Of a stretch of DNA of 64,000 nt, positions 1-64,000 are shown piece by piece. The stretch spans positions 3,909 to 67,908 of the forward strand of contig SFJE01000004.1 of NCBI GenBank assembly GCA_004555175.1, in the 5' to 3' direction. The notes under the pieces were generated by a model. It was given only the letters and a program-made list of their open reading frames with translations. It did not search any database and was not told where the DNA came from. Every line of letters begins with the position of its first letter. Position 1 is the stretch's first letter. This stretch comes from Lentisphaeraceae bacterium (GTDB lineage: Bacteria; Verrucomicrobiota; Kiritimatiellia; RFP12; DVOR01). The translations under genes were made by a program, and so were the position numbers.

Positions 1-1776
1 TCTGTTGTCGCGCGGCGCTTCCAGCCACCGCCTGCGGAAGTTGCGCAGGGTCAGGCGGGCCAAGCGCCAAAGTGCGCTTGGTGTCAGCGGCTTATCGCGC
101 GGGATCACTTTCTGCCCGATGGGTGCGCCTTTGCGAACGAGGTAGTGGAGGTGCGAGGGATGGTCGTAGTGGCGGAGAGCATCAATCGGCGTTAGGGTGT
201 CGGTGAGGGTGATAGGCAGGTGGTGGCGGTTGGCGAGAAGTTCGTTGAGGGCATAGAAGCCGGCACGTTCGGGATAGCGAATGGGATAGAAGCGCAGCGA
301 GGAGTCTTTCGACAAGAAGAATGCGAAGCTGGAGACAACCGCGACATCGCCGGGGCGGCACTCCTCGGGGAAGTAGGCGATGGTCTGCGCGTTGGCTGCG
401 GCGAGCCAGGTCCGCAGGGCGTTTGGTTCGCGCCCAGCTTGGGGTTGACTATCGGTGAGAAGGGTGGAGAAGATGGCGAGGAGGAGGGTCGCTAGGAGGC
501 CTTTGCGAAGGGGCAGAGGCGGCAGACGTGGCAGCTGGGTGAGCAGTAAGAGGGCGATGAGCGGCAGCGAGGCGGCGTAGCGGCGATAGGTGTAAAGCCA
601 AGGGGGGAGGCACACTGCGGTAAGTAGCAATAAGAGGGCCAAGGCAAGTGGCGCTCGCGACTGGCGGAACTTGCACGCGAAGAGGCCGAGAATGCCGACG
701 AGCGCAAGCCAACTCCAGTTGAAGCAACAGAAGGTGGCGAAGCCTGGGAGGCCATCTTTCACGGCTTGCAATTGGAGGTCTGCGGTAATGTCCCAGCCCT
801 GGAAGGCGGGGAGGAAGGAGTGTGCCGGGAAGAGTGGGCTGCCGTAGAGCACCCAGTTTGTGGCGTAGGGATGGAACCAGCAGAGACCGATTGCCACGGC
901 GGAGAGGACACACAGGCGCAGACGGTCGGGCAGGGCGGCGCGGTGGCTGGGCAGGAGCGCTTGCGCAATTAGGAGCAGGAATCCCAGGGCAATGGGGATG
1001 AGCGCACTCTGCTTGAGGCCGGCCAAGCAGAGTGCCAAGCCGCCATAGAGCCAGTGGAGCCAGCGTGTGCGTTCGCCACAGAGTAGCCGCCAGAGGACCA
1101 TCAACCAGGCGAGCGTGATGAGATAGAGCAGGTTGTCCAGTGGGAAGTGGGCGGGCGGGAGCCTATAGTTGAGCATCAGGGCGAGCACGGTTAGGCCAGC
1201 GCAACGCCACATTCCGCGCCTCCCCTCGCCCAGGGGTGCACATCGGCGCAGGGTGGCCCAGACCCAGATGGCGACGGCCGGCAAGATGAGCAGGACGGCC
1301 CAGTCAAAGCCGGTGAACACGCCGGTGGCCAGGTCGGTGGCGGCGCTCCACTGCGCGCCCAGGAGTGGAAAGCAGAGGGTGTGAAAGGGGCGGAAGGTGC
1401 CGCTGGGCGTGATAGCCAGGGCATCGACAGCCTCGCGCGCACTTTGCAGGACCGGGTTCCAGCCGGCCTCCAAGAGGAGAACCTGCGGGTAGTGATAGTT
1501 GATGTAGTCGTTGGATTGGCCGAGGTAGAAGAAGGTGGAGAGCGGCAAGGTTAGGGCGGCGTAGAGGGCGCAGAGGAGGAGCGCGCGCCAGCGGCCTAGG
1601 CGCCAGGCCGCCCAGGCCGCCACGCCACCGCCCAGAACCCAGGCCGGGAGGAGCCAGTTCTGCCCCACGAGGTAGCCGAGCGAGGGGAGGCAACCGGTTA
1701 TCGCTGGCCACAGCGCCAGCGCAGCCAACCCCTTGAGGGCGGCGCGCCAGGAGTGCAATTCAAATGTCTTTAACAT
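1..1776 (-). CDS. polytopic integral membrane protein with soluble C-terminal domain (partial, runs off window start); possible GT-C-like or Wzy_C-like membrane glycosyltransferase
   Basis: Hand translation of the minus strand from ATG at ~1776 gives an uninterrupted frame to position 1 (>590 aa). The N-terminal ~400 aa have many W/L-rich hydrophobic segments. It is absent from the ORF track, apparently because it lacks a stop inside the window. The ATG lies 5 nt after the GspF stop, so it is operonic. Confidence 0.55.
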   Translation of the reverse strand, partial: MLKTFELHSWRAALKGLAALALWPAITGCLPSLGYLVGQNWLLPAWVLGGGVAAWAAWRLGRWRALLLCALYAALTLPLSTFFYLGQSNDYINYHYPQVLLLEAGWNPVLQSAREAVDALAITPSGTFRPFHTLCFPLLGAQWSAATDLATGVFTGFDWAVLLILPAVAIWVWATLRRCAPLGEGRRGMWRCAGLTVLALMLNYRLPPAHFPLDNLLYLITLAWLMVLWRLLCGERTRWLHWLYGGLALCLAGLKQSALIPIALGFLLLIAQALLPSHRAALPDRLRLCVLSAVAIGLCWFHPYATNWVLYGSPLFPAHSFLPAFQGWDITADLQLQAVKDGLPGFATFCCFNWSWLALVGILGLFACKFRQSRAPLALALLLLLTAVCLPPWLYTYRRYAASLPLIALLLLTQLPRLPPLPLRKGLLATLLLAIFSTLLTDSQPQAGREPNALRTWLAAANAQTIAYFPEECRPGDVAVVSSFAFFLSKDSSLRFYPIRYPERAGFYALNELLANRHHLPITLTDTLTPIDALRHYDHPSHLHYLVRKGAPIGQKVIPRDKPLTPSALWRLARLTLRNFRRRWLEAPRDNR

Positions 1777-1781
1777 AATGC

Positions 1782-2867
1782 TTAACCGCCAACGACGGTG
1801 CCGAGCTTGAAGATGGGCATGAACATACCGATGACGATGGTACCGATGACCGCGCCGAGGAAGACCATGAGGAAGGGCTCGAGGAGGGAGGTGAGGGTGG
1901 CGAGGAGGGTCTCGACCTCTTCGTCGTAGGAGTCGGCGATGTTCGAGAGCATCTCGTCAATGCGGCCGCTCTTCTCGCCGGCGGCAATCATGCGGAGCAT
2001 CAGGATGGGCATAAAGGGCTTGCCTTCCATCGAGGCGGCGAGGGTGTTGCCCTGCTCGACCTCGCCCTTAGCCTTCATAATGGAGGTTTCGAGGACGACA
2101 TTGCCGAGCGATCGCGAGACGATTTCCATCGCCTCGACAATCGGCACGCCGCTGTTGAGCATTTGGGCGAAGAGGCGGCAGAAGCGGCCGATGCCGACCT
2201 TGAGGTTGAGCACGCCGAAGACGGGCATCTTGAGGCGGAAGCGGTCGAAGGCGAAGTGGCCGGCTGGGGTGGTCTTCCACTTCTTGAAGAGGAAGAAGCC
2301 GACCACGGCGCCGATGATCAGGTAGTACCAATAGGCGCGGATGAAGTCGCTCATGTCCATCAGTGCCTGCGTAAGGCCGGGGAGCTCGGCCCCGAAGTCG
2401 CCGAACATATCCACAAAGGTGGGCAGCACGAAGGTGATTAGCGCGCCGGCAATAATCAGGGCCATGCAGAGGACGACCGTGGGGTAGGTGAGGGCCGACT
2501 TCACCTTCCGTGCCAGGCGGGCCGAGGATTGGAGGATCTCGGCCAGACGCGCCAGCACGTCCGCGAACTGACCGCTTCGCTCGCCGGCGGCGACCATATT
2601 GATGTACATATCGTCAAAGACGACCGGGAAGTCCGCCAGCGCCACGGAGAAGGGCTCGCCACTCTCCAAGCGCTCGCGCAACTGCTTGAGCACGGCCTTG
2701 AAGTTAGGGCTTTCGCACTGCTCCTCGAGGGTGGAGAGGGAGGCGAGGACGGACATGCCGGCGCGGAGCATACCGGCAATCTGCCGCGTGAAGGGCACCA
2801 GGTCCTTCTTCCGGATGGCGCTGGCGCCGGCGACTTTGCCCTTGGGCTTGCTGTTGAGTTTGGCCAT
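1782..2867 (-). CDS. type II secretion system F / type IV pilus PilC family inner-membrane platform protein
   Basis: 361 aa with the typical GspF/PilC architecture: two repeated cytoplasmic domains and TM helices (FVLPTFVDMFG; GRIDEMLSNIADSYDEEVE). Confidence 0.85.
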   Translation of the reverse strand: MAKLNSKPKGKVAGASAIRKKDLVPFTRQIAGMLRAGMSVLASLSTLEEQCESPNFKAVLKQLRERLESGEPFSVALADFPVVFDDMYINMVAAGERSGQFADVLARLAEILQSSARLARKVKSALTYPTVVLCMALIIAGALITFVLPTFVDMFGDFGAELPGLTQALMDMSDFIRAYWYYLIIGAVVGFFLFKKWKTTPAGHFAFDRFRLKMPVFGVLNLKVGIGRFCRLFAQMLNSGVPIVEAMEIVSRSLGNVVLETSIMKAKGEVEQGNTLAASMEGKPFMPILMLRMIAAGEKSGRIDEMLSNIADSYDEEVETLLATLTSLLEPFLMVFLGAVIGTIVIGMFMPIFKLGTVVGG

Positions 2868-2891
2868 AATCGTTCTCCTGTGTGCGAGGGG

Positions 2892-4639
<1,748 letters not shown>

Positions 4640-4640
<1 letters not shown>

Positions 4641-5128
4641 TACTCTCTCGCTCCTTTCTTCAGGTGCTTCCAGATGGCCCAGGCGAGCAATAGCGCCACG
4701 GTCAGCCCTAATGCGCCCCAACGCCGCGCCGCCGGCGGCTCCGCCGGACCTCCACGCTCGGTGGCCTCCAACTGCGCATCACTCATCGCGGCAATCTGTG
4801 CATAGGTGGCCTCGTCCTTCATCGGGGCCTTCATCCAAGCATTGACCTGCGCCGGCGTCAACTGCAACAACTTCGCCGCCCACGCATCCGCCTCGGCAAT
4901 TTCTACCGCCTTGGCGACTCGGCGCTCGGCGGTGGCTCTGCGATGTTCGCCGAGCTTGCGCATCGAGGTTTCATAAGTGTACTTGGCGTGGGCTTGGCTG
5001 AGGAGCTCTTCGGGCGTGGGCGGACGTTGAGGCTTGTTGAGTTTGCCAATGGCAATCTCCTCTTCAGCCCGAAGGATGAGGGCGAGCGGTAAGAGCGCAA
5101 GGAGCAGGTTGGCACGGAGGGTATTCAT
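4640..5128 (-). CDS. hypothetical exported/membrane-anchored protein (signal peptide, C-terminal TM)
   Basis: 162 aa with an N-terminal signal-like segment MNTLRANLLLALLPLALILRA and a C-terminal hydrophobic helix. Translationally coupled between the GspK-like gene and GspE. Confidence 0.5.
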
Positions 5129-5134
5129 AGGTAA

Positions 5135-7048
5135 TCAGTCTTCTTGGTTGGGGGCCACTTCGTGCCAAGCGATGAGGCGCGGGCGGTCGATGGTCATCGG
5201 CAGGTAGATGGGGTTCTTGGCATTTTCAAGGCTTTCAGAGCCCAGGCGAATGTCCCAGTTGAAGTTGAAGCCAGTCCAGGTGGAACTGATTTGGTTGCGC
5301 GTGACATAGGCACCATTGATGGTGAGTCCATTACCTGTTTTCATTTGGTCGACGAGGTAACCTGACCCGCCGATGAAGGCGTGGTTGGTGAAGAGTACGC
5401 CGTCGATATGATCGATACGGTCGTTGGCGTAGTAGATATACTTGGACTCAACGCTCGGCTCATAGAACTTGCGGTCTGCCGCGACAATGGTGCGGTTGCC
5501 GTCGGCATCGACATCAATCTGCTCAATGCGCTTTTTCTGCCCGTTGTTTTCCACGCGGAAGTAGTCGCTATTAAAGTTCCCGCCGCCGGGATAACCATTC
5601 ATTGAGTCGGAGACATCCACCGGATATTCGGTGTAACCCTGTGCCTGTAAGAAGGCCTCAAGCATTACCGGGTTGCAGAAATCGGAGTTGGTATTATTCA
5701 CCGGCCCGGCGGTGATGAGGCCTTTGGCGCAGAAGCCAACGAGGTCGGCCTTGTCGCGATTATTAGCCGCGGTGGCGTTGGGGTCGTTCTTTGAGTTCGA
5801 CCAATCGGGGCGATTGACATAGGTGACATTGTCAATGAAGTGGATGTTGCGCCCGGCGTAAATGCACCCTTGGCCTTTGATGTAGCCGCCGATAACCACA
5901 TCACCTTCGATGACCACTGGACCATTGATGACGATGGGATTCTTCTTGGTGCCATACATCACCACACAGCCGGCATCTTGCGCATTGGAAATCCCAGAGG
6001 GGCCGGGATTGTCCTTGGAATAAACAGCGGAAATCGTTTGACGACTTGGATTGAGGGAGTAGTGTCCTGCGCCATCAACATAAAGCGGGTTGTAGGTGAG
6101 CGTGCCGTTTCCCTCGCGGGCGAGAGAACGGTAGGTTTCTAAGTCGCCAATATAGGGGAGTTCAAAGACGGCGGCGTGCTCGTTTCGGGTCACATCGGTG
6201 GTTTCAGGGCCAGCGGCGTAGCCCATTGGCCAGGGGGTTGTGTCGTCAGCCGGAGAGGTTGGGCGGCAAGTGGGCGTCTCGGACTGGCGTGCACGGTAGG
6301 CGGCCAAGGATTCGGATGTAGGCCACGGGGACGCCCAATAAGGGGTAATTGAGCCATCGCCACAGGCGGGCACATCTTGGTTACAGGCTGCTGTTACCGT
6401 GCCATTGATAATGCAGGCCATAAATGGGGCCCATCCAACATTGTTTCCCAGCGAGCAATCGCCATTGAAGTAGGCATTGCCGTTGAGCACGCCACTATAG
6501 AGCTGGCCGCCGTTGTTCACGAAGTAGGCGTAGTCAAAGACCTTGGATTGCTCCACGGACATGCGGAAGGTCTCTTCAATGGCCTTGGTGACCAACTTCC
6601 CCAGGGGCGAGCGCTTGGAGGCGGTGGTTCGAATGGTCATTGCAATGGTGCGTGCGGTGGTGTTAACACTATCAACCTGCGCTTCGTAGGAGATGGCGCA
6701 CCCGGCATTCGGGTCTAGTGTTCGATTGATTTCAATGAGGCTCCGGGCGTTGCTCTCCAGCCAGGTGAGGAGGACCATTGGCGTCTTGCTTCGGTCGGTG
6801 ACATAGTAGTTCCGGAAGCCCTCATAGATGGCGAGTTTGGCGTCTTCGAGGGCGGTTTGGGCGGCGAGGCGGCACTGGGTGGCGGTGATGCTTTCGGCGG
6901 TGAGGCGGGTGCCAAAGTCAACGTAGCTGGCGAGAGTGCCGACGAGCAGGGAGATAATGAGCAGGAAGAGGAGGGCGGTGGGGAAGACGAAGCCAGCGCG
7001 GCGGTTGGCGCGGGGGCGTGGAAGCGTTGGGTTCATAGCGTTCTCCAT
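5135..7048 (-). CDS. large minor-pilin-like protein with GspK/PilX-like N-terminal hydrophobic segment (637 aa)
   Basis: Likely start is MENAMNPT at 7048 or MNPT at 7036; upstream ORF sequence is P/S-rich out-of-context sequence. The N-terminus RRAGFVFPTALLFLLIISLLVGTL resembles the GspK/PilX N-terminal helix. The rest is N/G/T-rich and beta-rich. Lies 16 nt downstream of the pseudopilin gene. Confidence 0.6.
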   Translation of the reverse strand: MENAMNPTLPRPRANRRAGFVFPTALLFLLIISLLVGTLASYVDFGTRLTAESITATQCRLAAQTALEDAKLAIYEGFRNYYVTDRSKTPMVLLTWLESNARSLIEINRTLDPNAGCAISYEAQVDSVNTTARTIAMTIRTTASKRSPLGKLVTKAIEETFRMSVEQSKVFDYAYFVNNGGQLYSGVLNGNAYFNGDCSLGNNVGWAPFMACIINGTVTAACNQDVPACGDGSITPYWASPWPTSESLAAYRARQSETPTCRPTSPADDTTPWPMGYAAGPETTDVTRNEHAAVFELPYIGDLETYRSLAREGNGTLTYNPLYVDGAGHYSLNPSRQTISAVYSKDNPGPSGISNAQDAGCVVMYGTKKNPIVINGPVVIEGDVVIGGYIKGQGCIYAGRNIHFIDNVTYVNRPDWSNSKNDPNATAANNRDKADLVGFCAKGLITAGPVNNTNSDFCNPVMLEAFLQAQGYTEYPVDVSDSMNGYPGGGNFNSDYFRVENNGQKKRIEQIDVDADGNRTIVAADRKFYEPSVESKYIYYANDRIDHIDGVLFTNHAFIGGSGYLVDQMKTGNGLTINGAYVTRNQISSTWTGFNFNWDIRLGSESLENAKNPIYLPMTIDRPRLIAWHEVAPNQED

Positions 7049-7064
7049 CTTAGGGGGTGGGGAA

Positions 7065-7775
7065 TTACTTGAGGACCTTGCCAAAGCGAGGAACGGCCAA
7101 GCGCTGGGCTTGGGTATACTGGCCATTCTGCGAGGCCACTTGGAGGTCGATGTAAAGGGTGTCGAGATCGGTGTTCCACTGGAAGGCGGTGGTGTCGGCG
7201 GGGGAGACGACGAGGGGGGAGGGGGCGAGCCAGCGCCGGGCAAGGGCGGAATCCTCCTCGGCCTCGGAGTAGGTGAGGCCATTGGTGCCGCTCAGGGAGA
7301 GCGTCTCGGGCGAACTGATGGAGCCGACCTTATGGAAGGTGACGCGCCCGGCAATGACTTGGTCAATGACAACGCTGCAAAGACCTTCATTCTCGCCGGG
7401 GGTGAGGCGGAAGAGGAGCTTATCGCGCAAGTTTCGCAGGGCCACGGAGAGCTCGGTATTGGCAATAATGCTCGCCACGGCTCGCTGGCAGGAGAGGGTC
7501 ACGCTAATCACTTGCCCGAGAATGAGCACGCCGAGGGCGGAGACCATCGTCACCTCCAGGAGGGTCATGCCGGCCCGGCGGGAGAACGGCTTGGGGGTAG
7601 CCCCCTCGGGGCGGGGGTTTATCGACAGGTCTGGGGAGTTATCGACAGGCCCGCGCCGCTTTACATTTTTGTCCGCCCCTACCTCGGGTCGAGGTAGGCC
7701 CTGTCTCGGGTCGAGGTAGGCCCTCCCTCGAGTTGAGGTAGGCGCGGGTGCTTTTTTTGTCTTCTGCGTGGACAT
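7065..7775 (-). CDS. prepilin-type N-terminal cleavage/methylation domain protein (pseudopilin); start uncertain, apparent 69-aa leader
   Basis: Contains FSRRAG/MTLLEVTMVSALGVLILG, i.e. a class III signal with G-M-T-L-L-E. The only in-frame ATG upstream of the Gly is at 7775. The ATG at 7568 would delete the leader. Codons 15-35 are encoded by the CCTACCTCG/CGAGGTAGG palindromic repeats. Confidence 0.6.
   Translation of the reverse strand: MSTQKTKKAPAPTSTRGRAYLDPRQGLPRPEVGADKNVKRRGPVDNSPDLSINPRPEGATPKPFSRRAGMTLLEVTMVSALGVLILGQVISVTLSCQRAVASIIANTELSVALRNLRDKLLFRLTPGENEGLCSVVIDQVIAGRVTFHKVGSISSPETLSLSGTNGLTYSEAEEDSALARRWLAPSPLVVSPADTTAFQWNTDLDTLYIDLQVASQNGQYTQAQRLAVPRFGKVLK
7677..7746. repeat. 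palindromic repeat cluster (CCTACCTCGGGTCGAGGTAGG x2 plus variant), member of CCTACCTCGAGGTAGG family
   Basis: Perfect 9-bp inverted repeats cctacctcg/cgaggtagg occur twice, plus ccctcgagttgaggtagg. The same motif family is at 24378-24457 and 63215-63385. Confidence 0.8.
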
Positions 7776-7862
7776 CCAACGCTCCCATCTTTTTCGATCG
7801 TGTCTTTGTGCGCTTTGTGTTCTTTGTGGTAGCTCAATCCTGCGTGCGTTTCGGCACTCTCG

Positions 7863-8369
7863 TCAGTCGGTGAGGCGGGAGTTGTTGGTGCGCACGAGGC
7901 GGTAGGGGGAGCGCTCGCCGTTGGGGTCGGTGGGGTCGGCCTGCCAGAGGCTGCGCCACTTGCCGCCCACTTGCCAGTAGACATTGGCGAGGAGGGTGCA
8001 GTAGTTGCCCTCGCGGCGGATACGCAAGTAGCGGCGGATGGGGAGCTTACCATCGTGAGAGAGGGCGGGGAGATCGCGCCGGGCATCGGCCTCTGGAAGG
8101 GTGATGAGGATCTCGTCGGTGGGGGTGGCAGCGGGGAGGTGGTCGAAGGGGCGGTTGAACTGCTTCCAAAGGATGTCCCAGGCGTAGGCATCGGCTAGGA
8201 GGCGGCACTTGTTCTCCTCGGAGATCCGCCGATAGGTCATGATGCTATCGAGCATAAAGAGGGAGAGGAGGATGAGAACGGCCGAGGCGGCCGTAATCTC
8301 AATCAAGGTAAAGCCAGCCTTGGCGCGGCGGCGCGCGCGGCTTGGGAGGGCGTGGTGAAAGAAGAACAT
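7863..8369 (-). CDS. prepilin-type pseudopilin (GspG/GspH-like minor pilin)
   Basis: MFFFHHALPSRARRRAKAGFTLIEITAASAVLILLSLF is a canonical KAG|FTLIEI class III signal peptide. Start at 8369 follows a GGAG RBS; the upstream part of the track ORF is out-of-frame-looking R/P/S-rich sequence. Confidence 0.8.
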   Translation of the reverse strand: MFFFHHALPSRARRRAKAGFTLIEITAASAVLILLSLFMLDSIMTYRRISEENKCRLLADAYAWDILWKQFNRPFDHLPAATPTDEILITLPEADARRDLPALSHDGKLPIRRYLRIRREGNYCTLLANVYWQVGGKWRSLWQADPTDPNGERSPYRLVRTNNSRLTD

Positions 8370-8385
8370 AGGCGGGCTCCTGGGG

Positions 8386-9774
8386 TTACTCGGAGAGCTT
8401 GCGGTAGAGCGTGGCCACAGAGACCTGGAGGATATGCGCGGCCTCGGTCTTATCGCCATTGCAGCGGTCGAGGATTTGGCGGAGGTACTCGCGCTCCTTC
8501 TGGCGGAGGTAGCCCTTGAGCGACTCATCTGCCGGGGGCGTGGAGGCGGTGCCGGGGGCTTGCGCGCTGGGCGGTTGGATGACCGAGAGGGCGGCGGCCA
8601 ACTTTGAGGGCAGATGCGCGGGGAGGATGACTTCGCTCCCCTCGCGGAAGGCCAGCGCGTGGGTGATGACATTCTCTAGCTCGCGGACATTGCCCGGCCA
8701 GGTGTAGTGGGTGAGGATTTCGGCAGTGCCGTTGGAGAGGGCCGGGCGCGGGAGGCCCTTGGGCAGACCGGTATCGATGAAGTGCTTGGCTAGGGGCAGG
8801 ATGTCCTCCCGGCGCTGACGCAACGGCGGCAGGTTCACCGACACCACCGCCAAGCGGTAATAGAGGTCCGCCCGGAAGGTGCCGGCGGCCACCAGTTGCT
8901 CCAAGTCGGCATTGCTCGCGGCCACCAAGCGCACATTCACCGGGATGTCCTGCAAACCGCCCACGCGGCGGATTTCGCGCTCTTGGAGGCAACGCAGGAG
9001 CTTCCCTTGAAGGCTCAGGGGCATTGAGGAGATTTCATCAAGGAAGAGGGTGCCGCCGTTGGCCGCCTCCACCAAGCCCTTCTTATCGGCCGTGGCGCCG
9101 GTGAAGGCCCCCTTCATGTGGCCGAAGAGTTCGCTCTCCAAGAGCGGCTCGGGCAGGGCTGCGCAGTTGACGGCCACCCAGGGGCCCTTGGCGCGTGGAC
9201 CTAGGGCGTGGAGGGTGCGGGCCACGACCTCCTTACCGGTGCCGCTCTCGCCATTGATGAGGACGGTGATGTCGTGCGGCGCGACCTTGCGCAACGTCTC
9301 GCACACCGGCTGCATGGTGGGGGCGGTGGCAATCATCCCGCCCAGCGCGCTTGCCTCCGGGGTTGCCTCGGCTGCATCCAAAGCCTCGACCAACTGGATT
9401 TTGCGGCTTTGGGCTTGCCGATCGGCCGCGCGGATGGTGGCCATTAGCTCGTTGACCTTGAAGGGCTTGGTGATGTAATCAAAGATGCCCCCGCGCATGG
9501 CGTCCAACGCCGTCTCCAACGAGGCATAGGCCGTGAGCAGAATCACCGGCATCCCCGGGCGGCGCTTGCGGATCTCGGCAAAGAGCTCCAAGCCGTCCAT
9601 TCCTGGCATTCGCAGGTCGGTGAGGACGAAGTCGATCTCGGCGTGCTCATCGAGCGTCTGCAGGGCGCTCGGGCCATCTTTAGCCGGAAGCACATCAAAC
9701 TTGGCGCTCTTGAGTAGGCTCTCGAGCAACATCAAGATGCGGGCTTCGTCATCAACAATAAGAACAGTGGACAT
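8386..9774 (-). CDS. sigma-54-dependent response regulator (NtrC/PilR family: REC + AAA+ sigma-54 activator + Fis-type HTH)
   Basis: N-terminal REC domain (LIVDDE...TDLRMPGMDG). Central domain has Walker A GESGTGKE and the GAFTGA sigma-54 contact motif (ESELFGHMKGAFTGA). C-terminal HTH AAHILQVSVATLYRKL. Confidence 0.9.
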   Translation of the reverse strand: MSTVLIVDDEARILMLLESLLKSAKFDVLPAKDGPSALQTLDEHAEIDFVLTDLRMPGMDGLELFAEIRKRRPGMPVILLTAYASLETALDAMRGGIFDYITKPFKVNELMATIRAADRQAQSRKIQLVEALDAAEATPEASALGGMIATAPTMQPVCETLRKVAPHDITVLINGESGTGKEVVARTLHALGPRAKGPWVAVNCAALPEPLLESELFGHMKGAFTGATADKKGLVEAANGGTLFLDEISSMPLSLQGKLLRCLQEREIRRVGGLQDIPVNVRLVAASNADLEQLVAAGTFRADLYYRLAVVSVNLPPLRQRREDILPLAKHFIDTGLPKGLPRPALSNGTAEILTHYTWPGNVRELENVITHALAFREGSEVILPAHLPSKLAAALSVIQPPSAQAPGTASTPPADESLKGYLRQKEREYLRQILDRCNGDKTEAAHILQVSVATLYRKLSE

Positions 9775-9782
9775 AGCGCTCC

Positions 9783-12497
9783 TTACAGGTTAGAGGCGGG
9801 GGAAGTGGGTGTGGTGAGCAACGCTGCCAAGTGCGTGCGCAGGTCGGCCAACGTCCAGGGCTTGGGCAGAATGCCATCGGGCTTCAGCCCCTTGAAGAGA
9901 AAGTCGATATGCTCGCGCGAGAGGCCCGAGGTGATGACCAGCTTGAGGGCCGGCGCGCGCTCGCGCAGCTCGGCGCAGAGCGCCTGCGAGGTCTCCTGCC
10001 CTAGGTGCGCATCCACCAGCGCCACGGCAATCTCCGGGTGATGGTGAAGGGCCTCTAGCGCCTCGGTGGGGGTGGAGGCCACAAATACGGAGGCTTTGAA
10101 GAAGCGCTCAAGGAGGGTCTTGGAGGCGGTGCGGATGGCGCTGTCGTCATCCACCACCAGGCAGGAGAAGTGCTTGGGCGTGGAAACGCCTTCGGTCAGC
10201 GCTTGGAGGAGCGCCTCCGCGCGCTGGGGCGAGCAGGGCACGGTCGGCTCCTCCAACTGCGGCACCGGGACCTCTTCGCCGGCCGGCACCCAAATGCGGA
10301 AGGCGGTGCCGCGCCCGACAATCGAACGGAAGGCCAGGACACCGCCGTGCGCCTCCACCAATGCGCGGACAATCGCCATCCCTAAGCCGCGGTGGAGGCC
10401 CCCCTTGGTTGAGACGGCGGGCTCAAAGAGGTGTTCCTGTATCGCCTCGGGAATGCCCGGACCGTCATCTGAAAGCTCAAAGAGGACGCCGGGGCGATTG
10501 GCTGGCGTTTTATTCTGTTCGTTGCGGTCCACTTTGGGCCAGACCACGGCGCGCGTTGAATCAAGCTTGGCCAAGCTGCACGCCTTGGCGCGAATGTGGA
10601 TGGTGCCGCCGCCATGGGCGGCGAGGGCCTCGGAGGCGTTGCGGGTGATGTTCGAGAGGATGCGCCAGAAGTTCGTGGGATCCACCAAGACGGTGCACGT
10701 GCCGAGCGGAACGGGATCGATTTGCAGGCGGACGTTGGTGGGCAGGGCGTTGGCGTAGAAGGTTTCGAGGGCCATGAGGAGCGTGGCGGGGGATTCGCTC
10801 TTGCACTTGAGGTTGATGTTACCGGCTGAATCCATGAGGTCGCGAGCGAGGAGGGTGCCCTTGTTGCAGGCGTTGCGCAGGGAGTGGAGGGAGGCGCGGA
10901 CATCATCGGGCGACTCGGGGTTGATGGCCTCGACCACGCTCTGGATGACGGCAATGGTGTTGTTGATGTCATGCGCCATAAAGCGGGCGAAGTCGTTCAT
11001 CTGCGAGCGTTGACGGCTCTGGCGGAGCTGGACCTCGGCAAGGGTGCGGCGCTGAGCCTCGCGAACGCGGCGGGAGATGTCGGTGAAGATGACCAGAATG
11101 GTCTCGTTACCCAGTTTGGAGAAGCGCGCCTCGAAGTAACGCGGTGCTTCGCCGGGGGTGCGGCAGGAGAGGCGAATGACCGATGCTTCGCCGCGGGTGA
11201 GCACGGTGTTACAGGTTTCGCGGAAGAGTTTGCACCCGGCGCGGTCGAAGGCCTGCGTATCCAATCCGTGGCCTTCTGTTAGGCCGGGGATGGGCGGCAC
11301 GCCTTCGGGCTGCTTGCGCAGTTGCATCAAGGTGCCCTCGCGGTCAAAGACGCAGAGGCCATCGGGGATGTTGCGCAGGATCATGCGCTGGCTCCGTTCC
11401 ACCTGGCTGGCCCGTGCGCTCACTTGGCTCACGGAGAGGAGTAGACGGTTGATTTCATCGACCAAGCGCGAGAAGACCTCTCCGCGTGCCCAGGGAATGA
11501 AACTTGAAATGCCCGAAACGCTGTCGGCATGGATCTCTTGCAGGTGGTCGATGAGATGGCGGATGGGGCGGAAGATGCCAATGTGCATCAGCGTCGCGTT
11601 CAGGAGCAGGAAGAGGAACATTCCGGCAGCGGCAATCAGCGGTAGGGCCAAGCGCAGACGCGCGGCCAGCACTGGCATCCCGGCGGGCAAACGCAGCGTA
11701 TAGCGCGCCACGGGCAGTCCAGTCATGTCGAAGAGCGGGAAAATCGCCTCGAAGCACGCCGTCCCCAGCCCGTAGGTGCCGAAGAAGTCATTCTCGCGTG
11801 TGCCACGAAGGATGGACGCCGGCGTCTGCGCGTGACCGATGGCGGTGAGGCGTTCGCTCGGGAAGACCTCAAAGAAGCCGACGGTCGATCCCTCGGGCAG
11901 GTGGACGGTGAGCGAACCCAGCTCGCGCCCTAGGACAATATAGGCGTTAGGCCAGAGTTGGCCCTCAAAGACAAGCGGGATGGTGGCCACGAAGAAGGGC
12001 GTGCCGCGCAGGATGAGAATACCCAGCGGCAGCGTGGGCGGGGTGATGGCGTTGGCAAAGGTGTTGTAAAAGAGGGGTTGATAGCGGTGGAGTTCGGTGC
12101 CGGCGGCCTTGGAGACGAGCCCGCCCTCCTGCTGCAGGTAGGCTTCATGAATTTTACCGCCGCCGATAACATAGACGGCCAAGGGGTAGGGCGAGCCATC
12201 GGCGCTGCGGTGGAAGAGATCCAAGTGTCGCTCAAAGTCGATATAGCCGAGCTCTTGGAAACGGTTAACGATGCGCTCGCCATCGGCCATAATCTCAGCG
12301 CGCAGGGCCTCAAATGCGCCTGTCAACGCTTCGGCCTGCGTTAGGGCCACAGTTTTAGGGCGTTCAATTGCGCGTTTAATCGCCCAGTCCACCCCAACGT
12401 AGATGCCCACACAGAGCGCCAGCGCGCTCCCCCAAAAGAGGAGGCGCAACAGCAGGTGCCGCGGCAGGGAGAGGTGCGAAAACAGGCGCATAGGCAT
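9783..12497 (-). CDS. hybrid sensor histidine kinase (TM sensor region, HAMP/PAS, HisKA, HATPase_c, C-terminal REC)
   Basis: 904 aa. Two hydrophobic segments, H-box FMAHDINNTIAVI, G-boxes LSDDGPGIPE and GLGMAIV, and a C-terminal receiver CLVVDDDSAIR...ALVDAHLG. Confidence 0.85.
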   Translation of the reverse strand: MPMRLFSHLSLPRHLLLRLLFWGSALALCVGIYVGVDWAIKRAIERPKTVALTQAEALTGAFEALRAEIMADGERIVNRFQELGYIDFERHLDLFHRSADGSPYPLAVYVIGGGKIHEAYLQQEGGLVSKAAGTELHRYQPLFYNTFANAITPPTLPLGILILRGTPFFVATIPLVFEGQLWPNAYIVLGRELGSLTVHLPEGSTVGFFEVFPSERLTAIGHAQTPASILRGTRENDFFGTYGLGTACFEAIFPLFDMTGLPVARYTLRLPAGMPVLAARLRLALPLIAAAGMFLFLLLNATLMHIGIFRPIRHLIDHLQEIHADSVSGISSFIPWARGEVFSRLVDEINRLLLSVSQVSARASQVERSQRMILRNIPDGLCVFDREGTLMQLRKQPEGVPPIPGLTEGHGLDTQAFDRAGCKLFRETCNTVLTRGEASVIRLSCRTPGEAPRYFEARFSKLGNETILVIFTDISRRVREAQRRTLAEVQLRQSRQRSQMNDFARFMAHDINNTIAVIQSVVEAINPESPDDVRASLHSLRNACNKGTLLARDLMDSAGNINLKCKSESPATLLMALETFYANALPTNVRLQIDPVPLGTCTVLVDPTNFWRILSNITRNASEALAAHGGGTIHIRAKACSLAKLDSTRAVVWPKVDRNEQNKTPANRPGVLFELSDDGPGIPEAIQEHLFEPAVSTKGGLHRGLGMAIVRALVEAHGGVLAFRSIVGRGTAFRIWVPAGEEVPVPQLEEPTVPCSPQRAEALLQALTEGVSTPKHFSCLVVDDDSAIRTASKTLLERFFKASVFVASTPTEALEALHHHPEIAVALVDAHLGQETSQALCAELRERAPALKLVITSGLSREHIDFLFKGLKPDGILPKPWTLADLRTHLAALLTTPTSPASNL

Positions 12498-12515
12498 CTG
12501 GGTGGTTCGGCTCGG

Positions 12516-13418
12516 TTAGGCTTCCTTGGCGTAGCGCTTCTCACAGGCAGCCCGGAAGGCCGAAGGCCGCATGAGATAGAACCGGCAGGGGCGCGCCAAT
12601 CGTGCCGCCAGCGCTTCCAATCCCTCCGAAGAGACTGGATTGAGCGTGGCCACCAGCAAGTTCCCTGCCATCGTAGCAAAAGGGAGGACGCCGCGCACGC
12701 GCACTTCCGCTTCCCCCATGGCTTCAAGCGCTTCGCCCTCGGCCTTGAAGCGCTCGACTGGCACTGGCGGCACCTCAAAGTGCTGAATCAACCCCACGAG
12801 GCAACTTTCGAGCTGCGTACCATCCACCTCTTCAATCAGGCGCAGGGCGGAGATGGTTTCCTGATGGCCAGCCTCTCGTAGGGTCACGAGGCGTTTGCGA
12901 ACCTCATCGGCCATCGCCTCCTGGATGAGCCGATGCTCGGCCAGCCAGTCGACGCATTGCAACTCGTGGCGGACGCACTGCTCGGCGAGTGTCTCGGAGC
13001 CGAGCTGGGGACCCACCTGGGCCGGATTGGGGGTGAAGTTGGCCTGGGATGCGGGAGCGCCGCCGGGGGCGGAGGTCCCTTCGGTCTGGCGCTGGGCTTG
13101 CTGACGGTACGCCTCCAACCCGCGGATGACCTCGGCCCGCTTGAGGAGCAATTGGAGGGCGGGATCGGCTAGGCGCTCCTCGGGGAGGAGGGCGAGGACG
13201 CGTTCAGCCTGGTCGGCATCCCGGTGGCGGAGAAGGGCGGCCGCCAGAGCGGGGATGTGGCGGTTGCGCTGTTCGGTTTGCCCGGCCAGGTCATAGGCCA
13301 GCACCAAGTAGAGAAGGGCGGCCAGGTCCCCGGGACGGAGCTGCAGGAGCTTCTCAAAGAAGGCGATGCCTTCGCTGAAGGCTTGGGGTGTCTGCGCGGT
13401 ATCGTTGTCCATCATCAA
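12516..13418 (-). CDS. TPR-like repeat protein with C-terminal GspE-N (T2SSE_N / MshEN-like) domain
   Basis: The N-terminal half has TPR-like helical repeats. The C-terminus VPPVPVERFKAEGEALEAMGEAEVRVRGVLPFATMAGNLLVATLNPVSSEGLEALAARL matches the pattern of the N-terminal domain of GspE/PilB/MshE ATPases (lP....g..l.Va..dP...). Confidence 0.55.
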   Translation of the reverse strand: MMMDNDTAQTPQAFSEGIAFFEKLLQLRPGDLAALLYLVLAYDLAGQTEQRNRHIPALAAALLRHRDADQAERVLALLPEERLADPALQLLLKRAEVIRGLEAYRQQAQRQTEGTSAPGGAPASQANFTPNPAQVGPQLGSETLAEQCVRHELQCVDWLAEHRLIQEAMADEVRKRLVTLREAGHQETISALRLIEEVDGTQLESCLVGLIQHFEVPPVPVERFKAEGEALEAMGEAEVRVRGVLPFATMAGNLLVATLNPVSSEGLEALAARLARPCRFYLMRPSAFRAACEKRYAKEA

Positions 13419-13433
13419 CTCCTGCGTGGGGGC

Positions 13434-14909
13434 TTATTCGTCGAAGAAGGGCTTGCTTTGCTCAAAGAGGGTGATGCGCGCGCCGCAGGCGGCCGCGGCT
13501 GGGCGGTCCCCAGCCTTGTTATAGAGCACCTGGGCCTTGCGCGTGGCATCGAGGGCCTTGCGGAAGTTGCCGAGGGCGGCGTGGGCGGCCCCGAGGGCGG
13601 CGAGGGCGCGCGGCTCATTCTCGCGGGTGAGGGAGGTGGCGCGGTCGGCCAGCTTGTAGGCCTCCTTGGGGCTACGGAGGACCTCGAAGGGCGTGGTGGC
13701 CAGGTGCCAAGCGGCTTCGGCAAGGTAGGCGGCATTCTTGGGATCGGTCTCGGCCTTCATCCGCCATTCGGCAATCTTCTCGGCGGCGGCCTTCTGGCGC
13801 TTGAGTTGGGCGGCTTCCTCTTCGGCCTTAAGGAAGTCGAGCGAGAGGCCGGCCATCTTGAACTTGGTGGCGATTTCGTCCTTGTTAACGGCTTTGATGT
13901 ACGCATCGCGCGGGGTGATGAGGCCCTTGGTGGCCAGGCGCGTGAGCTCGTCGGAGAAGGTCTGCATCCCGATATTGCGCCCGGTCTGGATAACCGATTG
14001 GAGCATGTGGGTCTTCCCCTCGCGGATGAGGGCAGAGACCGGGGTGTTGACCACCAGCACCTCAAAGGCGGCCACGCGCCCGCCGGCAATCTTGGGGCAG
14101 AGGGTTTGGGCCACCACGCCCTTGAGCGTATCGGCGAGCATCGAGCGGATCTGGTTCTGGCGCTCGGCCGGGAACTTGTCGATCATGCGCTCGACGGTGG
14201 TGGCGGCGGCATTGGTGTGCAAGGTGGCGAAGACCAAGTGACCGGTTTCGGCGGTTTCGATGGCGATTTCCATCGTCTCCAAGTCGCGCATTTCGCCAAT
14301 GAGGACGATGTCGGGGTCTTCACGGAGCGCCGCGCGCAGGGCGGTGGCGAAGGAGCGGGTATCGCGGTGGACTTCGCGCTGGTTGATCACGCACTTGGCC
14401 GGGGTGTGGACGAATTCGATGGGGTCTTCGATGGTGATGATGTGCTCGTTGCGCGTGCGATTGATGTAGTCAATCATCGCCGAGAGGGTGGTGGACTTGC
14501 CCGAACCGGTCGGACCCGTGACGACCACGAGCCCCTTGGAGAGCAGGCAGAAGCTGCGCAGCGCCTCGGGCAGGTTCAGATCCTCGAAGGAGGGAATCTT
14601 GTCGGGGATGACGCGCAGGACGGCGCAGACGCCGTTCATATCGCGATAGGCATTCACACGGAAGCGCGCCAGGCCGGGGATGGCGTAGGCGCAGTCGGTA
14701 TCCCAATCCCGTTGGAGCTGGGCGATGTTTTCCTCGGGGAGAATCTCGCGCATCATCGCCAGCACATCATCGCTGGTCAGCGGTGAAGAGTCGGGCACGT
14801 CATTCAGTGCCCCGCTCACGCGAAAGACCGGCTTGCGCCCGGCCGAGAGGTGAAGGTCGCTCCCTTTGCGTGCAACGAGGTCTTCCAGGAGGAAATCGAT
14901 TTGGGCCAT
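13434..14909 (-). CDS. pilT: PilT/PilU-family twitching-motility (retraction) ATPase with ~130-aa C-terminal TPR-like extension
   Basis: Walker A GPTGSGKSTT, AIETAETGHLVFATLHT, and N-terminal MAQIDFLLEDLVARKGSDLHL typical of PilT. At 491 aa it is ~130 aa longer than typical PilT; the extension is helical and repeat-like. Confidence 0.85.
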   Translation of the reverse strand: MAQIDFLLEDLVARKGSDLHLSAGRKPVFRVSGALNDVPDSSPLTSDDVLAMMREILPEENIAQLQRDWDTDCAYAIPGLARFRVNAYRDMNGVCAVLRVIPDKIPSFEDLNLPEALRSFCLLSKGLVVVTGPTGSGKSTTLSAMIDYINRTRNEHIITIEDPIEFVHTPAKCVINQREVHRDTRSFATALRAALREDPDIVLIGEMRDLETMEIAIETAETGHLVFATLHTNAAATTVERMIDKFPAERQNQIRSMLADTLKGVVAQTLCPKIAGGRVAAFEVLVVNTPVSALIREGKTHMLQSVIQTGRNIGMQTFSDELTRLATKGLITPRDAYIKAVNKDEIATKFKMAGLSLDFLKAEEEAAQLKRQKAAAEKIAEWRMKAETDPKNAAYLAEAAWHLATTPFEVLRSPKEAYKLADRATSLTRENEPRALAALGAAHAALGNFRKALDATRKAQVLYNKAGDRPAAAACGARITLFEQSKPFFDE

Positions 14910-14950
14910 AGCGGGACTTTCGGGGTGGAACCTTGGGAACAGGAAGCGGC

Positions 14951-14978
14951 GGCAGGGGTTCCGGCCTGCCGCCGTTGA
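14951..14978. other. 10-bp perfect inverted repeat hairpin (cggcggcagg...cctgccgccg) between secretin and pilT genes
   Basis: Seen directly in the sequence. On the minus strand it is followed by ttcctgttcc. Possible intra-operon attenuator or processing site. Confidence 0.35.
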
Positions 14979-15004
14979 AGGTTAACTTGAGATGACGGTT
15001 AGGA

Positions 15005-15080
15005 GATGACAGATGACAGCGCGCGTGCCGCGGCGGGCAATCTGGGGGCGTCTATCATCTGTCTTCTGCCCTCTGTCATC
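15005..15080. repeat. CTGTCAT/GATGACA heptamer arrays in inverted orientation, upstream of pilT
   Basis: gatgacagatgacag at 15005-15019 and catctgtcttctgccctctgtcatc at 15056-15080. Same heptamer family as 22280, 22388, 31972, 42132 and 49415. Confidence 0.7.
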
Positions 15081-15097
15081 GCGAGCGGTGCGCGCCA

Positions 15098-16888
15098 TTA
15101 CTCCTTGAGGGAGTCGATGGTGGGTTCGAAGCCGGCATCACCGGGCTCCTTGAGCTCACCGCTCTGGATCTTCTTGGAGAGGACCGCATTCTTGGGCATG
15201 CCGATGTCGCTGGGCAATTCCTTGGGATTGGCCACGCCAACGGTCACGAAGATGACGATCTCATCTTGGGTTTTCTCGCGGGACTTCCAGCCGAAGAGGC
15301 GCGGACCAATCCAGGGGATGTCGCGCAGCAGCGGGATGCCAGAGTCGATATTCGCCTCGCGCGATTCACTCAGGCCGCCGATGACGGCGGTGGTGCCATC
15401 CTGCATCGTGAAGCGGGTGGTCAGGCGCTGGGTCTTGATGATCGGGTAGGTGGCGTAGATGGCGCCATCGGTGCCCGAGCCCTTGAGGGTGGATTCGCCC
15501 GTCTTCTCCGAGACGGTCGGCACGATGTCCACGGTAATCAGACCATCGGGGCTGACGCGCGGGAGGACATTGAGGGTGATGCCGTAGGAGAAGTAGGCCT
15601 GGCCCACCCAAGGCTCGGCGTGCTCATCCTGCTTGCCAGGGATGGTCGAGAGCTTGGTGGAGATGTCCAGCTGGTTGTTGTTATCGCCCGTGCGGGAGGT
15701 GGTCACCTCGATGCAGGGCTCCTTGTCGGTCATATCCACAATCGCCGGACGCTCGTTGGCCACGATGATCTTCGGGTTGGAGAAGATCGAGGCGCCGTCC
15801 ATCTCTTCAATGGCCTGCAGCGTCACCGCCATCTGGCCCATGGTCATCGACCCAGTCAGGCCGCGGAAGTGCGCGTTGTCATAGATGCCATAGGGATTGG
15901 CGCTCTCGGTGATGAAGGGCACCTTCTCGCCATCAACGGAGGTCGCCGCGCCAGGCCATTTCCCATTGGTGCGGCTCAGACCGCCGGAGATGGGCCCAAC
16001 GGAGGTGGTCCAGCCGTTGGCCAGCGAATCCCACTTCATGCCCAGCTTCTTGCTGGCACCTGCGCTCAGGCGGGCGAAGCGCGCCTCGATGTAAATCTGC
16101 GGCACGGGCTTATCGATCTGGGCGATAATCTTCTCGCATTCGGCCACGATCTCTTCGCTGGCCTTGACAACGACCACATTGGCGGCCGGGAAGGCGTTGG
16201 CGATCTGGCTATCCTTGGTGCCGTAGGCGCGGTTGAAGACGTCGGCAATTTCGGTGGAGGAGGCGTGCTTGAGCTGCAGGGGCTTGGTAATCGTCGGGAT
16301 GACGGTGTTCTTGGCCACAACGGTGTAGATGCTGCTGCCGGGGGGCGTCTCCTTGAGGCTCAGGTCGGCCGTGTCGAGGATGGAGGCCAGACCCTGACGC
16401 CAGGAGACCTTCTCCAGCTTCACACTCACGTGCTGGGCCAGGTTGGGGTGGTTGCCGGCGATGATGTTTGCTTCGCTCACATCGCGAAAGGCCTTGATGA
16501 CATCGGCGATGGTCACATCGTCGAAGCTCAGGGAGATCTCCTTGTCGTTGGTGACATTGGTGGGGAGCGTCTCGGGCTCGTCGGCCAGGACCACGCCGGT
16601 CTTGGTCTCCAACACGCCGGTTTCGGCGGCGGGGGCGACCTCGGCGGGGGCCTCAGCAATGGCAGGCGCCTCTTCGGCGGGCACTTCGGCGGGCGCTTCG
16701 TCGATGGGCTCGGCAGCAGGCGCTTCGGCCGGGGCGGCCGCGGGCTCTTCAGCCGGGGCGTTAGCCTCGTCATCAAGCAGCACCACCACCTCTTCGGTGG
16801 CAGCAGCGGCCTGGGCGAGCAGGTGCGGGGCCGAGAGAATGGCGGCGACCGCAACGAGGAGGAAGAACGGCGTTAAACGCATCTTCAT
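15098..16888 (-). CDS. secretin (PilQ/GspD family) with A/P/E-rich N-terminal linker
   Basis: Signal peptide. Low-complexity PAEEPAAAPAEAP region. N0/N1-like domain ISLSFDDVTIADVIKAFRD. C-terminal secretin domain GIPLLRDIPWIGPRLFG...VIFVTV. Confidence 0.9.
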   Translation of the reverse strand: MKMRLTPFFLLVAVAAILSAPHLLAQAAAATEEVVVLLDDEANAPAEEPAAAPAEAPAAEPIDEAPAEVPAEEAPAIAEAPAEVAPAAETGVLETKTGVVLADEPETLPTNVTNDKEISLSFDDVTIADVIKAFRDVSEANIIAGNHPNLAQHVSVKLEKVSWRQGLASILDTADLSLKETPPGSSIYTVVAKNTVIPTITKPLQLKHASSTEIADVFNRAYGTKDSQIANAFPAANVVVVKASEEIVAECEKIIAQIDKPVPQIYIEARFARLSAGASKKLGMKWDSLANGWTTSVGPISGGLSRTNGKWPGAATSVDGEKVPFITESANPYGIYDNAHFRGLTGSMTMGQMAVTLQAIEEMDGASIFSNPKIIVANERPAIVDMTDKEPCIEVTTSRTGDNNNQLDISTKLSTIPGKQDEHAEPWVGQAYFSYGITLNVLPRVSPDGLITVDIVPTVSEKTGESTLKGSGTDGAIYATYPIIKTQRLTTRFTMQDGTTAVIGGLSESREANIDSGIPLLRDIPWIGPRLFGWKSREKTQDEIVIFVTVGVANPKELPSDIGMPKNAVLSKKIQSGELKEPGDAGFEPTIDSLKE

Positions 16889-16902
16889 TGACTGGGTTCC
16901 TT

Positions 16903-17379
16903 TTAGTTGGTGGGGGTTGTGGTCTCATCCGCCGCTGCAATCCGCACGGACTTCAGGGGCTTGAGCAGGAGTTCCTGGTTACTACCTTCACGTAGGCGCC
17001 AGGTAAAGCGGTAGTCTTGGTAATCTAAGGTGACGGCATCGCCAGCCGAGTAACCTTTGCCATTGATATAGATAACTTGGCGCAACACGCCATCCGAGCC
17101 GCGCGCGCGACTTTGGCCGGAGATCTTCACGTGCTTGCGCGCTTCTAGCCACAGGGCCAGCGGTGCAATGTCCGAGGGCTTGGGGGGCGGCGGCGCCTCT
17201 GGTTTTTGCTCAGCCTGAGGTTCGACCGGTTTTTCCACGGGCTGGACCGGGGCTTCGACTTTAGGCTTGGGCGGCTCCCAGCCAATCGGCCAGAAGGGGT
17301 CGCGCCACTCGGCCGCGCAGAGCGGCAAGGCTGCGAGGGCCGCGAGGGCGGCCAGATGGAGGCGGATAGGGCAACTCAT
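16903..17379 (-). CDS. PilP-like pilus assembly lipoprotein (putative)
   Basis: 158 aa with signal peptide, Pro-rich linker (PPKPKVEAPVQPVEKPVEPQAEQKPEAPPPPKP) and a small C-terminal beta domain. Positioned immediately upstream of the secretin as in pilMNOPQ. Confidence 0.55.
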   Translation of the reverse strand: MSCPIRLHLAALAALAALPLCAAEWRDPFWPIGWEPPKPKVEAPVQPVEKPVEPQAEQKPEAPPPPKPSDIAPLALWLEARKHVKISGQSRARGSDGVLRQVIYINGKGYSAGDAVTLDYQDYRFTWRLREGSNQELLLKPLKSVRIAAADETTTPTN

Positions 17380-18026
17380 CGGCGGCCTCCCTTCGCTGCG
17401 GGCATCAGCTCTTTCTTGGTCTTACCCTTGGCAGGCCACTCCACAATCATCTGCACGGCATGGACCTGCGGGTCGTTGGTGGGGATGATGCGCATCGCGG
17501 AGAGGGTGGCCAGCGGATAGGTATCCTCCAGCTTCTCCACGAACTCCATCATCTGGCGGTAGCTGCCCGTGCCGGTGCAGGTGATGAGCTGGCGCGCCTG
17601 CAACTGTTCGGGCACGCCCGCCTTCGGCACCGGCAACATCCGCTGGGAGTGCTCGGCAAACTGCGCGATGGCAAAGCCGGTCTTGTCGGTCAGCGGGTCG
17701 AGCAAGGCCTTGCAGCGCATCGCGTAGGAGTTCAGCAGCGGGGTCAAGTAGCCCTCACCCTCCAACGCCTTCAGCTGTGCCTCAAGTTCCTGCACCGCCT
17801 TATCGGTCAGCGGCTGGCGGCGGACCAACTTCTCCATCGATTCTTGCTTGCCCAGGCGCGCCTGGGCTTCGTTGCGGGCCTGGTCGAGCGCCTCCTGCTG
17901 GCCGGTCACGAGGAACTGCCAGAGCGCGCCGGCCACAAGGATCAATCCCACCGCCACGGCGAAGGCCCGGCGTTTGGAGTTCCCGAAGAACGCGAGCAAC
18001 TGCTCGCCGGTCAAACCCTGGCTCAT
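17376..18026 (-). CDS. PilO-like inner-membrane pilus assembly protein (putative)
   Basis: Single TM (AFAVAVGLILVAGALW), coiled-coil, then periplasmic domain. Start probably MSQGLT at 18026, overlapping the PilN stop. Overlaps the PilP-like start (ATGA). Confidence 0.55.
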   Translation of the reverse strand: MSQGLTGEQLLAFFGNSKRRAFAVAVGLILVAGALWQFLVTGQQEALDQARNEAQARLGKQESMEKLVRRQPLTDKAVQELEAQLKALEGEGYLTPLLNSYAMRCKALLDPLTDKTGFAIAQFAEHSQRMLPVPKAGVPEQLQARQLITCTGTGSYRQMMEFVEKLEDTYPLATLSAMRIIPTNDPQVHAVQMIVEWPAKGKTKKELMPAAKGGRR

Positions 18027-18691
18027 TCGAAGACCCTCCGCTTGAGCGTGCACTCCACATCGAATCGGAAGAACTCCTGGCCGCTGCCGCCCCGGGCATC
18101 CTGTTCCTGGCGGAAGGCACCCTTGGGCACCGTTGCGGTCTCAATCATCTCGCGGAAAGCCGGCGCACGCAGCACCCCCAAGAGCTTATCGAGCGAGGCG
18201 GCATCCAGCGTGCGCCCGGAGAGGCGCAGGCGGACGGACTCCTCCGGCGAGTTCGGCCCAAAGCTCGGCGGCGCCTTCTTGCCCCGTTGGGCGGGCGCAC
18301 CGATGACCTGCGGCGGCGGCTCAACGAGTTCAAGCTGCGTCAGTTGGATGGTTGCTGGGATCTGCTCGGCCAACTTGCGCAGGAAGACGCCATAGCGGGC
18401 GGCACCGTGACGGTAGAGTTCCACCTGTGCCAGCTGCTGCTTGAGCTCCTGCTCGCGCCCGGTGGCCTCGGTGGCGCGCTTGAAGGCGGCCTGCAACTGG
18501 GAGATTGCCTCGTCGGCTGCACGCGTCTGACTTTGGGCCATCAGCGTCTGCGTCCACAGCCAGGCCCACCAGAGCGCCACACCCGCCACCACGACGGCGG
18601 CGAAGACCGGCGCCATCACATGCAAGCGCACGCGGCTGGAGGAGACGCGCTCCTCATCGCGCAAGAGATTTAGGTGAATGGCATTATTCAT
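18023..18691 (-). CDS. PilN-like inner-membrane pilus assembly protein
   Basis: Start MNNAIHLNLLRDEER follows a GGAGG RBS at 18691. The conserved PilN N-terminal INLLP-like motif is followed by a single TM (VFAAVVVAGVALWWAWLW). Overlaps the PilM stop by 8 nt. Confidence 0.65.
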   Translation of the reverse strand: MNNAIHLNLLRDEERVSSSRVRLHVMAPVFAAVVVAGVALWWAWLWTQTLMAQSQTRAADEAISQLQAAFKRATEATGREQELKQQLAQVELYRHGAARYGVFLRKLAEQIPATIQLTQLELVEPPPQVIGAPAQRGKKAPPSFGPNSPEESVRLRLSGRTLDAASLDKLLGVLRAPAFREMIETATVPKGAFRQEQDARGGSGQEFFRFDVECTLKRRVFE

Positions 18692-19697
18692 CGCGGGCCT
18701 CCTCCAGAACGGCGAGGGCGCCGCCGATGGCCGGCCACAGCGCAGCCTCCTCTTCGGCCGAGGCCGGGGTGGCGGTGCGCGGCTTGGCAAAACCGGCGAG
18801 CGGAGTCGGGGCCGCGAGCGTCAGCGCGCTGCCCGAGCGTTCGGCCACGGTGAGCCACAGGGGGGCCAAGTGCGCGGGCACGCCAAAGAGCAACCCGCAG
18901 GTGGGGGCCCCTTCAAAGCGCTGGGCCACATAGTCCACCGCCAGGCCAATCTGCCGGAAGAGCGGCTGGAGGACCGGCTCAAGGAGCGGCAGGGGGTCGA
19001 CCAACTGCTCTTCAATCATGCTCTGCAGCAGCGCCGGTTCGATGCCTAGCCCCGACGCGAGCGCTTGGGTGACGGTCTCGTTGCCAAGGGCTTGCTCGCG
19101 CACCAGCACCGGGCGGTTCTGCTGATAGGCCATCAGGAGCGTACGCTGCGCTTCAACGATGAGCACCACAGCCGTGCCGCCGGCGCGCTCAAACTCCGGC
19201 ACCGCCAAGGGTGCATTCAAGAGCGCGGCCTGGGCCACTTGAATGGAGCAGGCGGTGGGCTGGTGCCCCTCCGGGAGCAAGCGCGAGAGCCAGAGCACCT
19301 GATACTCGGGCAACGAAGCTTCCAGACAGAGATCCGGCGGCATCGCCAACTTCACCGCCTGGCGCTGACCATTGACGGCCTGCGCTTGGGCATCGGCTGC
19401 CGGGGCTTGACGCTGCGTCAGGCGCAGCACCGCCTCCGGCGCGGTGGCCACGAGGGCCGCGTGGGGCGACTGAAAGGGTGGGGGCAGGGACCAGGTGATA
19501 GCCTTGCGAGCGTTCTCCCAATCGGCGGGTAGGGCCCCGGGGAGGTCGATCACGGCGGCGGCGAGGAGTTCGCGCTTGCCGCCCTTGGTCTGCAGCCGCA
19601 CGGCGGCCACCTTCCCTTCGGGCAAGTGCCCGAGGGCGAGGCCGACAACATCGGTGGGTGTGCGGCGCTTGAGGAGGTTGGGTTTTGCCTTGGCCAT
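18684..19697 (-). CDS. PilM-like actin-fold pilus assembly protein (putative)
   Basis: Start MAKAKPNLLKRR at 19697 follows an AGGAAG RBS; upstream track ORF sequence is out of context. ~337 aa cytoplasmic protein at the pilM position, directly upstream of PilN/O/P/secretin. Confidence 0.55.
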   Translation of the reverse strand: MAKAKPNLLKRRTPTDVVGLALGHLPEGKVAAVRLQTKGGKRELLAAAVIDLPGALPADWENARKAITWSLPPPFQSPHAALVATAPEAVLRLTQRQAPAADAQAQAVNGQRQAVKLAMPPDLCLEASLPEYQVLWLSRLLPEGHQPTACSIQVAQAALLNAPLAVPEFERAGGTAVVLIVEAQRTLLMAYQQNRPVLVREQALGNETVTQALASGLGIEPALLQSMIEEQLVDPLPLLEPVLQPLFRQIGLAVDYVAQRFEGAPTCGLLFGVPAHLAPLWLTVAERSGSALTLAAPTPLAGFAKPRTATPASAEEEAALWPAIGGALAVLEEARDE

Positions 19698-19701
19698 TGC
19701 G

Positions 19702-22212
19702 TTACTTCCTTGCCGAGGTGGGCGAGAGGCGCACGCCAAAGACCTTGTAGGTCTTGCCGCCGTGGACGTTGCGGAAGGGGGCCGAGGTGATGAGCCCATT
19801 GCGGTAGGGCGTGCCCGGCGGGATTTCGGCCAAGACGGCCCACTGCGGGGCGCTGGCATCGGGCTTGGCGAGGATTTGGATGTAGCCATTGGGCGCGGCA
19901 CCGAGCGTGCCCATGCCATCGAAGGGCTCGACCATCACCGTGGCCTCAATGCGGTTATTACCCACGCGCCGCACCTCAGCCACGCCGAAGTTGCAGAGAT
20001 ACTGGGCCGAGATGGCTCCCCCAATCAGCGAAGCCTGCGGCCGCAGATTAAGCAGATAGGCCACATTGACCGCCTGTCCGGCATCCATCTCCGGCGTTTC
20101 GGAGGTGGAGCCCTCGAGGGTCAGGCGCAAATCGCCAGCGGCGGAGCGCCCGCGCAAGGCGGCGGCCGTTACGAAGCTGAGTGCTTCGGGGCTCGGCTTG
20201 ACGGTGGCCTCGGAGCCATCGGGGTTGAGGAGCTTGATGTTGAGGTTGCCCATCGCCACGGCATAGGGCACATTGAGCGAGAGGGTGTTGCCCTCCAGCA
20301 CCAGCTCGCAGCCCTCGGGAATATCAGAGCCCATTAAGAAGTCATCGTCCGAGAGGGTGTCCGAGCAGACCTGCCAGGTGAGGATGGGGTTCTTGCCGCC
20401 CTTCATCCCGGTGGGATTGCCGGTAATAATGAGGCTCGAGCCGTGCTGCATTGCCAAGAGCGAGAGGCTTGTCACCTTCCCCGGGGCAATCTCCAACTGT
20501 GCGCCATCCAAGAAGATGCAGCTGCCAGTCACCTTCCCGCCGCCGGCGAGCGTGCCGCCCTTGGCCACAATCAGGTTGCCCGTGCTGCGGATGGTCTGGG
20601 CCTTCAACACCGCATCGCCCTCAATCTGGAGCGACTGCAGCGGCGCAATCGTCAGCTCTTGGGCCTGATGGAGACCATTGGTCAGGCGCACCGGCGCCTG
20701 CACCGTGAAGTTCCGGGAGAAGCTGCCGCCGCTCATCTCCACATTGCCGCCATTGACCAGCAGATCTAGCGGCTTGTTTGGAGAACCCAGCGTGGCGTCC
20801 ACCTTTAGCCCCGAGAGGTGCGGCACCACCCACTTCGTCTGCCCGGTGGGGTCAGCCGTCCGCCCGAGGGTGAGCAAGGGGGCCTCCTGCTGGGTCCAGA
20901 TGCGCCCAGCCACCGTGCCAGTGGCGGCCAGCGTGGTGGGACCGGTCATCTCGATGGCGCTCTCGAGCGTGGCACCAGACTCAATGCGCAGGGCGCCAAA
21001 GCCCTCGCGGTTCAGCTCGCCGCCGCCACTTACGCCAATTTGCGGCGCATCAAAGGCGCCCTGGCCCACCACATAGAGCTGCACGCCCGGGGAGAGAACC
21101 AGCCGCGCCTCGGGGCCGAGCAAAAGCCCGTTGCTGCGTAGCTTCTTCCCGGCGCCTTGGCGCGTGGCATCATCCACCACCACCACCTCGCCCTCAAAGG
21201 TCTGCGCGTTGAGCGTGACCGTAAGGTCAGAGAAGGGGCAGCTAATCTCGATGCGCCCGTGGCCATCAATGGTCAGCGGCTTGGGGTTCCCTGCCTGCGC
21301 CGGCTGAATCCGCAAGGTGCCGCCCTTGAGCGTATGCTGCCACTCCGGGAGCGGCCCCTGCTTGGGCGCCAAGACGCACGAGCCATCAGGAGCGGCTGCC
21401 GGGAGCTCTACGGAAGGCTTTGCCTTCGCCGGTTCGGCCTCCCGCTCGGCCACAGTGGCCTTCACCACCGGCTTGCCTGCCGGCGGGGTTGCGGAAGTTC
21501 CAGACCAGGCGCAGACCTCATCCAGCCGCTCGTAGAGCCCCGGTTTGACGCCCGAGGCTGCGCCGTCACCGTCGCGCCCCGTACCGAGCACCAATTCTGT
21601 CAGCCTGTCATCGGGTCCGTGCTCGGCCGGGACCTTAAGCCGCTCGACTTCGGTGCCGTCAACAAACAGCACGAAGCTCTCATCCATGTAACAAAGGCGA
21701 ATATCGTACCACTGCTCGAGCTCGAGCTTGTTCTTCTCGTGCCAACGGGTCATCCCCTGCACGAGGTTCTGGCCGGCGTTGCGAAAGAGGGCCATCGTGA
21801 TGGGGTTGTTGCTCTTGGGCTCGGCCACCTGCTCGAGGCGGTAGTTGTGCTTGCCAAAGCGAAACCCAAGGATTGGGCGCCAACGCATCCGGCTGCGCGG
21901 CCGCAGACGGAAGGCAATCGTCCACCCCTCCTTCGCCCGCAGCCCTTCAATGCCACTAACCACCCCATAGCGCGTTCCCTGCGCGTTGGAAAAGACCTCT
22001 AGCGCGCTCACCCCCAGTTCATCCATCGAAGGCTTGACCGCCTTCCCCGCCTGCGGACCTTGCAGGACGAAGCTGAGCTTCGGCTTGCCAGACTCCGAGA
22101 CCACCTGATCCACTGCCCCTGGATTGAATGAACATCGCACAGCCACTTCGGCCGGCAGCAACCCTGCCAGCCCCACGGCCAACGCTAAGAAAATCTGTTG
22201 GTCAATCTGCAT
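19702..22212 (-). CDS. large secreted protein (836 aa) with N-terminal LamG/concanavalin-like region and Gly/Thr-rich beta-helix-like repeats; first gene of the pilM-secretin operon
   Basis: Signal peptide MQIDQQIFLALAVGLAGLLPAEVA. A WTIAFRLRP...LCYMDESFVLFVDGTEVERL LamG-like block. Long G/T/L-rich repeats (GGTLAGGGKVTGS). Ends 5 nt before the PilM-like start. Confidence 0.6.
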   Translation of the reverse strand: MQIDQQIFLALAVGLAGLLPAEVAVRCSFNPGAVDQVVSESGKPKLSFVLQGPQAGKAVKPSMDELGVSALEVFSNAQGTRYGVVSGIEGLRAKEGWTIAFRLRPRSRMRWRPILGFRFGKHNYRLEQVAEPKSNNPITMALFRNAGQNLVQGMTRWHEKNKLELEQWYDIRLCYMDESFVLFVDGTEVERLKVPAEHGPDDRLTELVLGTGRDGDGAASGVKPGLYERLDEVCAWSGTSATPPAGKPVVKATVAEREAEPAKAKPSVELPAAAPDGSCVLAPKQGPLPEWQHTLKGGTLRIQPAQAGNPKPLTIDGHGRIEISCPFSDLTVTLNAQTFEGEVVVVDDATRQGAGKKLRSNGLLLGPEARLVLSPGVQLYVVGQGAFDAPQIGVSGGGELNREGFGALRIESGATLESAIEMTGPTTLAATGTVAGRIWTQQEAPLLTLGRTADPTGQTKWVVPHLSGLKVDATLGSPNKPLDLLVNGGNVEMSGGSFSRNFTVQAPVRLTNGLHQAQELTIAPLQSLQIEGDAVLKAQTIRSTGNLIVAKGGTLAGGGKVTGSCIFLDGAQLEIAPGKVTSLSLLAMQHGSSLIITGNPTGMKGGKNPILTWQVCSDTLSDDDFLMGSDIPEGCELVLEGNTLSLNVPYAVAMGNLNIKLLNPDGSEATVKPSPEALSFVTAAALRGRSAAGDLRLTLEGSTSETPEMDAGQAVNVAYLLNLRPQASLIGGAISAQYLCNFGVAEVRRVGNNRIEATVMVEPFDGMGTLGAAPNGYIQILAKPDASAPQWAVLAEIPPGTPYRNGLITSAPFRNVHGGKTYKVFGVRLSPTSARK

Positions 22213-22236
22213 ACTATTGAACTCCTTGCGTTTCTA

Positions 22237-22252
22237 TGCAAACTTCGTGCCA
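22237..22252 (-). promoter_or_regulatory. sigma-54 (RpoN) promoter, -24/-12 elements TGGCACG-aagt-TTGCA, upstream of the 19702-22212 operon
   Basis: Reverse complement of 22231-22260 reads gcgcggtTTGGCACGAAGTTTGCAtagaaa, an exact match to consensus TGGCACG-N4-TTGCW. An AGGAG RBS and ATG at 22212 lie ~20 nt downstream. Confidence 0.8.
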
Positions 22253-22261
22253 AACCGCGCA

Positions 22262-22416
22262 CCTACGGTGCTTGGTTAGCGGACAGCCGACAGCGGACAG
22301 CTGACAGCGCTGGCGCTCGATGTGCAAAACCCGTCTGAGCCGTGAGCGCAACACGATAGGCCGGCGGTTTGTCCGTCGCGTTAGCGGCTGTCCGCTGTCG
22401 GCTGTCCGCTGTCCGC
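22262..22416. repeat. ~150-bp composite element: 4x CNGACAG heptamers, conserved core, 4x CTGTCNG heptamers (inverted); copy A
   Basis: Left arm cggacagccgacagcggacagctgacag (22280-22307). Right arm ctgtccgctgtcggctgtccgctgtccg (22388-22415). Core blocks cagcgctggcgctcga, cccgtctgagccgtga and tccgtcgcgttagcggctgtc are shared with copy B at 31861-32000. Confidence 0.8.
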
Positions 22417-23237
22417 TAGAGGTTAAAAAGGCTATCCTCAAAGCCGCCGTCGTCGGAGGGGGTGGCGGGGGGATCGGCGGTGGGCTCGAGGGCGTGGGCC
22501 ACCGCTTCGCTCAGCCCATCGATGGGGGCGATGGGGGAATCTTGCTCAAAGAGCGAGACAATCTCATCGGCGTGGTTGGCCGTCTTGCGATACTGCTCGG
22601 TGGCGTAGTGGCGCTTCTCGTTGAGCTTTTGGAGGAGATCGCGGATTTCGATGGCCGCCTCGTAGCACATCTCGGTCATCTCCTTGCGCCCGGCCTCGTC
22701 CACCAGATTTAGGCGCATCATCTCCACGCTACTCATCAGCACGGTCATCGGCTGACCAATCGCATGGCAGATGGTGCCAAAGCTCTCCATCATCACGCGC
22801 TGACGCTCCCGCTCGCGCTCCAGGCGCACATCCTGCCACATTGCCGCCGCATCGCGCAAGACAATGACCGCCCAGCGTGGCGGCTGCCCCTGCGCGCCCA
22901 TCTCTTTGGGGGTGGCATTGACTTCCAGCGTCACCTTGGGCTGGGTGAGCTCGGCGGGTTTGGGCGCCTGCCACAACTTCCCGGCGCGCAAGGCTTCCAT
23001 CATCGGCGCAATCCACGCCGGGTTTGGGAACCAGCGCGTGAGCGGCGCCCCCACCGGCAGGCCCCCCTCTGGCTGCGGAAAGAGTTCGCGCCAGACGCTA
23101 TTGGCGTAGAGCAATGGCCCCTCCGGGCTCGTTAATTCGATTACGCAGACGGCCACATTTGCGCGTTCAAGCCCCACATCGAGCATCTCATAGTAGGTTG
23201 CCGGCGGCTTGGGCCGGTCAAATCCAAAGGACATCAT
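22416..23237 (-). CDS. PAS-like + HisKA-like domain protein lacking an HATPase_c domain
   Basis: 273 aa. RERERQRVMMESFGTICHAIGQPMTVLMSSVEMMRL resembles a histidine-kinase H-box dimerisation domain. No N/G1/G2 ATP-binding boxes follow; the C-terminus is an acidic tail. Confidence 0.5.
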   Translation of the reverse strand: MMSFGFDRPKPPATYYEMLDVGLERANVAVCVIELTSPEGPLLYANSVWRELFPQPEGGLPVGAPLTRWFPNPAWIAPMMEALRAGKLWQAPKPAELTQPKVTLEVNATPKEMGAQGQPPRWAVIVLRDAAAMWQDVRLERERERQRVMMESFGTICHAIGQPMTVLMSSVEMMRLNLVDEAGRKEMTEMCYEAAIEIRDLLQKLNEKRHYATEQYRKTANHADEIVSLFEQDSPIAPIDGLSEAVAHALEPTADPPATPSDDGGFEDSLFNL

Positions 23238-23722
23238 ACCCCTTCCTCCTCGTCAACTTCAAGCCATACTTCGTCTAATGTTTCTTCTTCTTCTTCGGCG
23301 GCGGCTTCAGCCGCCTGCGCTTCGGCCAACTCCCGAGCCTGCTGCGCCTCCAACTGCCGGTAGAGTTCTAGGGCAACTGGCCGCTCTCGCGGTAAATCCC
23401 CTTGGTCACTTACCAGCGAGCAGGTTACCGGCCGCCCGGGGTCCCCGAGCGTATAGACCCCACCATTGGGGCATGGGGGCAATTGCCCCGCGTGCAAGAG
23501 CCGCGAGAGGGCATCGTCTCCAAACATCTCCGCCTGTCGCTTGGCCATCGAGAGCTCCCAGCGCTTCATCACGCACCGCTCCCGCGCCTCTTCCGTCCGA
23601 ATCCGGCCGGCCTGCTCCCAACTCCAATAGCCCCCCAACGCCCCCATCACCCCGATAAAAGAAAGCGGCAGCCACCAAGTCCGCGGCCAAATCTGCTGCG
23701 TCTGTGCTGCCGTTTCGGACAT
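23234..23722 (-). CDS. hypothetical small membrane-anchored protein with acidic C-terminus
   Basis: 162 aa with one N-terminal TM (WWLPLSFIGVMGALGGYW) and C-terminal EEEEETLDEVWLEVDEEEGV. Stop overlaps the downstream start (ATGA). Confidence 0.45.
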   Translation of the reverse strand: MSETAAQTQQIWPRTWWLPLSFIGVMGALGGYWSWEQAGRIRTEEARERCVMKRWELSMAKRQAEMFGDDALSRLLHAGQLPPCPNGGVYTLGDPGRPVTCSLVSDQGDLPRERPVALELYRQLEAQQARELAEAQAAEAAAEEEEETLDEVWLEVDEEEGV

Positions 23723-23737
23723 TGCTGCCCCTTCCGA

Positions 23738-23772
23738 AAGTTAAAAGGGCGACCTTCACGCGAAGGTCGCCC
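23738..23772 (-). terminator. rho-independent terminator downstream of the pilin gene
   Basis: Perfect 11-bp stem gggcgaccttc/gaaggtcgccc with 4-nt loop. On the minus strand it is followed by CTTTTAACTTT. Lies ~30 nt after the pilin stop. Confidence 0.75.
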
Positions 23773-23799
23773 CTTCCCAAAGGAGTTCAATCGGGAAGA

Positions 23800-24156
23800 T
23801 TAGTTGGTCGCATCTTCAGGGAGGACGTGGCCCTTCGGACATGAGGTCTTATAGCGGCCGGTGCCATCATCGGCTGGCATCGTATAGGAGCTGTTAGCGT
23901 CAGACGGGCATCTCATCTTGCTGATGGAGATCTTAAGATACTGATTCAGGTGGGTAGCGTCCACGGCTTCCCCATTAATCAAGCACTGCTCAGCAGCGGC
24001 TTCAATCTGCTTCATATTGGCAATGCAGGCGTTCTTCTGGGAGGTCTGCCTAGAGCGGACGAAGTTCGGGACGGCGATGGCGGCGAGGATGCCGATGATC
24101 GCGACCACGATCATAATTTCAACGAGCGTGAAGCCCTGCTTCAACTGCTTATTCAT
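23800..24156 (-). CDS. type IVa major pilin (PilA-like; prepilin with short leader and C-terminal disulfide loop)
   Basis: True start MNKQLKQ|GFTLVEIMIVVAIIGILAAIAVPNF is a classic class III signal with a 7-aa leader. Mature length ~111 aa. Two C-terminal Cys (CPSDANSSYTMPADDGTGRYKTSCP). The ORF in the track extends upstream to 24342 through out-of-context sequence. Confidence 0.85.
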   Translation of the reverse strand: MNKQLKQGFTLVEIMIVVAIIGILAAIAVPNFVRSRQTSQKNACIANMKQIEAAAEQCLINGEAVDATHLNQYLKISISKMRCPSDANSSYTMPADDGTGRYKTSCPKGHVLPEDATN

Positions 24157-24230
24157 TGTGCGAGTACCTTTCTGTACGGTAGCGTGACTATCGAACTGAC
24201 TTGGCACACGCCAAGCTGTCTTTCCTCCTT

Positions 24231-24246
24231 TGCAATGGGCGTGCCA
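24231..24246 (-). promoter_or_regulatory. sigma-54 promoter TGGCACG-ccca-TTGCA driving the pilin gene
   Basis: Reverse complement of 24226-24250 reads gatTTGGCACGCCCATTGCAaaggag. An AT-rich tract (24250-24350, candidate IHF bend) and palindromic repeats (24378-24457) lie upstream, as in enhancer-dependent promoters. Confidence 0.8.
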
Positions 24247-24377
24247 AATCAGGAAGGGCGGGAACTTTTTTGCGCTTCGCTCAAAAGCAGTCTCCCGATT
24301 TCTCATTCCTGTAAAGAGGTTTCTTAGTTTTAAGAATGGCAATTCTCGGGAATGAGAAAAATCCCTTCTCGAAATGG

Positions 24378-24457
24378 CCCAGGGCCTACCCCACCTCGAG
24401 GTAGGGCCTGGGTCACCTTGAGGTAGGGCCTACCCCGCCTCGAGGTAGGGCCTGGGG
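24378..24457. repeat. nested palindromes of the CCTACCTCGAGGTAGG family (candidate UAS / REP-like element)
   Basis: cccagggcctaccccacctcgaggtagggcctggg forms a ~16-bp stem. It is followed by ttgaggtagggcctaccccgcctcgaggtagggcctggg. Confidence 0.8.
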
Positions 24458-24464
24458 GAGGGGG

Positions 24465-24654
24465 GGAAGGGCGCGGCCATTGAAGTGGCCGGGGGTTTTG
24501 AGCCAGGCGCTCGCTTCGCTCGCTGCGCGGCAAATATGCCGCGCCACGGAACCGTTAACGGCAGGAGGAGGGCTGGCCTTTCGGTAAGGGGCTTCCGAGC
24601 CGGGCGGGCGGAGGCCAGGGCGCGGCCATTGGAGCGGCCGGGGGGCTTGAGCCA
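24465..24654. repeat. ~40-bp direct repeat pair (gggcgcggccattgRagYggccggggg..ttgagcca) in G-rich non-coding region
   Basis: Copies at 24465-24505 and 24615-24654 in an ~870-bp stretch with no credible ORF. Track ORFs there are P/R/A-rich frame artefacts. Confidence 0.6.
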
Positions 24655-25029
24655 CCGCGGCCAGGGGCAGGAGAACCGGCGGCACCCAGAGGGCCACCGG
24701 CGGGCCCAAGGCGACGGAAAGGTCCCGAAGCAGCCCCTGGGTCGCGGGGACGCGGCCCCTCAGAACGGGCAAAGCAAAAGGCCCCCCTGCGCCCCGCGCC
24801 GCCGAGCCGCGCTTGGGGCTTGGGGGCGGAGCCCCCAAACGGCCCTTGCTGGGAGGCGCGGCAGCGCATCCCTGCTGCGGAGGCAAGGCGTACCAGGGGG
24901 GTGAACGGTGAACAGAAAGCGGAGGTGCCCGCAGGGCGCCTCTGCCGGGGTGGAGCGCACTGCGCTCCCGAGGTGCAGGGCGAGGAGCCCTGCCTTGGGG
25001 TGCGGGGGCGAGTAGCCCCCGGGTGCCTT

Positions 25030-28000
25030 TCACGCGAGCAGGCAGCAAGCGATGGCGTGACCGAAGAGGATGGAGGTTTTGATGGGGATGAGCTTCCCGC
25101 GCAGGTGGGGGAAGTTATCGGCCCACGCGCCGAGGAGTTCCATCTGGAGCATGCCAGTGGCGGCTTCGGAGGAGCGAATCCGGAGGTCGGTGGGGGCGAA
25201 GCGGATGCCGGTGCCGAGGGCCTTGGAGATAGCCTCCTTGGCGCACCAGAAGCGGAGGATGGCGGTGGGTCCGTCGCCGCTCTTGGTAGCGAGCTCCTGC
25301 TCCTCGAGGGTGAAGACACCGCGGAGGAAGTCCTCGGTGAGGTCGCGATCGACCGATTCGACGTCGAGGCCGATATGGCCGTGGAGGACGCTTGCGCCGA
25401 GGATGAGGCCGGCGGTGTGGGCGATGGTGAGGTCGAGCGGGGCCGAGACCTGGCTCTGCCATTCGCCGACGGGGTGGGGCTTGCCGAGGGCATCCTTCCA
25501 GATAGCGATGTCGGCGGCCGGTTCGTAGAGGTTGAAGTTCTGGAGGAGGAGGCGGCGGACCGACTCCTTGGCGGCGGTTCGGCCGAGGAGCCATTCGAGG
25601 CGGCGGTGGGCGGTACCGCCCATCTGGGCGAAGTTCTCGCGCTCGTTGTGGGTGAGGACGGCGGCGGCGAGGGCCTTGAGCCAGAGCTCCTGGTTGGAGA
25701 CGAAGAAGTCGGGCGCGTCGTTGACGTAGAGGGCGCCGACGACCTCGGCGGTGGGGTCGGGTAAGAGGGTGGCAGGGAGAGGCTGGGTGATGAAGAACTT
25801 GGCCGGGTTCATCACGAAGTCGCGCAAGGCGCGTCCGGCGCGGCCGCTCATCTCCTCCCAGGCCTCGATGGCAAGGATGGGGTGACCGGCGGTGTCGGTG
25901 ACCTGGATGTCGACCTGGAAGGAACGTGGGGTGACGTTGACCAGGCGCAGAGCGCAGCGCAGGCGGGTGCCCTCGGGGACCCAGACGGCGTAGTAGCGGA
26001 TGGATTGGCAGCGGAAGGGGAGGGAGATGGCGCCGTGGAAGCGCTCGTGCGAACGCCAGAGGGGGAAGCCGGAGACCACCGCGTCGAGCAAGAGGGGCAT
26101 GGCGGTGAAGAGGGGGTTGCGGCTGGCGCGGACGGTGGCCGAGCGCGAGGGGATGCGCAGCTCGTAATCGAGGCCGTTGTAGCCCCAGCCCGAGACATGG
26201 CGGACGTTGCGCAGGAGGGGACCCTGGAAGAGGCGGCCGGGGTAGATTTCGCGCGCGTCCCAGTTCACCTGCTTGGGGGCGACGAGGGGCTGGAGTTCGC
26301 CTGCCTCCGGGGCCTCGGGCACGGCCGGGGCAAAGGTGAAGAGCGCCTCCATCACGGGGTGGACCGCTTCGCCCTCGCTTGCGTCGGTACTTAGGCGGAC
26401 GCGGAGGGTAGTCTGGCCTTCGAGCTCGGTGGGCGCGTCGTGGGAGAGGGCGACGCTGATACGCAGGTCGATTTGGCCAAAGTCGAAGGAGAGCCAACGC
26501 GGGGCGCGCAGGTGGGTGATGGCGCAGAGGACGGGGTTGCCCGAACGGCCGGAGGCCGAGGCGAGGAGGAGGCGCTGGGCGGCCTCGGCCATCACCTCCA
26601 GGCCGGTGGGCACGGAGAAGAGGGTCAGGCCGCGCATCTGCGGATCGCTGAGCGAGACGCCCGAGGTGCCGATGGCGTAGTCATTCAGGAAGGGGAAGTC
26701 CTCCAGACGCAGCGAGCAGCGCAGCTCCAGGCGCTCGGCGGTGCGCTCGAGCTCTTGGGCGGTGCGCAGGAGGGGGCCGACGAGGCCGGTGGCGGGGAAG
26801 TTGGAGGGCAGGGCGTGAGCGTGGGTGGCCTGGGTGGCCTCCTCGGCCAAGGCGTTCTCCATCCCGAGGATGCGGTGGGCATCGATGAGTTCGGGGCGGA
26901 TGGCCGGGAGCTCGCGGGTCAGGCGCAGGGTGAGGGTCTCGCTCTCGCCCTCGGCCAAGGGCGTATCGAAGTCCAGCCGCTGGGCGTGGGCGAAGAAGCG
27001 TAGGCCCGAGTAGTCAATCGGCACGCCGTGGGCAGCCAGGAGGCCGGCGGCTTGGCCCACCTGCACGCCACCCGAGCGGTGGAGGATGTGCATCGGGATG
27101 GTGGCAATCGGCTCCTCGCGGCCGGCCAAAATCTTGGCAATGAGCGGCGAGAGGAGGCCGCGGGCACCCACTTCTACAAAGAGGCGGCAGCCGCTCGCGT
27201 ACATTGCCTCGATCATTTGGCGGAAGTGGAGCGGCTCGGCCATTTGGTCGACGAGCGCGCTGACGACCGAGGAGGTGGAGTGACCCATCGGCTGGGCGGT
27301 CACGGCGGAGAAGAAGGTGACCTGCGGCTCGCAGGTGACATATTTGGAGAAGAAGCGCTCGAAGATTTGGCGCAGGCGGATGTCGCGCGCGCCGGTGTTG
27401 AAGGGGGCGAGGAGCGGTTCGGCCACGGAGAGGCCGCCGCCTTCGGCGATGGCGGCTTCCACGGTGGCCCGGTAATCGGGCGCCACGGCCAGGACGCAAT
27501 CGTCGGCGGTCAACTCCTGGGCCACCACCAGTTGCCCATTCGAGGTGGCGGCGAGCGCGCGCAGCTTCTCCACGGCAAAGCCCGAGACGGTCAGTTGCAG
27601 CCAAGGCGTGGCAGTTTCGGTGCCCAGGCGCAGGAGCATCTTGCCGGCATCGCGCAGAATCTGCACCAGGCGCAGCTTGGGATCGTGGTGCGTGGCGTGG
27701 AAGGCCGAGAAGGCGCCGAGCCCCACGCCGCCCACGGCCGCCGGTTGGACGCCTACGCCGCGGAGGAAGTCGGCAAAGACCTTACTGGCGAGGTAGGTGG
27801 AGGCGGAGGCGAGGAGGGGGAGGAAGTCGCGCGAGGCACTGAGGGGGAGGGTGTGCTCGGGGGCGGTGGAGAAGAGCCACTCGGAGGGGGAGGCCACATC
27901 GCAGAAGCCGGCGAAGGCCTCCTCCATATCGTCGAAGCGCTCGCGCACGCCATCGAAGGTAAGGGCTAGGTCGCGCATCATCTCCAGATGGAAGGAGCCG

Positions 28001-28338
28001 GTGCCCGGGAAGATGAAGGCCACCTTGCCGCCCTCGAGGGCCAGCGGACGCGTGGTAAAGAAGATGCCCGACTTATCGCGCAGCCGCGTGCGGCCACTAC
28101 GCAGCGCGTTGAGGGCCATCGTCAGCTTGCGCGCCATCTCCTCGAGCGAGGCCACCCACAGCCCCACCACGCACTGCTTGCCGCGCGCATCCCGGGTGGC
28201 GGTGTAGACCACATCTATCAGCCGCACCCCGCGGCTGCGTTCCAGGAAGGATTGCACGCGTAGGATTTCGGCCTCCAGGCCGCTGAGGTCGCCCGCGCCA
28301 ATCAGGCAGAGGACGCCTTCGGAGCGTTCCAGGCTCAT
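25030..28338 (-). CDS. type I PKS-like multidomain protein: KS-AT linker, acyltransferase-like, dehydratase-like, C-terminal Sfp-type 4'-phosphopantetheinyl transferase; several catalytic motifs appear substituted
   Basis: N-terminal post-KS linker, then FIFPGTGS (AT GQGSQ-like). The GHSxG position reads GVGLG. DH motif is GPLL...FPFLNDYAIGTSGV, i.e. HxxxG with Tyr in place of His. C-terminal PPTase motifs RRLEWLLGRTAAKES, IGLDVESV and FWCAKEAISKALGTG. No ACP DSL motif found. Confidence 0.65.
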   Translation of the reverse strand: MSLERSEGVLCLIGAGDLSGLEAEILRVQSFLERSRGVRLIDVVYTATRDARGKQCVVGLWVASLEEMARKLTMALNALRSGRTRLRDKSGIFFTTRPLALEGGKVAFIFPGTGSFHLEMMRDLALTFDGVRERFDDMEEAFAGFCDVASPSEWLFSTAPEHTLPLSASRDFLPLLASASTYLASKVFADFLRGVGVQPAAVGGVGLGAFSAFHATHHDPKLRLVQILRDAGKMLLRLGTETATPWLQLTVSGFAVEKLRALAATSNGQLVVAQELTADDCVLAVAPDYRATVEAAIAEGGGLSVAEPLLAPFNTGARDIRLRQIFERFFSKYVTCEPQVTFFSAVTAQPMGHSTSSVVSALVDQMAEPLHFRQMIEAMYASGCRLFVEVGARGLLSPLIAKILAGREEPIATIPMHILHRSGGVQVGQAAGLLAAHGVPIDYSGLRFFAHAQRLDFDTPLAEGESETLTLRLTRELPAIRPELIDAHRILGMENALAEEATQATHAHALPSNFPATGLVGPLLRTAQELERTAERLELRCSLRLEDFPFLNDYAIGTSGVSLSDPQMRGLTLFSVPTGLEVMAEAAQRLLLASASGRSGNPVLCAITHLRAPRWLSFDFGQIDLRISVALSHDAPTELEGQTTLRVRLSTDASEGEAVHPVMEALFTFAPAVPEAPEAGELQPLVAPKQVNWDAREIYPGRLFQGPLLRNVRHVSGWGYNGLDYELRIPSRSATVRASRNPLFTAMPLLLDAVVSGFPLWRSHERFHGAISLPFRCQSIRYYAVWVPEGTRLRCALRLVNVTPRSFQVDIQVTDTAGHPILAIEAWEEMSGRAGRALRDFVMNPAKFFITQPLPATLLPDPTAEVVGALYVNDAPDFFVSNQELWLKALAAAVLTHNERENFAQMGGTAHRRLEWLLGRTAAKESVRRLLLQNFNLYEPAADIAIWKDALGKPHPVGEWQSQVSAPLDLTIAHTAGLILGASVLHGHIGLDVESVDRDLTEDFLRGVFTLEEQELATKSGDGPTAILRFWCAKEAISKALGTGIRFAPTDLRIRSSEAATGMLQMELLGAWADNFPHLRGKLIPIKTSILFGHAIACCLLA

Positions 28339-29735
28339 CGGTCAACCTCCTCAAGCACGGCCGCGCCGGCGCGTCCTTTGGCCGAGAGGGTGGAGACGGC
28401 CAGGCGCCGGGGCCGCGTGGAGGAGGCGATCCACGGCCGCGCCTCCTGCACCCAGTAGTAGGCCTGCTCGGGTTCGCGCAGGCGGAAGCTCTCATCCACT
28501 GGGGTGACCGAGGGCGGCAGCACGCGGTGGCTGATGGCGAGGATGCCCTTGAGCAGTCCCAGAGCTCCGGCGGCGGTAAAGGTGTGGCCAAAGGAGGTCT
28601 TGGCCGAGCCGAGGGCTAGGAGGGGAATGTGCGCGCCGCGGTTGGCGGTCATCCGGTGCAAGATGGCCTCCTCGGCAGCATCTTCGGCGGGGATGCCCGA
28701 GCCATTCATCTCCCAGTAGTCGATGTCGCGGAAGGCGTTGGGGAGGCGGCGCAGGGCGCGATGGAGGGCGCGGCGGAGGCTTTCGGGGAGACCGCCTTCG
28801 GCCTCTGGGGCAATGCCAGAGATCTGCGCGCAGCCGTGGAGCTTGGCGTAGACATTGGGCGAACCATTCTTCTGGACTTCGGCCAGGCGCCGGAGGATAA
28901 AGGCTGCGCCCCCTTCGCCGGGCAGGGTGCCCACGGTGCTGAGGGTAAAGGGTTTGAGTTCGCGGCCGGGGCAGAAGGGCGTCAGGGCCGCTTCGCCGGC
29001 CAGTTGGGTCTGTGAGAGGGGCGGCTGCAGGGCCACCACGATGGCTACATCGCACTGATTGAGGCGCAGCGCGTTGGAGGCGGCCTCCAGGCAGGCGAAG
29101 ACTGAACTTTCGCCGGCGGCGCACTGGCAGGCGGTGTCGCACGCGCCAAAGGTTTGGGCCAGTTGGCGGACCACGCCTTCGCCGCGCGCGAGTTCCGGTT
29201 GGCGGCGCTTGAGCAGGGGCAAGGTGGCGGTGAGTTCGCCGCGCAGGGCGGCCATTTGCTCGTAGCTGGCGGTGGGGAAGAAGCGCTGGAGGGTGCCGAC
29301 AATCTGGCCGATGACATTCGCGTGCCAGAGCCAGTTGACGGCGGCGGGGTTAAAGCCGGCATCGTAGCCAACGAAGAGGGCCATGCGGTCGGAGTGGCTC
29401 TCGCCGGGGGGAATGCCGGCATCGATGAGGGCGTCGTCAATGAGCTGGGCGGCGAACCAGAAGTCCGTGTTGTCCCCCACGCCCAAATCTGGCGGCAGGG
29501 GCACGCGGTCGGCGCGGACGGCAAAGCGCTCGCCGAGCGCGGCGGAGACTTCGGGGAGGACGCAATCGGGGAAGAGTTCCTCGGCGGTGTGGCCATCGGG
29601 CGCTTCGGGCAGCGGGGTGAAGAAGCTTTGCTTGCGCAGGATTGCCTTCCAGAGAGCCCGCGGGGTGGGCGCACCGCCAAAGCAACCGCTCAGGCCAGTA
29701 AAGACAACGCTATCGGAGAGTGTGAGCATGGCCAA
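28335..29735 (-). CDS. beta-ketoacyl synthase (type I PKS-type KS domain) as separate ORF; first catalytic His apparently Asn
   Basis: N-terminal VVFTGLSGCFGGAPTPRALWKAIL. Active-site Cys in GACDTACQCAAGESS. EMNGSGIP aligns to EAHGTGT. Second His retained in SFGHTFTAAGA. Stop overlaps the downstream start (ATGA). Confidence 0.7.
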   Translation of the reverse strand: MAMLTLSDSVVFTGLSGCFGGAPTPRALWKAILRKQSFFTPLPEAPDGHTAEELFPDCVLPEVSAALGERFAVRADRVPLPPDLGVGDNTDFWFAAQLIDDALIDAGIPPGESHSDRMALFVGYDAGFNPAAVNWLWHANVIGQIVGTLQRFFPTASYEQMAALRGELTATLPLLKRRQPELARGEGVVRQLAQTFGACDTACQCAAGESSVFACLEAASNALRLNQCDVAIVVALQPPLSQTQLAGEAALTPFCPGRELKPFTLSTVGTLPGEGGAAFILRRLAEVQKNGSPNVYAKLHGCAQISGIAPEAEGGLPESLRRALHRALRRLPNAFRDIDYWEMNGSGIPAEDAAEEAILHRMTANRGAHIPLLALGSAKTSFGHTFTAAGALGLLKGILAISHRVLPPSVTPVDESFRLREPEQAYYWVQEARPWIASSTRPRRLAVSTLSAKGRAGAAVLEEVDR

Positions 29736-29757
29736 GTGTGCGGCAGCGGGGGCGGGC

Positions 29758-30186
29758 TTAGGTGAAGTATTGCAGGCCCTCGGCCAGGACGCGCAGGAGC
29801 CGATCGAGCCGCGCGCAGGAGAGCTCTTCCACCGGGAACTTGCCCTCCAGCATCAGGTCGCCCTCGTTGGTGATTTCCTTATAGACCACTGCGCAACCGG
29901 TCAACCACTCGCCCAGGCGCAGTAGCCCGTAGGCCTCTTCGAGGTTCTGGGGCGGGCGGAGCCAGAGCTTGGCCGAAAGCGCCACCACCGCCCCGCCCTG
30001 CGAGATCTCCGGATTATCGATGAGTTCAAGCAGGCTCTCGCGCAAGACCGGATGGGTGAAGGCCCAAACAGCATAGCCTGGGGTCTTGGTTACTTCCACA
30101 AAGCCTGGCGCGCGGTCGTGCAACCACGCTTCAGCCACCGGAATCTCCTTTGCAAAGTCACAAGAGGGTTTCGCGTTCTGTTTCAT
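29758..30186 (-). CDS. hypothetical protein (142 aa) upstream of KS gene
   Basis: Clean ORF with non-repetitive composition, but no recognisable motif. Confidence 0.4.
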   Translation of the reverse strand: MKQNAKPSCDFAKEIPVAEAWLHDRAPGFVEVTKTPGYAVWAFTHPVLRESLLELIDNPEISQGGAVVALSAKLWLRPPQNLEEAYGLLRLGEWLTGCAVVYKEITNEGDLMLEGKFPVEELSCARLDRLLRVLAEGLQYFT

Positions 30187-30306
30187 ACAGCAGGAATGTT
30201 AGCACGCTTGCAGGCGCTTGGCAAGCGGGGGAGAGGGGGAGAGAGCTGCTAGCTGTTAGCCATTAGCTGTTAGCTCGCTAACCGCTAGCCGCTAACGGCT
30301 AACCGC

Positions 30307-30966
30307 TTATTGACGCGCGAGGAGCGCGTCAAGATTTCCCACGCCCAGGCGCTCGCAGCCCATGGCCAGATAGGCTTCGGCATCGGCGCGGGTGCGGATG
30401 CCGCCGGAGGCCTTGACCTTGATCTTGCCCTTGGCGGCCTTGAGCATTGTCTGGACGGCCTCGGGGGTGGCGCCGTGGGCGGCGAAGCCGGTGGAGGTTT
30501 TGACGAAGGCGGCCCCGGCCTTGATGGCGCAGGCAACGCCCTTGCGGATTTCGGCGGGGGTGAGCAGGCAGGTTTCGAGGATGACCTTGACGGGGTGGGG
30601 CCAGACGGCGGTCACAACGGCGTGAATTTCGTCGGTGATGCCTTCGGTGTCGCCATCCTTGAGGGCGGAGACGTTGATGACCATGTCAATCTCCTCGGCG
30701 CCGTGGGCGATGGCGAGTTGGGCTTCCATCGCCTTGAGGGTGCCGAGGGTGTTGCCATGCGGGAAGCCAACTACGGCCGCGACGATGGTCTCGCTCTCGC
30801 GCAGGCATTCGGCGGCGAAGCGGACGTCGCAGCTCTTGACGCAGAGGCAGCCCACGCCGAGTTCGCGGCAGCGCTCGGCCGCTTCGTGGAGTTGCTCCAT
30901 CGAGGCTTCGGGCTTGAGGATGGCGTAATCGAGGGTCTTGAGGAGGGCTTTATCGGTCATCTTCAA
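30307..30966 (-). CDS. deoC: deoxyribose-phosphate aldolase
   Basis: Class I aldolase motifs VVGFPHGN, FVKTSTGF and KASGGIRT. ~219 aa. Confidence 0.85.
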   Translation of the reverse strand: MKMTDKALLKTLDYAILKPEASMEQLHEAAERCRELGVGCLCVKSCDVRFAAECLRESETIVAAVVGFPHGNTLGTLKAMEAQLAIAHGAEEIDMVINVSALKDGDTEGITDEIHAVVTAVWPHPVKVILETCLLTPAEIRKGVACAIKAGAAFVKTSTGFAAHGATPEAVQTMLKAAKGKIKVKASGGIRTRADAEAYLAMGCERLGVGNLDALLARQ

Positions 30967-30967
30967 C

Positions 30968-31837
30968 TCACTTCTTTTGGAGGCACTGGAAACGGCAGGT
31001 GAGGGTGTGGCTTTCGCCGGGGGCGAGGGTAATCTGGCCGCCGGTGTGGTGCGGGTTGGCCGGCTCCACGCAGACGAAGTGGCGCGGAGCTTCTAGGGGC
31101 AAATCGCCAAAGGCGTGGTCCAGCGGCGGGTGCCAGACCACGACGGCCGCCGCCTCATCGGCCGCCACCGCCACGGTGCGCTCAAGGATGGGGTCCTCCA
31201 GCGCGGCCAGGACGTCGGGCTGCGGGAAGACGGTGTCGATGCCCGTTTCGTCGGAGAAGGTGATGAGGCGATTGTCGATGCCCTGTAGCCGCGCTTGGCG
31301 GGCATCGCCCAGGCGCAGATAGGCGTGGAGCGCCTCGCCGAAGGTGAAGGGCACCTCGCCGCGGTTGCGGGTCTGCAGGTCGAGCGTCAGGCAGTCGCCC
31401 AGGGTGATGGTCAGGCGCAGTCGATAGGGGAAGGGGAAGGCTGGGTCGGTGGCCTCGGCATCGGTCAGCTCCAAGGTCAGCGCGGTTTCGTTGGCGCTAT
31501 ACTCGCTCTCGACCGGGTGCCAGAGGGCGCGGCGGGCGAAGCCGTGGGCGGGCGAACCGGGCGGGTAGCCCGCCGGCGCGGCGCCAAACCACGGCCAGCA
31601 GATGGGAATGCCGCCGCGGATGGCCTTCCCGGCCGAGAAGTCTGCCAGGGGGCTCAGGTAGAGCGCGTCGCGGTGCCCGAGGGGGCGGTAGGAGAGCACC
31701 TGGCCGCCGTGGAGGGCTACTTCGCAGACGGCCTTCGGGGCCACCAAGGCAACAATCGCGCCCTCGCCGGGACCCTCCCGGAAGGCGATCCGCCCGGCTG
31801 CACCAAAGCGGCGATTGAGATCTAGAATATCGTTCAT
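30968..31837 (-). CDS. D-hexose-6-phosphate mutarotase (aldose 1-epimerase family, YeaD-like)
   Basis: GGIPICWPWFG motif and overall ~290 aa size typical of the glucose-6-phosphate 1-epimerase family. Confidence 0.7.
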   Translation of the reverse strand: MNDILDLNRRFGAAGRIAFREGPGEGAIVALVAPKAVCEVALHGGQVLSYRPLGHRDALYLSPLADFSAGKAIRGGIPICWPWFGAAPAGYPPGSPAHGFARRALWHPVESEYSANETALTLELTDAEATDPAFPFPYRLRLTITLGDCLTLDLQTRNRGEVPFTFGEALHAYLRLGDARQARLQGIDNRLITFSDETGIDTVFPQPDVLAALEDPILERTVAVAADEAAAVVVWHPPLDHAFGDLPLEAPRHFVCVEPANPHHTGGQITLAPGESHTLTCRFQCLQKK

Positions 31838-31860
31838 CGGGAGTCCTTTGGGGAGTGAAT

Positions 31861-32000
31861 AGCTGACAGCGGACAGCGGACAGTTACCAGCGCTGGCGCT
31901 CGAGGAGGAAGCCCCGTCTGAGCCGTGAAAACATTCTCATTGGGCCATCAACCTTTCCGTCGCGTTAGCGGCTGTCATCTGTCATCTGTTATCTGTCATC
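31861..32000. repeat. composite heptamer-array element, copy B (CNGACAG x3, conserved core, CTGTNAT x4)
   Basis: ctgacagcggacagcggacag at 31863-31883. Core cagcgctggcgctcga, ccccgtctgagccgtga and tccgtcgcgttagcggctgtc. Right arm ctgtcatctgtcatctgttatctgtcatc at 31972-31999. Homologous to 22262-22416. Confidence 0.8.
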
Positions 32001-32003
32001 TCT

Positions 32004-32255
32004 TCAATACAGCTTCTCAAAGGCGCCTTTGTCGACGCGTTTGAGTTTGTGGAAGCCGGCGGACTTGGCGCGGTCGTCGAGTTTGGATTTGCTGCGGCCG
32101 AGGGCGGGGGCGGAGATGAGTTTGACGATAGGTGCACCGCACTCGGGGCAGGCGGTGAGCGGGGGCTCATCGAGCCGGCGCATGGCCTCGAAGCCCGCGC
32201 GGCAGACTGGGCAGGCGTGCGCGGGGTCCTGGGCCTGATAGTCATACATCGGCAT
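32004..32255 (-). CDS. FmdB-family zinc-ribbon protein
   Basis: 83 aa with MPMYDYQ..CPVC...CPECG, the two CxxC pairs characteristic of the FmdB putative regulatory protein family. Confidence 0.8.
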   Translation of the reverse strand: MPMYDYQAQDPAHACPVCRAGFEAMRRLDEPPLTACPECGAPIVKLISAPALGRSKSKLDDRAKSAGFHKLKRVDKGAFEKLY

Positions 32256-32261
32256 AGGGCG

Positions 32262-34196
32262 TTAGACCTCGAAGTAGGTATAGCCGCGCAGGCCGTTGGC
32301 GTAGGCGGCGAGGATGCGCCGGCGTTCGACGGGGGTGATGCGCTTGGCCTTCATCGCGCTATCAGTCAGCCGGCGGAAGCGGGAGACGAGCTCGGACGTG
32401 TTGTATTCCACATAGGAGAGGACCTCCTCGACGGTGTCGCCCTCCACCTCATCGGTGAACTCAATGTCGCCATCTTCGTCCAGGCGGATGGAGACGATGT
32501 TGGTGTCGCCAAAGAGGTTATGGAGGTCGCCCAAGGTCTCCTGATAGGCGCCAACGAGGAAGGCGCCGAGGATGTACTCTTCGCCCTCGCGGAGCTCGTG
32601 GAGGGGGAGGGCGTGCTTGACGTCGTGCAGGTCGATGAACTTATCAATCTGCCCATCGCAATCGCAGGTGATGTCGGAGAGGTGCGCGCTGCGGGTTGGC
32701 TTTTCGCAGAGGCGGTGGATGGGCATAATCGGGAAGAGCTGGTCGATGGCCCACGCGTCGGGCAGGGATTGGAAGACCGAGAAGTTGCAGTAGTAAATGT
32801 CGGCCATCGCCTCGTCCAGCCCCAGGAGGTCTTCAGGCACATACTTGAGCTTGGGCACCTCGGCGCGGATGCGGGTGAGGATCGACCAGAAGAGGCGGTC
32901 GGCAGCCGCGTGCTGGCGCAGGGTGATGAGGCCTTGCTTGAAGGCCTTTTGCACCTCTTCGCGGTAGTAGAGCGCGTCGTTGAAGTATTCGGGAAGGTTT
33001 TTGGTGCGCAGGTTCTTGGCCACATCGAGCAGGTTGACGATGCACTCGGGGGCGTTTGGTTCGGCCAGGATCGGGTCGATGGCCGTCTCGTTGACCTCAA
33101 AGGTCGCCGTGCCTAGGACGTCCATCAGCAGCACCGAGTAGTAGCCAATGAGCGCGCGGCCTGATTCGCTGATAATGGTGGGGTGGGGGACGTTGGCGTG
33201 GTCGCAGGCGAGCATAATGCCCTCGACCACGTCGGCGCAATATTCGGAGATGTCGTAGTTCGCCGAGGATTCGAAGTTGGTGTGGCTGCCATCGTAGTCA
33301 ATGGCCAGGCCCCCGCCAATATCAAAGATGCCCATCGGCGCGCCCTCTTTCACCAGCCCCACATAGAAGCGCGAGGCCTCCTTAATCGTATCGCGGATTT
33401 CGCGGATGTTGGGCACCTGCGAGCCGAGGTGATAGTGGAGCATCTCCAGGCAGTCGAGCCGCCCGGCCGCCTTGAGCTTGTCCACCGCTAGAATCAACTG
33501 GCTCGCGGTCAATCCAAAAACCGAGCGATCCCCCCCGCTCTCGCTCCACTTGCCGCCCACCTTACTGCTAAGCTTGACGCGCACGCCAATGCGCGGCTTG
33601 ACCTTCAGCTCATCGGCCACCGCCAGCACAATGTCCAGCTCCTCGAGCGATTCGAGCACTAGCATCGTCTGCAAGCCCATCTTGAGCGAGGAGAGCGCCA
33701 GGCGCGCAAACTCTTCATCCTTATAGCCATTGCAGACAATGTAGGCCTCCGGATCGTGCATATACGCCAGCGCCGCAATGAGTTCGGCCTTCGACCCGGC
33801 CTCCAGTCCGTGGTGGTAGGCCCGGCCAAAGGTGACCACATCCTGCACCGCCTGCTGTTGCTGGTTGACCTTGATGGGGTAGACGCCCCGATAGACGCCG
33901 CGATACTTGTAATCGGCAATCGCCTTGCCAAAGGCTTCGTTGATGACCTTGATGCGAGAAGCAAGAATGTCGCTAAAGCGCAGGAGCACCGGCAGGCTCA
34001 TCCCCCGTTCATAGAGTTCGGTCACAATCCGCTCAATCGGCACATCCACCGGCTTGCCGCTCTTCTGCAGCCGAACCGTCACCTTGCCCTCCGGCGACAC
34101 GCTAAAATAACCGTGCCCCCAAGCATCCACACCATACAGCTCGGCACTCTTGACTGCATTCCAGCCATTCAAAGCATCCGTCACGCCTTTTGCCAT
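32262..34196 (-). CDS. speA: biosynthetic arginine decarboxylase
   Basis: Start MAKGVTDALNGWNAVKSAELYGVDAWGHGYF at 34196 follows a GGAG RBS; the upstream 158 aa of the track ORF are out of context. PLP-dependent Orn/Arg decarboxylase fold with the SpeA-specific N-terminus, ~644 aa. Confidence 0.85.
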   Translation of the reverse strand: MAKGVTDALNGWNAVKSAELYGVDAWGHGYFSVSPEGKVTVRLQKSGKPVDVPIERIVTELYERGMSLPVLLRFSDILASRIKVINEAFGKAIADYKYRGVYRGVYPIKVNQQQQAVQDVVTFGRAYHHGLEAGSKAELIAALAYMHDPEAYIVCNGYKDEEFARLALSSLKMGLQTMLVLESLEELDIVLAVADELKVKPRIGVRVKLSSKVGGKWSESGGDRSVFGLTASQLILAVDKLKAAGRLDCLEMLHYHLGSQVPNIREIRDTIKEASRFYVGLVKEGAPMGIFDIGGGLAIDYDGSHTNFESSANYDISEYCADVVEGIMLACDHANVPHPTIISESGRALIGYYSVLLMDVLGTATFEVNETAIDPILAEPNAPECIVNLLDVAKNLRTKNLPEYFNDALYYREEVQKAFKQGLITLRQHAAADRLFWSILTRIRAEVPKLKYVPEDLLGLDEAMADIYYCNFSVFQSLPDAWAIDQLFPIMPIHRLCEKPTRSAHLSDITCDCDGQIDKFIDLHDVKHALPLHELREGEEYILGAFLVGAYQETLGDLHNLFGDTNIVSIRLDEDGDIEFTDEVEGDTVEEVLSYVEYNTSELVSRFRRLTDSAMKAKRITPVERRRILAAYANGLRGYTYFEV

Positions 34197-34297
34197 GCTC
34201 ACTCTCCGTTCTCTGCAATTCACCCCCGCACGGGGACTTGCACCAAAGTATAGCACACTCTGTTGTCTGTCGCTGAGAGAGAAGAGGACGGATGACG

Positions 34298-34382
34298 GAA
34301 GATCCGGAAGCTCCGGAAAGCCCGGAAGCTCCGGAAAATCCGGGAAATCCCGGAAAGCCCGGAAAACCCGGGAAAGCCCGGC
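34298..34382. repeat. tandem repeat, ~9 units of CCGGAAA(G/A)C-like 9-11-mers, in the divergent speA / C10-peptidase intergenic region
   Basis: atccggaagctccggaaagcccggaagctccggaaaatccgggaaatcccggaaagcccggaaaacccgggaaagcccgg. A related tccggaatctccgggaatctccggatgatccgg occurs at 63181-63213. Confidence 0.8.
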
Positions 34383-34485
34383 GCCTCCACCCGCTGCCCC
34401 AAGCCTCTCCGTTGCGGCACGTGCGCTGTCCGCGCGCTTTTTGCTACGCTGTGTCCACTTGAAATCTTGCACGGAAGGGTGAGAC

Positions 34486-36690
34486 ATGCAGAACAGATGG
34501 TTTGGATTGGCGCTTGCCGGCACGCTTTGGGTGCTGCCGGGACGCTTGGGTGCGCGCGCGGTGACGGCAGATGAGGCTGTTGCGGCGGCTACAACGTGGA
34601 GTGCGCGCAATGCGCATTTGGTCGAGGCCGCGGCCTCGGGCAGCGTGGGTGCGCCCGAGGCGGTCACCAACGAGGCCGGGCGGGTGCTCTTCTATCTGGT
34701 TCCGGCGGCGAATGGCACGCAGACACTCGCGGTTTCGGGTGAGACGCGTCTGGAGCCGATCTTGGCGGTCTTTTCGGGCGCGGGGACAGCGGGGGGCGCG
34801 GCGATGGTCGACATCCTACGCGCCGATGCGGCTGGGCGCTTGGCGGCGTTGGAGGTGGAATCAACACCGTTGCTCAAGACGGCTGTGGCTACCGAGGCCC
34901 TCTCGCCCGAGGAGCAACGTTGGGCGACACTCTTGGGGCCGAGCGCAACCAACGGTCCGACGCTTAAGGCGGCCTTTTACGCCTTGCCGAGCCAGACGGC
35001 CATTCACTTGAAGGGATGGGCGCGCGAGCAGTTGACGCACTGGAATCAAGGGAACACGAACAACTATCTGAAGGAGACGAAGGGCTACCTCTACAACTAC
35101 TACACGCCGAGCCATTATCCGTGTGGGTGCGTGGCGACGGCGGGTGCGGCGGTGTTGGAGTTCTTCCAGGTCTCTGGCGGCCCTACGGGAATTAAGAAGT
35201 TGTGCAAGTATAACTACAATGACGCTTATTACACCACGTTGGGCGGCACCTACGATTGGTCCATCTTGCCCCAGTGGGTCTTGGGCCAGACAACGCTGGA
35301 TGAGGCGCAGCGCGAACTCCTCGGGCGTGTCACCTTTGATTTGGGCGTTCTTCTGGGGATGGAATACACCTCGGCGGCCTCCGCCTCGACGACGGGCGAC
35401 TTGGCGTCGATCTTCCGAACCTACTACGGTCTGGGCTCGGCGCGCGCGGCAGGGAATATGGAGGACAAAGATTTCGAGCCGCTCATCTACGCGCAGTTGT
35501 GGTTGGGGCGGCCGGTGATCCTCTCCATCTCGGGGTCTGCCGGCGGGCACGCGGTGGTGGCAACGGGCTACGGCGAGGATGCCAACTCGGTCCCCTACAC
35601 GCACATCTCGATGGGGTACGGACGGGACGGGAATGGGTGGTGCGCGCTGCCGACGATTAAGAGCTTTACCACCGTCAAGGGCGTGGTGACGATGATTGGC
35701 TCAGCCGAGGAGCCGACGGTGCCAATCTATGGTCGCGTGAAGACGGCCGCCGGTGCGCCAGCAGCCTTTGTGCCGGTGGAGGCCTGTGGCCGCCTGACCT
35801 GCACCTCTATTCTGGGCACCTTTGCCCTGGGCGTGCGGGCCGATGAACTCCCGAAGCATTACACCTCCCTAACTGTAAAGGTGGCCGGAGAGGACTATCA
35901 GGTCCTTTGTGGCGACCTGCGTGAGGTGGCCGATAGCGGCGCCTATACCTTGGCCGCCAATTTGCCGGCGAAGCTGGAGGTTACGCTTCCAGCCTCGGTC
36001 ACCCCTTTAACGGTCAGTTCTCTACCGGCGGGGGCGAAGAAAACGGCCACGAACTCGGGCAAGCCCCTCGTAATGCTCTCGGGGCCGTGCACTTCGGCAG
36101 CCTTTTGCGAGATGCAGAAAGCGCTTTTTGAGCAGGCCAAGCAGGTGAATAGCCAGGTGGTGCTCTGCCTGAGTAATGCGGGCGCGGGCTATGCATGGTT
36201 TGATGATGACGAGGCCACCTTGCGCCTCTACGACCCGCGCCTCTTTAACGCCACCGAGGACTTTGAGGTCAATCAGCTGGCTCAACTAGCCGCTAGCGCG
36301 ACGATGAAGGATGTGGCCGACCTGATTACAGGTGCGCAGGTAGTCACAGGGCAGAGTTGCTCGGCCTATGTGCCCTATGCGTGGTTCCGGCAGCACTTTG
36401 GCGCGCACCCCGAGAGCGCCACTGCCGCGAAGACCTTGGCCGATGCCGATAGCGATGGCGATGGCTTTACGAATGCGCAAGAGTATGTTTTGGGGACCGA
36501 CCCCACCGACCGCGAGAGCCGCTTCCGCTTTGGCCCCTTTCGCAGTCAGGCCGATGGATCGCTTAGGCCCGAGTACGAACAGGTCACCGGGCGCAAATAC
36601 ACCCTGCAAGGCAAAGCCGCGCTCACCGACGCTTGGGGCGAGCCCGATGCCGATAGTCGCTTCTTCCGCGTACAGATTGCGCTACCATAA
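34486..36690 (+). CDS. secreted C10-family cysteine peptidase (streptopain/SpeB-like) with C-terminal extra domains including a Ca-binding DxDxDGxxxxxE repeat
   Basis: Signal peptide. Catalytic Cys block PCGCVATAGAAVLEFF (compare streptopain GCVATA). His block SAGGHAVVATGY. C-terminal DADSDGDGFTNAQEY thrombospondin-type-3/dockerin-like motif. Confidence 0.75.
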   Translation: MQNRWFGLALAGTLWVLPGRLGARAVTADEAVAAATTWSARNAHLVEAAASGSVGAPEAVTNEAGRVLFYLVPAANGTQTLAVSGETRLEPILAVFSGAGTAGGAAMVDILRADAAGRLAALEVESTPLLKTAVATEALSPEEQRWATLLGPSATNGPTLKAAFYALPSQTAIHLKGWAREQLTHWNQGNTNNYLKETKGYLYNYYTPSHYPCGCVATAGAAVLEFFQVSGGPTGIKKLCKYNYNDAYYTTLGGTYDWSILPQWVLGQTTLDEAQRELLGRVTFDLGVLLGMEYTSAASASTTGDLASIFRTYYGLGSARAAGNMEDKDFEPLIYAQLWLGRPVILSISGSAGGHAVVATGYGEDANSVPYTHISMGYGRDGNGWCALPTIKSFTTVKGVVTMIGSAEEPTVPIYGRVKTAAGAPAAFVPVEACGRLTCTSILGTFALGVRADELPKHYTSLTVKVAGEDYQVLCGDLREVADSGAYTLAANLPAKLEVTLPASVTPLTVSSLPAGAKKTATNSGKPLVMLSGPCTSAAFCEMQKALFEQAKQVNSQVVLCLSNAGAGYAWFDDDEATLRLYDPRLFNATEDFEVNQLAQLAASATMKDVADLITGAQVVTGQSCSAYVPYAWFRQHFGAHPESATAAKTLADADSDGDGFTNAQEYVLGTDPTDRESRFRFGPFRSQADGSLRPEYEQVTGRKYTLQGKAALTDAWGEPDADSRFFRVQIALP

Positions 36691-36751
36691 ACAAGGGGCT
36701 CGCTGTGCGAGCCCCTATCGTCGTCGGGGACAGGTGTGTGCGCTGTGAGTC

Positions 36752-38125
36752 TTACAGGTCGCCCACGTCCACTTCGATGTCGTCCTGCGTCATCGATTTG
36801 CTCTGCTTGCCGCAGGTGTTCATCACGGGGACGGACTTTGGGGCGAAGGCGTAGTGGCCGCCCTGGGTGTTGGAGGCGTCGGCAATCTCCTCGAGGCGCT
36901 GGCGCTCGGTGAAGGTTAGGCGCGTGGTGCAGAAGGGCGGGAAGAGGGGAACGCCATTGGGGGTCTTGGCATACGTTTCGCCCTGCTTTTCCAAGAGGAG
37001 GATGCCGCCGGTGCGGCCGCCGTCGCCACCGTCACCGCCATTGTCGCCGATGAGGATTTCGATGGGGACGCTCTGATCGGCGCGCAGGGTGAACCAATCG
37101 CCGTAGGTGAGCGGGGTGTTCTCGTAGCCGGCGAGCTTGTGGGCGCCGGTAACGGCGGGGTCCTTGAGCGTCCAGCCGCTCTTGATGGCGGTTTCGGCGC
37201 CGGCCTTGGCGTTGCGGGTATCCCAGGCGAACTCGAAGACGGTCTTGCCATTGACGCGCACGACCATCACATCATCGTAGAGCCCGGCCAGGCGGTAGGT
37301 GCCGGAGGCCTCGGGCTGGAGTTGCCCGCGGTAGACCGCCGCCCAGGGCGAGCCCTTCTTGACTTGTTTATCGACCTTGAAGGTCTCCGGGCCAATGGCG
37401 GATTTGACGCGCGGGAGGACGAGGTGGGAGAGGTAGACGCGCTGGGGCACCACGAAGAAGGGCGCGAAGGAGTCCTTAGTAAAGCCGGTGGTGGTGATGT
37501 GGTTGATGTCCTTGAAGAACTGACCAGCGCGGTTCTTGGCGAGCTCGGGGCGCGGCTGCCCCTGCGCGTTGCGCGAGAGGTCGATGAACATTCCCACCAT
37601 ATCGCCGGCCAGACGAGTTCCGCCGCCGATGCCGCCGCCGCCCGATCCGCGTGTGGGAATGCCCACCATCTTAACGACCGAGGCGGTCAACTGCACCGGG
37701 GGCGTGGCGGAAATCGGCTCCTGGGTCACCTCTCCGATGGCCGGGGAGGGAACGTCGGTGACAAATTCGTCGATAATGTCGGTCTCCACATCAAGCTCTT
37801 CCGGGGGCGGGGGCTCAACCTCGTCGAGCTGTTCGGCCTGCGTCGGTTCAATCACCTCGACCTCGACCGCCGGCGGGGGCACGCGCTTGCCGCCAATGGA
37901 GACCGAGCACATAATCGCGCAGACGAGTAGGGGGAAGGTGATGCCTAGCAGCGGCGCCCATTGGCGCTGCAACTCCTTCATCGCCTCCTTGTGGGCCAGG
38001 CTCTCGCGCGGCTGGGCCAGCCCGCGGAACATATCGGCCAAGCGGCGGAAGTAGCCGCGCTCCTCCTGTTCAAAGAGCTTAAGGACCTCATCCTGTTGGG
38101 GCACCGAAGTGGTTGTTTCGTCCAT
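36752..38125 (-). CDS. membrane-anchored protein with acidic linker and C-terminal PA14-like beta domain
   Basis: Start MDETTTSV at 38125 follows a strong AAGGAGG RBS. The track ORF continues upstream only as antisense of the 38255-39454 gene. TM segment PLLGITFPLLVCAIMCSVSIGG. C-terminal GTYRLAGLYDDVMVVRVNGKTVFEF...IEILIGDNGGDGG has a PA14-like pattern. Confidence 0.6.
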   Translation of the reverse strand: MDETTTSVPQQDEVLKLFEQEERGYFRRLADMFRGLAQPRESLAHKEAMKELQRQWAPLLGITFPLLVCAIMCSVSIGGKRVPPPAVEVEVIEPTQAEQLDEVEPPPPEELDVETDIIDEFVTDVPSPAIGEVTQEPISATPPVQLTASVVKMVGIPTRGSGGGGIGGGTRLAGDMVGMFIDLSRNAQGQPRPELAKNRAGQFFKDINHITTTGFTKDSFAPFFVVPQRVYLSHLVLPRVKSAIGPETFKVDKQVKKGSPWAAVYRGQLQPEASGTYRLAGLYDDVMVVRVNGKTVFEFAWDTRNAKAGAETAIKSGWTLKDPAVTGAHKLAGYENTPLTYGDWFTLRADQSVPIEILIGDNGGDGGDGGRTGGILLLEKQGETYAKTPNGVPLFPPFCTTRLTFTERQRLEEIADASNTQGGHYAFAPKSVPVMNTCGKQSKSMTQDDIEVDVGDL

Positions 38126-38254
38126 ACTAACCTCCTTATTAGAGTTCGCTAATAGGATAGCGCAGATGGCAAAGGAATGCAAGCGCCGCCTCTGGCATTG
38201 TGCTACAATGGGGCCATCTTCCCGATGTGTTGGATTTGCAGAAAGGACAGAGCC

Positions 38255-39454
38255 ATGCGGGTTTTGATGATTGGTGCCGGCGGCGTCGGCAGTGTGGTGG
38301 CGCATAAGTTGGCGCAGGTGCCGGAGGTCTTCTCCGAGATCCTGCTCGCTTCGCGGACGAAGGCGCGCGTGGATGTGTTGGCTGCGGAGTTGGGGCGGCC
38401 GGTGCAGACGGCGCAGGTGGATGCGGATAATGTGCCCGAGCTGGTGGCGCTTATCCGTAGCTTCAAGCCGGATTTGGTGATGAATATTGCCTTGCCCTAT
38501 CAGGATTTGCACATTATGGATGCCTGTTTGGAGGCGGGGTGCGACTATTTGGACACGGCGAACTACGAGCCGTTGGACACGGCGAAGTTCGAGTACAAGT
38601 GGCAGTGGGCCTATCAGGAGCGCTTCAAGGAAGCCGGGCGGATGGCGCTCTTGGGCAGCGGCTTCGATCCGGGGGTCTCGTCGGTCTTCTGCACCTATAT
38701 TCAGAAGCACTACATTCCGCAGATTCGCGAGATTGACATTATCGACTGCAACGCGGGCAACAATGGTCACCCCTTTGCGACGAACTTCAATCCGGAGATT
38801 AATATCCGCGAAGTGTCGGCCAAGGGGCGCTATTGGGAGCAGGGCAAGGGCTTTGTGGAGACCGAGCCGCTCTCGGTCAAGCAGCCCTTCGAGATGCCCG
38901 AGGGGTTGGGCACGCTCAACACCTATCTGATGTACCACGAGGAGCTTGAGAGTTTGGCCAAGTTCATCCCCGGCCTCCAGCGCGCGCGCTTCTGGATGAG
39001 CTTCTCGGATAACTACCTCAAGCACCTGGAGGTGCTCAAGAATGTGGGTATGACGCGGATCGACCCGGTGATGTACCAGGGCCGCGAGATTGTCCCCATT
39101 CAGTTCCTCAAAGCGCTCTTGCCCGACCCGGCCACCCTCGGTCCGGTCACCAAGGGCAAGACCTGCATCGGCTGCCAGGTGCGCGGGTTGGACTTCGAGG
39201 GCAAGCCCAAGACGGTCTACATCTACAACATCTGCGACCACCAGGCGTGCTACAAGGAGGTCAAGTCCCAGGCCATCAGCTACACCACCGGCGTGCCGGC
39301 AATGATTGGCGCGAAGATGATGCTCACCGGCAAGTGGCGCGGCACGGGCGTCTTCAACATGGAACAGTTCGACCCCGATCCCTTTATGGAGGACCTCGGC
39401 AAGTACGGTCTGCCCTGGAAGGTGATTGAGGGAGAAGTCTTCCATCGAGCGTAA
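38255..39454 (+). CDS. saccharopine dehydrogenase family NAD(P) enzyme, probable carboxy(nor)spermidine synthase/dehydrogenase
   Basis: Start MRVLMIGAGGVGSVVAHKLA (Rossmann GxGxxG) follows an AAAGGA RBS. ~400 aa. Neighbourhood with speA suggests polyamine biosynthesis. Confidence 0.65.
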   Translation: MRVLMIGAGGVGSVVAHKLAQVPEVFSEILLASRTKARVDVLAAELGRPVQTAQVDADNVPELVALIRSFKPDLVMNIALPYQDLHIMDACLEAGCDYLDTANYEPLDTAKFEYKWQWAYQERFKEAGRMALLGSGFDPGVSSVFCTYIQKHYIPQIREIDIIDCNAGNNGHPFATNFNPEINIREVSAKGRYWEQGKGFVETEPLSVKQPFEMPEGLGTLNTYLMYHEELESLAKFIPGLQRARFWMSFSDNYLKHLEVLKNVGMTRIDPVMYQGREIVPIQFLKALLPDPATLGPVTKGKTCIGCQVRGLDFEGKPKTVYIYNICDHQACYKEVKSQAISYTTGVPAMIGAKMMLTGKWRGTGVFNMEQFDPDPFMEDLGKYGLPWKVIEGEVFHRA

Positions 39455-39455
39455 G

Positions 39456-40640
39456 ATGGAAGCGCTCCTGGCGGCAAAGGCGGCCGCGCGCAAGGTTGGG
39501 CAACTGACCGATGGCGCGCGGCGCGACCTGCTGGACGCATTGGCTGCGGCCCTGCGGCGGTCGGCCGATGAACTCCTCAAGGCGAACGAAGCGGATGTGG
39601 CGGCGATGGCGCCCGAGGATCCGCGGCGGGATCGTTTGCTCTTGACGCCGGAGCGTCTGGCGGGCGTTGCTGCGGGGGTGGAGGCGGTTTCGCGTCTGCG
39701 TGAGGTGCTTTGGGAGGAGCTGGAGGCGCGCGAGCGGCCGAGCGGAATCCGCCTGCGGCGCGTGCGCGTGCCGTTGGGGGTGGTGGGGTGTATCTACGAG
39801 GCGCGGCCGAATGTTACGGTGGATGTGGCCGCGCTCTGTCTGCGGGCCGGGAATGTGGCCGTGCTCAAGGGGGGCAAGGAGGCCGCGTGGACGAATGAGG
39901 CGCTGGCCGATGTGATGGGCGGAGTGCTGCGCGCGGCGGGTCTGCCCGAGGCGGCGGTCACGCTTTTGCCGCCAACGCACGCGGCCGCCGAGGCGTTGAT
40001 GCGGGCCGAGGGGTTGGTGGATGTGCTGATTCCGCGTGGGAGTGCCGGGCTGATACGCGCGGTGCGGCAGCAGGCGCGCGTGCCGGTGATCGAGACGGGG
40101 GCGGGGGTCTGCCACACCTACCTGCACGAAGATGCGGATGTGGCGGTGGCTGCGCGGGTGGTTGAGAATGGGAAGACGCGGCGGGTTTCGGTGTGTAATG
40201 CGCTAGACTGCCTGCTGGTGCACCGGGCATTGGCGGGGGAGACGTTAGAGCAGATTTTGGCACCGTGCCGCGCGAAGGGGGTGGCGCTTCACACCGAGCC
40301 GGAGACGTGGGGGCGCGAGTGGCTCTCGATGGCGATGTCGGTGCGGGTGGTCGATTCGCTTGATGAGGCGCTCGAGCACATCGCGCGTTTTGGGTCGGGC
40401 CACAGCGAGGCGATTGTCACGCAGAGCGCCGAGGTTGCCCAGCGCTTCCAACGGGAGGTGGATGCTGCGTGCGTCTATGTGAACACGCCCACGGCCTTTA
40501 CCGATGGCGGAGAGTTTGGATTGGGGGCGGAGGTGGGCATCTCTACCCAAAAGTTGCACGCGCGTGGGCCGATGGGCCTGACCGCGCTGACCACCAGCAA
40601 GTGGCTCGTTGAGAGCGATGGAGCCGTGAGAGCAGAATGA
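39456..40640 (+). CDS. proA: gamma-glutamyl phosphate reductase
   Basis: Aldehyde-dehydrogenase fold with the ProA-typical sequence (CNALDCLLVH; NTPTAFTDGGEFGLGAEVG). Start MEALLAAKAAARKVGQ at 39456. Confidence 0.85.
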   Translation: MEALLAAKAAARKVGQLTDGARRDLLDALAAALRRSADELLKANEADVAAMAPEDPRRDRLLLTPERLAGVAAGVEAVSRLREVLWEELEARERPSGIRLRRVRVPLGVVGCIYEARPNVTVDVAALCLRAGNVAVLKGGKEAAWTNEALADVMGGVLRAAGLPEAAVTLLPPTHAAAEALMRAEGLVDVLIPRGSAGLIRAVRQQARVPVIETGAGVCHTYLHEDADVAVAARVVENGKTRRVSVCNALDCLLVHRALAGETLEQILAPCRAKGVALHTEPETWGREWLSMAMSVRVVDSLDEALEHIARFGSGHSEAIVTQSAEVAQRFQREVDAACVYVNTPTAFTDGGEFGLGAEVGISTQKLHARGPMGLTALTTSKWLVESDGAVRAE

Positions 40641-41299
40641 TGACCGACCTATCTCCCGAAGCCTTGCGGCAAGCTAAGAAAGCAATCCGCGCGCAGATGC
40701 GCCAGTTGCGCGCGGAGGTCTCCAAGCAGGACCGCTTTTTGGCCGGCAAGCAGGCCGCCGAGATGCTGCTTGATGCGCGCGGGTTGGCCTTGGTGCCGCG
40801 CTTTCGCACTTTTGCTTCCTACCTGAGCACGGATGAAGAGTTCCCCACCGAGGAGTTGCATCTGTCGCTCTTTCAGGTGGGGGCCGTAGTGGCTGTGCCG
40901 CGCTTCTCGCAGCGGCTGCAGGATTACCACTGGGCACCCTTGCCGCCGGGCGCGCCGTTGCGTCAGGGACCGCATGGCATCTGGGAGCCGGCCGAGCCGC
41001 TACGCGTGAGTCGCGCCGCGATGGAGGTGGTGTTGGTGCCGGGTTTGGCCTTTGATACGCGCGGCGGGCGGATTGGATATGGCGCGGGGATCTACGACCG
41101 GCTCTTGGCGCAGTTGCGCCCGAGTGTGTTGCGGGTGGGCGTGGCTTACAATTGCCAGGTACTGCGCGAGGCGCTCCCTCAGGAGGCGCACGATCGGCTG
41201 ATGGACTACATTGTCACCGAGGATCATTGGATTGACTGCCGCCGCGCGCGGAATATCCGCCGCTCGGGCTATGGTGCGCCAACGCCGGTGGTCAAGTGA
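40637..41299 (+). CDS. 5-formyltetrahydrofolate cyclo-ligase
   Basis: 220 aa with GGRIGYGAGIYDR, the MTHFS signature GxGxGYYDR. Confidence 0.75.
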   Translation: MMTDLSPEALRQAKKAIRAQMRQLRAEVSKQDRFLAGKQAAEMLLDARGLALVPRFRTFASYLSTDEEFPTEELHLSLFQVGAVVAVPRFSQRLQDYHWAPLPPGAPLRQGPHGIWEPAEPLRVSRAAMEVVLVPGLAFDTRGGRIGYGAGIYDRLLAQLRPSVLRVGVAYNCQVLREALPQEAHDRLMDYIVTEDHWIDCRRARNIRRSGYGAPTPVVK

Positions 41300-41300
41300 G

Positions 41301-42098
41301 ATGACTTCGCCTGCCTTTTCATTGCAGTTCCTGGGCACGGGCACCTCGGTGGGGGTGCCGATGATTGGCTGCGCCTGCCCGGTCTGCACCAGTGCCGACC
41401 CGCGCGACCGCCGCCGCCGCGCCTGTGCCTATGTTCGCCTAGGCGAGCGCGCCCTCTTGCTCGATGCCGGGCCGGACCTGCGCGAGGCGTGCCTCCAGTG
41501 GCGCGTGGCGCGGGTCGATGCCGTCTTCATCACCCATCTCCATGCCGACCACATCTTCGGCTTTGACGATATTCGCCGCTTCAACACCCTTCAAGGCAAC
41601 CAGGTCATCGCCTGCTATGCTGGGCCTGAAACGCTCGCGGGGATGCGCCGAATCTTCCCGTACATTTCCAGCCGCCCAAACGCGCAGGGGCTCTATCGGC
41701 CGCTGATTGACTTTGTGCCCGTGCAGGGGCCCTTCGAGGCCTTGGGCGCGCGCCTCACGCCCTTGCGTGTGGAGCATGGAAACCTCGAGACGCTGGGGCT
41801 GCGTATCGACTTCGCCGGCCGATCCCTCGCCTACCTGCCTGATGTCCACACGTTGCCCGAGGAGACCCTTGATCAGCTCCAGGGGCTGGATCTGTTGGTG
41901 CTTAACTTGCTGCGTCTGCGCCCGCACCCCACCCACCTCACCCTCGAGCGCGCGGTGGATTACGCCCAACGCATCGCCCCTCGCCAGACGCTCTTCACGC
42001 ACCTCTCGCACGATCTGCCGCACGCCGACTTCGCGCCGCTCCTCCCGCCCGGGATGGCTATCGCCTGGGATGGGATGGAATACGCGCTGCGTGCGTAG
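41301..42098 (+). CDS. MBL-fold metallo-hydrolase (PhnP/YhfI-like)
   Basis: THLHADH zinc-binding motif. Start MTSPAFSLQFLGTGTS at 41301 immediately follows the upstream stop. Confidence 0.75.
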   Translation: MTSPAFSLQFLGTGTSVGVPMIGCACPVCTSADPRDRRRRACAYVRLGERALLLDAGPDLREACLQWRVARVDAVFITHLHADHIFGFDDIRRFNTLQGNQVIACYAGPETLAGMRRIFPYISSRPNAQGLYRPLIDFVPVQGPFEALGARLTPLRVEHGNLETLGLRIDFAGRSLAYLPDVHTLPEETLDQLQGLDLLVLNLLRLRPHPTHLTLERAVDYAQRIAPRQTLFTHLSHDLPHADFAPLLPPGMAIAWDGMEYALRA

Positions 42099-42159
42099 AG
42101 GAGAGAGGGCCTGTCCGTCTCGGCACGCGTGCTGTCATCTGTCCTCCGTCATCTGTCAT

Positions 42160-42190
42160 CGTCTTAACAGTACGGGCGCGGCAATTGCCG
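42160..42190. terminator. bidirectional rho-independent terminator between convergent genes (perfect 12-bp palindrome cgggcgcggcaa/ttgccgcgcccg)
   Basis: acgggcgcggcaattgccgcgcccgtgctgttaatctg lies between the MBL hydrolase (plus) and galE (minus) 3' ends. Confidence 0.7.
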
Positions 42191-42220
42191 CGCCCGTGCT
42201 GTTAATCTGCAAACAGAGGC

Positions 42221-43237
42221 TTACTCTGCATAGCCGTTGGGGTTCATCGACTGCCACTTCCAAGAGGAGGCGCACATGTCATCGAGCGTGTGCGTGGCGG
42301 TCCAACCGAGGAGCTCCTTGGCGTAGGTGGGGTCGGCGTAGCACTCGGGGGCGTCACCCGGGCGGCGGGGGGCGATCTCGTAGGGGATTTCCTTGCCGCA
42401 AGCCTTGGAGAAGGCGTGAATCATGTCGAGGACCGAGTAGCCGGTGCCGGTGCCGAGGTTGACGGTGTAGAGCTTGCCAGGGGTCTGCTCAAGCTTCTTG
42501 AGGGCGGCGAGGTGGCCGCGGGCCAGGTCGACCACGTGGATGTAGTCGCGCACGCCGGTGCCATCCTTGGTGGGATAGTCATCGCCGAAGACGCGAACCT
42601 TGGGCAGGCGGCCAACGGCGACCTGGGCGATGTAGGGCATCAGGTTGTTGGGGATGCCGTTGGGATTTTCGCCGATGCGGCCGGAGGGGTGGGCGCCGAC
42701 GGGGTTGAAGTAGCGCAGGAGCATCACGCCCAGGTCGGGTTCGGCGGCCTTGACGTCGCTCAGGACGCGCTCGAGGAAGAGCTTGGTGGCGCCGTAGGGG
42801 TTGAGGGCGCCGGTGGAGCAGCTTTCATCGAGCGGGACCTTCTCGGGCATGCCGTAGACGGTGGCCGAGGAGGAGAAGACGATGTTGCGGCAGCCATACT
42901 CCTTCATCAGCTTGAGGAGGTTGAAGGTGCCGGTCATGTTGTTGTGGTAGTAGAAGAGGGGCTTGGCAACCGATTCACCCACAGCCTTGAGGCCGGCGAA
43001 GTGGATGACTGCATCGTAGTGGGCCTTCTTGAAGACCTCTTCAAGCGCCTCGTAGTCCAGCAGGTCCACCTTGTAGAAGTGGGGGGTGCGGCCGGCGAGT
43101 TCGGCGCCGCGCTTGACGGCCTCTTCCTGGGAGTTGTAGAGGTTGTCGACGATGGTCACTTCGTATCCGGCCTGTTGGAGCTCGATGACGGTGTGGGTTC
43201 CGATATATCCGGCGCCGCCGGTGACGAGGATGTGCAT
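42221..43237 (-). CDS. galE: UDP-glucose 4-epimerase
   Basis: N-terminal GGAGYIGTH (NAD Rossmann), catalytic YGATK, full-length 338 aa GalE-like. Confidence 0.9.
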   Translation of the reverse strand: MHILVTGGAGYIGTHTVIELQQAGYEVTIVDNLYNSQEEAVKRGAELAGRTPHFYKVDLLDYEALEEVFKKAHYDAVIHFAGLKAVGESVAKPLFYYHNNMTGTFNLLKLMKEYGCRNIVFSSSATVYGMPEKVPLDESCSTGALNPYGATKLFLERVLSDVKAAEPDLGVMLLRYFNPVGAHPSGRIGENPNGIPNNLMPYIAQVAVGRLPKVRVFGDDYPTKDGTGVRDYIHVVDLARGHLAALKKLEQTPGKLYTVNLGTGTGYSVLDMIHAFSKACGKEIPYEIAPRRPGDAPECYADPTYAKELLGWTATHTLDDMCASSWKWQSMNPNGYAE

Positions 43238-43267
43238 GGATTGATCCTTTCTTTCGTGTTTAAGCCG

Positions 43268-44168
43268 TTACCATTCAGCTGTGAAACTGACAGAACTTTC
43301 CCCCGGCTTGAGCGGGGTTGCCAGGAGGGGTTCTCCGGCGTAAAGGTGGGCAATGTCCGCAGCCAACGTTTCCCAATTAGGATAGCGCAGTGTGCGGTCT
43401 TTGGCAAGCATGCGGTTGAGCATGAGGGCGAGGGGGCGCGGGATGGCGGGCATCAGCACGCGCGGATCGCGGGCGAAGTTGGGGCCAATGTGCGCATCGA
43501 CCACCTGCTGATCGGTCTTGCCAGGAAAGAGGATATGGCCTGTGAGCAGGTGATAGAGCGTGGCGCCGAGGGAGTAAATGTCCGCGCGGCAGTCAAGGTC
43601 GGGCAAGTCGTAAATCTGGTCCGGGCTCATATAGGCCGGCGTGCCCATAATTTCGCCGGCACTGTCGGCTGCGCCCTCCTTCGCTGCGGTGAGTACCGAG
43701 CGCGAGATGCCCAAATCCATCACCTTGACGGTGCCATCGGCATCGACCATCAAGTTGTCGGGCTTCAAGTCGCAATGGACCACGCGGAAGCGTTGCCAGG
43801 CGTACTGCAGCGCATCGGTCACCGATTCCAGGATAATCAGCCCGTCATCGACATCCAGGTGGCCCTTGCGGGCGAGGTAGGAGGCAAAGGTGTAGCCGCG
43901 CACCCACTCCATCACAAAGTAGGAGAACCCGGCCTTTTCGCCGGTGTCGTAGACGCGTACAATGTTGCGATGCTGGAAGCGCGCGCAGGCTTTGGCTTCG
44001 TTGTGGAAGCGCTCGACATCTTCGGCCGTGCGCACAAAGTCCTCCTTGAGCACCTTGACGGCCACTTCACGCCCCGTGGAGAGCTGCCGCGCGCGGTAGA
44101 CTGTTGCGGTTCCGCCCTCGCCGAGCACCGCTTCCAGGACTAGGTTGGGAAAGATGTCTGCGGGCGGA
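43268..44168 (-). CDS. Hanks-type serine/threonine protein kinase (catalytic domain only)
   Basis: LGEGGTATVYRARQ (Gly loop), AVKVLK (Lys), VHCDLKPDNL (catalytic loop), DLGISRS (DFG-like). Probable TTG start near 44168; the track ORF runs to 44329 through R-rich sequence. Confidence 0.75.
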
Positions 44169-44184
44169 AGGTCGGCCAAGGGGA

Positions 44185-45255
44185 TTACTCCAAAACGAAG
44201 GTCAGTGCGAGCAAGGCGTAACTGGTGGAGAGCGCGGGGTCGCCTTCCCAGAAGCGGTTGCTCTCGTTGCGCCAGGCGCCATCGGCCTGCTGGCGCGCGA
44301 GCAGCTCCTTGGCCAACGCCTCGCGCCAATCCACGGTGGAGCCATCTTCCAACGGCAAGCGGTCAATCCCCGCTGCGCTTAGGGCGCGGGCTAAAATCTC
44401 GTAGTAGAAGTAGAGCCCTTGGTTCCCCTGCCCGGCGTTCTCCTTCAGCGTCCAATGCGCCCCCAGCCACTGGCAGGTGGAGCGCACCTTGGGGTCCTCG
44501 CGCGAGAGTTGGCAGTGGAGCATCGAGAGCAGCCCCGCGTAGGTCATCGACCCGTGCGAGCGCAGCGTGGAGACACCCCCGCGCGGCACTTCGCGGTTGT
44601 AGACGAAACTCCCGGCTGCCTCCCCCTCCTGCTCTTGCATCGAGAGGACATACTTCTTGGCCGCCTCCCAATTGATGTCCACCCGCTTCTGCTCCGCCGG
44701 CCGAGACTCCTCAACATCCTGCGTCAAGCGCATTGCATCCAGGGCATAGAAGGTGTTATTGAGGTCGGTATACGCCCTGGGCGAAGTCTTGTCGTAGCCA
44801 AAACCGCCCTCGTGCAGGCCCTCGGTCTCAATCTGCGTGGAGGCGATATAGGCGCGCGCTGCCAAGAGGACCTCGGTGTTCCGCGTCTTCCCGCCGGCTG
44901 CATGGAGCGCAGTCATACATAAGCAGGTGTTATAGTTGCCCAGACCGCCCCCGCGCCGCCCGGGAATCGGCACATAGAGCCCGCCATCGGGCTGTGCACA
45001 GGAGAGAATGTAGGCCTCGGCCTTCGTGGCCGCCTCGCTGTTCTCCGGCCGCGGTGCGCGCGCCATCGCCCACAATGCCAACGCGCTCAACCCCGGAAAA
45101 CGCTTGTCCGACCAATTTCCCTCGGCCGTCTGCGTCCCGCGCAGATAGGCAAAGCCCCGATCCATCGCCGAACGCACCTGCTCGCGCGTTCCCTCCGTGA
45201 GCGCCCAAAGCGGCATAACTACGGTCAGCAGCAAACTCAACAGCAACGATTTCAT
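44185..45255 (-). CDS. prenyltransferase/squalene-oxidase-repeat (terpene-cyclase-like beta-gamma-crystallin repeat) secreted protein
   Basis: Signal peptide MKSLLLSLLLTVVMPLWA and repeated QxxDGxW motifs (QTAEGNW, QPDGGLY, QADGAW). Confidence 0.7.
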   Translation of the reverse strand: MKSLLLSLLLTVVMPLWALTEGTREQVRSAMDRGFAYLRGTQTAEGNWSDKRFPGLSALALWAMARAPRPENSEAATKAEAYILSCAQPDGGLYVPIPGRRGGGLGNYNTCLCMTALHAAGGKTRNTEVLLAARAYIASTQIETEGLHEGGFGYDKTSPRAYTDLNNTFYALDAMRLTQDVEESRPAEQKRVDINWEAAKKYVLSMQEQEGEAAGSFVYNREVPRGGVSTLRSHGSMTYAGLLSMLHCQLSREDPKVRSTCQWLGAHWTLKENAGQGNQGLYFYYEILARALSAAGIDRLPLEDGSTVDWREALAKELLARQQADGAWRNESNRFWEGDPALSTSYALLALTFVLE

Positions 45256-45404
45256 ACCGACAGTGTAGCACACCCCGCGCGCCGGGGCAAGCCGCTCCGG
45301 GTCTCACCCTTATCCCGAAATATTCCGGGATAAGGGTGTGCAGAAGGAAAGGAACGGCGGCGCGGATTATCACGCGGCGCCGAGAGAACTAACCGCTCGG
45401 CGGA

Positions 45405-45470
45405 GCGCAACTAATAAGACCCCGTCTTATTGGCAACAAGACCCCGTCTTATTGGCAACAAGGCGGGGCC
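45405..45470. other. three consecutive short hairpins (taagaccccgtctta x2, aaggcggggcctt) downstream of recO; candidate terminator cluster
   Basis: Direct repeat aagaccccgtcttattggcaaca x2, then aaggcggggccttatt. Each is a 5-6-bp stem with a ccc/ggg loop followed by a T-rich tract. Confidence 0.4.
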
Positions 45471-45577
45471 TTATTCATTCAAGTCGCTCGGGAAGCGAGT
45501 TGAGACCCGGGTTGGTGCGTATTGGAGCTCGGCGTTGCGAAGGTTGGCCGCTGCGGCGTCCCGGGCTTGGGCTTCCC

Positions 45578-46405
45578 TTAGATGAGGAGGTCGAGGGCGG
45601 TACGGCGGGGGCCGGGGAGGAGATCGAGGTGAAGGTTGAGGAAGATGCCCAGGAAGCGGCGTAGACCAAAGATGCCAGGAAAGGGCTCCGGGCGCCCGAA
45701 GAGGTCGGTGCGCTGCGAGGTGCGGGCGCATTCGAGGGTCTGGACGATAGACGCTCGCGTGAACTGCATAAAGAGTTCGGGGATCTCTTGGTGGAGCGAG
45801 AGGGTCAGGGGCTTGGGCAGGCGGCTGGGACGGTGCTCGCAGCAGAAGTGCCCTTCTTCGACCGAGAAGGTGGCGTGCGGGGCGGGTGCGCAATGTTGGC
45901 AGGGGGTGAAGTCTGGCGCCACGCCCAGCTGCTGCAGGAGATTGCTCTCCAACCACAGGAGTAGGAGGGGAACTTCGCGTTCGGAGGCCGTGGGAAGCAC
46001 GTCTAGGAGGTCTTCGAGCACCTGAAAGAGGGCGGGCGAGGGGAGCCCCGGGCGGGTGGCACGCAGGGTTAGATCGCAGACATACGCTGCGGCAGTCGCC
46101 GCACGCCAATGGCGCCGCAGCGCTTCGCGCAAGGTCAGGGGCGTACACTCGCGAATATGGTGCGTGCCGCCGGCGCGGCTATGGGCGTAGAAGACGATTT
46201 CGCAGGTGTAGCCCACATCGTAGCGCCCCACAAAGCCGCTCTTGGGCCGCTGGGCCCCCTTGACGGGCGTAGTAAGCAGCCCATACTCGCGGGTGAACCA
46301 GGTGACCATTTGCGAGGTTTTGGAGAAGGGGCGCACGCACAGACAGATGGCCTCGTCCTTGAGTAGGAGGGCTTGTGGCGCAGGCGTCTCGGTGGCTTCA
46401 AGCAC
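45578..46405 (-). CDS. recO: DNA repair protein RecO
   Basis: N-terminal OB-fold consensus EAICLCVRPFSKTSQMVTWFTREYGLLTTPVKGAQRPKS. C-terminal zinc motif CQHC...CCEH. Probable GTG start overlapping the upstream stop (GTGCTTGA). Confidence 0.75.
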   Translation of the reverse strand: MLEATETPAPQALLLKDEAICLCVRPFSKTSQMVTWFTREYGLLTTPVKGAQRPKSGFVGRYDVGYTCEIVFYAHSRAGGTHHIRECTPLTLREALRRHWRAATAAAYVCDLTLRATRPGLPSPALFQVLEDLLDVLPTASEREVPLLLLWLESNLLQQLGVAPDFTPCQHCAPAPHATFSVEEGHFCCEHRPSRLPKPLTLSLHQEIPELFMQFTRASIVQTLECARTSQRTDLFGRPEPFPGIFGLRRFLGIFLNLHLDLLPGPRRTALDLLI

Positions 46406-47294
46406 GATAGGCTTCCAGCCAGGCAGCGAAGGCGCGATCGAGGTAATCCGGCGCGAAGGCCGAGGCGTGCGGCAGCAGGAAGCAGCGCGGCGCCTTGCGG
46501 AGCGGCCCATCGACGGGGTAGGGCTCTGCTTGCAGGACGTCGAGGAAGGCGGCATAAAGCTTCCGGGCCTCCAGTGCCTGGGCGAGCGCCTCCTCATCCA
46601 CCGCATTGCCGCGCCCGACATTGATGAGCACCGCGTGGGCGGGCAAGCGCGCGAGGGCGGCGGCATCGACGAGGTGATCTGTCTCGCGGGTGGCCGGCAG
46701 GGCCAGGATGAGCGCATCGGCCTGCGGCAGCAACTGCGGCAACTCCGGCAGGTTGGCGCGGCGCACGCCGTGGATGGTCACCCCAAGGGCCGAGAGCTTG
46801 CGCCCGATGGCTTGGCCGATATGGCCATAGCCCAAGATGACCGCAGTGCTGCCAGCGATGGTGGTCCGGTGGGGCGTGAACTCCGGCCACGGTTCGGCCT
46901 CCGTGCACAGCCCCAGCCCTGGGAGCAACCCGCGCCGTACGGCAAGGAGCATCCCCACCACGCTCTCGGCCATAATCTCGCCATGGAAGGTGCCGTGGGT
47001 CAAACGGATCCGGTCGGGCAGCTGTGCGCCGAGGAGTTCGCGTCCAGCCGCTGGGGTGGCAATCCACCGGAGGCGGTAGGTGAGCGGCAACCACGCCTCA
47101 CAGAAGCGGAAGGTGAGCACATAGGTGGCCTTGGAGAGGTTGCGCACAAAGGCCTCTTGGCTGTCGGCAAAGATGACCTCCAGCTCGGGTACTTTGGTCG
47201 CCCACCGCGCCACCTGTTCACGTGTGGCGGTGAACTCTGGCACCCCGCGTAGGGCCAGCCAGATAAGCAAAATGGGTTTGGAGGGCGCGTCCAT
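46398..47294 (-). CDS. D-isomer-specific 2-hydroxyacid dehydrogenase family protein
   Basis: NAD-binding GYGHIGQAIG. Catalytic region LINVGRGNAVDEEAL...HASA. Confidence 0.8.
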   Translation of the reverse strand: MDAPSKPILLIWLALRGVPEFTATREQVARWATKVPELEVIFADSQEAFVRNLSKATYVLTFRFCEAWLPLTYRLRWIATPAAGRELLGAQLPDRIRLTHGTFHGEIMAESVVGMLLAVRRGLLPGLGLCTEAEPWPEFTPHRTTIAGSTAVILGYGHIGQAIGRKLSALGVTIHGVRRANLPELPQLLPQADALILALPATRETDHLVDAAALARLPAHAVLINVGRGNAVDEEALAQALEARKLYAAFLDVLQAEPYPVDGPLRKAPRCFLLPHASAFAPDYLDRAFAAWLEAYRA

Positions 47295-47316
47295 AACGAT
47301 TCCTTTTGATTGCAGA

Positions 47317-48792
47317 CTACCGCTTTCGCCGTTGACGGGTGGAGGGAATGCCGAGGAGATCGCGGTATTTGGCCACGGTTCGGCGGGCTAAGGGAATGCC
47401 ACGCGCGGCCATGGCCTCCATAATGGCTTGGTCGGAGAGGGGCGCAGCGGGGTCCTCGGCGGCCACCAGCTCGCGGAGTGCCTGTTTGGCCTGCTGCTCC
47501 GAGACGCTCTCGCTGCCGGCCGCGGCCACGGGCAGCGCGCGCGTGAAGAAGGCTTTGAGCGGAATTGGCTTGCGGGCTGTGGCCACGCGAACGGATTTGT
47601 CTTTGATGGTGCGCGAGATGATGCTCTCATCATAGCCCACCGCTTGGGCGACTTCGCGCTGGAGGAGGGGCTTGAGGGTGCTTGCCTCGCCGCCGCTGGC
47701 CAAGAAGGCGCGCTGGTGGTTGAAGATGACCTGTGCCACGCGCCGGAGTGTATCGTTTCGCTCGTGATAGGCATCCACCAGCAGGCGCGCCGAGCGCTCT
47801 AGGTCGCTGATGCAGGCGCGCTCTTCGCGCGTCTTGGCCGCCTCGCGCGCAGCTTCAATGGCCGCTTCGTCCACGCGGAAACGCGGGAAGATGCGCTCAT
47901 CGCAGGAGGCCTTCCAAGAGCCATCGGCCATCGGTAGCGCCACCACTTCGGGTACCTCCAGATTCTCTTTTGGGGCAAAGGCGCGGCCGGGAAAGGGATT
48001 GAGCCCCTTGAGGAAGGCGAGCGCCTCGGCCAATTCCGCCGGCGTGCAGCGCAAGTCTTTGGCCAGGCGCTCGGGCGAGCGATCGAGGAGCGCATTGAGG
48101 TGGTGGCAGAGGCGGAGCTTGAGGGCGCGCTGCGTATCATAACCCGGTGCCGCTTGCACCTGCAGGGCGAGGCATTCGGCCAGTGACCGCGCACCCACGC
48201 CCACCGGATCGAGCGCTTGCACAGCGGCAATCGCGCGCGGCAAATCGGCCGACTCGGCAACTTCCGCGCGTCCTTGGCAGAGCTGCCACCAATCGGCCAG
48301 CAGCGCTTCGGAGGAGGTGCGCAGGTAGCCATCGCTATCAAGTGCATCGCAGACTAGGAGCGTGAGGTCGCGCTGCGCACCGGGATCAAGTGTCTCGAGG
48401 ATCTGCCGCTCCAGATGGCGATAGAGCGTCTCGGGTTCGGTTTGGGAGAGAAGGCGCCACTCGTGGCGACGGGCGGCCTCTACACGGTCGATAAAGTCGG
48501 TCTGCTCGCCATACCCCTCGCGTCCGCTCAACAGGTAATCGGGGTCATCGGCTTCGCCCGCATCGCCGGCGGCACGCTCGCGTAGGGCATCGAGCGACTC
48601 GGCTTCCAGGGCTGGCTCAAACTCCAAAAAGGGATTTTGCTCTGCGCGCTGACGCATCTCCATCTGCAGCGCCTGAATCGGCAGCGGCAACAACTTGAGG
48701 CGCTGTTGTGCCTGGATGGAAAGGACCTGCTCTTGGGCCTGCCGCTGTTGCAGCGAGGCGCCCAGATTCAGACCTGTTGCGAGTTCTGCCAA
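47317..48792 (-). CDS. rpoN: RNA polymerase sigma-54 factor
   Basis: C-terminal RpoN box ARRTVAKYRDLLGIPS and HTH. N-terminal Gln/Leu-rich activator-interacting region. Confidence 0.9.
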   Translation of the reverse strand: MAELATGLNLGASLQQRQAQEQVLSIQAQQRLKLLPLPIQALQMEMRQRAEQNPFLEFEPALEAESLDALRERAAGDAGEADDPDYLLSGREGYGEQTDFIDRVEAARRHEWRLLSQTEPETLYRHLERQILETLDPGAQRDLTLLVCDALDSDGYLRTSSEALLADWWQLCQGRAEVAESADLPRAIAAVQALDPVGVGARSLAECLALQVQAAPGYDTQRALKLRLCHHLNALLDRSPERLAKDLRCTPAELAEALAFLKGLNPFPGRAFAPKENLEVPEVVALPMADGSWKASCDERIFPRFRVDEAAIEAAREAAKTREERACISDLERSARLLVDAYHERNDTLRRVAQVIFNHQRAFLASGGEASTLKPLLQREVAQAVGYDESIISRTIKDKSVRVATARKPIPLKAFFTRALPVAAAGSESVSEQQAKQALRELVAAEDPAAPLSDQAIMEAMAARGIPLARRTVAKYRDLLGIPSTRQRRKR

Positions 48793-48809
48793 GGGCGAGG
48801 GGTCCTAAT

Positions 48810-49361
48810 CTAGAGCAATGCGTCCTGCCACACCTGCGCCACGGCTGCTGCCGGTCGGAGCGCCTCGGCAATTGCCCGGGCAAAGGCGGCAAAGGCCCCC
48901 GGCCCCGCCCCAGTGATCAAGTTTCCGCTGACTACCGCCGGTGCATCGGTATAGGCCGCCCCCAACTCAGCAATGAAGTTCGGCGCCGGATAACAGGTGG
49001 CCTGCCGCCCGGCGGTCAACACGCCAGCTCGCGGCAGGACCAACGCCGGCGCTGCACAAATCGCGCAAATCCACTTTCCCTGTGCATTGAGTGCACGTAA
49101 CCACGCCTCCACCTCCGCCGAGGCCGCTAGGGCCGTCGCCCCGCCCATGCCACCAGGGAGAATGACCCCTTCCACGCGCTCAGGCGTCCACGCTCCCGGG
49201 AAGGCCCCATCGGCTTGAACGGTGATGCCATGCGCGCCCCGCACCATTGTGCCCTCGGCCAAGGAGGCTGTCTGCACCTCCACCCCCGCGCGGCGCAACA
49301 GGTCCAGCGTTCCAAGCGCTTCGATTTCCTCAAATCCGTCTGCCAATAACATCAAAAGCAT
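48810..49361 (-). CDS. DJ-1/PfpI family protein
   Basis: 183 aa with nucleophile elbow ICAICAAP. Confidence 0.8.
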   Translation of the reverse strand: MLLMLLADGFEEIEALGTLDLLRRAGVEVQTASLAEGTMVRGAHGITVQADGAFPGAWTPERVEGVILPGGMGGATALAASAEVEAWLRALNAQGKWICAICAAPALVLPRAGVLTAGRQATCYPAPNFIAELGAAYTDAPAVVSGNLITGAGPGAFAAFARAIAEALRPAAAVAQVWQDALL

Positions 49362-49414
49362 AGGTCATCCTCCATAAGAGCCGCAGTTGCGCCCCCAGTA
49401 TAGCAAAACTTAGG

Positions 49415-49449
49415 GATGGCAGATGGCGGATGACAGATGACAGATGGCA
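49415..49449. repeat. GATGRCR heptamer tandem array (5 units), same family as the CTGTCAT arrays
   Basis: gatggcagatggcggatgacagatgacagatggca, upstream of the DJ-1 gene. Confidence 0.7.
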
Positions 49450-49459
49450 AAGGCGGGAA

Positions 49460-52204
49460 TTATTGCACGCGGATGCGGAAGAGCCGCTGCTTGGCGTCAA
49501 CTGTGGGTAGGCGAAGACGAGCTGCTGCGCCAGAGAGTTCCACGCTCGGAGCCTCCTCGGTGGCATTGCCGGCCATATCCACGAGGCGGAAGGTCGCTTT
49601 TGGTGTAAAGGCAACCGGCAGGGCAGAGGCGACCTCCGCCTCCACCTCTAAAGCGCCATCTTCCCCAATGGCCAGATGCGTCACCTTGAGTTCGGGCTTC
49701 GCTATGGCCACCCACCCAGTCTGCGGGGGCGTGTCCGCGCCGGGATTCCAGGTGAGCATGCCCAGCCCCATCGCCTCACGGTTCTGCGGGGTCGTCCAAA
49801 TGCTGCCAGCTTCTGGCAAGCGTACCGCTGGAAAGACGGGTGAGAGCACCGTAGGGAGCGCCGCTCCAGCCGCGGGCGCCAGCGTGCCCTGCCCGGCGAG
49901 CACCAATGCCATTTTCGGCGGCACGTCCACCGGGAGCTCCAGCGCGCCGGTTGCCGGCAACTGGCGCCGCACGGGCACTGCGTCCGCCGCCACTTGATGG
50001 AGGCGAAAGAGCGCTTCGGCCTCAATGCCCGCTTCGGCCGTAAAGGCTAACGCTTCATCCAGATAGAGGGTTCCGGCGTTGGCCCAGCCATACTGTTCGT
50101 TTGCAGATTTTCCGCCAAAGACAACCGTTATCTTCCCCTGACCAAGCGTGGGCAAGGTGGCCTTTGCTTCGCCATTGAGGTAGAGTTCGCACGCTTCGGG
50201 CGTAAGTTTGAGTGCCACATGGTGCCAGGTGGCGAGCGGTACGGCCACGGCCCCCTTGAGCTTACCATCCAAGTCGAGCGTCCACCCCTGGTCCAGCCGC
50301 CGCTGCAGGGAGAGCGTTCCGGCTGGCCCCTGAATGGACGCCACCACGCCGAAGTCTTCATCATTCTCAAAGCCGGATTCGTGGCGCACATGGAAGGTTA
50401 GCCAACAGGGCTTCTCCCCTGTCGAGAAGGTGCGAACAATCGGCGTGCCCTGCGAGGTGGGGGCGAGGGCGTAGCCCTTGACAGCCACCGTGGCACTGCC
50501 GCTCTCAAAGGCTTCGCGCATCAGGGCGGGGTCGACTGTCGGCACGGGGGTCGCCTCGTTGGCGGTCGCTTCGCGCCAGGTCGCGACAAAGGTTGTTCCT
50601 TGCCAGGCTGAGGTCACGAGCTCCGAGCCCGCCACAGCGCTTCCATCCGCATGCGTCCAGCCCACGAAAACCTGCCCCACGCGCGCCATCGCCGGGGCCA
50701 CTTCATCCAGACGCATCCCGCACAGTCCGCTCCGCACCTCGGACTTCTCCCCATCTACAAAGGTCATCTGCACGGGCGTCAGTGCCGCGGCCGGCCGATC
50801 GCGCAAGGGTCTCAACGCCGGATCGCCAAAGTAGGTAGTTCCCATCAGGATTGAGCGCTCGTCGAAACTTCCCTCACGCTTCGCGCGTTCGATGAAGCCT
50901 AACTTGTGCGCATTAAAGCATTCGCCCAGACTTTTCCCGCCTCGCGCCCAGTGTTCTGCGAAGGCTGCTAGGTATTCATAGGATTTCCCGCCGATGCCGC
51001 CAATGCCATCGGTTCGCCAGCCCTCGCGCGTGGAGGCAATGTAGACCAAACCGCCGCTCTCCGCGCCGCCAAGCAGGGTATGTTCGGCTAAGGCATAACA
51101 TTGCCACGTGCCATCGAAGGCGCCGGCATCCGGCAGGGCCATTCCGGTGTTTTTGCCCTCATTGGCCAGGGAGAGCTCATCGAATTGTGCGGTGTTGCAC
51201 CCCACGGTGTAGACGATGCCCCAGGCGTTGCCAGGCTGCGACGAAGCTAGCGGCGTCAGACGCCCCACACCGGCGGGCAGCCCGTGCGAGGAGATGGCCA
51301 CGAACTCCGGCCGCTGGGCGAGGTAGCGATTGAAGTCCGCCGGGCGGTCAATCGAGAGCGCGGAGGTAAAGCTGGTGCGCGTCTCGGGGTCGCCACAGGC
51401 ATTGGGGAAACAGAGATCGATGGAGACTTCAGGCCGCGCGGGTAGCATCCGCGAGAGGGCGATATTGCGCAGCCACAGCTCTGAATCGCTGGCCCCTGCC
51501 GGGTGACCAGCCTCCCCAATCCACGGATAGCCATCTGAGCGCGTGTTATCGGCCTTGCTCCAATCGGCAATCGCGGTGGTCGACATCGCCAATCCATTCA
51601 GCAGCACATGGTCTGCCTTCAGCGCCGCCGGCGAGGTGGGGCATCCATACCGCTGCAATCGGCGAACATAGCGCTTGACCGAGGCCACATCCACTGCTGG
51701 AATCCGCCCCACCGCCACCTCCGCCGTCAAGTCGAGCTCCGCCACGCTCTGGTAGCCGCAAAATCCTGTCTCCGTCTGCGGCCAAGGCGCACCCTCCAAG
51801 CAGGCGTAATACCAGTCTGAGGGCGTTCCCCGCTGTGCCGTCCACTGATTGGCGATGCCCGTAACCGGCGTCCACACACGCACTGGCGGAATCTCCTGGG
51901 CTCGGCCCCCTAACACCACAAACTGTGTCCCCGCCGTCTGGTAAGCGGCCTGAATCGCGCCGCGAATCCGCTCTTCCAGCCGCGCTTCTGTCCGCTCACG
52001 GTTGATTTCCTCCAGCGTGAGCAGGCGCGTCCGCAAGCCACCACCCTCAGGCGAGGCGCGAAAGGCGGCCAAGGCCTCAAAGCCCTCCCGCAGCGCCTCG
52101 GTCGTTACAATGAGATACTGCGCTTCCCCCGCCGTCCCCTCAACGGCTCGCGCAGGCCGTACACCCAAAATCAGCACCCCGAGCAATCCCCAGATTGCCG
52201 CCAT
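49460..52204 (-). CDS. secreted peptidase C25 (gingipain-like) family protein with C-terminal LamG-like/extra beta domains
   Basis: Signal peptide. AQYLIVTTEALREGFEALAAFR (C25 N-terminal signature). His block VAISSHGLP and Cys block IVYTVGCNTAQFD, spaced as in gingipains. Long C-terminal beta-rich extension. Confidence 0.65.
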   Translation of the reverse strand: MAAIWGLLGVLILGVRPARAVEGTAGEAQYLIVTTEALREGFEALAAFRASPEGGGLRTRLLTLEEINRERTEARLEERIRGAIQAAYQTAGTQFVVLGGRAQEIPPVRVWTPVTGIANQWTAQRGTPSDWYYACLEGAPWPQTETGFCGYQSVAELDLTAEVAVGRIPAVDVASVKRYVRRLQRYGCPTSPAALKADHVLLNGLAMSTTAIADWSKADNTRSDGYPWIGEAGHPAGASDSELWLRNIALSRMLPARPEVSIDLCFPNACGDPETRTSFTSALSIDRPADFNRYLAQRPEFVAISSHGLPAGVGRLTPLASSQPGNAWGIVYTVGCNTAQFDELSLANEGKNTGMALPDAGAFDGTWQCYALAEHTLLGGAESGGLVYIASTREGWRTDGIGGIGGKSYEYLAAFAEHWARGGKSLGECFNAHKLGFIERAKREGSFDERSILMGTTYFGDPALRPLRDRPAAALTPVQMTFVDGEKSEVRSGLCGMRLDEVAPAMARVGQVFVGWTHADGSAVAGSELVTSAWQGTTFVATWREATANEATPVPTVDPALMREAFESGSATVAVKGYALAPTSQGTPIVRTFSTGEKPCWLTFHVRHESGFENDEDFGVVASIQGPAGTLSLQRRLDQGWTLDLDGKLKGAVAVPLATWHHVALKLTPEACELYLNGEAKATLPTLGQGKITVVFGGKSANEQYGWANAGTLYLDEALAFTAEAGIEAEALFRLHQVAADAVPVRRQLPATGALELPVDVPPKMALVLAGQGTLAPAAGAALPTVLSPVFPAVRLPEAGSIWTTPQNREAMGLGMLTWNPGADTPPQTGWVAIAKPELKVTHLAIGEDGALEVEAEVASALPVAFTPKATFRLVDMAGNATEEAPSVELSGAAARLRLPTVDAKQRLFRIRVQ

Positions 52205-52306
52205 CCGTCCCCGTTGCCACGCCAATAAGAACCAAAACATGGCGCGCATTATACCGGCCTAGCCCCCGTCAGGTCAACCGCGTCCCGTGCATTGCAAGCG
52301 CGCGGA

Positions 52307-53287
52307 TTAGAAGTGACAGAGGGGGCGGCAATGATGCGCTAGGAGCCACAGCCGAAGGCGCCAAGAGTGGGGCCAGGGGATGGCAGCACCCAATAAGCGT
52401 TTCGCAAAGGCAATCATAACGGACTCCTTCACTTGGCCTGGGTGGTGTAAATAATGACGCAGGGCCACACGCGCCATCCACTTGCCCGGGCGCAACAACG
52501 CCTTTAAGTAGGCGCTGCGCACACACGCGGGGCATGGCAACGCAGCGGTAGCCGCCAAGGCCGTAGAATAACCCGTTAGCCAAGTTTCAGAGCAGGTGCC
52601 GGAGGAACCAGAAACATGCCCCACGCGCCAGCCATAGGTGACCTCCCCTAGCAAATAGGCGTGTGTAACGGCAAAGTGGGTCAATGGCGTGTAGTAGGTG
52701 TCATCCCCATAGCGAACGGGCAGGAAACGCATCTGAGCAAAGGTGGCGTAGTCGTAGAGCTTATTCCAGCTGGGGAAGGGAACGCGCCCAGAGAAGACAT
52801 TATTAATCGCACCGACCACTTCTCTTGCCCACACCTCATCGGCCAAGGTTTCATCCGCCTGCGGTGCAGGTAATGTGGGCAAGGCGTGCTCAAAGGGCAC
52901 CATACGCCCAATCACCAACTTGGCGCCACTGGTCTCGCGCCCTGCCCACAATGCCGCTAGGGCCCGTGGCAGAAGGAGATCATCCTGATCCACATGTATA
53001 AAGGCTTCGCCGTTGACCGCTGCCAACGCGCGATTACGTCCAGCGCAAATTCCCCCATTGCGCTGGCAAATGACGCGGAAGCGAGCATCTGCGCGCACCT
53101 GCGCCACGCACATCTCTTGCGAACCATCCTTGGCGCCATCATCCACGCAGATACACTCCCAGGCGGAGAATGTTTGCGCTTGGATGCTCTCAAGCAAAGA
53201 TGTGAGGAAGGACCCTGCGCCATTATAGACGGGGCAGCAGACTGAAATCTTGACCTTCTCGTTCATTCGTTCTTCGTTCTCTTTCAA
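52307..53287 (-). CDS. family 2 glycosyltransferase
   Basis: CPVYNG...DDGAKDGS (DxD region) and DQDD motif. Confidence 0.8.
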   Translation of the reverse strand: MKENEERMNEKVKISVCCPVYNGAGSFLTSLLESIQAQTFSAWECICVDDGAKDGSQEMCVAQVRADARFRVICQRNGGICAGRNRALAAVNGEAFIHVDQDDLLLPRALAALWAGRETSGAKLVIGRMVPFEHALPTLPAPQADETLADEVWAREVVGAINNVFSGRVPFPSWNKLYDYATFAQMRFLPVRYGDDTYYTPLTHFAVTHAYLLGEVTYGWRVGHVSGSSGTCSETWLTGYSTALAATAALPCPACVRSAYLKALLRPGKWMARVALRHYLHHPGQVKESVMIAFAKRLLGAAIPWPHSWRLRLWLLAHHCRPLCHF

Positions 53288-53371
53288 GCGCCATCTCTAC
53301 CCAAGGGCCTACAAGTGGACACAAGGTATGCTCGATTGTAGCAGATTTTTCGCTTTGGCGCGTAGGGAGGG

Positions 53372-55072
53372 TTAGAAGGGGAGGAAGGCGTCGAAGTCGT
53401 GGAGGCGGCAGGTGGTGGCGCCGAGGCGGCGGGCTTCGGCGCAAAAGTCGTTGTCGTCGGAGACGAGGAGGCGGGGAAGCTCGGGGGAACTTTCGCGGAA
53501 GAAGGAGAGTTGGTCGAGGATGTAGCGGTCGGCGCGGTGGTTGCCTTCGCCACCAGAGTAGTGGACGGTGACATTCTGCGCGCGGGAGAAGTCCGACCGG
53601 GTGCCGCCATCCCAGACGAGGTGGGCGTGGAGGAGGGGGAGGTTGTTGAGGAGGCGGACGATGTCGCCTTCGAGGGCTTTACGGGCATCTTCGTGGGTGA
53701 CGGCGGTGCCGCGGCGCTGCTTGTAGCGCGAGAGGCCGTTGAGGATGTTGTGCGCATCGAGGAAGAGGAGGAGGGGCTGCTGACCGCGTAGGGCGCTGGC
53801 CAAGAGAGCGTTGCGCTGCTCGATGGGATTGGGGGCGGCCTGGGCATCCTTATCCTGCAATTCGCCGGCGAGGGTGGGGGCGTTGGCGCGCTGACGGAGG
53901 CGGGCACGGAGGGTGCTGGCGGTGGTGCGGGGAAGGAGGTTGAGGCGCTCGGCAAGGGCCAGGAGGTCGGCCGTGTCGCTGAGGGTTTGGGGGGTGAGCG
54001 CGTCAATCCGCGCTTGGAGTTCGCCAGCGAGGGGCGTTTCGGGCTCGGGGAGCCGGAGGGTGGCGCGCAACTCCTGGCAGGCGGCCTCAAGGTCGTTTCG
54101 GCAGGCGATGAGTTCGGGGGCGGGGTTAAGGGCCCCGGCGAGGGCATGGGTGGCATCGTTCAGCGCGAGTTCAAGGGCTTCAAGGCGGGCGTGGAGCTCG
54201 GCGCGGCGGGCGCTTGCACGGTCGAGCAACGCCTGTTGAGTCAGGGCCTTTCGGGTGCGCTCTAGGAGCTCTTCGGTGCCGGGCTCGGCGAGTTTGGCCT
54301 CGGCGGCTTGGGCCGGTTCGAGCCAGGGGCGGAGGGCTTCAATGCGTCGGGCGGAGGCGAGGGCGCGGGCACGCGTTTCGAGTTCGGCACGGGTGTGCTC
54401 AAGCTCGCGCGTCAGGGCGTCAATCTTCTTCTGGCGCTCGTCGATATTAAATTGCAAGGTGGCGATTTGGCTTTTGACTTCGCGGCCCTCGGCCAGGTGC
54501 TTCTCCTCGAGTTCCCGACGGTCGCGCCGCGCCTTCTTCTCGGTCTCCTCGAGTTGCTTGCGCAATTCGGCGATGGCCTCGCGGCTTGCGGCGGAGGTGG
54601 GGGCGGCGGCCCCGAGTTCCACGATGGGGGAAAAGGCTTGGGCCAGGAGGTCGCGGGCAGTCTCGGGCGCGGGAAGCTCGGTTGCGGTCGAGGCTAGACG
54701 TGGTTCAACCTTGGCGCGCACGTCATCGCGCGGATCCATCAGCAACCCCAGGAGGAAGGGCGCCTTGCCGAAGAAGGCCATCAATTGGGCCGCGCGCTCC
54801 TCCAACATCTCGCGCGAGAGCATCGCCAGCAAGCGCGCGACCGGAGCGTGGGTGCGCAGGAAAGCGGCTAAATCGGCATGATAGGTGAGTAGACGCGGGC
54901 CTAGGCCATTGGCGACCAAGGCGCAGAGCATCTTGGCGTTGCCCGCCCGGTAGCCGCCGCCGAGGAGTTGATTGCGGCGGGCGAAGGTCTCGAGGTCGTG
55001 TCGTGGTAGGTGGGCGAGGAGTTCCTCGAAGGCGTGACGGAGGTCGGCCAGGGTCAGGGCAGGTTCTTGCAT
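53372..55072 (-). CDS. coiled-coil protein with C-terminal NYN/YacP-like (PIN-related) nuclease domain
   Basis: Long central E/R/A-rich helical region. C-terminus LLFLDAHNILN...VHYS...ADRYILDQL...LVSDDNDFCAEARRLGA matches the NYN/YacP pattern. Confidence 0.55.
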   Translation of the reverse strand: MQEPALTLADLRHAFEELLAHLPRHDLETFARRNQLLGGGYRAGNAKMLCALVANGLGPRLLTYHADLAAFLRTHAPVARLLAMLSREMLEERAAQLMAFFGKAPFLLGLLMDPRDDVRAKVEPRLASTATELPAPETARDLLAQAFSPIVELGAAAPTSAASREAIAELRKQLEETEKKARRDRRELEEKHLAEGREVKSQIATLQFNIDERQKKIDALTRELEHTRAELETRARALASARRIEALRPWLEPAQAAEAKLAEPGTEELLERTRKALTQQALLDRASARRAELHARLEALELALNDATHALAGALNPAPELIACRNDLEAACQELRATLRLPEPETPLAGELQARIDALTPQTLSDTADLLALAERLNLLPRTTASTLRARLRQRANAPTLAGELQDKDAQAAPNPIEQRNALLASALRGQQPLLLFLDAHNILNGLSRYKQRRGTAVTHEDARKALEGDIVRLLNNLPLLHAHLVWDGGTRSDFSRAQNVTVHYSGGEGNHRADRYILDQLSFFRESSPELPRLLVSDDNDFCAEARRLGATTCRLHDFDAFLPF

Positions 55073-56094
55073 TAGAGCGGTCTCCGGATGAGGAAGCCGA
55101 GGGTTAGGGCGCTGCAGAGCACGGCAAGGAAGCCGCCGAGGAGCCAGGGGCGGGCGTGCGAGCGATAGCGCGCAAAGATGCGCCGCTCCACGCGGGTGGT
55201 CTCCAGCTCCGAAATCTGGCGCAGGAAGTCCTCCAACTGTTTGGGCGAGCGGCAGTTGGCGTAGATGCCGCCGGTGGTCTTGGCAATCTCTCGGAGGGTG
55301 TTCTCGTCGAGAACGGTCTGAACATCAAAGAGCCCGGTATTGCCAAAGCGGTCCGTCGCGCGGACCTTCGCGATGCCCGTGGAGCCCGCGCCAATGGTGT
55401 AGACGCGCACACCGAGGGCCTTGGCGGCTTCGGCGGCTTCGGTGGGGGTCACTGCGCCGGCATTGCTCTCCCCATCGGAGAGGAGGATGACCACCTTGGT
55501 CTTGGGCTCGGCATCTTTGAGGCGCAGGAGGCAGACCGAGAGGCCATCGCCAATCGCCGTCATCAACTCATCTTCTGTGGCGAATCGGTCGTCATTCTCG
55601 CCGGGGATCTCCACGCCCGAGAGGGTGTGCAGAAGGGCGCGATGGTCGGCTGTGAGGGGCGAGCGCACGCTGGCATATCCGCCAAAGGTAACCAAGCCAA
55701 TCAGATCCTCTTCGCGCTCCTCAACAAACTGTCGGAAGAGGCGCTTGACCACATCCAGCCGCGTGGCATCGTTTCGCCCTTCGCTCAAATCCAGCGCGCG
55801 CATCGAGCCGGAGATGTCTACTGCCATCATCACCGCCAGCGCGTCGGCCGACTGCACCTCGCGCGCCAATTGCGTCCGTGGTCCGGCCGCCCCGATGATG
55901 AGGCTTGCCAGCCCCAGGCACGCCACCCAGGGCAGCAGACGGCACGCCCATTGCCGCCACGTGGGGCGCTGCGCGCCAAAGCGCGTCGAGGCCGAGGCAA
56001 AGACCGCCCCTGGCGTGCGCGCCCGGCGCAACATCCGCCAGCAGCTCCACCCCCAAGGCAGAAAGAGCAAGAAGGCCCACGGGAACGCAAACAT
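55072..56094 (-). CDS. VWA-domain membrane protein (BatA-like)
   Basis: Two N-terminal TM segments, then a vWFA MIDAS DISGSM...SDGESN. Confidence 0.75.
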   Translation of the reverse strand: MFAFPWAFLLFLPWGWSCWRMLRRARTPGAVFASASTRFGAQRPTWRQWACRLLPWVACLGLASLIIGAAGPRTQLAREVQSADALAVMMAVDISGSMRALDLSEGRNDATRLDVVKRLFRQFVEEREEDLIGLVTFGGYASVRSPLTADHRALLHTLSGVEIPGENDDRFATEDELMTAIGDGLSVCLLRLKDAEPKTKVVILLSDGESNAGAVTPTEAAEAAKALGVRVYTIGAGSTGIAKVRATDRFGNTGLFDVQTVLDENTLREIAKTTGGIYANCRSPKQLEDFLRQISELETTRVERRIFARYRSHARPWLLGGFLAVLCSALTLGFLIRRPL

Positions 56095-56115
56095 CGTCAG
56101 CCCCTCCCGCTTGCA

Positions 56116-57123
56116 CTAACCCCGCACGGCCGCAAGGGCCTCGGCCGCGTTCTGGAAGAGGGCTTTGAGCGCCTGATAGGCCAGCGCTTCGGGGTTGTCG
56201 GGGTTGATCCGCCGGTCACCGGCCAGGGTCGGCAGGGCGGTCTTGGCAAGCAACTCGGCTGCGTCATCGGAGCTTGGCCGGCGGCGGAGCTCCACATCGC
56301 GCACCACCACGGGCTCAACGTGGAGCGCCAGCCGCTCGAGGGCCACCTCCACCTCAATGCCCATCACCACGGCCCGCGCGCCCACCTTCACCTGCCGCGC
56401 ATAGCGGAAGATGCGGCCATCGATTAGCGTCAGCCCGCCATCCACGCCACCTGCGCGCAACTTCGCCTCCAGCCGCCGCGCAAAGGCCTCCGACTCCTCC
56501 TGCAACTCCGCGCGGAACTGCAAGAGCGACTCAATCTTCTCGCGGTTGCGGTCGTAGAACTTCAGCGCGTCATTCAAATCCTTCATTGCTTCGCCTCCTC
56601 CGGCCAGGCGCGCCACGGCCCCCAGCCAATCCAAAAACGGTTGCGCCCAGGCGCGGTCCAAGCGCTCCAACACGCTCGGCAAAAAGCGCTTTACCTGCGC
56701 CACAAAGGCTCCATAGGGCGCCGCATGCTCGCCCGCTGCTGCCGCCTCCACCCCCCAGCGGATTACCGCGTTATAGCGCTTGTTCGCATCGCTCGGGCAA
56801 TCGGCCGCCCCCAAGGCGCTCCCCGCCGGCAAGATCCACAGCCGCGAGAGACGCGTCTCTACCCGCAATGCTCCGCCCTGGCGCGTACAGGCCACCACCT
56901 GCCGCGGTCGCCCCTCCGTCTCGCCCTTCACCGAGCGCAAGAGCGCCCCGAGCACCAAGTCGTCCAGACCGTGTGCCGCGCGCGTATCCAGAAAGAACCG
57001 TAGGGGTCCCCAGACCACCTCCGCGCTGTCTCCTGCCAATTCCAAGAGCGTCCGCTGCGGCGCCCGCCACCGGAGCGCACCAAAGCCCGCCATCACTTGA
57101 TCCAACTTCGCCTGTGTAAGCAT
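56116..57123 (-). CDS. hypothetical protein
   Basis: Uninterrupted ORF of real-looking composition with no recognisable motif. Could be two fused smaller ORFs. Confidence 0.4.
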   Translation of the reverse strand: MLTQAKLDQVMAGFGALRWRAPQRTLLELAGDSAEVVWGPLRFFLDTRAAHGLDDLVLGALLRSVKGETEGRPRQVVACTRQGGALRVETRLSRLWILPAGSALGAADCPSDANKRYNAVIRWGVEAAAAGEHAAPYGAFVAQVKRFLPSVLERLDRAWAQPFLDWLGAVARLAGGGEAMKDLNDALKFYDRNREKIESLLQFRAELQEESEAFARRLEAKLRAGGVDGGLTLIDGRIFRYARQVKVGARAVVMGIEVEVALERLALHVEPVVVRDVELRRRPSSDDAAELLAKTALPTLAGDRRINPDNPEALAYQALKALFQNAAEALAAVRG

Positions 57124-57276
57124 AACGCCGCCAGTATAGCACAACTTTGAACCGCCCGCGCGGTTGTGCGGGGCGCTGGCAGATGGATTTACGTGGAGGT
57201 GTTGGGGCGCGTCAACTGTTTAGCGCACAGGGGAAGAGACTCAACGGGGGAGATCGTAGACGCGCAGAAAACAGTG

Positions 57277-57351
57277 GTGGGCGGTGACGGACTCGAACCG
57301 CCGACAGCCTGAGTGTAAATCAGGAACTCTAACCAACTGAGTTAACCGCCC
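57277..57351 (-). tRNA. tRNA-Val (anticodon TAC)
   Basis: Reverse complement folds as a cloverleaf: acceptor gggcggt/accgccc, anticodon loop ttTACac, T-loop ggttcgagtcc. Confidence 0.85.
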
Positions 57352-57373
57352 AATGGGGTGCGGTAGGAGAAAA

Positions 57374-57458
57374 TGGTGCCGGGGGAGGGACTCGAACCCT
57401 CACGCTTTAGGGGCGGCAGATTTTGAGTCTGCTGTGTCTGCCATTTCACCACCCCGGC
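57374..57458 (-). tRNA. tRNA-Leu (anticodon CAA), long variable arm, encoded CCA
   Basis: Reverse complement gccggggtggtgaaatggcagac...ctCAAaa...gggttcgagtccctcccccggcacca. 85 nt with a type II long variable arm. Confidence 0.85.
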
Positions 57459-57465
57459 TAAAGGA

Positions 57466-57541
57466 TGGAGCGGGTGAAGGGAATCGAACCCTCGTAGCCA
57501 GCTTGGAAGGCTGGAGCTCTGCCATTGAGCTACACCCGCGC
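57466..57541 (-). tRNA. tRNA-Gly (anticodon TCC)
   Basis: Reverse complement gcgcgggtgtagctcaatggcagagctccagccttCCaagctgg...gggttcgattcccttcacccgctcca. Confidence 0.85.
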
Positions 57542-57661
57542 TCCGGTAAGATCTACCGTGGCGCACGGGGCCGAATGATAGCAGACCCCCGAGCCGGAAG
57601 TCAATACTTTTTCGCAAAAAACTTCATTAAGGCGGTGGCAGGGAGCGCTCCGCCGTGGCGG

Positions 57662-58948
57662 TTAGGGCGTGAGGGAGGCCGCAAGTTCGCGCATTGCCGC
57701 GGTGATGCGCGAGAGTTGCTCGGGGGAGATGATGTAGGGCGGCATGGCGTAGAGCAGGCGGCCGAAGGGGCGGAGCCAGACGCCGCGCTCGACGAGGAAG
57801 CGCTGGGCGCTGGCCATCTCCAGGGGCTTTTTGAGCTCAATAACGCCAATGGCGCCTAGGCAACGAACATCGGCAACGGCCGGCAACTCGCGCGCGGGCT
57901 CAAGTTCGCGCTTGAGTTGCGCTTCAATGCGCGCGATGGTCTCCTGCCAAGGCTGGGCGAGGAGGAGGTCGATGGAGGCGCAGGCGATGGCGCAGGCCAG
58001 GGGGTTGGCCATAAAGGTGGGGCCGTGCATAAAGCACTGGGCCTCGCCGGAGCAGACCTGCTCGGCCACGCGGTCGGTGGCGAGCACGGCCGAGAAGGTC
58101 ATCATCCCGCCGGTGATGGCCTTACCGATGCACATAATGTCGGGCTGGACCTGGGCGTGCTCCCAGGCGAAGAGTTTGCCGGTGCGGCCAAAGCCGGTGG
58201 CAATCTCGTCGAAGATGAGGAGGAGGCCGGCTTCATCGCAGGCGCGGCGGAGGCAGCGGAGGTATTCGGGGTGGTAGAAGCGCATGCCGCCGGCGCCCTG
58301 GACGATGGGCTCGAGGATGACGGCGGCGAGGGTGGTACGGTGTTCGGCGATGAGGCGGGCCATCGGCGCAAAGTCTGCTGGATCCCACGCCTCGCCGAAG
58401 CGGACTCGTGGGGCGGGAGCGAAGAGGCGGCGGGGAAGGGCGCTGCCAAAGAGGCTGTGCATCCCGGTGACCGGGTCGCAGACGCTCATCGCGTTCCAGG
58501 TGTCGCCATGATAGCCGGAGCGGATGGTGAGGAAGTCGCTCTTGGCCGGGTTGAACTGGATGGCCATCTTGAGGGCGACTTCCACGGCCACCGAGCCGCT
58601 GTCGGCATAAAAGATCTTCGTGAGGGTGGGGGGGGCGATGCGCAGGAGGCGCTGCCCCAGGTCGATAGCCGGCTGATGGGTAAGCCCGCCGAACATCACG
58701 TGGCTCATTGTGCGCAGCTGCGCCTCGCCGGCGGCGATAAGCGCGGGGTGCGAGTAGCCGTGAATAGCGCACCACCACGAGCTCATCCCCTCGACTAGGC
58801 GGCGGCCGTCGACGAGCTCGATTTCGCAGCCCTCCGCGCGGCGGACCTTGTAGGTGGGGAGGGGATTGTTGAGGGAGGTGTAGGGGTGCCAGAGGTGGTC
58901 GCGATCGAAGGGATCGAACACGGCCGCGGAGAGGGAAGTGTTTGCCAT
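57662..58948 (-). CDS. bioA: adenosylmethionine-8-amino-7-oxononanoate aminotransferase
   Basis: Class III aminotransferase with the BioA-typical N-terminus (DHLWHPYTS...) and PLP-Lys region. Start [14 protein letters not shown] at 58948. Confidence 0.85.
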
Positions 58949-58965
58949 AGGGGTGAAGCGGCGGG

Positions 58966-60117
58966 TTAGGCCTGCGCGAGGTAGGCGTGGACCTGGTCGA
59001 GGGCGCGGGCGATGACCTTGTCCATGTCGTAGTAGCGGTATTCGCCGAGGCGGCCGCCGAAGATGACATTCGGGCAAGCAGCGGCATCGGCCTGGTACTT
59101 GGCCAGGAGCTCGGCCGAGGCGGCGGTGTTGACCGGATAGTAGGGGATGTCGCCGAGCTTCCAATCGGCGGGGAACTCGCGGCAGATGATGGTCTTCTCG
59201 CTCTGGTAGACCGCTTCGCGTTCGGGATGGAAGTGCTTGAACTCGTGGATGCGCGTGTAGGGGACGGAGGCATCAGCGTAGTTCATCACGGTGCAACCCT
59301 GCCAATCGCGCACGGGCTTGGTCTCCCACTCAAAGCGCAGACCGCGCCAGGGGAGGGCGCCATAGCGGTAGTTGAAGTAGGCATCGAGCGGGCCGCTGTA
59401 GAAGACGGGGAGCTCGGCAGGGAAGGCTTCGCGCTGGGCCAGGTAGTCGGTGTTGTAGCGGACGGTGATGGCCGGGTGGTCGAGGAGGTTGGCAAAGAGG
59501 GTGAAGTAGCCCTCGCGCGGGACGCCCTGATGGGGGTCGTTGAAGTAGCCGATGTCGTAGTTCGCGCGCACGGGCAGGCGGCGGATGATAAAGCTGGGCA
59601 GGTCCTTGGGGTCGGTGTTCCACTGCTTCTGGGTGTAGCCCTTGATGAAGGCCTCGTAGAGCGGGCGGCCGATGAGCGAGATGGCCTGCTCCTCGAGGTT
59701 ACGCGGCTCGCCAGTCAGCCCAGCCTTAGCCACCTCGCCGGCAATGAAGCCAGGCACGTCGGCCGGCTTGAGGTTGGTGCCGTAGAAGGCGTTGATGAGC
59801 GCCAGGCCCAGGGGCATAAAGTAGACCTTGCCATCGTGCTCGGTGAGGACACGGTGGCGGTAGTCGGTGAAGGAGATAAAGCGGTTGGCGTAGGCCCAGA
59901 CGCGCTCGTCGGAGGTGTGGAAGATGTGCGCGCCATAGCAGTGGCACTCGATGCCCGTCTTCGGATCAATTTGGCTGCGGGCGTTGCCGCCGGGCAGACT
60001 GCGCGCTTCCAGGACCAGGACGCGGTTCCCGGCCTCGGCCAACTCGCGTGCCACCACGCAGCCCCACAACCCGGCGCCGACCACCAGCGCGTCGAACTCA
60101 GTCATTTCTTCGGTCAT
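58966..60117 (-). CDS. glf: UDP-galactopyranose mutase
   Basis: Start [28 protein letters not shown] (FAD GxGxxG) follows an AAGGAGAG RBS. Conserved UGM blocks ([13 protein letters not shown]; [18 protein letters not shown]). Upstream 208 aa of the track ORF are out of context. Confidence 0.85.
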
Positions 60118-60145
60118 AACACTCTCCTTGGTTGCTCGTGTGTGT

Positions 60146-61282
60146 TCAACGAATCTTGCCCCAACGCGGGGAGGTGAAGGGCCAGTGGACGAACGAGGCC
60201 GGCCCGAGCAAGTTCTTGGCCGGCACGGTCCCCCAATAGCGACTATCGAGGCTGTTGCCCGAGTTGTCCCCCAGCGCCACATACTCGCCCGGCTTGAGGC
60301 TGAAGCGCGCGAAGGGCTCGGGGAAGCCCGGAGCCGGCAACGCGGGCTGGTAACCCAGATAACGTGGCGCGCCGGGCCACGGCTGACAGCGCTCGGCAAT
60401 CTCCTGCAAACGCAAGGGTTTGTGCGCCGCCTGACCATTGACCCAGAGGTGCGAATCCTCCGCGCGCAGTTCCACCTCGTCGCCGGGCCGCCCGCACAAG
60501 CGCTTGATGTAGTGCTGGTTCTGCGGCAGGCCGGGGATGCCCTGCGTGGAGAAGACAATCGTCTCGCCCAAGCGCGGATGGCGGAAGTTCCAGAGCCAGC
60601 GGTTGACGAAGAGGAAGTCGCCACTGCGCACATAGCCGCTCCAAAGCTTTTGCCCCAGCCGCACTTGCCACCGCTGCGGTTCAAGCTTTCGGCGGAGAGC
60701 CTCCATCGCCGCTTCGGGCACTTCCAGGGGCGTGTTCCCATTCAGCAGGATCGTGTTCCAACCCGGCGTGGCGCTCGGCCGCACGGCCGCGATCACCCCG
60801 CCCACCGGCGCCTTGACCTCCACGTAGCGCTCGCCGGTGACGAGCCACTTGAAGAAACGCCCGGGTTGGCGATCCCACCCATTCGGCGCGGCGGCTTCCT
60901 CCACGTGAATGCCGTAGAGCGTTGGCTGCATCGACCCGGTGGGGATTTGGAAGGGCTCGTAGTAGTAGGCGCGGAAGCAGAAGGCCACCGCCAGGGAGGA
61001 GACCAAAATGTCAAACCACTCGGCGGCCACACCCCACCGGCTCTTGGGGGTGGCTTCCGTCAAATCTTGTTGGACCGAGGCCACGAGCGCGGGCAGGTCC
61101 TCGGTTTCGCCACAGCGAATGGCTTGCTTAAGATCTTTAAGCCGCTCTTCAAGTGCGGCACGCTCGCCCTCGGGCAGGATGTCCTCCACCAAGCGAAAGT
61201 CATTGCGCATCGTCTTGAGGGCTTTGCGCGCCTTGCGCAGCACCCAAAACTCACGTCGCCAAAAGCGGATGTCAAACCCCAT
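60146..61282 (-). CDS. lepB: signal peptidase I
   Basis: S26 boxes TGSMQPTL (Ser) and GDNSGNSLDSRYWG. Start MGFDIRFW follows a GGAAGGAG RBS. Confidence 0.85.
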   Translation of the reverse strand: MGFDIRFWRREFWVLRKARKALKTMRNDFRLVEDILPEGERAALEERLKDLKQAIRCGETEDLPALVASVQQDLTEATPKSRWGVAAEWFDILVSSLAVAFCFRAYYYEPFQIPTGSMQPTLYGIHVEEAAAPNGWDRQPGRFFKWLVTGERYVEVKAPVGGVIAAVRPSATPGWNTILLNGNTPLEVPEAAMEALRRKLEPQRWQVRLGQKLWSGYVRSGDFLFVNRWLWNFRHPRLGETIVFSTQGIPGLPQNQHYIKRLCGRPGDEVELRAEDSHLWVNGQAAHKPLRLQEIAERCQPWPGAPRYLGYQPALPAPGFPEPFARFSLKPGEYVALGDNSGNSLDSRYWGTVPAKNLLGPASFVHWPFTSPRWGKIR

Positions 61283-62111
61283 CGTTTGCTCCTTCCAAGT
61301 CTTCTTCAAGCAGGCCCAACAGACGATCGCGCGCGGCCTCCACCGCCGCCTCGCCCAGCGCAATCCCAGCACGGCCGCTGGCAAAGTCCAATGTCTGAAT
61401 AAAGCCCGTCTGCGGGCAGAGCAGCACCTCGGCCGGACGCTGGGCCAAGGTCAGCCGGCAGACCCCGTTTTCCACCATCCGCAGCGTCTGCAGCAGGGTC
61501 GCCAGCAACGCCGGGCGCTCCGTCGGCACCTCGCCGGGTGTGCGCGCGCCCTCGGAATTGATGTCCACGGCAATGACCACCTCGGCCCCCAACGCGCGCG
61601 CCGCCGCCACGGGCACCGGGTCCACCAACCCGCCATCGACCAGTATGCGCCCGCTATGCATTACCGGGTCAAAGACACCCGGAATGGAGAAGGAGGCGCG
61701 CACGGCATCGGTGACGCTCCCTTCGGTCAGCACAACGGCCTCTTCCTTGTAAAGATCTGTGGCAACGGCGGCGAAGGGCTTGGGCAGAGCCTCAATGGTC
61801 CGCCCGCCGAGCCGCTCAGGGGCATCGAGCCACGCGGTAATCGGCGCGCCGGAGAAGAAACCGTGCTTGGGCAGGCGCATCTCGGCAAAGAACTTGGCTA
61901 GACCCAGCCAATCCAGCCTTTCGGCCGCCTCGGCAAAGGCTTCAAAACACCCGGCAGCCACCGTCGCGCCCACCAAGGCGCCAATGCTCGTGCCGGCAAC
62001 GACATCGGGCTCAATGCCCAGCCGCGCCAAGGCCCGCACCACACCGATGTGGGCCCAACCGCGCGCACCCCCACTGCCGAGGGCCAGGCCGATGACCGGC
62101 CGCCGCTTCAC
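61272..62111 (-). CDS. patatin-like phospholipase family protein
   Basis: GLALGSGGARG oxyanion motif, GTSIG nucleophile elbow, downstream DGG Asp. Confidence 0.85.
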   Translation of the reverse strand: MKRRPVIGLALGSGGARGWAHIGVVRALARLGIEPDVVAGTSIGALVGATVAAGCFEAFAEAAERLDWLGLAKFFAEMRLPKHGFFSGAPITAWLDAPERLGGRTIEALPKPFAAVATDLYKEEAVVLTEGSVTDAVRASFSIPGVFDPVMHSGRILVDGGLVDPVPVAAARALGAEVVIAVDINSEGARTPGEVPTERPALLATLLQTLRMVENGVCRLTLAQRPAEVLLCPQTGFIQTLDFASGRAGIALGEAAVEAARDRLLGLLEEDLEGANDGV

Positions 62112-62713
62112 CGCGCCCTCACCAGGGTGAGCGTGATTCGCTCGCCCGTCGCTTCTGGCGCATCGCCAATGAAGACTGCCTCGGGGGGCACCCCCACCGC
62201 CTCGGCGATGTAGGTGCTCAGCAGGGCGCGGTGGCCGAGCCGTTCGGGCACGGAGAAGAAGCGCGTCGAGATGAGCACCCGCTCGGTCCGGCCGCGATAG
62301 GCCTCCAGCGCCTTGAGTTCTTCAGTCCGCGGAATCCCCTCCCAGGTCACTTGCCAATCGCCCTTGCGCTCGGCCAGCAGGAAGCCGACCACCATCCCCG
62401 CCGCCAAAAAGAGCGGCACAAGCAGGAGGCAAAGCGCCTTCCAGGGCATCACAAAGGCCGTCTTGCCCAACGCCTTCAAGGCCTTGCGCGAGGGCGCGTG
62501 CTCGGGGTGGATGAGTTGAATCTCCTGCCAGAGCCGCCGCGCTTCCCCTTCGTCCCCCTGCTCGGCCCGAATACGCGCCAAGAGGTCCATCGCCTCGGTC
62601 GTCTTCGAGAGCTCGCCATCGGAGAGAATAAGCGCCTCTGCCTCGCCATAATGACCCGCGCGCGCGAGCGTATAGGCGCACAAGAGCGCCACCTTCGTCT
62701 GATTGCTACTCAT
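62108..62713 (-). CDS. hypothetical membrane protein with TPR-like N-terminal domain
   Basis: Start MSSNQTKVALLCAY at ~62713; upstream is R-rich out-of-context sequence. One TM (ALCLLLVPLFLAAGMVVGFLLA). Confidence 0.45.
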   Translation of the reverse strand: MSSNQTKVALLCAYTLARAGHYGEAEALILSDGELSKTTEAMDLLARIRAEQGDEGEARRLWQEIQLIHPEHAPSRKALKALGKTAFVMPWKALCLLLVPLFLAAGMVVGFLLAERKGDWQVTWEGIPRTEELKALEAYRGRTERVLISTRFFSVPERLGHRALLSTYIAEAVGVPPEAVFIGDAPEATGERITLTLVRAR

Positions 62714-63080
62714 GCTCGCTCCCTTCCGCGTTCGCCGCCGGCAGGACCGGCTGGGGCACCAAAATCCCCCGCTTGGAGAGCAGGGTCTCAATCTCCTTGA
62801 GCGCCTCCATCGTCCCCTCGTGCGCACCATCGCAGAGCGTCTGGTAAATCTTGCCCATCGCCTGGCCCACCCGCGCCCAATCGGCCTTCTCGGCCTCGAC
62901 CCGCGCCGCGGTCAACTCCCACTGCCGCGCCATCTCCAGCTCCAGCTCGGCAAACTGCTCAGAGACGCGCACCAACCCCTCGGTGTCGCACCCTGCCACA
63001 CCCACCTCTTCGCGAACCGCCACGCGCCGCTGCTGCCGAACAACCATAGAGCCAAACTCCTCTCTCAAGAACATCCGCAT
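62706..63080 (-). CDS. hypothetical small protein (124 aa)
   Basis: Clean ORF whose stop overlaps the downstream start. No motif recognised. Confidence 0.35.
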   Translation of the reverse strand: MRMFLREEFGSMVVRQQRRVAVREEVGVAGCDTEGLVRVSEQFAELELEMARQWELTAARVEAEKADWARVGQAMGKIYQTLCDGAHEGTMEALKEIETLLSKRGILVPQPVLPAANAEGSEHE

Positions 63081-63214
63081 TATGCCACACTTCCCGCAAA
63101 AAAGCGAGCGTAGCGAGCATCTCGCGCAAGGTGCTCGCTATCGCGGGGGGTCTTGCCCCCTGCCCCCCATTGGCGGGCCGCCTCCGGAATCTCCGGGAAT
63201 CTCCGGATGATCCG

Positions 63215-63385
63215 GCCTAGCGCGCATCGGCCTAGGCCCTACCTCGAGTTGACCTAGGGCCTACCTCGAGGTGATCTAGGGCCGACCTCGCCTTGACCTA
63301 GGCCCTACCTCGCCTCGGCCTAGGGCCTACCTCACATCGACCTAGGGCCTGCCTCGAGTCGAGCTAGGCCCTATCGCGAGCGCAG
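63215..63385. repeat. tandem array of ~7 degenerate 21-23-bp units (CCTAGGGCCTACCTCGAGGTGA-like), flanked by ~25-bp direct repeats
   Basis: Units: gcctaggccctacctcgagttga, cctagggcctacctcgaggtgat, ctagggccgacctcgccttga, cctaggccctacctcgcctcgg, cctagggcctacctcacatcga, cctagggcctgcctcgagtcgag, ctaggccctatcgcgagcg. Flanks: agcgagcatctcgcgcaaggtgctc (63112-63137) and agcgagcatctcgcagttgcaaaagtgctc (63449-63478). Confidence 0.8.
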
Positions 63386-63570
63386 CGAGCCTCTCACGGC
63401 CCGCAGGGCCACCCTCACGCCGTGAAGCGGCACCTCACGCGAACGACAGCGAGCATCTCGCAGTTGCAAAAGTGCTCCGCCTTTTGATATAGTGCGCGCG
63501 CTTTCGGCGTTTTGGCCGAGCTTTTGGCGGGCGGATGAGCCTGCATTTCCCCTTGTTTTATTGGTTTAAG

Positions 63571-64000
63571 ATGACATCTCAAGTGGCCCTAACGGGCGGC
63601 ATTGCGTGCGGCAAGAGTATGGCGGAGGCCTGTTTTAGGGCCTGTGGGTGCCGCGTGCTAGATGCCGACCGCGTGGTTTGGGCGTTGGAGGCGCCGGGGG
63701 GCGAAGCGGTGGAGCCGATTGTGGCGCGTTTTGGGCGCGAGGTATTGGGGGCGGATGGGGGGATTGACCGCAAGGCGTTGGCCGAGCGGGTCTTTGGGGA
63801 TGCGCAGGCGCGGCAGGCGTTAGAGGCGATTGTGCACCCCTTGGTGCGTGCGGCGGTGGCGCGTTGGTTGGGGGAGGCGCGTGCGGGGGAGGTGAGTATC
63901 TTCTCGGCGGCTTTGCTGTATGAGTGTGGGTGGGAGGCTGCGTGGCCGGTGGTGGTTTGCGTGGCCGCTTCGGAGGCGACGCAGGTGCGGCGGATGGTGG
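63571..64000 (+). CDS. coaE: dephospho-CoA kinase (partial, runs off window end)
   Basis: MTSQVALTGGIACGKSMAEA has a P-loop at the extreme N-terminus as in CoaE. The frame stays open to position 64000. Confidence 0.8.
   Translation, partial: MTSQVALTGGIACGKSMAEACFRACGCRVLDADRVVWALEAPGGEAVEPIVARFGREVLGADGGIDRKALAERVFGDAQARQALEAIVHPLVRAAVARWLGEARAGEVSIFSAALLYECGWEAAWPVVVCVAASEATQVRRMV

Follow-up and report, generated by a model that had tools for sequence, protein, structure and literature searches.

A 24-kb gene cluster probably encoding a divergent, retractile type IVa pilus in an uncultured gut Kiritimatiellia bacterium

Results

A probable type IVa pilus cluster on the minus strand

The 24-kb gene cluster described here comes from an uncultured gut member of the Kiritimatiellia (Candidatus Spyradenecus) and probably encodes a type IVa pilus machine able to retract. 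About 20 co-directional genes occupy positions 1-24246 of the window (the whole 64-kb stretch of DNA that was analysed); the open reading frame list and a separate gene call made on the source contig gave the same set. All coordinates below are window positions, and all the features are on the minus strand. The cluster is flanked by housekeeping genes, and the gene call on the source contig places divergent housekeeping genes after its last gene. All the genes named in the initial annotation were present in the order proposed there, from position 1 to approximately 24250 on the minus strand; its list had skipped two genes between the pilin and the LamG gene (encoding a 162-aa protein and a 273-aa PAS and HisKA-like protein), as well as another 162-aa gene, located between those of the large pilin and PilB. 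Its reading of the machine as lineage-specific, resembling a type IVa pilus and having a sigma-54 two-component regulator of its own, is supported by the PilM fold, the PilN and PilO profiles, the PilB- and PilT-type ATPases, the sigma-54 promoters and the spread of PilM. Profile searches of the open reading frames matched the pilin, secretin, PilT, PilB/GspE and PilC/GspF to family models. The machine had also been called complete: the core parts were found, but the prepilin peptidase (PilD) was absent from the cluster and from the rest of the 64-kb window.

The LamG-pilMNOP-secretin operon

The first gene of this operon (19702..22212) encodes a secreted 836-aa LamG-domain protein with an N-terminal hydrophobic signal, a Laminin_G_3 score just below the cutoff (27.2 against 27.6 bits) and no PDB sequence match; homologues were found in only 9 loci, those of the genus plus one other. 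None of the four alignment proteins encoded next reaches a Pfam or NCBIfam cutoff, PilN giving sub-threshold matches only. The sequence of the 337-aa protein (18684..19697) has no match in Pfam, NCBIfam or PDB; its AlphaFold2 model (pLDDT 83.7) retrieved with Foldseek a top 10 of PDB entries that were all PilM (5eou, 2ych, 3jc8_Ma; best E 2.7e-14), and the modelled fold confirms it as the cytoplasmic, actin-like PilM. Profile-profile comparison likewise confirmed the assignments of the 222-aa protein (18023..18691) to PilN and of the 216-aa protein (17376..18026) to PilO, each predicted to have one N-terminal membrane helix. PilN carries an N-terminal HLNLL..E motif that varies little or not at all among 46 homologues; its profile ranked M. 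xanthus PilN first in PDB (E 0.0057) and aligned with Neisseria/Aeromonas PilN in hhalign (probability 86.5%, E 4.6e-6, 145 columns). The PilO profile matched M. xanthus PilO (1e-6) and P. aeruginosa PilO (0.0075) in PDB and PilO in hhalign (probability 92.3%, E 5.5e-7), and of 44 homologues, 27 match Pfam PilO and 32 match T2SSM. The membrane topology of PilM, PilN and PilO is consistent with their roles. These three initial calls stand, by fold for PilM and by profile for the other two, and the 158-aa protein (16903..17379) is PilP-like by position only: it has a signal peptide, an RDPFWP motif, a Pro-rich linker and a small C-terminal beta domain, and its place is always between PilO and the secretin (69 of 80 loci), with no PilP signal in Pfam, in a profile search of PDB or in hhalign (probability 7.7%).

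The outer-membrane secretin (PilQ-like, 596 aa, 15098..16888; Secretin 2.2e-30, Secretin_N 5e-8) has PilQ as its best NCBIfam model (TIGR02515, 159 bits, below cutoff) and scores 127 bits with GspD. Between the secretin and PilT genes, a terminator-like GC-rich hairpin (14947..14974; 10-pair stem with 9 G-C, the strongest of the scan) suggests a transcription-unit boundary.

ATPases, platform and terminal membrane protein

The 491-aa retraction ATPase PilT (13434..14909) scored 457 bits against the 319-bit cutoff of TIGR01420 over residues 4-345, followed by a C-terminal coiled-coil/TPR extension of about 145 aa (TPR_1/TPR_2 at 433-463); the median length of its homologues is also 491 aa, and PilT recurs near the cluster in relatives. 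The next gene encodes a stand-alone 298-aa protein combining TPR and MshEN (GspE N-terminal-like) domains (12516..13412; MshEN 1.8e-8, TPR_19 3.4e-5), which is kept in 20 loci and heads the minor-pilin operon in distant relatives. The 582-aa extension ATPase of the PilB/GspE type (2892..4640; T2SSE 3.5e-133) has an MshEN N-domain (3.9e-11), a Walker A motif and a tetracysteine motif (CPVC and CPKC), and the 361-aa PilC/GspF platform protein (1782..2867) has two T2SSF repeats (1.4e-62). PilB scored 593 bits with the PilB model (TIGR02538) and 555 with GspE, both below cutoff, and PilC scored 340 bits with GspF and 337 with PilC; because the secretin, PilB and PilC reach neither the type IVa nor the type II curated cutoffs, these three proteins cannot separate the two systems. 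The last gene of the cluster (1..1776) encodes a 592-aa polytopic membrane protein with at least 6 hydrophobic segments and no Pfam or PDB match; it reaches the window edge, its stop codon lying just past the window start according to the gene call on the source contig.

Major, minor and tip pilins

The 118-aa major pilin precursor (23800..24156) has a class III signal motif with an 8-residue leader (MNKQLKQG / FTLVEIM), and matches N_methyl in Pfam (E 5.5e-9) and both TIGR02532 and the PilA/ComGC/GspG N-terminal models in NCBIfam. The neighbouring 162-aa protein (23234..23722), with a weakly hydrophobic N-terminal stretch and an acidic C-terminus, has no Pfam or NCBIfam match and no hydrophobic window at the cutoff of the membrane-segment scan; it is genus-restricted, with homologues in 8 loci only.

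Of the three pseudopilins initially proposed, two have a canonical class III signal: a 168-aa minor pilin (7863..8369; G/FTLIE, weak N_methyl match, E 0.005), and another called at 236 aa (7065..7775; G/MTLLE at residue 68). The latter open reading frame probably starts too far upstream, the real product being some 170-196 aa: homologues align only from residue 67, the orthologue of the relative at 68% identity has 196 aa, and the first 60 or so codons hold repeat-like intergenic elements. The third (5135..7036; 633 aa by the gene call, not the 637 first given) has a GspK/PilX-type N-terminus without Glu5. Its AlphaFold2 model (pLDDT 88, pTM 0.86) consists of a long N-terminal helix and a pilin sheet bearing a large beta-solenoid, and Thermus ComZ is its sole significant match in PDB (6qvi; E 1.6e-4, probability 0.99, with a low TM-score of 0.23-0.28). 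Given this model and match, 'ComZ/PilX-type tip pilin with a beta-solenoid' fits the protein better than 'GspK-like'. ComZ is a DNA-binding, competence-essential tip pilin whose pilin domain is closest to GspK (PMC6561018), and the cyanobacterial beta-solenoid PilX pilins have been proposed as a general tip plug of motility and competence pili alike (bioRxiv 10.64898/2026.02.12.705559), so the fold does not specify DNA binding. The 633-aa protein has 263 homologues at E <= 0.001; among the 120 matches listed there is no Pfam domain, and the few named ones are 'hypothetical'. Between this gene and PilB lies the gene of another 162-aa protein (4640..5128), with an N-terminal signal-like hydrophobic segment and no family match in Pfam or NCBIfam; a 160-aa gene holds this position in the 68% relative.

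Sigma-54 promoters and regulators

Exactly 2 perfect sigma-54 promoters were found in the 64 kb, against 0.10 expected, and both are on the coding strand in the two long intergenic gaps of the cluster. The -24/-12 promoter of the pilin gene, TGGCACGCCCATTGCA (24231..24246), is 75 nt upstream of the pilin ATG; the element is also present 5' of the pilin in 18 related loci and is invariant in alignment A6. The promoter of the LamG-pilMNOP-secretin operon, TGGCACGAAGTTTGCA (22237..22252), is 25 nt upstream of the LamG start, with equivalent sites in relatives 5' of LamG (4 loci) or PilM (15 loci). Related loci totalling 1.16 Mb contain 42 perfect sites, 37 of which are 22-76 nt upstream of pilin, PilM or LamG, and a relaxed motif precedes 30/44 pilin and 36/76 PilM genes (compared with 1.1% of random windows).

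A candidate activator-binding site lies about 55-115 nt upstream of the pilin promoter: a perfect 11-nt inverted repeat, TTTCTCATTCC ... GGAATGAGAAA (24299..24359), that the activator may bind. Its TTCTCA/TGAGAA elements are kept in relatives down to 68% protein identity, and the palindrome TTCKCR...YGMGAA is found 5' of 24/44 pilin genes compared with 4% of random 300-nt windows. The second promoter is preceded by a candidate enhancer, a pair of inverted GCNGACA heptad arrays with a 78-nt spacer between them (22277..22418; 32-nt arms, 91% complementary), kept within the genus and absent from the 68% relative. As the upstream repeats of the two promoters differ, one activator may not serve both.

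The cluster encodes a 462-aa sigma-54-dependent response regulator of NtrC/PilR architecture (8386..9774; Response_reg (REC) 2.3e-31, Sigma54_activat 2.6e-69, HTH_8 3.2e-10; Asp53, GAFTGA at 222), which adjoins the cluster in 47 of 80 loci with 54-58% identity, and a 902-aa hybrid sensor histidine kinase (9783..12491), whose two membrane helices enclose a periplasmic domain of about 245 aa and are followed by PAS, HisKA, HATPase_c and a Response_reg receiver, with no Hpt domain (Pfam, NCBIfam). The 273-aa PAS and HisKA-like (DHp) protein (22416..23237) has no ATPase domain and an invariant His158 in ES..CHxxGQPxTVL; its profile matches PAS sensors in PDB (2.4e-14), and HisKA is sub-threshold in the family, yet in register in 11/14 and 18/20 members. 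The DHp core (41-49% identity across the class) occurs either as a protein of its own, about 120 aa long, or in a fusion with one or two PAS domains, and the protein neighbours the cluster in 43/80 loci. The rpoN gene for sigma-54 (47317..48792; Sigma54_AID, Sigma54_CBD and Sigma54_DBD, all above cutoff) is outside the cluster, 23 kb away in the same window. The predicted promoters would require rpoN, and the cluster appears to be switched on by sigma-54.

Conservation

Members of the PilM family were detected in 76 genomes, which mostly carry the label Kiritimatiellia or the name of a related PVC group (Lentisphaerae, Verrucomicrobia). The synteny comparison showed the PilM-N-O-P-secretin order in nearly all of the 80 loci, with the activator, pilin and DHp protein recurring alongside. 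The Candidatus Spyradenecus host itself is an uncultured gut bacterium known from metagenomes only.

Discussion

Taken as a type IVa pilus, the machine would work as follows. A prepilin peptidase encoded elsewhere would process the 118-aa prepilin, which the PilB ATPase would polymerise on the PilC platform; the fibre would run inside a PilM-PilN-PilO complex, possibly including the PilP-like protein, and leave through the PilQ-type secretin. The two small minor pilins and the 633-aa pilin would prime the fibre, the beta-solenoid capping its tip, probably as an adhesin or DNA receptor, and the TPR-tailed PilT would retract it. The NtrC/PilR-type activator and RpoN would fire the two promoters, the first driving the pilin gene and the second the LamG-pilMNOP-secretin operon. 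The hybrid kinase would be the signal source; speculatively, the PAS-DHp protein might relay its signal as a histidine phosphotransfer step, a role we offer only tentatively.

It is improbable that the cluster is a type II secretion system, or that its pilus machine serves mainly for secretion; on that reading a short pseudopilus, built from the small pilin of GspG size, would drive folded exoproteins such as the LamG protein out through the secretin. The secretin operon does open with the gene of that secreted protein, but while the machine spans the class, this gene is limited to the genus and a single locus beyond it. The near-equal scores of PilB and PilC on the GspE and GspF models, the pilin N-terminus matching GspG as well as PilA and ComGC, and the T2SSM matches of 32/44 PilO homologues would suit secretion; against them, the secretin scores higher as PilQ than as GspD, PilM and PilN are two proteins, not fused as in GspL, and GspC was not found. 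PilT, which type II systems are not known to have, is above its curated cutoff and recurrent near the cluster in relatives. In favour of secretion, the minor pilins also resemble the GspH-K set, and the ComZ pilin domain is closest to GspK (PMC6561018).

Specialisation of the type IVa machine for natural transformation, as in Thermus thermophilus, is a doubtful though conceivable refinement, in which DNA outside the cell would bind to the beta-solenoid of the tip pilin and be drawn through the secretin as PilT retracts the fibre. Two observations count in its favour: the ATPase is accompanied by proteins with MshEN domains, and small minor pilins precede the large pilin in an order resembling that of the Thermus minor-pilin locus. 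So does the one significant structural match of the 633-aa pilin, to ComZ, a competence-essential, DNA-binding tip pilin (PMC6561018), but the beta-solenoid PilX of cyanobacteria is proposed as a general tip plug (bioRxiv 10.64898/2026.02.12.705559). For the two lysines that have been linked to DNA binding by ComZ, positions in the 633-aa pilin could not be assigned, and no ComEA, ComEC or DprA genes were seen within the 64-kb window.

A Tad/Flp, type IVb or conjugative mating-pair pilus is effectively refuted by the ATPase model scores, the PilM fold and the PilN and PilO profiles. As any member of this superfamily would be expected to, the ATPases match the TraJ, DotB, TrbB, VirB11 and TadA models weakly, as secondary hits; their best models are PilT (457 bits, where TraJ reaches no more than 158) and PilB (593 bits, where TadA reaches 51), which identify ATPases of the PilB and PilT type. 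The pilin leader is of the short, 8-residue, type IVa kind; the cluster has PilM, PilN and PilO; no domains of a relaxase, coupling protein, RcpA, TadB or TadC were detected; and the flanks are housekeeping genes.

Of the three features initially thought to set the cluster apart from textbook type IVa loci, two are ordinary: the pairing of PilB with PilT is standard for type IVa pili, and regulators inside the cluster are shared with Myxococcus xanthus, whose pilS/pilR lie inside a single 17-gene pil cluster (PMC6060248). The unusual, class-conserved features are the ATPase-less histidine-kinase-like protein, the TPR-tailed PilT and the separate TPR-MshEN protein. The pilus cluster is a highly divergent, lineage-specific form of a well-known machine rather than a new kind of system.

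Gene content and order of the pilus cluster

The first 24.2 kb of the window contain about 20 ORFs, all of them on the minus strand. In the order of transcription they encode: the major pilin (118 aa); a 162-aa protein; a PAS + HisKA-like protein (273 aa; 22416-23237), referred to here as the DHp protein; a LamG protein (836 aa), for which a PDB sequence search gave no match; the PilM-like (337 aa), PilN-like (222 aa), PilO-like (216 aa) and PilP-like (158 aa) proteins; the secretin (596 aa); PilT (491 aa); a TPR+MshEN protein (298 aa); a hybrid histidine kinase (902 aa); a sigma-54 activator (462 aa); two small minor pilins (168 aa, and 236 aa as called); a pilin-like protein of 633 aa (5135-7036); a second 162-aa protein; PilB/GspE (582 aa) and PilC/GspF (361 aa); and a 592-aa polytopic membrane protein that ends at the window edge (1-1776; also locus L081:11092-12870). 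The public gene call of the source contig (ENA ERZ27309572 k141_69187, 83 kb), used as an independent gene set, agrees with these ORFs; both uphold the coordinates and gene order of the initial annotation, in which every gene named exists and three small genes were left out.

The 592-aa membrane protein follows PilC after a gap of 5 nt and has a soluble C-terminal part. Family and PDB sequence searches returned no match for it, and the related loci retrieved, many of which do not reach beyond PilC, yielded no homologue; one guess is that it might be a pilin-modifying glycosyltransferase.

Upstream of the cluster, beyond 24.3 kb, the genes are unrelated and of polyketide/fatty-acid type: a 1102-aa protein, in which polyketide-dehydratase and phosphopantetheinyl-transferase domains are combined, and a ketosynthase of 466 aa adjoin it (25030-29735, minus strand). 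This flank is variable, the same position being taken by other lipid/polyketide-type genes (FkbH, ACP, KAS III) in a related locus with 68% protein identity (the 68% relative). Downstream of the cluster, the contig carries divergent housekeeping genes. The window also encodes a C10 (streptopain-like, with TSP3 repeats) and a C25 (gingipain-like) cysteine peptidase, both large (34486-36690, plus strand; 49460-52249, minus strand), and, between them, a 942-aa ORF without Pfam match (36752-39580, minus strand), which are possible secreted host- or mucin-directed factors; and three clustered tRNA genes (Val-TAC, Leu-CAA and Gly-TCC; 57275-57539, minus strand).

Pilins, ATPases, platform protein and secretin

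Standard family models confirmed the TPR+MshEN protein and matched the pilin, secretin, PilB/GspE, PilC/GspF, PilT, kinase and activator as they had been named in the initial annotation. Of these parts, PilT alone exceeds the curated cutoff of an equivalog or subfamily model (TIGR01420, 457 bits vs. a cutoff of 319), and it ends in a conserved TPR tail of about 145 aa. The extension ATPase is of the PilB type (T2SSE, 3.5e-133); a PilB model is its best NCBIfam match, yet the score lies under the equivalog cutoff, and both PilB and the PilC platform protein (T2SSF, 1.4e-62) score nearly equally on type IV and type II models. The secretin has Secretin and Secretin_N domains, with one detectable N-domain and no AMIN domain detected, and PilQ is its best NCBIfam model, with a score under the cutoff of that model.

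The major pilin has the short leader of class III (MNKQLKQG/FTLVEIM, with Gly-1, Phe+1 and Glu+5; N_methyl, 5.5e-9). The minor pilin set consists of two small class III pilins and one large ComZ-like pilin; the usual set is four or five. The 236-aa minor pilin has a 68-residue 'leader' (7600-7775, minus strand) made of repeat-element sequence that is not conserved among its homologues, for which reason its start codon was probably mis-called; no ATG, GTG or TTG yields a normal short leader. The TPR+MshEN protein stands alone here, and in distant relatives it is co-oriented with the minor pilins and directly precedes them.

A scan for the GxGDxK motif and Pfam scans found no prepilin peptidase PilD (Peptidase_A24) in the cluster or elsewhere in the 64-kb window. 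The enzyme could be encoded elsewhere in the genome; since the window is without it, the initial description of the machine as complete is not borne out.

Identification of PilM, PilN, PilO and a PilP-like protein

None of the four alignment-complex candidates reaches a Pfam or NCBIfam cutoff (0/4): PilM, PilO and the PilP-like protein have no Pfam match whatsoever, and PilN gives sub-threshold matches only (Pfam PilN, E 0.006; NCBIfam model of the PilM-like Amuc_1101, E 0.0012, 17.7 vs. a 650-bit cutoff). A single-sequence search of PDB sequences returned nothing for the PilM-like and PilO-like proteins. The hydrophobicity profiles of all four agree with the roles assigned.

PilM was recognised by its fold. 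An AlphaFold2 model built with 32 homologues (pLDDT 83.7) has as its ten best PDB matches only PilM proteins, from P. aeruginosa, T. thermophilus and M. xanthus (best E 2.7e-14; 2ych among the top matches), with FtsA next; the model points to a cytoplasmic actin-like PilM encoded separately from PilN. For PilN and PilO, the best matches in profile searches of the PDB were the M. xanthus proteins of the same name (PilO, 1e-6, and P. aeruginosa PilO, 0.0075), and hhalign comparisons with Neisseria/Aeromonas references, taken from chromosomes contained in a plasmid collection, agreed (PilN: probability 86.5%, E 4.6e-6, 145 columns starting at residue 1; PilO: 92.3%, E 5.5e-7). In addition, Pfam PilO is matched by 27 of 44 PilO homologues, and the N-terminal HLNLL..E motif of PilN, equivalent to the peptide bound by PilM in known systems, is invariant or nearly so in the alignment of 46 sequences. 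Each of the two proteins has one N-terminal membrane helix, and a bitopic PilN and a bitopic PilO are predicted.

The 158-aa protein is PilP-like by position only, always lying between PilO and the secretin. Its recognisable elements are a signal peptide, an RDPFWP motif, a linker rich in proline and a small beta domain at the C-terminus, and the residues ahead of its Cys (L-P-L-C) read unlike a typical lipoprotein signal. Searches for its identity with Pfam (46 close and 66 distant homologues) and two PDB profile searches were negative or insignificant, hhalign against Neisseria/Aeromonas PilP gave a probability of 7.7%, and a profile search of 1.84 billion proteins collected 856 relatives (representative clusters) without an annotated link. 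The C-terminal beta domain occurs as 11-12 tandem copies in two giant proteins of the representative library (P0252, 1259 aa; P0260, 2635 aa), and for this reason it may be a generic small module. Of the initial PilM/N/O/P calls, PilM thus stands by fold and PilN and PilO by profile-profile comparison, which answers the concern that these ORFs might be unrelated proteins; the PilP call did not find such support.

Distribution and synteny of the locus

A MAG bearing the name Candidatus Spyradenecus sp. encodes a protein 97% identical to the PilM-like one. When one genome per species was scanned, PilM relatives were found in 76 loci, mostly in MAGs labelled Kiritimatiellia/Kiritimatiellae, Lentisphaerae/Lentisphaeraceae, Verrucomicrobia or 'uncultured bacterium' and for the most part from guts and rumens; a few bins bear unrelated names (Clostridium, Lachnospiraceae, Limosilactobacillus). 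Only 32 protein clusters matched PilM in a search of 5.8 billion sequences, none of them with a PilM-type Pfam domain and one with an unrelated family (PF09546).

A tblastn matrix of 80 related loci has PilM-N-O-P-secretin as its invariant core. The sigma-54 activator, the pilin, the HisKA-like protein and PilT recur beside this core (in 47, 46, 43 and 35 loci, respectively); the LamG protein and the first 162-aa protein are limited to the genus, with LamG found in one other locus. The full gene order is unchanged in the 68% relative, and in distant relatives the same parts are distributed over divergent operons.

A large beta-solenoid pilin related to ComZ

The 633-aa pilin has 263 homologues at E <= 0.001; among the matches listed, none of 120 homologues has a Pfam domain, and the few that are named are 'hypothetical'. 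The structural model (pLDDT 88, pTM 0.86) has a very long N-terminal helix (residues 17-80), a pilin-type sheet (114-163), a mostly beta region up to residue 610 forming a large beta-solenoid, and last strands at 614-627; that the solenoid is inserted into the pilin fold was deduced from the order of these secondary-structure elements, not from superposition. The only significant PDB match is Thermus thermophilus ComZ (E 1.6e-4, probability 0.99), at a sequence identity of about 9% and a low TM-score.

ComZ is a competence-essential pilin with a beta-solenoid inserted into the pilin fold; its pilin domain is nearest to GspK, its bulk leaves the pilus tip as the sole possible place, and it binds DNA (Salleh et al., PMC6561018). 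The PilX pilins of cyanobacteria share the architecture of pilin plus beta-solenoid, and a 2026 preprint proposes that the solenoid is a tip plug in place of PilY1 (bioRxiv 10.64898/2026.02.12.705559). No PilY1 was found in the pilus cluster. Given the ComZ match and the ComZ/PilX architecture, the initial label 'GspK-like' was roughly right, and 'ComZ/PilX-type beta-solenoid tip pilin' is more exact.

Predicted sigma-54 promoters of the pilin gene and the machine operon

Exactly two matches to the consensus TGGCAC-N5-TTGCW were found in the 64 kb, where 0.10 would be expected (two sites were reached in only 1 of 100 shuffles). Each of these perfect sites occupies one of the two long gaps between genes in the cluster's upstream half and lies on the coding strand. 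The first (24231-24246, minus strand) precedes the pilin ATG by 75 nt; the second (22237-22252, minus strand) is 25 nt ahead of the start of LamG, the first gene of the LamG-pilMNOP-secretin operon. Among the related loci (1.16 Mb) there are 42 perfect sites, 37 of them placed 22-76 nt upstream of pilin (18), PilM (15) or LamG (4) genes, and a slightly relaxed motif precedes 30 of 44 pilin genes and 36 of 76 PilM genes, compared with 1.1% of random 300-nt windows. The activator has the NtrC-family layout (receiver, sigma-54 AAA+ and HTH), with receiver Asp53 and GAFTGA, and is predicted to act at the sigma-54 promoter upstream of the pilin gene. That sigma-54 and PilR govern the pilin gene is a classical theme (M. 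xanthus pilA depends on both); for pilMNOPQ, a sigma-54 promoter is, to our knowledge, not usual. An rpoN gene encoding all three Pfam domains (47317-48792, minus strand) lies 23 kb from the cluster whose promoters need sigma-54.

Two kinds of candidate activator site were found: a TTCKCR...YGMGAA palindrome upstream of 24 of 44 pilin genes (4% background), and, within the genus only, a pair of GCNGACA heptad arrays, inverted relative to each other, ahead of the LamG promoter. In the window the TTCTCA...TGAGAA repeats lie at 24299-24359 and the heptad arrays at 22277-22418. Because these upstream elements differ, the two promoters may not share one activator. Three GGCCCTACCTCGAGG repeats spaced by 22 bp upstream of the pilin promoter were rejected as activator sites: a relative with 97% identity (L005) lacks them, and further copies occur between other genes, at about 7.7 kb and 63.2 kb. 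They are better explained as copies of a dispersed palindromic repeat, GGCCCTACCTCGAGG(N)GGGGTAGGCCC, which is intergenic and often tandem at 22-bp spacing (24381-24456, about 7690-7760, and 63235-63271); its core 15-mer has 6 matches at <=2 mismatches, compared with 0.47 expected. Since it is present in some close relatives and missing at the same place in another, the repeat behaves as a REP-type element, not as a regulatory one.

A strong hairpin 3' of the secretin gene suggests that PilT starts a third transcription unit. A sigma-54-like site with one mismatch (TGGCAGGGAACTTGCT; 12655-12670, minus strand) falls inside the TPR+MshEN coding sequence, about 165 nt ahead of the kinase start; it may be a chance match or an internal promoter from which the kinase and activator are transcribed. 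The 5' leader of the pilin gene (24157-24225, minus strand) is nearly invariant even in the 68% relative; it contains a perfect hairpin (CTTGGC-GTGT-GCCAAG, 24200-24215) near the point where the transcript is predicted to begin, as well as a GTACAGAAAGGTAC palindrome that covers the ribosome-binding site, and may be an mRNA-stabilising or translational control element.

A hybrid kinase and an ATPase-less DHp protein

The kinase has two membrane helices flanking a periplasmic domain of about 245 aa and a C-terminal receiver, in which it departs from PilS-type kinases (polytopic sensors without a receiver); it has no Hpt domain. The DHp protein consists of a PAS domain (profile vs. PDB, 2.4e-14) followed by a helical region with an invariant ES..CHxxGQPxTVL box; this box aligns in register with the HisKA phospho-acceptor region, at sub-threshold scores, in 11 of 14 and 18 of 20 members. 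No HATPase_c domain was found in the protein. Since BLASTP detected no significant similarity between the two, the DHp protein is not a recent copy of the hybrid kinase; a PDB profile search with the DHp-only family returned no Spo0B, ChpT or kinase match. Across the class the DHp core takes three forms: stand-alone (about 120 aa), fused to one PAS domain, as here, and fused to two. Between distant clades in the sampled loci it retains 41-49% identity, compared with about 30-35% for PilM, PilN and PilO over the same distances.

As the hybrid kinase has a receiver but no Hpt domain, a relay from the kinase through the DHp protein to the activator is attractive. The ATPase-less DHp protein (about 120 aa with an invariant His, His158 here, alone or with one or two PAS domains) would then be a conserved regulatory component with no described counterpart in type IV pilus systems, serving as the histidine phosphotransfer step by which both the pilin gene and the pilMNOP-secretin operon are turned on. 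We consider this proposal rather improbable as a whole; if true, the entire machine, beyond the pilin, would be built on demand via the relay. An anti-kinase or phosphatase role of the DHp protein would be equally possible. The DHp protein is the least ordinary element of the locus.

Discussion

The locus is a genuine type IVa pilus cluster, rightly recognised in the initial annotation, and is best classed as a variant, specific to its lineage, of a machine already known. It shares with type II secretion systems (GspC-M, GspD) the ATPase, the platform, the secretin, the GspM/PilO superfamily and pseudopilin-like minor pilins, and the nearly equal scores of PilB and PilC on the two sets of models leave these parts neutral. 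The assignment to type IVa comes from PilT above its cutoff, recurring near the clusters of relatives, from separate PilM and PilN genes, from the short-leader pilin and from a secretin that scores best on PilQ; no GspC was found, and no GspC/GspL model matched any protein of the cluster. A secretion role is a less probable reading of the machine and not the parsimonious one, and a Tad or conjugative origin is excluded by the ATPase model scores.

Two features that the initial annotation regarded as setting the locus apart turn out to be ordinary: PilB with PilT is the standard type IVa motor pair, and regulators inside the structural cluster have a precedent in M. xanthus, where pilS and pilR are among 17 pil genes of one cluster (PMC6060248). 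The M. xanthus locus also unites, like this one, the pilin, PilB, PilT, PilC, PilM-N-O-P-Q and a histidine kinase/sigma-54 activator pair (PMC6060248), and supplies the closest profiles for PilN and PilO. Compared with it, the present cluster is without PilD, PilGHI and a Tgl/PilF pilotin; its kinase is a hybrid with a receiver, accompanied by the ATPase-less PAS-DHp protein; a sigma-54 promoter is also placed on pilMNOP-secretin; PilT is TPR-tailed; the tip pilin is ComZ-like, with no PilY1 seen; and PilM, PilO and the PilP-like protein have no Pfam match, with PilN sub-threshold. The features that really differ are therefore PilM, PilO and PilP-like proteins invisible to standard models, together with a weakly detected PilN; the TPR tail of PilT; the stand-alone TPR+MshEN protein; the hybrid kinase with a DHp-only protein; and sigma-54 promoters on both the pilin gene and the machine operon.

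Other known systems resemble parts of the locus. Thermus thermophilus (ComZ, PilA1-4, PilF, PilMNOWQ) has a large pilin with a beta-solenoid encoded after smaller minor pilins, MshEN/GspE-N domains tied to the assembly ATPase, and PilM, PilN and PilO whose folds and profiles agree with those described here; in Thermus, however, MshEN is repeated inside the ATPase, whereas here the extra MshEN is in a separate TPR protein. We know of no sigma-54 regulation or hybrid-kinase module in Thermus. The cyanobacterial PilX, likened to the tip pilin by description, combines pilin fold and bulky beta-solenoid in hosts without PilY1 (bioRxiv 10.64898/2026.02.12.705559). Within the PVC group, Amuc_1098-Amuc_1102 of Akkermansia muciniphila has the gene order PilM-like, small envelope proteins, secretin, and is described as a cluster of five genes without ATPases or regulators (PMC5332112). 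The NCBIfam Amuc_1098 (secretin) model matches the secretin weakly (6.4e-18, 64 vs. a 750-bit cutoff), and, as this score and that of PilN on Amuc_1101 are far below the cutoffs, neither protein is a member of the Amuc families; Amuc_1100 was not detected when the PilO profile was compared with the PDB. Among described PVC systems the Akkermansia cluster is the nearest, its relationship going no further than weak model matches far under threshold.

A literature search did not find a paper on the pili of Kiritimatiellia, which are common, almost uncultured polysaccharide degraders of animal guts and sediments. The general understanding of type IV pili is unaltered by this cluster. What it adds is that Kiritimatiellia genomes encode a full retractile pilus machine (PilD being absent from the window), of which PilM, PilO and the PilP-like protein are missed by standard annotation; the alignments made here could seed family models for PilM, PilN, PilO and the PilP-like protein, PilM being present in 76 species-level genomes. 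Two parts merit further study: the DHp-only protein, which is small, well defined and a candidate new signalling component, and the sigma-54-controlled machine operon. The promoter evidence amounts to a testable regulon. The ComZ-like tip pilin, as modelled, hints at DNA uptake or adhesion, functions of interest for gut ecology, to which the LamG protein may be relevant too.

Follow-up and report, generated by a model that had tools for sequence, protein, structure and literature searches.

Among the described repeats of bacterial genomes, the closest to those reported here belong to the GTAG-tagged REP super-family, whose members have a stem-loop with an unpaired GTAG tag on one of its ends (Di Nocera et al. 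2013, PMC3733652). In these REPs the units are mostly single or arranged head-head or tail-tail, head-tail dimers being rare or absent, and they favour unidirectional and convergent 3' positions, mainly downstream of ORFs (PMC3733652). Opitutus terrae is one member of the PVC superphylum with GTAG REPs, and occasional REPs have been found inside ORFs (PMC3733652); REPINs and the associated RAYT (TnpA-REP) genes, flanked by the repeats, have a literature of their own (PMC3337134). When Rickettsia palindromic elements (RPE) or intragenic REPs are inserted in protein genes they add 20-80 residues to the product, frequently at its N-terminus or in a variable loop (PMC3733652, 'Genome distribution').

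The window, the whole stretch of 64,000 nucleotides analysed here, contains three arrays with a period of 22 bp, placed by Tandem Repeats Finder at 7677-7743 (3.0 units, 86% matches), 24381-24453 (3.3 units) and 63214-63373 (7.3 units). A repeat search of the window groups the three into one family, in agreement with the first-pass annotation of this DNA, which had reported the same repeat at three loci and a tandem array of seven units at the last. The half-site CGAGGTAGG, with at most one mismatch, occurs 39 times compared to 14.2 +/- 3.9 in shuffled sequences, and the excess is centred on the three loci. The perfect palindrome that had been proposed as the unit was not sustained, as the 16-mer CCTACCTCGAGGTAGG is absent and the best copies, none of them at locus 1, have 1-3 mismatches. 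Array 1 is read on the minus strand and consists of the units 7742-7721 (CCTACCTCAACTCGAGGGAGGG), 7720-7699 (CCTACCTCGACCCGAGACAGGG) and 7698-7677 (CCTACCTCGACCCGAGGTAGGG), with PTSTRGRAYLDPRQGLPRPEVG as the in-frame product. Array 2 is intergenic and, as had been noted, it lies upstream of the sigma-54 promoter of the pilin gene 23800-24156(-), the perfect -24/-12 element TGGCACGCCCATTGC (24232-24246, minus strand) being 135 nt downstream. Array 3, made of 7.3 canonical CCTACC...CCTAGG units, lies in the divergent gap that separates 62706-63074(-) from coaE (63535+), and a TTGCAA-18-TGaTATAGT promoter stands downstream of it at 63464-63493. Neither array 1 nor array 3 is followed by a sigma-54 promoter, and Rfam at gathering thresholds reported only three tRNAs in the whole window, with no match at the arrays. 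Moreover, a scan of positions 7000-8500 found neither a sigma-70-like promoter nor an intrinsic terminator, so that array 1 is no obvious terminator between the two pseudopilin genes.

The consensus unit was derived from 118 arrays, comprising 357 units, in 0.75 Mb of array-selected MAG loci. The usual unit is a 17-bp quasi-palindromic core, GA(CC/GG)TAGG-S-CCTACCTC, followed by a variable spacer of 5 bp, and its geometry is that of a 9-bp arm, a 3-nt loop, a second 9-bp arm and 1 nt, giving 22 bp. A CCTAGG right arm is the canonical form genome-wide, and at locus 3 CCTAGG stands in place of GGTAGG. Perfect hairpin arms (FR type) were found in only about 14% of the units and an internal CC/CC mismatch in 66%, and the central base of the core is G in 52% and C in 45%. 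An A at position 9 of the unit co-occurs with a C at position 13 (ACCTC, ATTTC and AAATC spacers), which leaves the loop-closing pair uncompensated and argues against selection for a perfect hairpin. The arrays are as a rule head-to-tail with an exact 22-bp period and contain 2-7.3 units. Conserved end modules, here called Z, B and C, recur at the arrays in differing combinations, in many arrays the terminal unit is inverted, so that long hairpins of the REPIN type result, and further hairpin families of 22 bp adjoin the arrays. Unlike the unique spacers of CRISPR (about 25-50 bp), the spacers here are of 5 bp and come from a small repertoire. Two species share the array upstream of cysS: its cores are the same in both, and its spacers differ between them, having become uniform inside each array; this homogenisation, along with the variable number of units, indicates that slippage or unequal exchange does occur.

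The arrays of the window are members of a lineage-specific dispersed repeat family of Candidatus Spyradenecus-like Lentisphaerota, which are uncultured gut bacteria, and this family is previously undescribed. A count of the motif, which the first-pass annotation had suggested as a check, gave more than 103 stretches matching the scan pattern, nearly all of them in two Candidatus Spyradenecus MAGs, and two JGI metagenome scans, one with the locus-specific flank and the other with the family core pair, returned zero matches. The initial description of the elements as REP/BIME-like holds in part. As in REPs and BIMEs, the units are short, GC-rich, hairpin-capable and contain GTAG/CTAG, there are hundreds of copies per genome, the distribution is lineage-specific and mostly intergenic, and the copies cluster and form mosaics with other conserved motifs, including the REPIN-like hairpins. 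The unit of 22 bp, with arms of 9 nt and a loop of 3 nt, falls within the 20-40 bp of a REP stem-loop palindrome, and the varied combinations of Z, B and C modules are mosaics of the BIME type. Unlike in REPs, the GTAG/CTAG is inside the paired arm (CGAGGTAGG / CGACCTAGG) and the consensus has no unpaired tag, the arrays are strictly head-to-tail at 22 bp with the central arm mismatch in two thirds of the units, and the positions favoured are divergent and 5'-upstream. As several defining features of REPs are missing, the family is best named REP-like and not counted as a REP member; it is a variant form of the REP-like bacterial repeats and not a new kind of system. Its layout of head-to-tail arrays with end modules in a promoter-upstream position breaks with the REP paradigm. 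The analysis revealed no transposase dedicated to the family, and a tblastn search of the 0.75 Mb with an approximate RAYT-like query gave no match at E < 0.4.

The position of the arrays was examined in the same 0.75 Mb with the gene calls of a caller trained on database-called genes, with start trimming, whereas GC3-based and long-ORF-trained callers were set aside as unreliable. Outside the called genes lie 115 of the 118 arrays. An array is present in 33 of 47 divergent gaps compared to 3 of 33 convergent gaps (Fisher P = 5e-8), and the arrays have no preferred strand (22 point the same way as the flanking genes, 20 the opposite way). The end modules face gene 5' ends in 56 of 64 cases, and the 'C' module borders 14 of the MAG-locus arrays, with the neighbouring gene directed away in 11 of the 13 that have a called gene there. 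A regulon was also considered for the Z modules and rejected, as the genes downstream of them have unrelated housekeeping functions. Orthologous promoters of close species differ in the presence of the array with the core promoter unchanged. On the explanation preferred here, the arrays lie in promoter-bearing intergenic DNA, are gained and lost between close species and turn over quickly through unit duplication and loss (concerted evolution).

Such positions could also be those of protein-binding sites, either upstream activating sequences for the adjacently encoded sigma-54 activator (8386-9774), which would control pilin and pseudopilin genes, or 17-bp operators, two helical turns from one to the next, of a global DNA-binding protein. 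The near-palindromic core of 17 bp, with G and C about equally frequent at its centre and 22 bp from centre to centre, the location of array 2 relative to its promoter, the concentration of arrays upstream of promoters and the invariant cores with changed spacers at the orthologous cysS array are all consistent with this reading. Nevertheless, only four of the eight strict sigma-54 promoters in the 0.75 Mb have an array upstream, which is about the base rate of promoter regions in these array-selected loci, and as the association equals the base rate a general role as sigma-54 activating sequences was rejected. The promoter is missing at 114 of the 118 arrays and also downstream of arrays 1 and 3 of the window, and a location 80-200 bp upstream is true for array 2 only. 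Moreover, the genes downstream of the arrays include functions as unrelated as cysS, pgm, malic enzyme, hydF and hom, the arrays come and go at orthologous promoters, and no candidate binding protein was identified. Protein binding is regarded as an unlikely explanation.

A structural role, which is quite improbable, would be that of a promoter-upstream sink or insulator for negative supercoils between divergent transcription units. Alternating-CG tracts of 50-60 nt are joined to the palindromic arrays; the tracts could form Z-DNA and the arrays may be prone to cruciform extrusion, the pseudopilin copy then being a module swallowed by a coding region. This role would explain the palindromic lattice, the alternating-CG module and the preference for divergent (70%) over convergent (9%) gaps. 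BIMEs, which are characterised by binding of IHF, DNA gyrase or Pol I, lie at 3' ends and recruit gyrase, and a supercoil sink of this kind would be their mirror image on the promoter-upstream side.

Array 1 differs in that it is located within the reading frame of a pseudopilin-like gene (7065-7775, minus strand). As the first-pass annotation stated, the array is in the only ATG-initiated frame of this gene, with the translation RGRAYLDPRQGLPRPEVGA, and the ORF of 236 aa comprises 69 codons before the G|MTLLEV site and a mature part of 167 aa starting with MTLLEV. The proposed start of the leader is an ATG (7775-7773) preceded, at a distance of 6 nt, by the SD-like sequence GGGAG (7786-7782), the two spanning 7773-7786 on the minus strand. 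Following the array in the direction of reading, a 'C' end module, GCGGACAAAAATGTAAA, occupies 7660-7676(-), two copies of CTGTCGATAA 20 nt apart occupy 7619-7648(-), still within the leader ORF and with the DnaA-box-like TTATCGACA on the opposite strand, and the FSRRAG codons (7569-7586, minus strand) directly precede the predicted G|M prepilin cleavage site. CTGTCGATAA is itself another dispersed short motif, with tandem copies also in L020 and L106. At the place of the two copies, the loci L005 and L006 have (CTGTCGA)n heptamer arrays.

The operon is of the type II secretion or type IV pilus-like kind, with T2SSE, T2SSF, a secretin and other proteins having G|FTLIE. The protein has the features of a prepilin, namely RRAG|MTLLEVTMVSALGVLILGQV, G at -1, a hydrophobic residue at +1, E at +5, a basic leader and about 20 hydrophobic residues, and T71, L72, E74 and V75 are invariant among orthologues. 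In this it resembles the class III (type IV prepilin) signal peptides, with their basic hydrophilic leader ending ...RRAG, Glu at +5 and long hydrophobic N-terminal helix, and it departs from the described prepilins in having Met or Ile instead of Phe at +1 and a leader of 69 aa. To our knowledge the described prepilin leaders have about 5-30 aa, which makes this one longer than all of them. The structure model (mean pLDDT 63) has a disordered segment at 1-70 followed by a helix of 53 residues and beta strands, a predicted secondary-structure layout that is pilin-like, and a Foldseek search of the PDB with this model gave no match at E < 0.01. Pfam and NCBIfam (E 0.01 or 0.1) gave no match for the protein, PF07963 (N_methyl) and TIGR02532 remaining silent; their pilin profiles match the neighbouring gene 7863-8369 weakly and the pilin 23800-24156 clearly. 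A HMMER search of the leader against 1.84 billion representatives recovered the orthologue of the leader and, besides it, just two repetitive proteins of no relation, so that the leader is lineage-specific, and a word-indexed search with an alignment of the array-encoded peptides yielded no scored matches.

The best explanation as a whole is probably that a copy of the dispersed non-coding repeat is now read through as the leader of the pseudopilin. The repeat copy with its 'C' module would have come to occupy the space between the two pseudopilin genes, and the downstream gene would read through it, from the SD-preceded ATG 7775 across the three units to a prepilin-type cleavage site at RRAG|MTLLEV. 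Three units amount to 66 nt and the reading frame is kept. Three canonical units would put a TAG in all three frames; here only the in-frame unit is changed, the CAG codon of unit 2 (7701-7703, minus strand) being where a canonical GGTAGG/CCTAGG unit would give an in-frame stop. The leader of a prepilin is hydrophilic, stays in the cytoplasm and is cut off by prepilin peptidase, and this may be why such an insert is tolerated; in a disposable leader, selection would act only on keeping the frame open and on the final residues, the insert itself being presumably neutral. A cleavable leader thus seems to offer the repeat a permissive place to land, and in this case it has grown to about 69 residues.

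Orthologues were compared, as had been recommended. In the MAG MAHA01 (L001; mature part 85% identical) there is no array and the leader has 32 aa with a GAGGAG SD, and L003, which also lacks the array, has a leader of 29 aa abutting the upstream gene. The same long leader without repeats, which would have spoken against an insertion, was therefore not seen in these relatives (29-32 aa), and the leaders of relatives in general have 29-43 aa. Seven complete and two partial strain sequences, diverged by up to 17%, have a leader that is free of frameshifts, stops and indels. The GGGAG-6nt-ATG is kept in them although the sequence farther upstream is of two unrelated haplotypes, and an SD-like core precedes 51% of the predicted gene starts compared to 14% of control positions.

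The alternative is that array 1 is purely 5' UTR or intergenic DNA, the gene starting at ATG 7568 or at the GGAGG-preceded ATG seven codons on, and the long open frame being a by-product of GC-rich sequence. Public annotation of identical DNA agrees with this, NCBI PGAP giving 167 aa from MTLLEV and other callers 160 aa from the internal GGAGG-ATG. Moreover, the start-trimming gene caller left out all 69 leader codons, the open frame upstream of the array has a codon-usage score of -25.5, and substitutions by codon position are nearly uniform in the leader outside its last six codons (20, 15 and 25) whereas in the mature part they are 28, 12 and 84. The score and the trimming mean that most of the leader looks non-coding by composition, as would be expected of a young leader free of constraint and just as much of a 5' UTR. 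A stop-free leader is only mildly improbable under neutrality (P ~ 0.3-0.4). In addition, the other arrays of the family are nearly always non-coding and upstream of genes, and Di Nocera et al. (2013, PMC3733652) warn that REPs placed at the N-termini of ORFs are in many cases likely to be extragenic. The 'C' modules might carry a promoter, since they mostly face gene 5' ends, and this would exclude ATG 7775 from the transcript. The RNA of the array 1 region has a predicted fold of -113 kcal/mol for 311 nt (z = -3.0), and such a stable stack of hairpins could impede ribosomes.

Against a start at or beyond codon 70 stands the variation of the six codons before ATG 7568. In codons 64-69 all six variable sites are synonymous (P ~ 0.001), and the R at -3 is encoded by CGG, CGC, CGT and CGA across orthologues. 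In L003 the +1 residue is Ile (ATC), so that there is no start at that position and the leader must be translated in L003. No SD is found ahead of ATG 7568, and if translation began at M77 the protein would lack the invariant TL-EV motif. A downstream non-ATG start, which the first-pass annotation had envisaged, finds no place either, as there is no in-frame ATG, GTG or TTG between codons 1 and 70. Furthermore, it is specifically the in-frame TAG that was removed. The form GACAGG-S-CCTACCTC is confined, among about 350 internal unit junctions, to the copies inside ORFs (the pseudopilin locus with its orthologues, and L099). From the sequence comparisons, translation through the array at 7677-7743 is judged likely, and a purely untranslated array unlikely. 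The comparative evidence favours the longest form of 236 aa over those of 167 or 160 aa, with initiation probably at ATG 7775 and cleavage predicted after RRAG.

An array inside a leader could also act as a phase-variation (contingency) switch through slipped-strand gain or loss of one unit. In the opa genes of Neisseria, CTCTT repeats in the leader region give phase variation, and the present locus is similar in having a tandem repeat, with a unit that is not a multiple of three, in the coding region of a removable leader. As 22 = 1 mod 3, exactly three units (66 nt) preserve the frame, the arrays of the family vary in unit number and are homogenised, and the heptamers that a sister lineage has at the same place (7 = 1 mod 3) differ between two strains. 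Unlike in opa, the units are long, few and imperfect, and three imperfect units of 22 bp slip far less than classical short repeats. Exactly three units are present in all seven complete strain sequences, the two partial ones conforming over the part covered, and no member of the cluster was seen with a disrupted frame; for the entries of 167 or 160 aa examined at the DNA level (L030, L112-L115), the shorter lengths reflect choices of annotation, the leader frame being open. As no copy-number variation was seen among the strain sequences, phase variation is unsupported, and this role of the array is very improbable indeed.

The pseudopilin ORF is not the only one with an array in frame. In protein P0008 of locus L099, which belongs to a conserved membrane-protein family of 490-610 aa, an array lies in frame (...PTSGRPRAYLEARQGLPRGDLGPTS...) within a variable loop, and in the alignment the insert is missing from the homologues P0009-P0034. 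This array shares the GAGACAGG change with the pseudopilin copy, and on the basis of the alignment it can be taken as an independent precedent for in-frame insertion, in a protein unrelated to the pseudopilin. The two are the only independent cases in ORFs among the 118 arrays. Of 708 array-frames only 24 are open, and these two loci alone run on into strongly coding sequence. Both resemble the RPE and the intragenic REPs of O. terrae, R. conorii and Thauera (PMC3733652) in being in-frame palindromic inserts in protein genes with insert-free relatives, P0009-P0034 for the one and L001 and L003 for the other. Unlike RPE, what is inserted here is a series of 22-bp units, which would close all frames unless one TAG is mutated, and one of the two hosts is predicted to be a prepilin leader that is cleaved off, so that there is a particular reason why the insert would be tolerated. 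These loci are a natural example of selfish or neutral repeats entering coding sequence. For annotation, the consequence is that pipelines disagree on the length of the pseudopilin gene (236, 167 or 160 aa). The repeat family was also observed to interrupt MAG assemblies at numerous sites.

The main point of interest of this stretch is a putative prepilin leader of about 69 aa encoded by repeats, alongside the position of repeat arrays and alternating-CG modules upstream of promoters. Tandem arrays with a 22-bp period were located, by Tandem Repeats Finder and by reading of each locus, at 7677-7743 (array 1, 3.0 units), 24381-24453 (array 2, 3.3 units) and 63214-63373 (array 3, 7.3 units). A single repeat family covers all three when repeats are grouped within the window, in agreement with the first-pass annotation, which had seen one repeat type at three places. 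The half-site CGAGGTAGG, with at most one mismatch, occurs 39 times in the window, where shuffles give 14 +/- 4; the surplus sits at the three arrays. The unit of array 1 consists of a 9-nt arm, a 3-nt loop, a 9-nt arm and 1 nt; at array 3 the right arm is CGACCTAGG instead of CGAGGTAGG. The perfect 16-mer palindrome previously described has no occurrence in the window, the best match carrying one mismatch. Short tandem arrays of other sequence are found at 34296-34381 (CGGAAAATC, 8.8 copies), in a divergent gap, and at 63182-63206 (CTCCGGGAAT, 2.6 copies), directly adjoining array 3; such short repeats make up most of the genome's long intergenic regions.

A pattern matching all three window loci was scanned against one genome per species and matched at least 103 stretches. 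Among the matches listed, about 95 belong to EHIM02_bin.006, a Candidatus Spyradenecus MAG, six to MAHA01_bin.015 and one to a 'Kiritimatiellae' MAG, while two scans of JGI metagenomes for the array family or locus gave zero matches. In the window and 0.75 Mb of fetched loci, Tandem Repeats Finder reported 118 arrays of 2.0-7.3 units each, and the consensus of 357 units is CCTACCTC-RMNKY-GA(CC 65% / GG 30%)TAGG-S. Across unit junctions the sequence resolves into a 17-bp core, GAssTAGG-S-CCTAssTC, which is conserved and nearly palindromic, and a 5-bp variable spacer, the central base of the core being G or C about equally often. Most units have ACCT every 11 bp on the same strand, and many arrays carry an inverted terminal unit, giving REPIN-like long hairpins. 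The genome-wide count that had been proposed bears out a dispersed family, in which the perfectly palindromic unit type is a minority (14% of units). A search of the sampled loci for RAYT-like ORFs gave none, but it used an approximate query and is a weak test.

Array 1 lies in the fourth ORF of a cluster on the minus strand. The first three genes encode a hybrid histidine kinase (9783-12491), a sigma-54 activator (8386-9774) and a pseudopilin with G|FTLIE (7863-8369). The fourth ORF (7065-7775) encodes the pseudopilin-like product under study, and after it come the genes for a 637-aa protein that has RRAG|F at its N-terminus (5135-7048), for T2SSE (2892-4640) and for T2SSF (1782-2867). The orthologous MAG cluster has a secretin as an extra member. 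Among named proteins the nearest is from MAGs of Candidatus Spyradenecus sp. (Lentisphaerota), two of which are 85-93% identical to the window in DNA. The product of 7065-7775 is unrecognised by Pfam and NCBIfam, and its model gave no significant Foldseek match in the PDB. Nevertheless 'pseudopilin-like' seems a reasonable label, if not a certified one, because the orthologue alignment has G at -1, E at +5 and a hydrophobic N-terminus that does not vary, and the AlphaFold model (mean pLDDT 63) predicts disorder in residues 1-70, then a 53-residue helix and then beta strands.

The ORF begins MSTQKTKKAPAPTSTRGRAYLDPRQGLPRPEVGADK...FSRRAG|MTLLEV, and the ATG at 7775 is the sole in-frame ATG, GTG or TTG upstream of the Met of MTLLEV, so that array 1 does lie within the only available ATG frame, as had been noted. 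The leader ORF also contains CTGTCGATAA twice (7619-7648; DnaA-box-like TTATCGACA), a sequence that also stands close to arrays, as 3-4 copies in tandem, in the left flanks of two fetched loci, L020 and L106. Translation through the array at 7677-7743 is judged probable from several sequence features. In codons 64-69 (FSRRAG) all six variable sites are synonymous (P ~0.001), the R(-3) codon being CGG, CGC, CGT or CGA among orthologues. GGGAG stands 6 nt upstream of the ATG at 7775, and no Shine-Dalgarno precedes the ATG at 7568; the Shine-Dalgarno-ATG block at 7775 is conserved and the DNA further upstream falls into two unrelated haplotypes. Each canonical unit has one TAG on the CCTACC strand and a length of 22 (1 mod 3), therefore three canonical units would close all three frames; in array 1 the one unit with a would-be in-frame TAG reads GACAGG, with CAG at 7703-7701. 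Open array-frames number 24 of 708 in the data set, and those of array 1 and one other are the only array-frames that run on into strongly coding sequence.

Against translation, leader substitutions outside the last six codons are spread about evenly over codon positions ([20,15,25] vs [28,12,84] in the mature part), the frame upstream of array 1 has a negative codon-usage score, and the start-trimming gene caller excludes the entire leader. Moreover, stop-free survival under neutrality is not very improbable (P 0.3-0.4), and the array region folds as a very stable hairpin stack. The pattern is read here as selection acting only on the open frame and the cleavage-site residues, as expected for a removed leader. 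The NCBI PGAP start gives 167 aa and other callers 160 aa, with 167 aa annotated in proteins P0067, P0068, P0081 and P0083 and 160 aa in P0071 and P0084; the 160-aa calls choose an internal ATG behind a GGAGG formed by the Leu-Glu-Val codons. The contig encoding P0083 (L030, PGAP) carries a complete 236-aa ORF, and the 69-codon leader frame is likewise open in the DNA underlying P0088 (167 aa) and P0084.

The comparison with orthologous genes showed shorter leaders where the array is missing. In L001 (85% identical, MAG MAHA01) the leader is 32 aa long and is preceded by a GAGGAG Shine-Dalgarno; in L003 (62% identical) it is 29 aa long, begins 2 nt past the upstream gene and must be translated because residue +1 is Ile (ATC). 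In a sister lineage, heptamer arrays (CTGTCGA)n(CTGTCAT)n occupy the position of array 1 (L005 1-30, L006 85-140) with the frame open; in L006 an ATG lies at -43. Each of the seven complete sequences of the window-type lineage carries three units and a leader of 69 codons; across these and two partial ones (window, L004, L007, L008, L030, L112, L113, L114 and L115, at most 17% diverged) there are no indels or stops in the leader. Leader repeats drive phase variation in Neisseria opa genes, and a similar switch by unit number in array 1 is formally possible since the unit length is 1 mod 3, but no copy-number polymorphism was seen in these nine sequences.

A second, independent in-frame array occurs in L099, an EHIM02 locus, within a 592-aa membrane protein (465-2243, minus strand) of a conserved unannotated family of 490-610 aa (P0008-P0034). 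When the protein is aligned to 10 homologues, the array falls in an insert of about 46 aa, ...KKVGPTSGRPRAYLEARQGLPRGDLGPTS..., which lies within a variable loop flanked by conserved blocks. The insert is shared with P0008 (90-91% identical) and missing from P0009-P0034; therefore the family can enter coding sequence and persist there, in parallel with Rickettsia palindromic elements and intragenic REPs. The L099 array has the same strand as array 1 and a frame that is cyclically equivalent, and it shares the GAGACAGG change, a variant restricted to these in-frame copies among about 350 internal junctions. Some members of the P0008-P0034 family have C-terminal tails extending into heptamer repeats (..SCQLSAVRYPC..).

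The placement of arrays and alternating-CG modules upstream of promoters is highly non-random. With a codon-usage caller that was trained on database-called genes and trims starts, 115 of the 118 arrays are outside genes, and they occupy 33 of 47 divergent against 3 of 33 convergent gaps (Fisher P = 5e-8) and 40 of 449 co-directional gaps, with no bias in orientation to flanking genes (22 against 20). Three end modules recur. The Z module is a 50-60-nt alternating-CG tract, TCGCGCGCGTAsGCGCGTGCGCG...TATGGTAGG (longer form TCGCGCGCGTAsGCGCGTGCGCGTGCGCGCG...TTTCTATGGTAGG), which could form Z-DNA; it has 46 copies in 0.75 Mb, for example in L110, L025, L048 and L092, and a degenerate copy at window 63370-63382. 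The B module is CCTACCTTTTTTAGGGTATCG, and the C module, GGGGCGGAYAAAAATGTAAA, flanks array 1 at 7660-7676. Z lies between array and gene 5' end at 56 of 64 array flanks classed Z, and likewise at 40 of the 44 Z junctions that have a called gene. Some 40 nt past it stand extended -10 promoters (TGnTAnnnT), and the genes downstream of Z are housekeeping genes with no relation to one another (cysS, pgm, malic enzyme, hydF, hom). The cysS promoter keeps a C module, three units and a Z module in two species; the cores are identical between them and every spacer differs, homogenised within each array, a case of concerted evolution via unit turnover. Other orthologous promoters have an array in one genome and none in another with the core promoter unchanged, and these sites coincide with synteny breaks.

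A role of the arrays as dedicated sigma-54 enhancers is unsupported, because four of eight strict sigma-54 promoters have an array 35-135 nt upstream, roughly what the promoter regions of these array-selected loci show in general. At 24300-24365, in the interval from array 2 to the pilin sigma-54 promoter, an inverted repeat of 11 bp, TTTCTCATTCC ... GGAATGAGAAA, spans an AT-rich stretch and is a better candidate than array 2 for an activator or IHF site. A local repeat, GGGCGCGGCCATTGRAGYGGCCGGGGG..TTGAGCCA, travels with array 2 (24450-24505 and 24599-24654) and has three copies in L054 (1-260); in EHIM02 this block is upstream of rpmH, not of a pilin gene.

GTAG-tagged REPs are 20-40-bp units with an unpaired GTAG tag, mostly single or in head-head or tail-tail dimers with head-tail pairs rare, and stand predominantly 3' of ORFs, in gaps whose flanking genes are unidirectional or convergent (Di Nocera et al. 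2013, PMC3733652). They occur in the PVC superphylum, in Opitutus terrae, and are sometimes intragenic, encoding 20-82 aa, with the authors' caution that REPs at N-termini may be extragenic (PMC3733652). The 22-bp family resembles them in that its units are short, GC-rich and hairpin-forming and contain GTAG/CTAG, in being numerous and mosaic, and in its occasional insertion in frame, but differs in tag, arrangement and position; because of this it is best filed as REP/BIME-like and not as a REP member. The earlier interpretation of REP/BIME-like elements with an in-frame leader array is thus upheld with corrections, the perfect palindrome being dropped. Unrelated hairpin repeats of the same period (AAGACCCCGTCTTATTGGCAAC; TAAGTCCCCCACTTATCGGCAA; ATTAAGAGGGCCTCTTAATTCA) are present at window 45416-45462 and in many MAG loci (for example L053 967-1048, L096 3039-3123 and L104 3629-3711), frequently adjoining CCTACC arrays, so that the period is common to differing sequences. 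Another element has two copies (22262-22417 and 31845-32001) with arms of inverted heptamer arrays (AGCGGAC/AGCCGAC... vs GCTGTCC/CTGTCAT...) on either side of a conserved core some 70 nt long, GCGCTGGCGCTCGA..CCCGTCTGAGCCGTGA, 80% identical between them; the first copy lies immediately upstream of the perfect sigma-54 promoter (22238-22252, minus strand) that belongs to an 836-aa gene (19702-22212).

Follow-up and report, generated by a model that had tools for sequence, protein, structure and literature searches.

Two conserved candidate sigma-54 promoters in the type IV pilus gene cluster of an uncultured gut Lentisphaerota bacterium

Control of the pilin gene pilA by PilS-PilR and RpoN (sigma-54) operates in Pseudomonas aeruginosa and Myxococcus xanthus, and the PilR sites of P. 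aeruginosa are tandem (C/G)TGTC repeats. Enhancers of the NtrC type, such as that of glnAp2, consist of several dyad sites on one face of the helix, ∼80 to 140 bp upstream of the -24/-12 promoter, and dyad sites of this type are enough to seed the activator hexamer. The pilA gene of Geobacter is likewise RpoN- and PilR-dependent (PMC2725144). In Xanthomonas oryzae pv. oryzae, RpoN2-PilRX controls the expression of pilA, pilC, and pilMNOPQ, and in EMSA RpoN2 bound only the pilR, pilA, and pilC promoters and not the pilM promoter (PMC7170775). For the PVC group (Lentisphaerota), our literature search found no study of sigma-54/PilR-type pilus control.

Here, we describe a pilus locus from an uncultured gut bacterium, a member of the Lentisphaerota that is related to Candidatus Spyradenecus. 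The whole 64-kb stretch of DNA that was analyzed is referred to as the window. Our best explanation of the locus, which comprises two genuine RpoN promoters of a type IV pilus cluster and the mechanism proposed below, is drawn from sequence analysis and is given a probability of about 0.78.

Two sigma-54 sites and the regulators encoded with them

A pattern scan of the window with TGGCACGNNNNTTGCA returned two exact matches, both on the minus strand, namely TGGCACGAAGTTTGCA at 22237-22252 and TGGCACGCCCATTGCA at 24231-24246. Both sites are intergenic, lie on the coding strand facing the gene downstream, and contain the GG-N10-GC core within TGGCAC-N5-TTGCW. Shuffling predicts 0.01 matches to TGGCACG-N4-TTGCA as compared to the two observed, and none of 100 shuffles reached two. 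When the window was scored with a consensus-weighted matrix, the weights of which were set after the published consensus rather than taken from a curated matrix, the same two sites ranked highest (19.8 and 19.2 bits, respectively), and both exceeded the best site of every one of 20 shuffled windows (12.6-17.3 bits). No sigma-70-like promoter was found upstream of the pilin gene or the LamG gene. These results bear out a previous sequence-only reading of this DNA, which had called two consensus sigma-54 sites here. That reading had also placed the sites 40 to 70 nt ahead of the ribosome-binding site and ATG; both do lie upstream of an ATG, and the distances are corrected to 75 nt past the motif end for the pilin gene (ATG at 24156, 90 nt from the motif start) and 25 nt for the LamG gene (ATG at 22212, 40 nt from the motif start). 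A third sigma-54-like site, TGGCAGGGAACTTGCT at 12655-12670 (17.3 bits), falls within the MshEN-domain gene that lies upstream of the kinase. We attribute it to chance, since shuffled windows yield a best site that scores as well and the orthologues have TGGCTG or TGGCGG in place of its -24 element.

Conservation was assessed across a Candidatus Spyradenecus-like clade in six lineages, namely the window and the loci L006, L007, L008, L001, and L004, with an adjacent protein ranging from 93% to 55% identity. Both sigma-54 sites are kept in all six, against spacers and flanks that have diverged, and in each 12-21 kb orthologous locus these two are the sole high-scoring sigma-54 sites. The pilin site is invariant as TGGCACG-N4-TTGCA with a variable spacer, and the LamG site is conserved as TGGCA[CT]-N5-TTGCA. 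That the matches arose by chance or as a by-product of other constraints, and are not promoters, is hardly credible given how few are expected, their retention against diverged flanks, their correct strand and position, and the presence of rpoN and an activator. Taken together, the comparisons support both sites as conserved sigma-54 promoters, which would serve the pilin gene and the pilus-assembly operon.

Homologues of the LamG protein and of a 273-aa protein encoded behind the pilin gene were found only within this narrow clade, so the wider comparison was made via PilM. In four distant pilM-secretin operons (L013, L014, L015, and L016; PilM identity 30-42%), a sigma-54 motif is located directly before the first gene, and in these distant relatives the motif ends 11 to 15 nt upstream of the first start codon of the assembly operon. 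Another distant relative, L012, is without a sigma-54 site and carries a TATAAT-like box instead.

The presence of rpoN and of an activator with REC, AAA+, and HTH_8 domains in the same window, also part of the sequence-only reading, was confirmed by domain searches. The rpoN gene (47317-48792, minus strand) encodes the Pfam AID, CBD, and DBD domains and scores 312 bits against TIGR02395 (cut-off 277). The activator, a response regulator encoded at 8386-9774 (minus strand), contains the Pfam domains Response_reg, Sigma54_activat, and HTH_8, and GAFTGA and Walker A motifs are present in its translation. Both genes are intact. The window thus encodes both sigma-54 and a GAFTGA enhancer-binding protein, and the latter has the PilR-type arrangement of a receiver, a sigma-54 AAA+ domain, and a Fis-type HTH. 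Its best NCBIfam matches, NtrC, AtoC, and GlrR, each fell short of the respective cut-off, and the list of matches included no PilR model. Homologues that are 55-56% identical, with a conserved HTH region, adjoin pilin or pilM genes in the loci L011 and L015. The neighboring gene (9783-12497, minus strand) encodes a hybrid sensor kinase consisting of HisKA, HATPase, and a C-terminal receiver, with a periplasmic-type domain between two hydrophobic (transmembrane) segments. Because of this hybrid layout, the two transmembrane segments, and the periplasmic domain, the kinase is not PilS-like; PilS has a multi-pass membrane domain and no receiver. As a hybrid, the kinase may need an extra phosphotransfer step. 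Based on gene linkage, we propose this kinase/regulator pair as a candidate for control of the promoters.

The pilin promoter, its upstream region, and its leader

The pilin promoter (TGGCACGCCCATTGCA, minus strand) precedes the gene of a 118-aa major pilin (23800-24156, minus strand), which has the prepilin N-terminus MNKQLKQGFTLVEIM. This N-terminus was detected by Pfam N_methyl (E 5.6e-9) and is matched by NCBIfam pilin and pseudopilin models. Transcription is predicted to start at ∼24220, which would leave a 64-nt leader. Upstream of the promoter, we found a position-conserved array of three 16-bp dyads, TTCTCA-N4-TGAGAA, at 24300-24315, 24321-24336, and 24343-24358 (21-22 bp apart), which together form a candidate enhancer (UAS) at 24300-24358. 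The dyad centers lie 61.5, 82.5, and 104.5 bp upstream of the T of TGGCAC, corresponding to approximately -87, -108, and -130 from the predicted start, and the motif has no other match with up to two mismatches in the 64 kb. All three dyads are found at identical distances in L006, L007, and L008 and are shifted by +2/+3 bp in L001, and only the outer two are present in L004. Across the lineages, the distance from dyad to promoter is constant within 0-3 bp, even where the sequence between them is unrelated. Similar dyads are also located near sigma-54 sites in the distant loci L011 and L014. Between the array and the -24 element lies an A6 tract (24266-24271, minus strand; ∼-46 to -51), an A/T run that is kept in all six lineages and is possibly an intrinsic bend.

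A different architecture had been proposed for this region, in which palindromic repeats 120 to 200 bp upstream would act as the enhancer and an AT-rich tract would be bent by IHF. The palindromes (GGCCCTACCTCGAGG, 24387-24452, 140-200 bp upstream of the promoter) are real, and L007 and L008 have them ahead of the pilin promoter as well. Their distribution, however, marks them as members of a dispersed REP-like family and not as an enhancer. The window contains 16 matches as compared to 3.7 expected, with clusters at 7675-7733, 24387-24452, and 63235-63381, and the repeats are absent at this position from the more distant orthologous loci L001 and L004, which retain the pilin promoter. No IHF consensus was found near the promoters, including the A6-tract interval and the stretch between the palindromes and the pilin promoter, and the AT-rich tract instead holds the position-locked dyads. 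We consider it very unlikely that the proposed architecture is right, and the dyad array is our candidate for the activator site.

Within the pilin leader (∼+6 to +21), comparison of related loci revealed an invariant palindrome, CTTGGCGTGTGCCAAG (24200-24215, minus strand). It occurs once in the window, and its sequence does not vary among the related loci that include the pilin promoter. The palindrome could be a 5'-proximal RNA hairpin or a protein operator. RNAalifold returned a 7-bp stem for the leader with no covariation, as the conserved blocks are invariant, and folding of the single sequence gave no significant structure (z = -1.2). A leader-pattern scan of metagenome contigs found one contig only, which is probably that of locus L009, as both have a length of 33870. 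Rfam gave no match over 22100-24600 at E values up to 1, and only three tRNAs over the whole window. The other strand of the palindrome contains a possible divergent sigma-54 site (24202-24217, 11 bits), which we rejected because the GC of its -12 element is lost in L001.

Directly after the pilin stop codon, a terminator-like element (23743-23772, minus strand) consists of a GC-rich hairpin at 23747-23772 followed by UUUU at 23743-23746. The 80-nt stretch that includes the hairpin folds with -38.1 kcal/mol (z = -3.9), and none of 200 shuffles was as stable; a simple terminator scan missed it because the T run is only four bases long. Two genes follow in the same orientation. The first (23234-23722, minus strand) encodes a 162-aa protein of no assigned family, which has no match in Pfam or NCBIfam, and its position is conserved in related loci. 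The second (22416-23237, minus strand) encodes the 273-aa protein, to which alignment and predicted structure assign a PAS domain and a DHp (histidine-kinase dimerization helix pair). It has no Pfam match, is without an ATPase domain, and contains a His158 that is invariant in the alignment. The best Foldseek matches of its AlphaFold model (mean pLDDT 67) are LOV-histidine kinases (8a3u and 4gcz; E 5e-7 to 7e-7, ∼215 columns).

The promoter and genes of the assembly operon

The second promoter (TGGCACGAAGTTTGCA, minus strand) had been described as that of a pilM-secretin operon. It does face a pilus-assembly operon, the first gene of which encodes a LamG-domain protein, with pilM second. The 836-aa LamG-domain protein (19702-22212, minus strand) appears to be secreted, with a hydrophobic segment at the N-terminus, and matches Pfam Laminin_G_3 with E 5e-6 and 27.2 bits, just below the cut-off of 27.6. 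It is followed on the minus strand by genes for PilM (18684-19700), a PilN-like protein (18023-18790; weak Pfam hit), a PilO-like protein (17376-18053), a PilP-like protein (16903-17379), and a secretin (15098-16888; Pfam E 2e-30). PilM was assigned from its AlphaFold model (pLDDT 89), for which the top 10 Foldseek matches are all PilM structures (5eq6, 5eou, 2ych, and 3jc8 among them; E down to 3e-16). The PilN-, PilO-, and PilP-like proteins each have one hydrophobic segment near the N-terminus. This is the type IVa PilMNOPQ layout of an actin-like PilM, small bitopic proteins, and a secretin, and the genes from pilin to secretin are all co-oriented.

The LamG transcript is predicted to begin at ∼22226, within the first bases of its Shine-Dalgarno sequence AAGGAG (22222-22227), which begins 9 nt after TTGCA in the window and 9 to 11 nt after it across the six lineages. 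Such an overlap is unusual and might be a sign that transcription truly begins, or that most of the transcript originates, at another position. Between the gene of the 273-aa protein and this promoter lies a dispersed ∼150-nt element with inverted arms of CTGTCNN heptads (22260-22420), which folds with -88.7 kcal/mol (z = -5.7). A paralogous copy is located at 31845-32010, partial arms are found at 15052, 42132, and 49425, and L006-L008 have the element whereas L001 and L004 lack it. It is possibly an insulator or terminator rather than a promoter-specific enhancer. We also considered the CTGTC heptads as PilR-like tandem sites and rejected them, for the reasons just given: the repeat is dispersed, has a paralogous copy at 31845-32010, and does not occur in L001 or L004.

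These features bear on whether the 22.2 kb site is the main promoter of the operon. It could instead bind sigma-54 polymerase as a closed complex that acts as a checkpoint or roadblock, with the operon expressed largely by read-through from the pilin promoter or from another start. The position of the predicted start on the Shine-Dalgarno sequence, a leader of 11-15 nt, the lack of a nearby activator site, and the co-orientation of the genes from pilin to secretin would all fit with this. Read-through, on the other hand, would have to pass the terminator-like hairpin after the pilin gene and the -88.7 kcal/mol element just upstream of the LamG site. In addition, the close spacing of promoter, Shine-Dalgarno sequence, and ATG is conserved, and the distant motifs 11-15 nt before the first ATG share this tight arrangement, which argues for a functional start at the LamG site. 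We regard the read-through explanation as improbable and favor the site as the promoter of the operon.

The activator of this promoter was left unassigned because no dyad or other recognizable activator site was found within -700 to +400 in any of the six lineages. The same observation could indicate that the sigma-54 promoters are real and that another enhancer-binding protein drives one or both, particularly the LamG promoter. The window covers 64 kb of the genome, and one activator was found among the ORFs scanned there; furthermore, the models that the regulator matches are the generic NtrC, AtoC, and ZraR ones, with no family cut-off reached. Weighed against this, the regulator homologues stay pilus-linked in distant relatives despite rearrangement of the cluster, and the dyad motif travels with them. 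We judge a different activator to be unlikely, though worth keeping in view, and retain the neighboring regulator in the mechanism below.

Proposed mechanism and relation to known systems

In the mechanism that we propose, closed complexes of sigma-54 RNA polymerase would wait on both sites. The activator, once phosphorylated, would assemble at the pilin promoter on the three dyads, which are two helical turns apart, contact the polymerase across the A-tract bend, and use ATP to open the promoter near 24220. The resulting 64-nt leader would begin with the invariant hairpin-forming palindrome, and the strong hairpin past the pilin stop codon would limit read-through into the two small regulatory-looking genes. 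The second promoter, starting near 22226, would drive the LamG, PilM, PilN/O/P-like, and secretin genes from an mRNA whose 5' end coincides with the ribosome-binding site. This promoter may be served by the same activator, either at a distance of ∼2 kb or from solution, or by a different one.

The locus is a well-supported but ordinary instance of known pilus-gene switching, and because the mechanism is textbook, the gain is chiefly for annotation. It provides a concrete map of type IV pilus regulation in an uncultured Lentisphaerota lineage of the gut, on which both promoters, the candidate activator site, the leader element, and the terminator can be tested, and would extend to the PVC group a sigma-54/activator control of pili that is known mainly from Proteobacteria and relatives. 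Less expected are the activator motif, the start-codon-abutting promoters, and the presence of a kinase-less PAS-DHp gene after that of the pilin; these are leads rather than findings. Pursued together, they would describe a pilus regulon common to many PVC-group bacteria. In such a regulon, a conserved NtrC-type activator would recognize a previously undescribed dyad, TTCTCA-N4-TGAGAA; the start-codon-abutting sigma-54 promoters would produce assembly-operon mRNAs that are leaderless or start at the Shine-Dalgarno sequence; the PAS-DHp protein, cotranscribed with the pilin, would be a phosphotransfer or feedback link from the hybrid kinase to the activator; and the leader palindrome, which is invariant, would add a new cis-regulatory element. 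That all of these hold jointly is doubtful.

Among described PVC-group pili, the closest likeness is to the Akkermansia cluster Amuc_1098-1102, which, in the portions of the source available to us, is type IV pilus-like with divergent PilM/N-like proteins and a secretin and is described with no mention of sigma-54 control (PMC4960237). The PilN-like protein of our locus matches the Amuc_1101 family weakly, far below the family cut-off. With the PilS-PilR/RpoN systems, the locus shares a -24/-12 pilin promoter and a REC/AAA+/HTH regulator in or beside the pilus cluster. It differs in having a hybrid kinase, in which two transmembrane segments accompany a periplasmic domain, whereas PilS has six helices, and in the 14 kb that separate the regulator gene from the pilin gene. 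The candidate activator site, three copies of the TTCTCA-N4-TGAGAA dyad, also differs from the tandem (C/G)TGTC repeats bound by P. aeruginosa PilR. It resembles the NtrC-type enhancers of the glnAp2 kind in being an array of dyad-symmetric candidate sites on one face of the helix at a similar upstream distance, although the sequence of the candidate site is different. Lastly, as in the RpoN2-PilRX system, sigma-54 and a PilR-type activator are candidates for the control of both the pilin gene and other pilus units, whereas here the assembly operon has a full-consensus sigma-54 site of its own and begins with a LamG-domain gene.

Two sigma-54 sites and the genes behind them

The 64-kb window contains exactly two matches to TGGCACG-N4-TTGCA. 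Both are on the minus strand, one at 22237-22252 and the other at 24231-24246, and shuffles put the chance expectation at 0.01 matches per window. A scoring matrix weighted after the published sigma-54 consensus placed these two sites first and second in the window (19.8 and 19.2 bits for the 22.2 kb and 24.2 kb sites, respectively); across 20 shuffled windows, the top scores were 12.6-17.3 bits. Loosened patterns matched the window at chance level. The two full-consensus sites proposed in the sequence-only reading are thereby confirmed. A further candidate, TGGCAGGGAACTTGCT at 12655-12670 (-), scored 17.3 bits and lies within the MshEN/TPR gene ~160 nt ahead of the start codon of the kinase gene. 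Orthologues do not retain the -24 element of this site, which is probably a chance match.

The 24.2 kb site lies upstream of a 118-aa prepilin gene (ATG at 24156; N-terminus MNKQLKQGFTLVEIM...; N_methyl E-value 5.6e-9), and the 22.2 kb site lies upstream of an 836-aa ORF (ATG at 22212) whose product has a hydrophobic segment at its N-terminus and a LamG-like domain. Measured from the motif end, the ATG is 75 nt away for the pilin gene and 25 nt away for the LamG gene, which departs somewhat from the 40-70 nt originally given. Counting 12 nt from the C of the GC element, the predicted transcription starts are ~24220 (pilin) and ~22226 (LamG).

The pilin gene and everything downstream are encoded on the minus strand. 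The order of transcription is the pilin gene, a 162-aa protein, a 273-aa protein, the second promoter, the LamG protein, a 338-aa protein, three small proteins with a single N-terminal hydrophobic segment each, the secretin, a PilT-like ATPase, an MshEN/TPR protein, a 904-aa hybrid histidine kinase, and a REC/AAA+/HTH_8 sigma-54 activator, with PilB and PilC farther on. A Pfam search with the 338-aa protein returned no significant match; its AlphaFold model (pLDDT 89) retrieved PilM structures as the first matches, with E-values down to 3e-16. The description "pilM-secretin operon" is therefore right, apart from the leading gene, which encodes the secreted LamG-domain protein (19702-22212, -). 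Homologues of the LamG protein were found in this clade only and distant pilM operons carry no LamG gene; the protein may be an adhesin associated with the pilus, or an accessory component of the machinery. The stretch at 25030-29735 (-), upstream of the pilin region, encodes a ketoacyl synthase and a 1102-aa protein that combines PKS-dehydratase and phosphopantetheinyl-transferase domains, and the corresponding place in the related locus L004 holds acyl-carrier and FkbH-like genes. Three tRNA genes are clustered at 57278-57539 (-).

Relatives of the cluster were traced with the 273-aa protein, for which just six homologue clusters were found in a large protein collection. The genomic and metagenomic contigs that carry it share a common gene order and belong to Candidatus Spyradenecus and Lentisphaeraceae bins, with one labelled Kiritimatiellae. 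Six lineages were compared, namely the window and the loci L006, L007, L008, L001, and L004, whose 273-aa proteins are 93%, 84%, 81%, 62%, and 55% identical to that of the window, respectively. The pilin site reads TGGCACG-N4-TTGCA in all six, with differing spacers (CCCA, GGCA, GGCG, CCCC, ATAG), and the LamG site reads TGGCA[CT]-N5-TTGCA, again in six of six. Each locus (12-21 kb) contains no other high-scoring sigma-54 match, and a search for sigma-70-like promoters upstream of the pilin or LamG gene found none. This is strong comparative evidence that both sites are functional sigma-54 promoters.

Candidate enhancer and leader of the pilin gene

The palindromic repeats GGCCCTACCTCGAGG at 24387-24452 had been put forward as the enhancer of the pilin promoter, with an AT-rich tract as a possible IHF bend. 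Neither proposal is supported. The repeats are dispersed, with further copies at 7675-7733 and 63235-63381, and neither L001 nor L004 has them ahead of its pilin promoter; they are very unlikely to be the enhancer. Together with its variants, the family gives 16 matches in intergenic DNA of the window versus 3.7 expected, clustered at these three places. It resembles REP elements, and members are likewise found upstream of the pilin promoter in L007 and L008.

The AT-rich tract instead holds three conserved 16-bp dyads, TTCTCA-N4-TGAGAA, at 24300-24315, 24321-24336, and 24343-24358, which are the only matches to this pattern in 64 kb at up to two mismatches. Measured from the T of TGGCAC, the dyad centres are 61.5, 82.5, and 104.5 bp upstream in the window, L006, L007, and L008, and 63.5, 85.5, and 107.5 bp upstream in L001; in L004, centres at 60.5 and 104.5 bp are kept despite unrelated intervening sequence. 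At a spacing of 21-22 bp the dyads are on the same helix face, and three dimer sites could seed an activator hexamer at the pilin promoter. Between the dyad array and the -24 element, an A6 tract (24266-24271) is conserved, and a search of that interval found no IHF consensus.

Distant clusters, found through PilM-like proteins of 30-42% identity, bear on which protein may bind the dyads. The dyad matrix was derived from the window's clade, so matches there are circular and those in distant loci are not. In the distant loci L011 and L015, activators 55-56% identical to that of the window, with a conserved HTH region, adjoin pilin genes or pilM. L011 has dyad-matrix matches upstream of its first pilin gene, and two more, spaced 22 bp from each other, ahead of its pilM gene. 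The centre of an L014 dyad is 82.5 bp upstream of a sigma-54 site preceding the pilin gene, which is the distance of the window's middle dyad. This co-occurrence supports, but does not prove, binding of the dyads by the cluster-linked activator.

Within the pilin leader, all related loci that span the pilin promoter carry an identical palindrome, CTTGGCGTGTGCCAAG (24200-24215 in the window, ~+6 to +21). The palindrome and two other invariant blocks, GTTCGA and CAGAAAGGTAC, are kept even where the remaining intergenic region is unrelated. The palindrome can form a 5'-proximal hairpin; since its invariance leaves no covariation, a site for a sequence-specific protein is equally possible. The leader has no Rfam match. 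The opposite strand of the palindrome reads TTGGCAC, resembling a -24 element, and the L014 pilin leader has a looser palindrome in the same place.

Hairpins that attenuate read-through are a common arrangement for abundant pilin transcripts. Directly after the pilin stop codon, a GC-rich hairpin is followed by UUUU (23743-23772; -38.1 kcal/mol for an 80-nt stretch, z = -3.9), and its likely role is such attenuation.

The LamG promoter and predicted short leaders in distant operons

No dyad-like sequence was found within -700 to +400 of the LamG promoter in any of the six lineages. Just upstream of this promoter in the window, L006, L007, and L008 is a strongly folding element of ~150 nt (22260-22420; -88.7 kcal/mol, z = -5.7), near-identical in L006-L008, with inverted arms built from CTGTCNN heptads and a conserved core. 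The element is a dispersed repeat: a paralogue lies at 31845-32010, and partial arms were found at 15052-15077, 42132-42157, and 49425-49450. It is absent from L001 and L004 and has no Rfam match; it could be a MITE-like repeat, a terminator or insulator, or a small RNA gene. We therefore assign no activator to the LamG promoter, which may be activated by the protein that would act at the pilin promoter, either from the enhancer there, ~2 kb away, or from solution, or by a different enhancer-binding protein.

The LamG promoter has a conserved and unusual geometry, with just 9-11 nt between TTGCA and AAGGAG. The predicted start therefore lies within the Shine-Dalgarno sequence or immediately ahead of it, which would give a leader of 11-15 nt. 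A tighter arrangement is found in the distant loci L013 (9600-9627), L014 (9972-10001), L015 (9972-10001), and L016 (80-111), where the end of the sigma-54 motif is 11-15 nt upstream of the ATG that opens the pilM-secretin operon. Leaders of 0-6 nt are predicted from this distance, such that the sigma-54 transcripts would be leaderless or nearly so. A text search of the literature found no paper on leaderless sigma-54 transcripts, which is not proof that none are known. Visual inspection of L011 showed a weaker site, TGGCATCATTCCTGCT, 14 nt ahead of the pilM ATG; L012 has no sigma-54 site and a TATAAT-like box in its place. A TATAAT sequence overlaps the -12 element in both L014 and L015. L014 also has divergent sigma-54 motifs back to back (9923-9938, -; 9972-9987, +). 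Behind the minus-strand motif is an ORF whose homologue in L013 is the 124-aa gene upstream of pilM; the plus-strand gene call there may be a miscall.

Regulators and comparison with known pilus systems

The presence of rpoN in the window was borne out (47317-48792, scoring above the TIGR02395 cut-off). The activator carries GAFTGA and Walker A motifs and matches the NtrC, AtoC, and GlrR models, all below their cut-offs; "PilR-like" therefore stands as a label of architecture and context, not as proven orthology. The hybrid kinase has a periplasmic-type domain flanked by two transmembrane segments and a C-terminal receiver domain, and is not PilS-like.

The gene for the clade-restricted 273-aa protein (22416-23237, -) follows the pilin gene in the same orientation. 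In the alignment, the central 90 residues of the protein are near-invariant and include a histidine (His158) whose surroundings, HAIGQPMT, resemble an H-box. In the model, a PAS-like domain precedes a two-helix hairpin; both match LOV-histidine kinases, and no ATPase domain is present. Because the cluster kinase is a hybrid, a role as its phosphotransfer or feedback partner is an attractive possibility for this PAS-DHp protein. Its gene merits follow-up, as do the candidate enhancer motif, the leader palindrome, and the promoters that abut start codons.

Pilin genes of Pseudomonas and Myxococcus are under sigma-54/PilR-type control. The same holds for pilin genes in Geobacter (PMC2725144) and in Xanthomonas, where pilMNOPQ expression also needs RpoN2-PilRX (PMC7170775). 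The comparative evidence suggests that pilus control in the window works like these systems, and that sigma-54 pilus control of a known type operates in a little-studied phylum. It differs from known PilS-PilR systems in its kinase, which is not of the PilS type, and in its candidate activator site.
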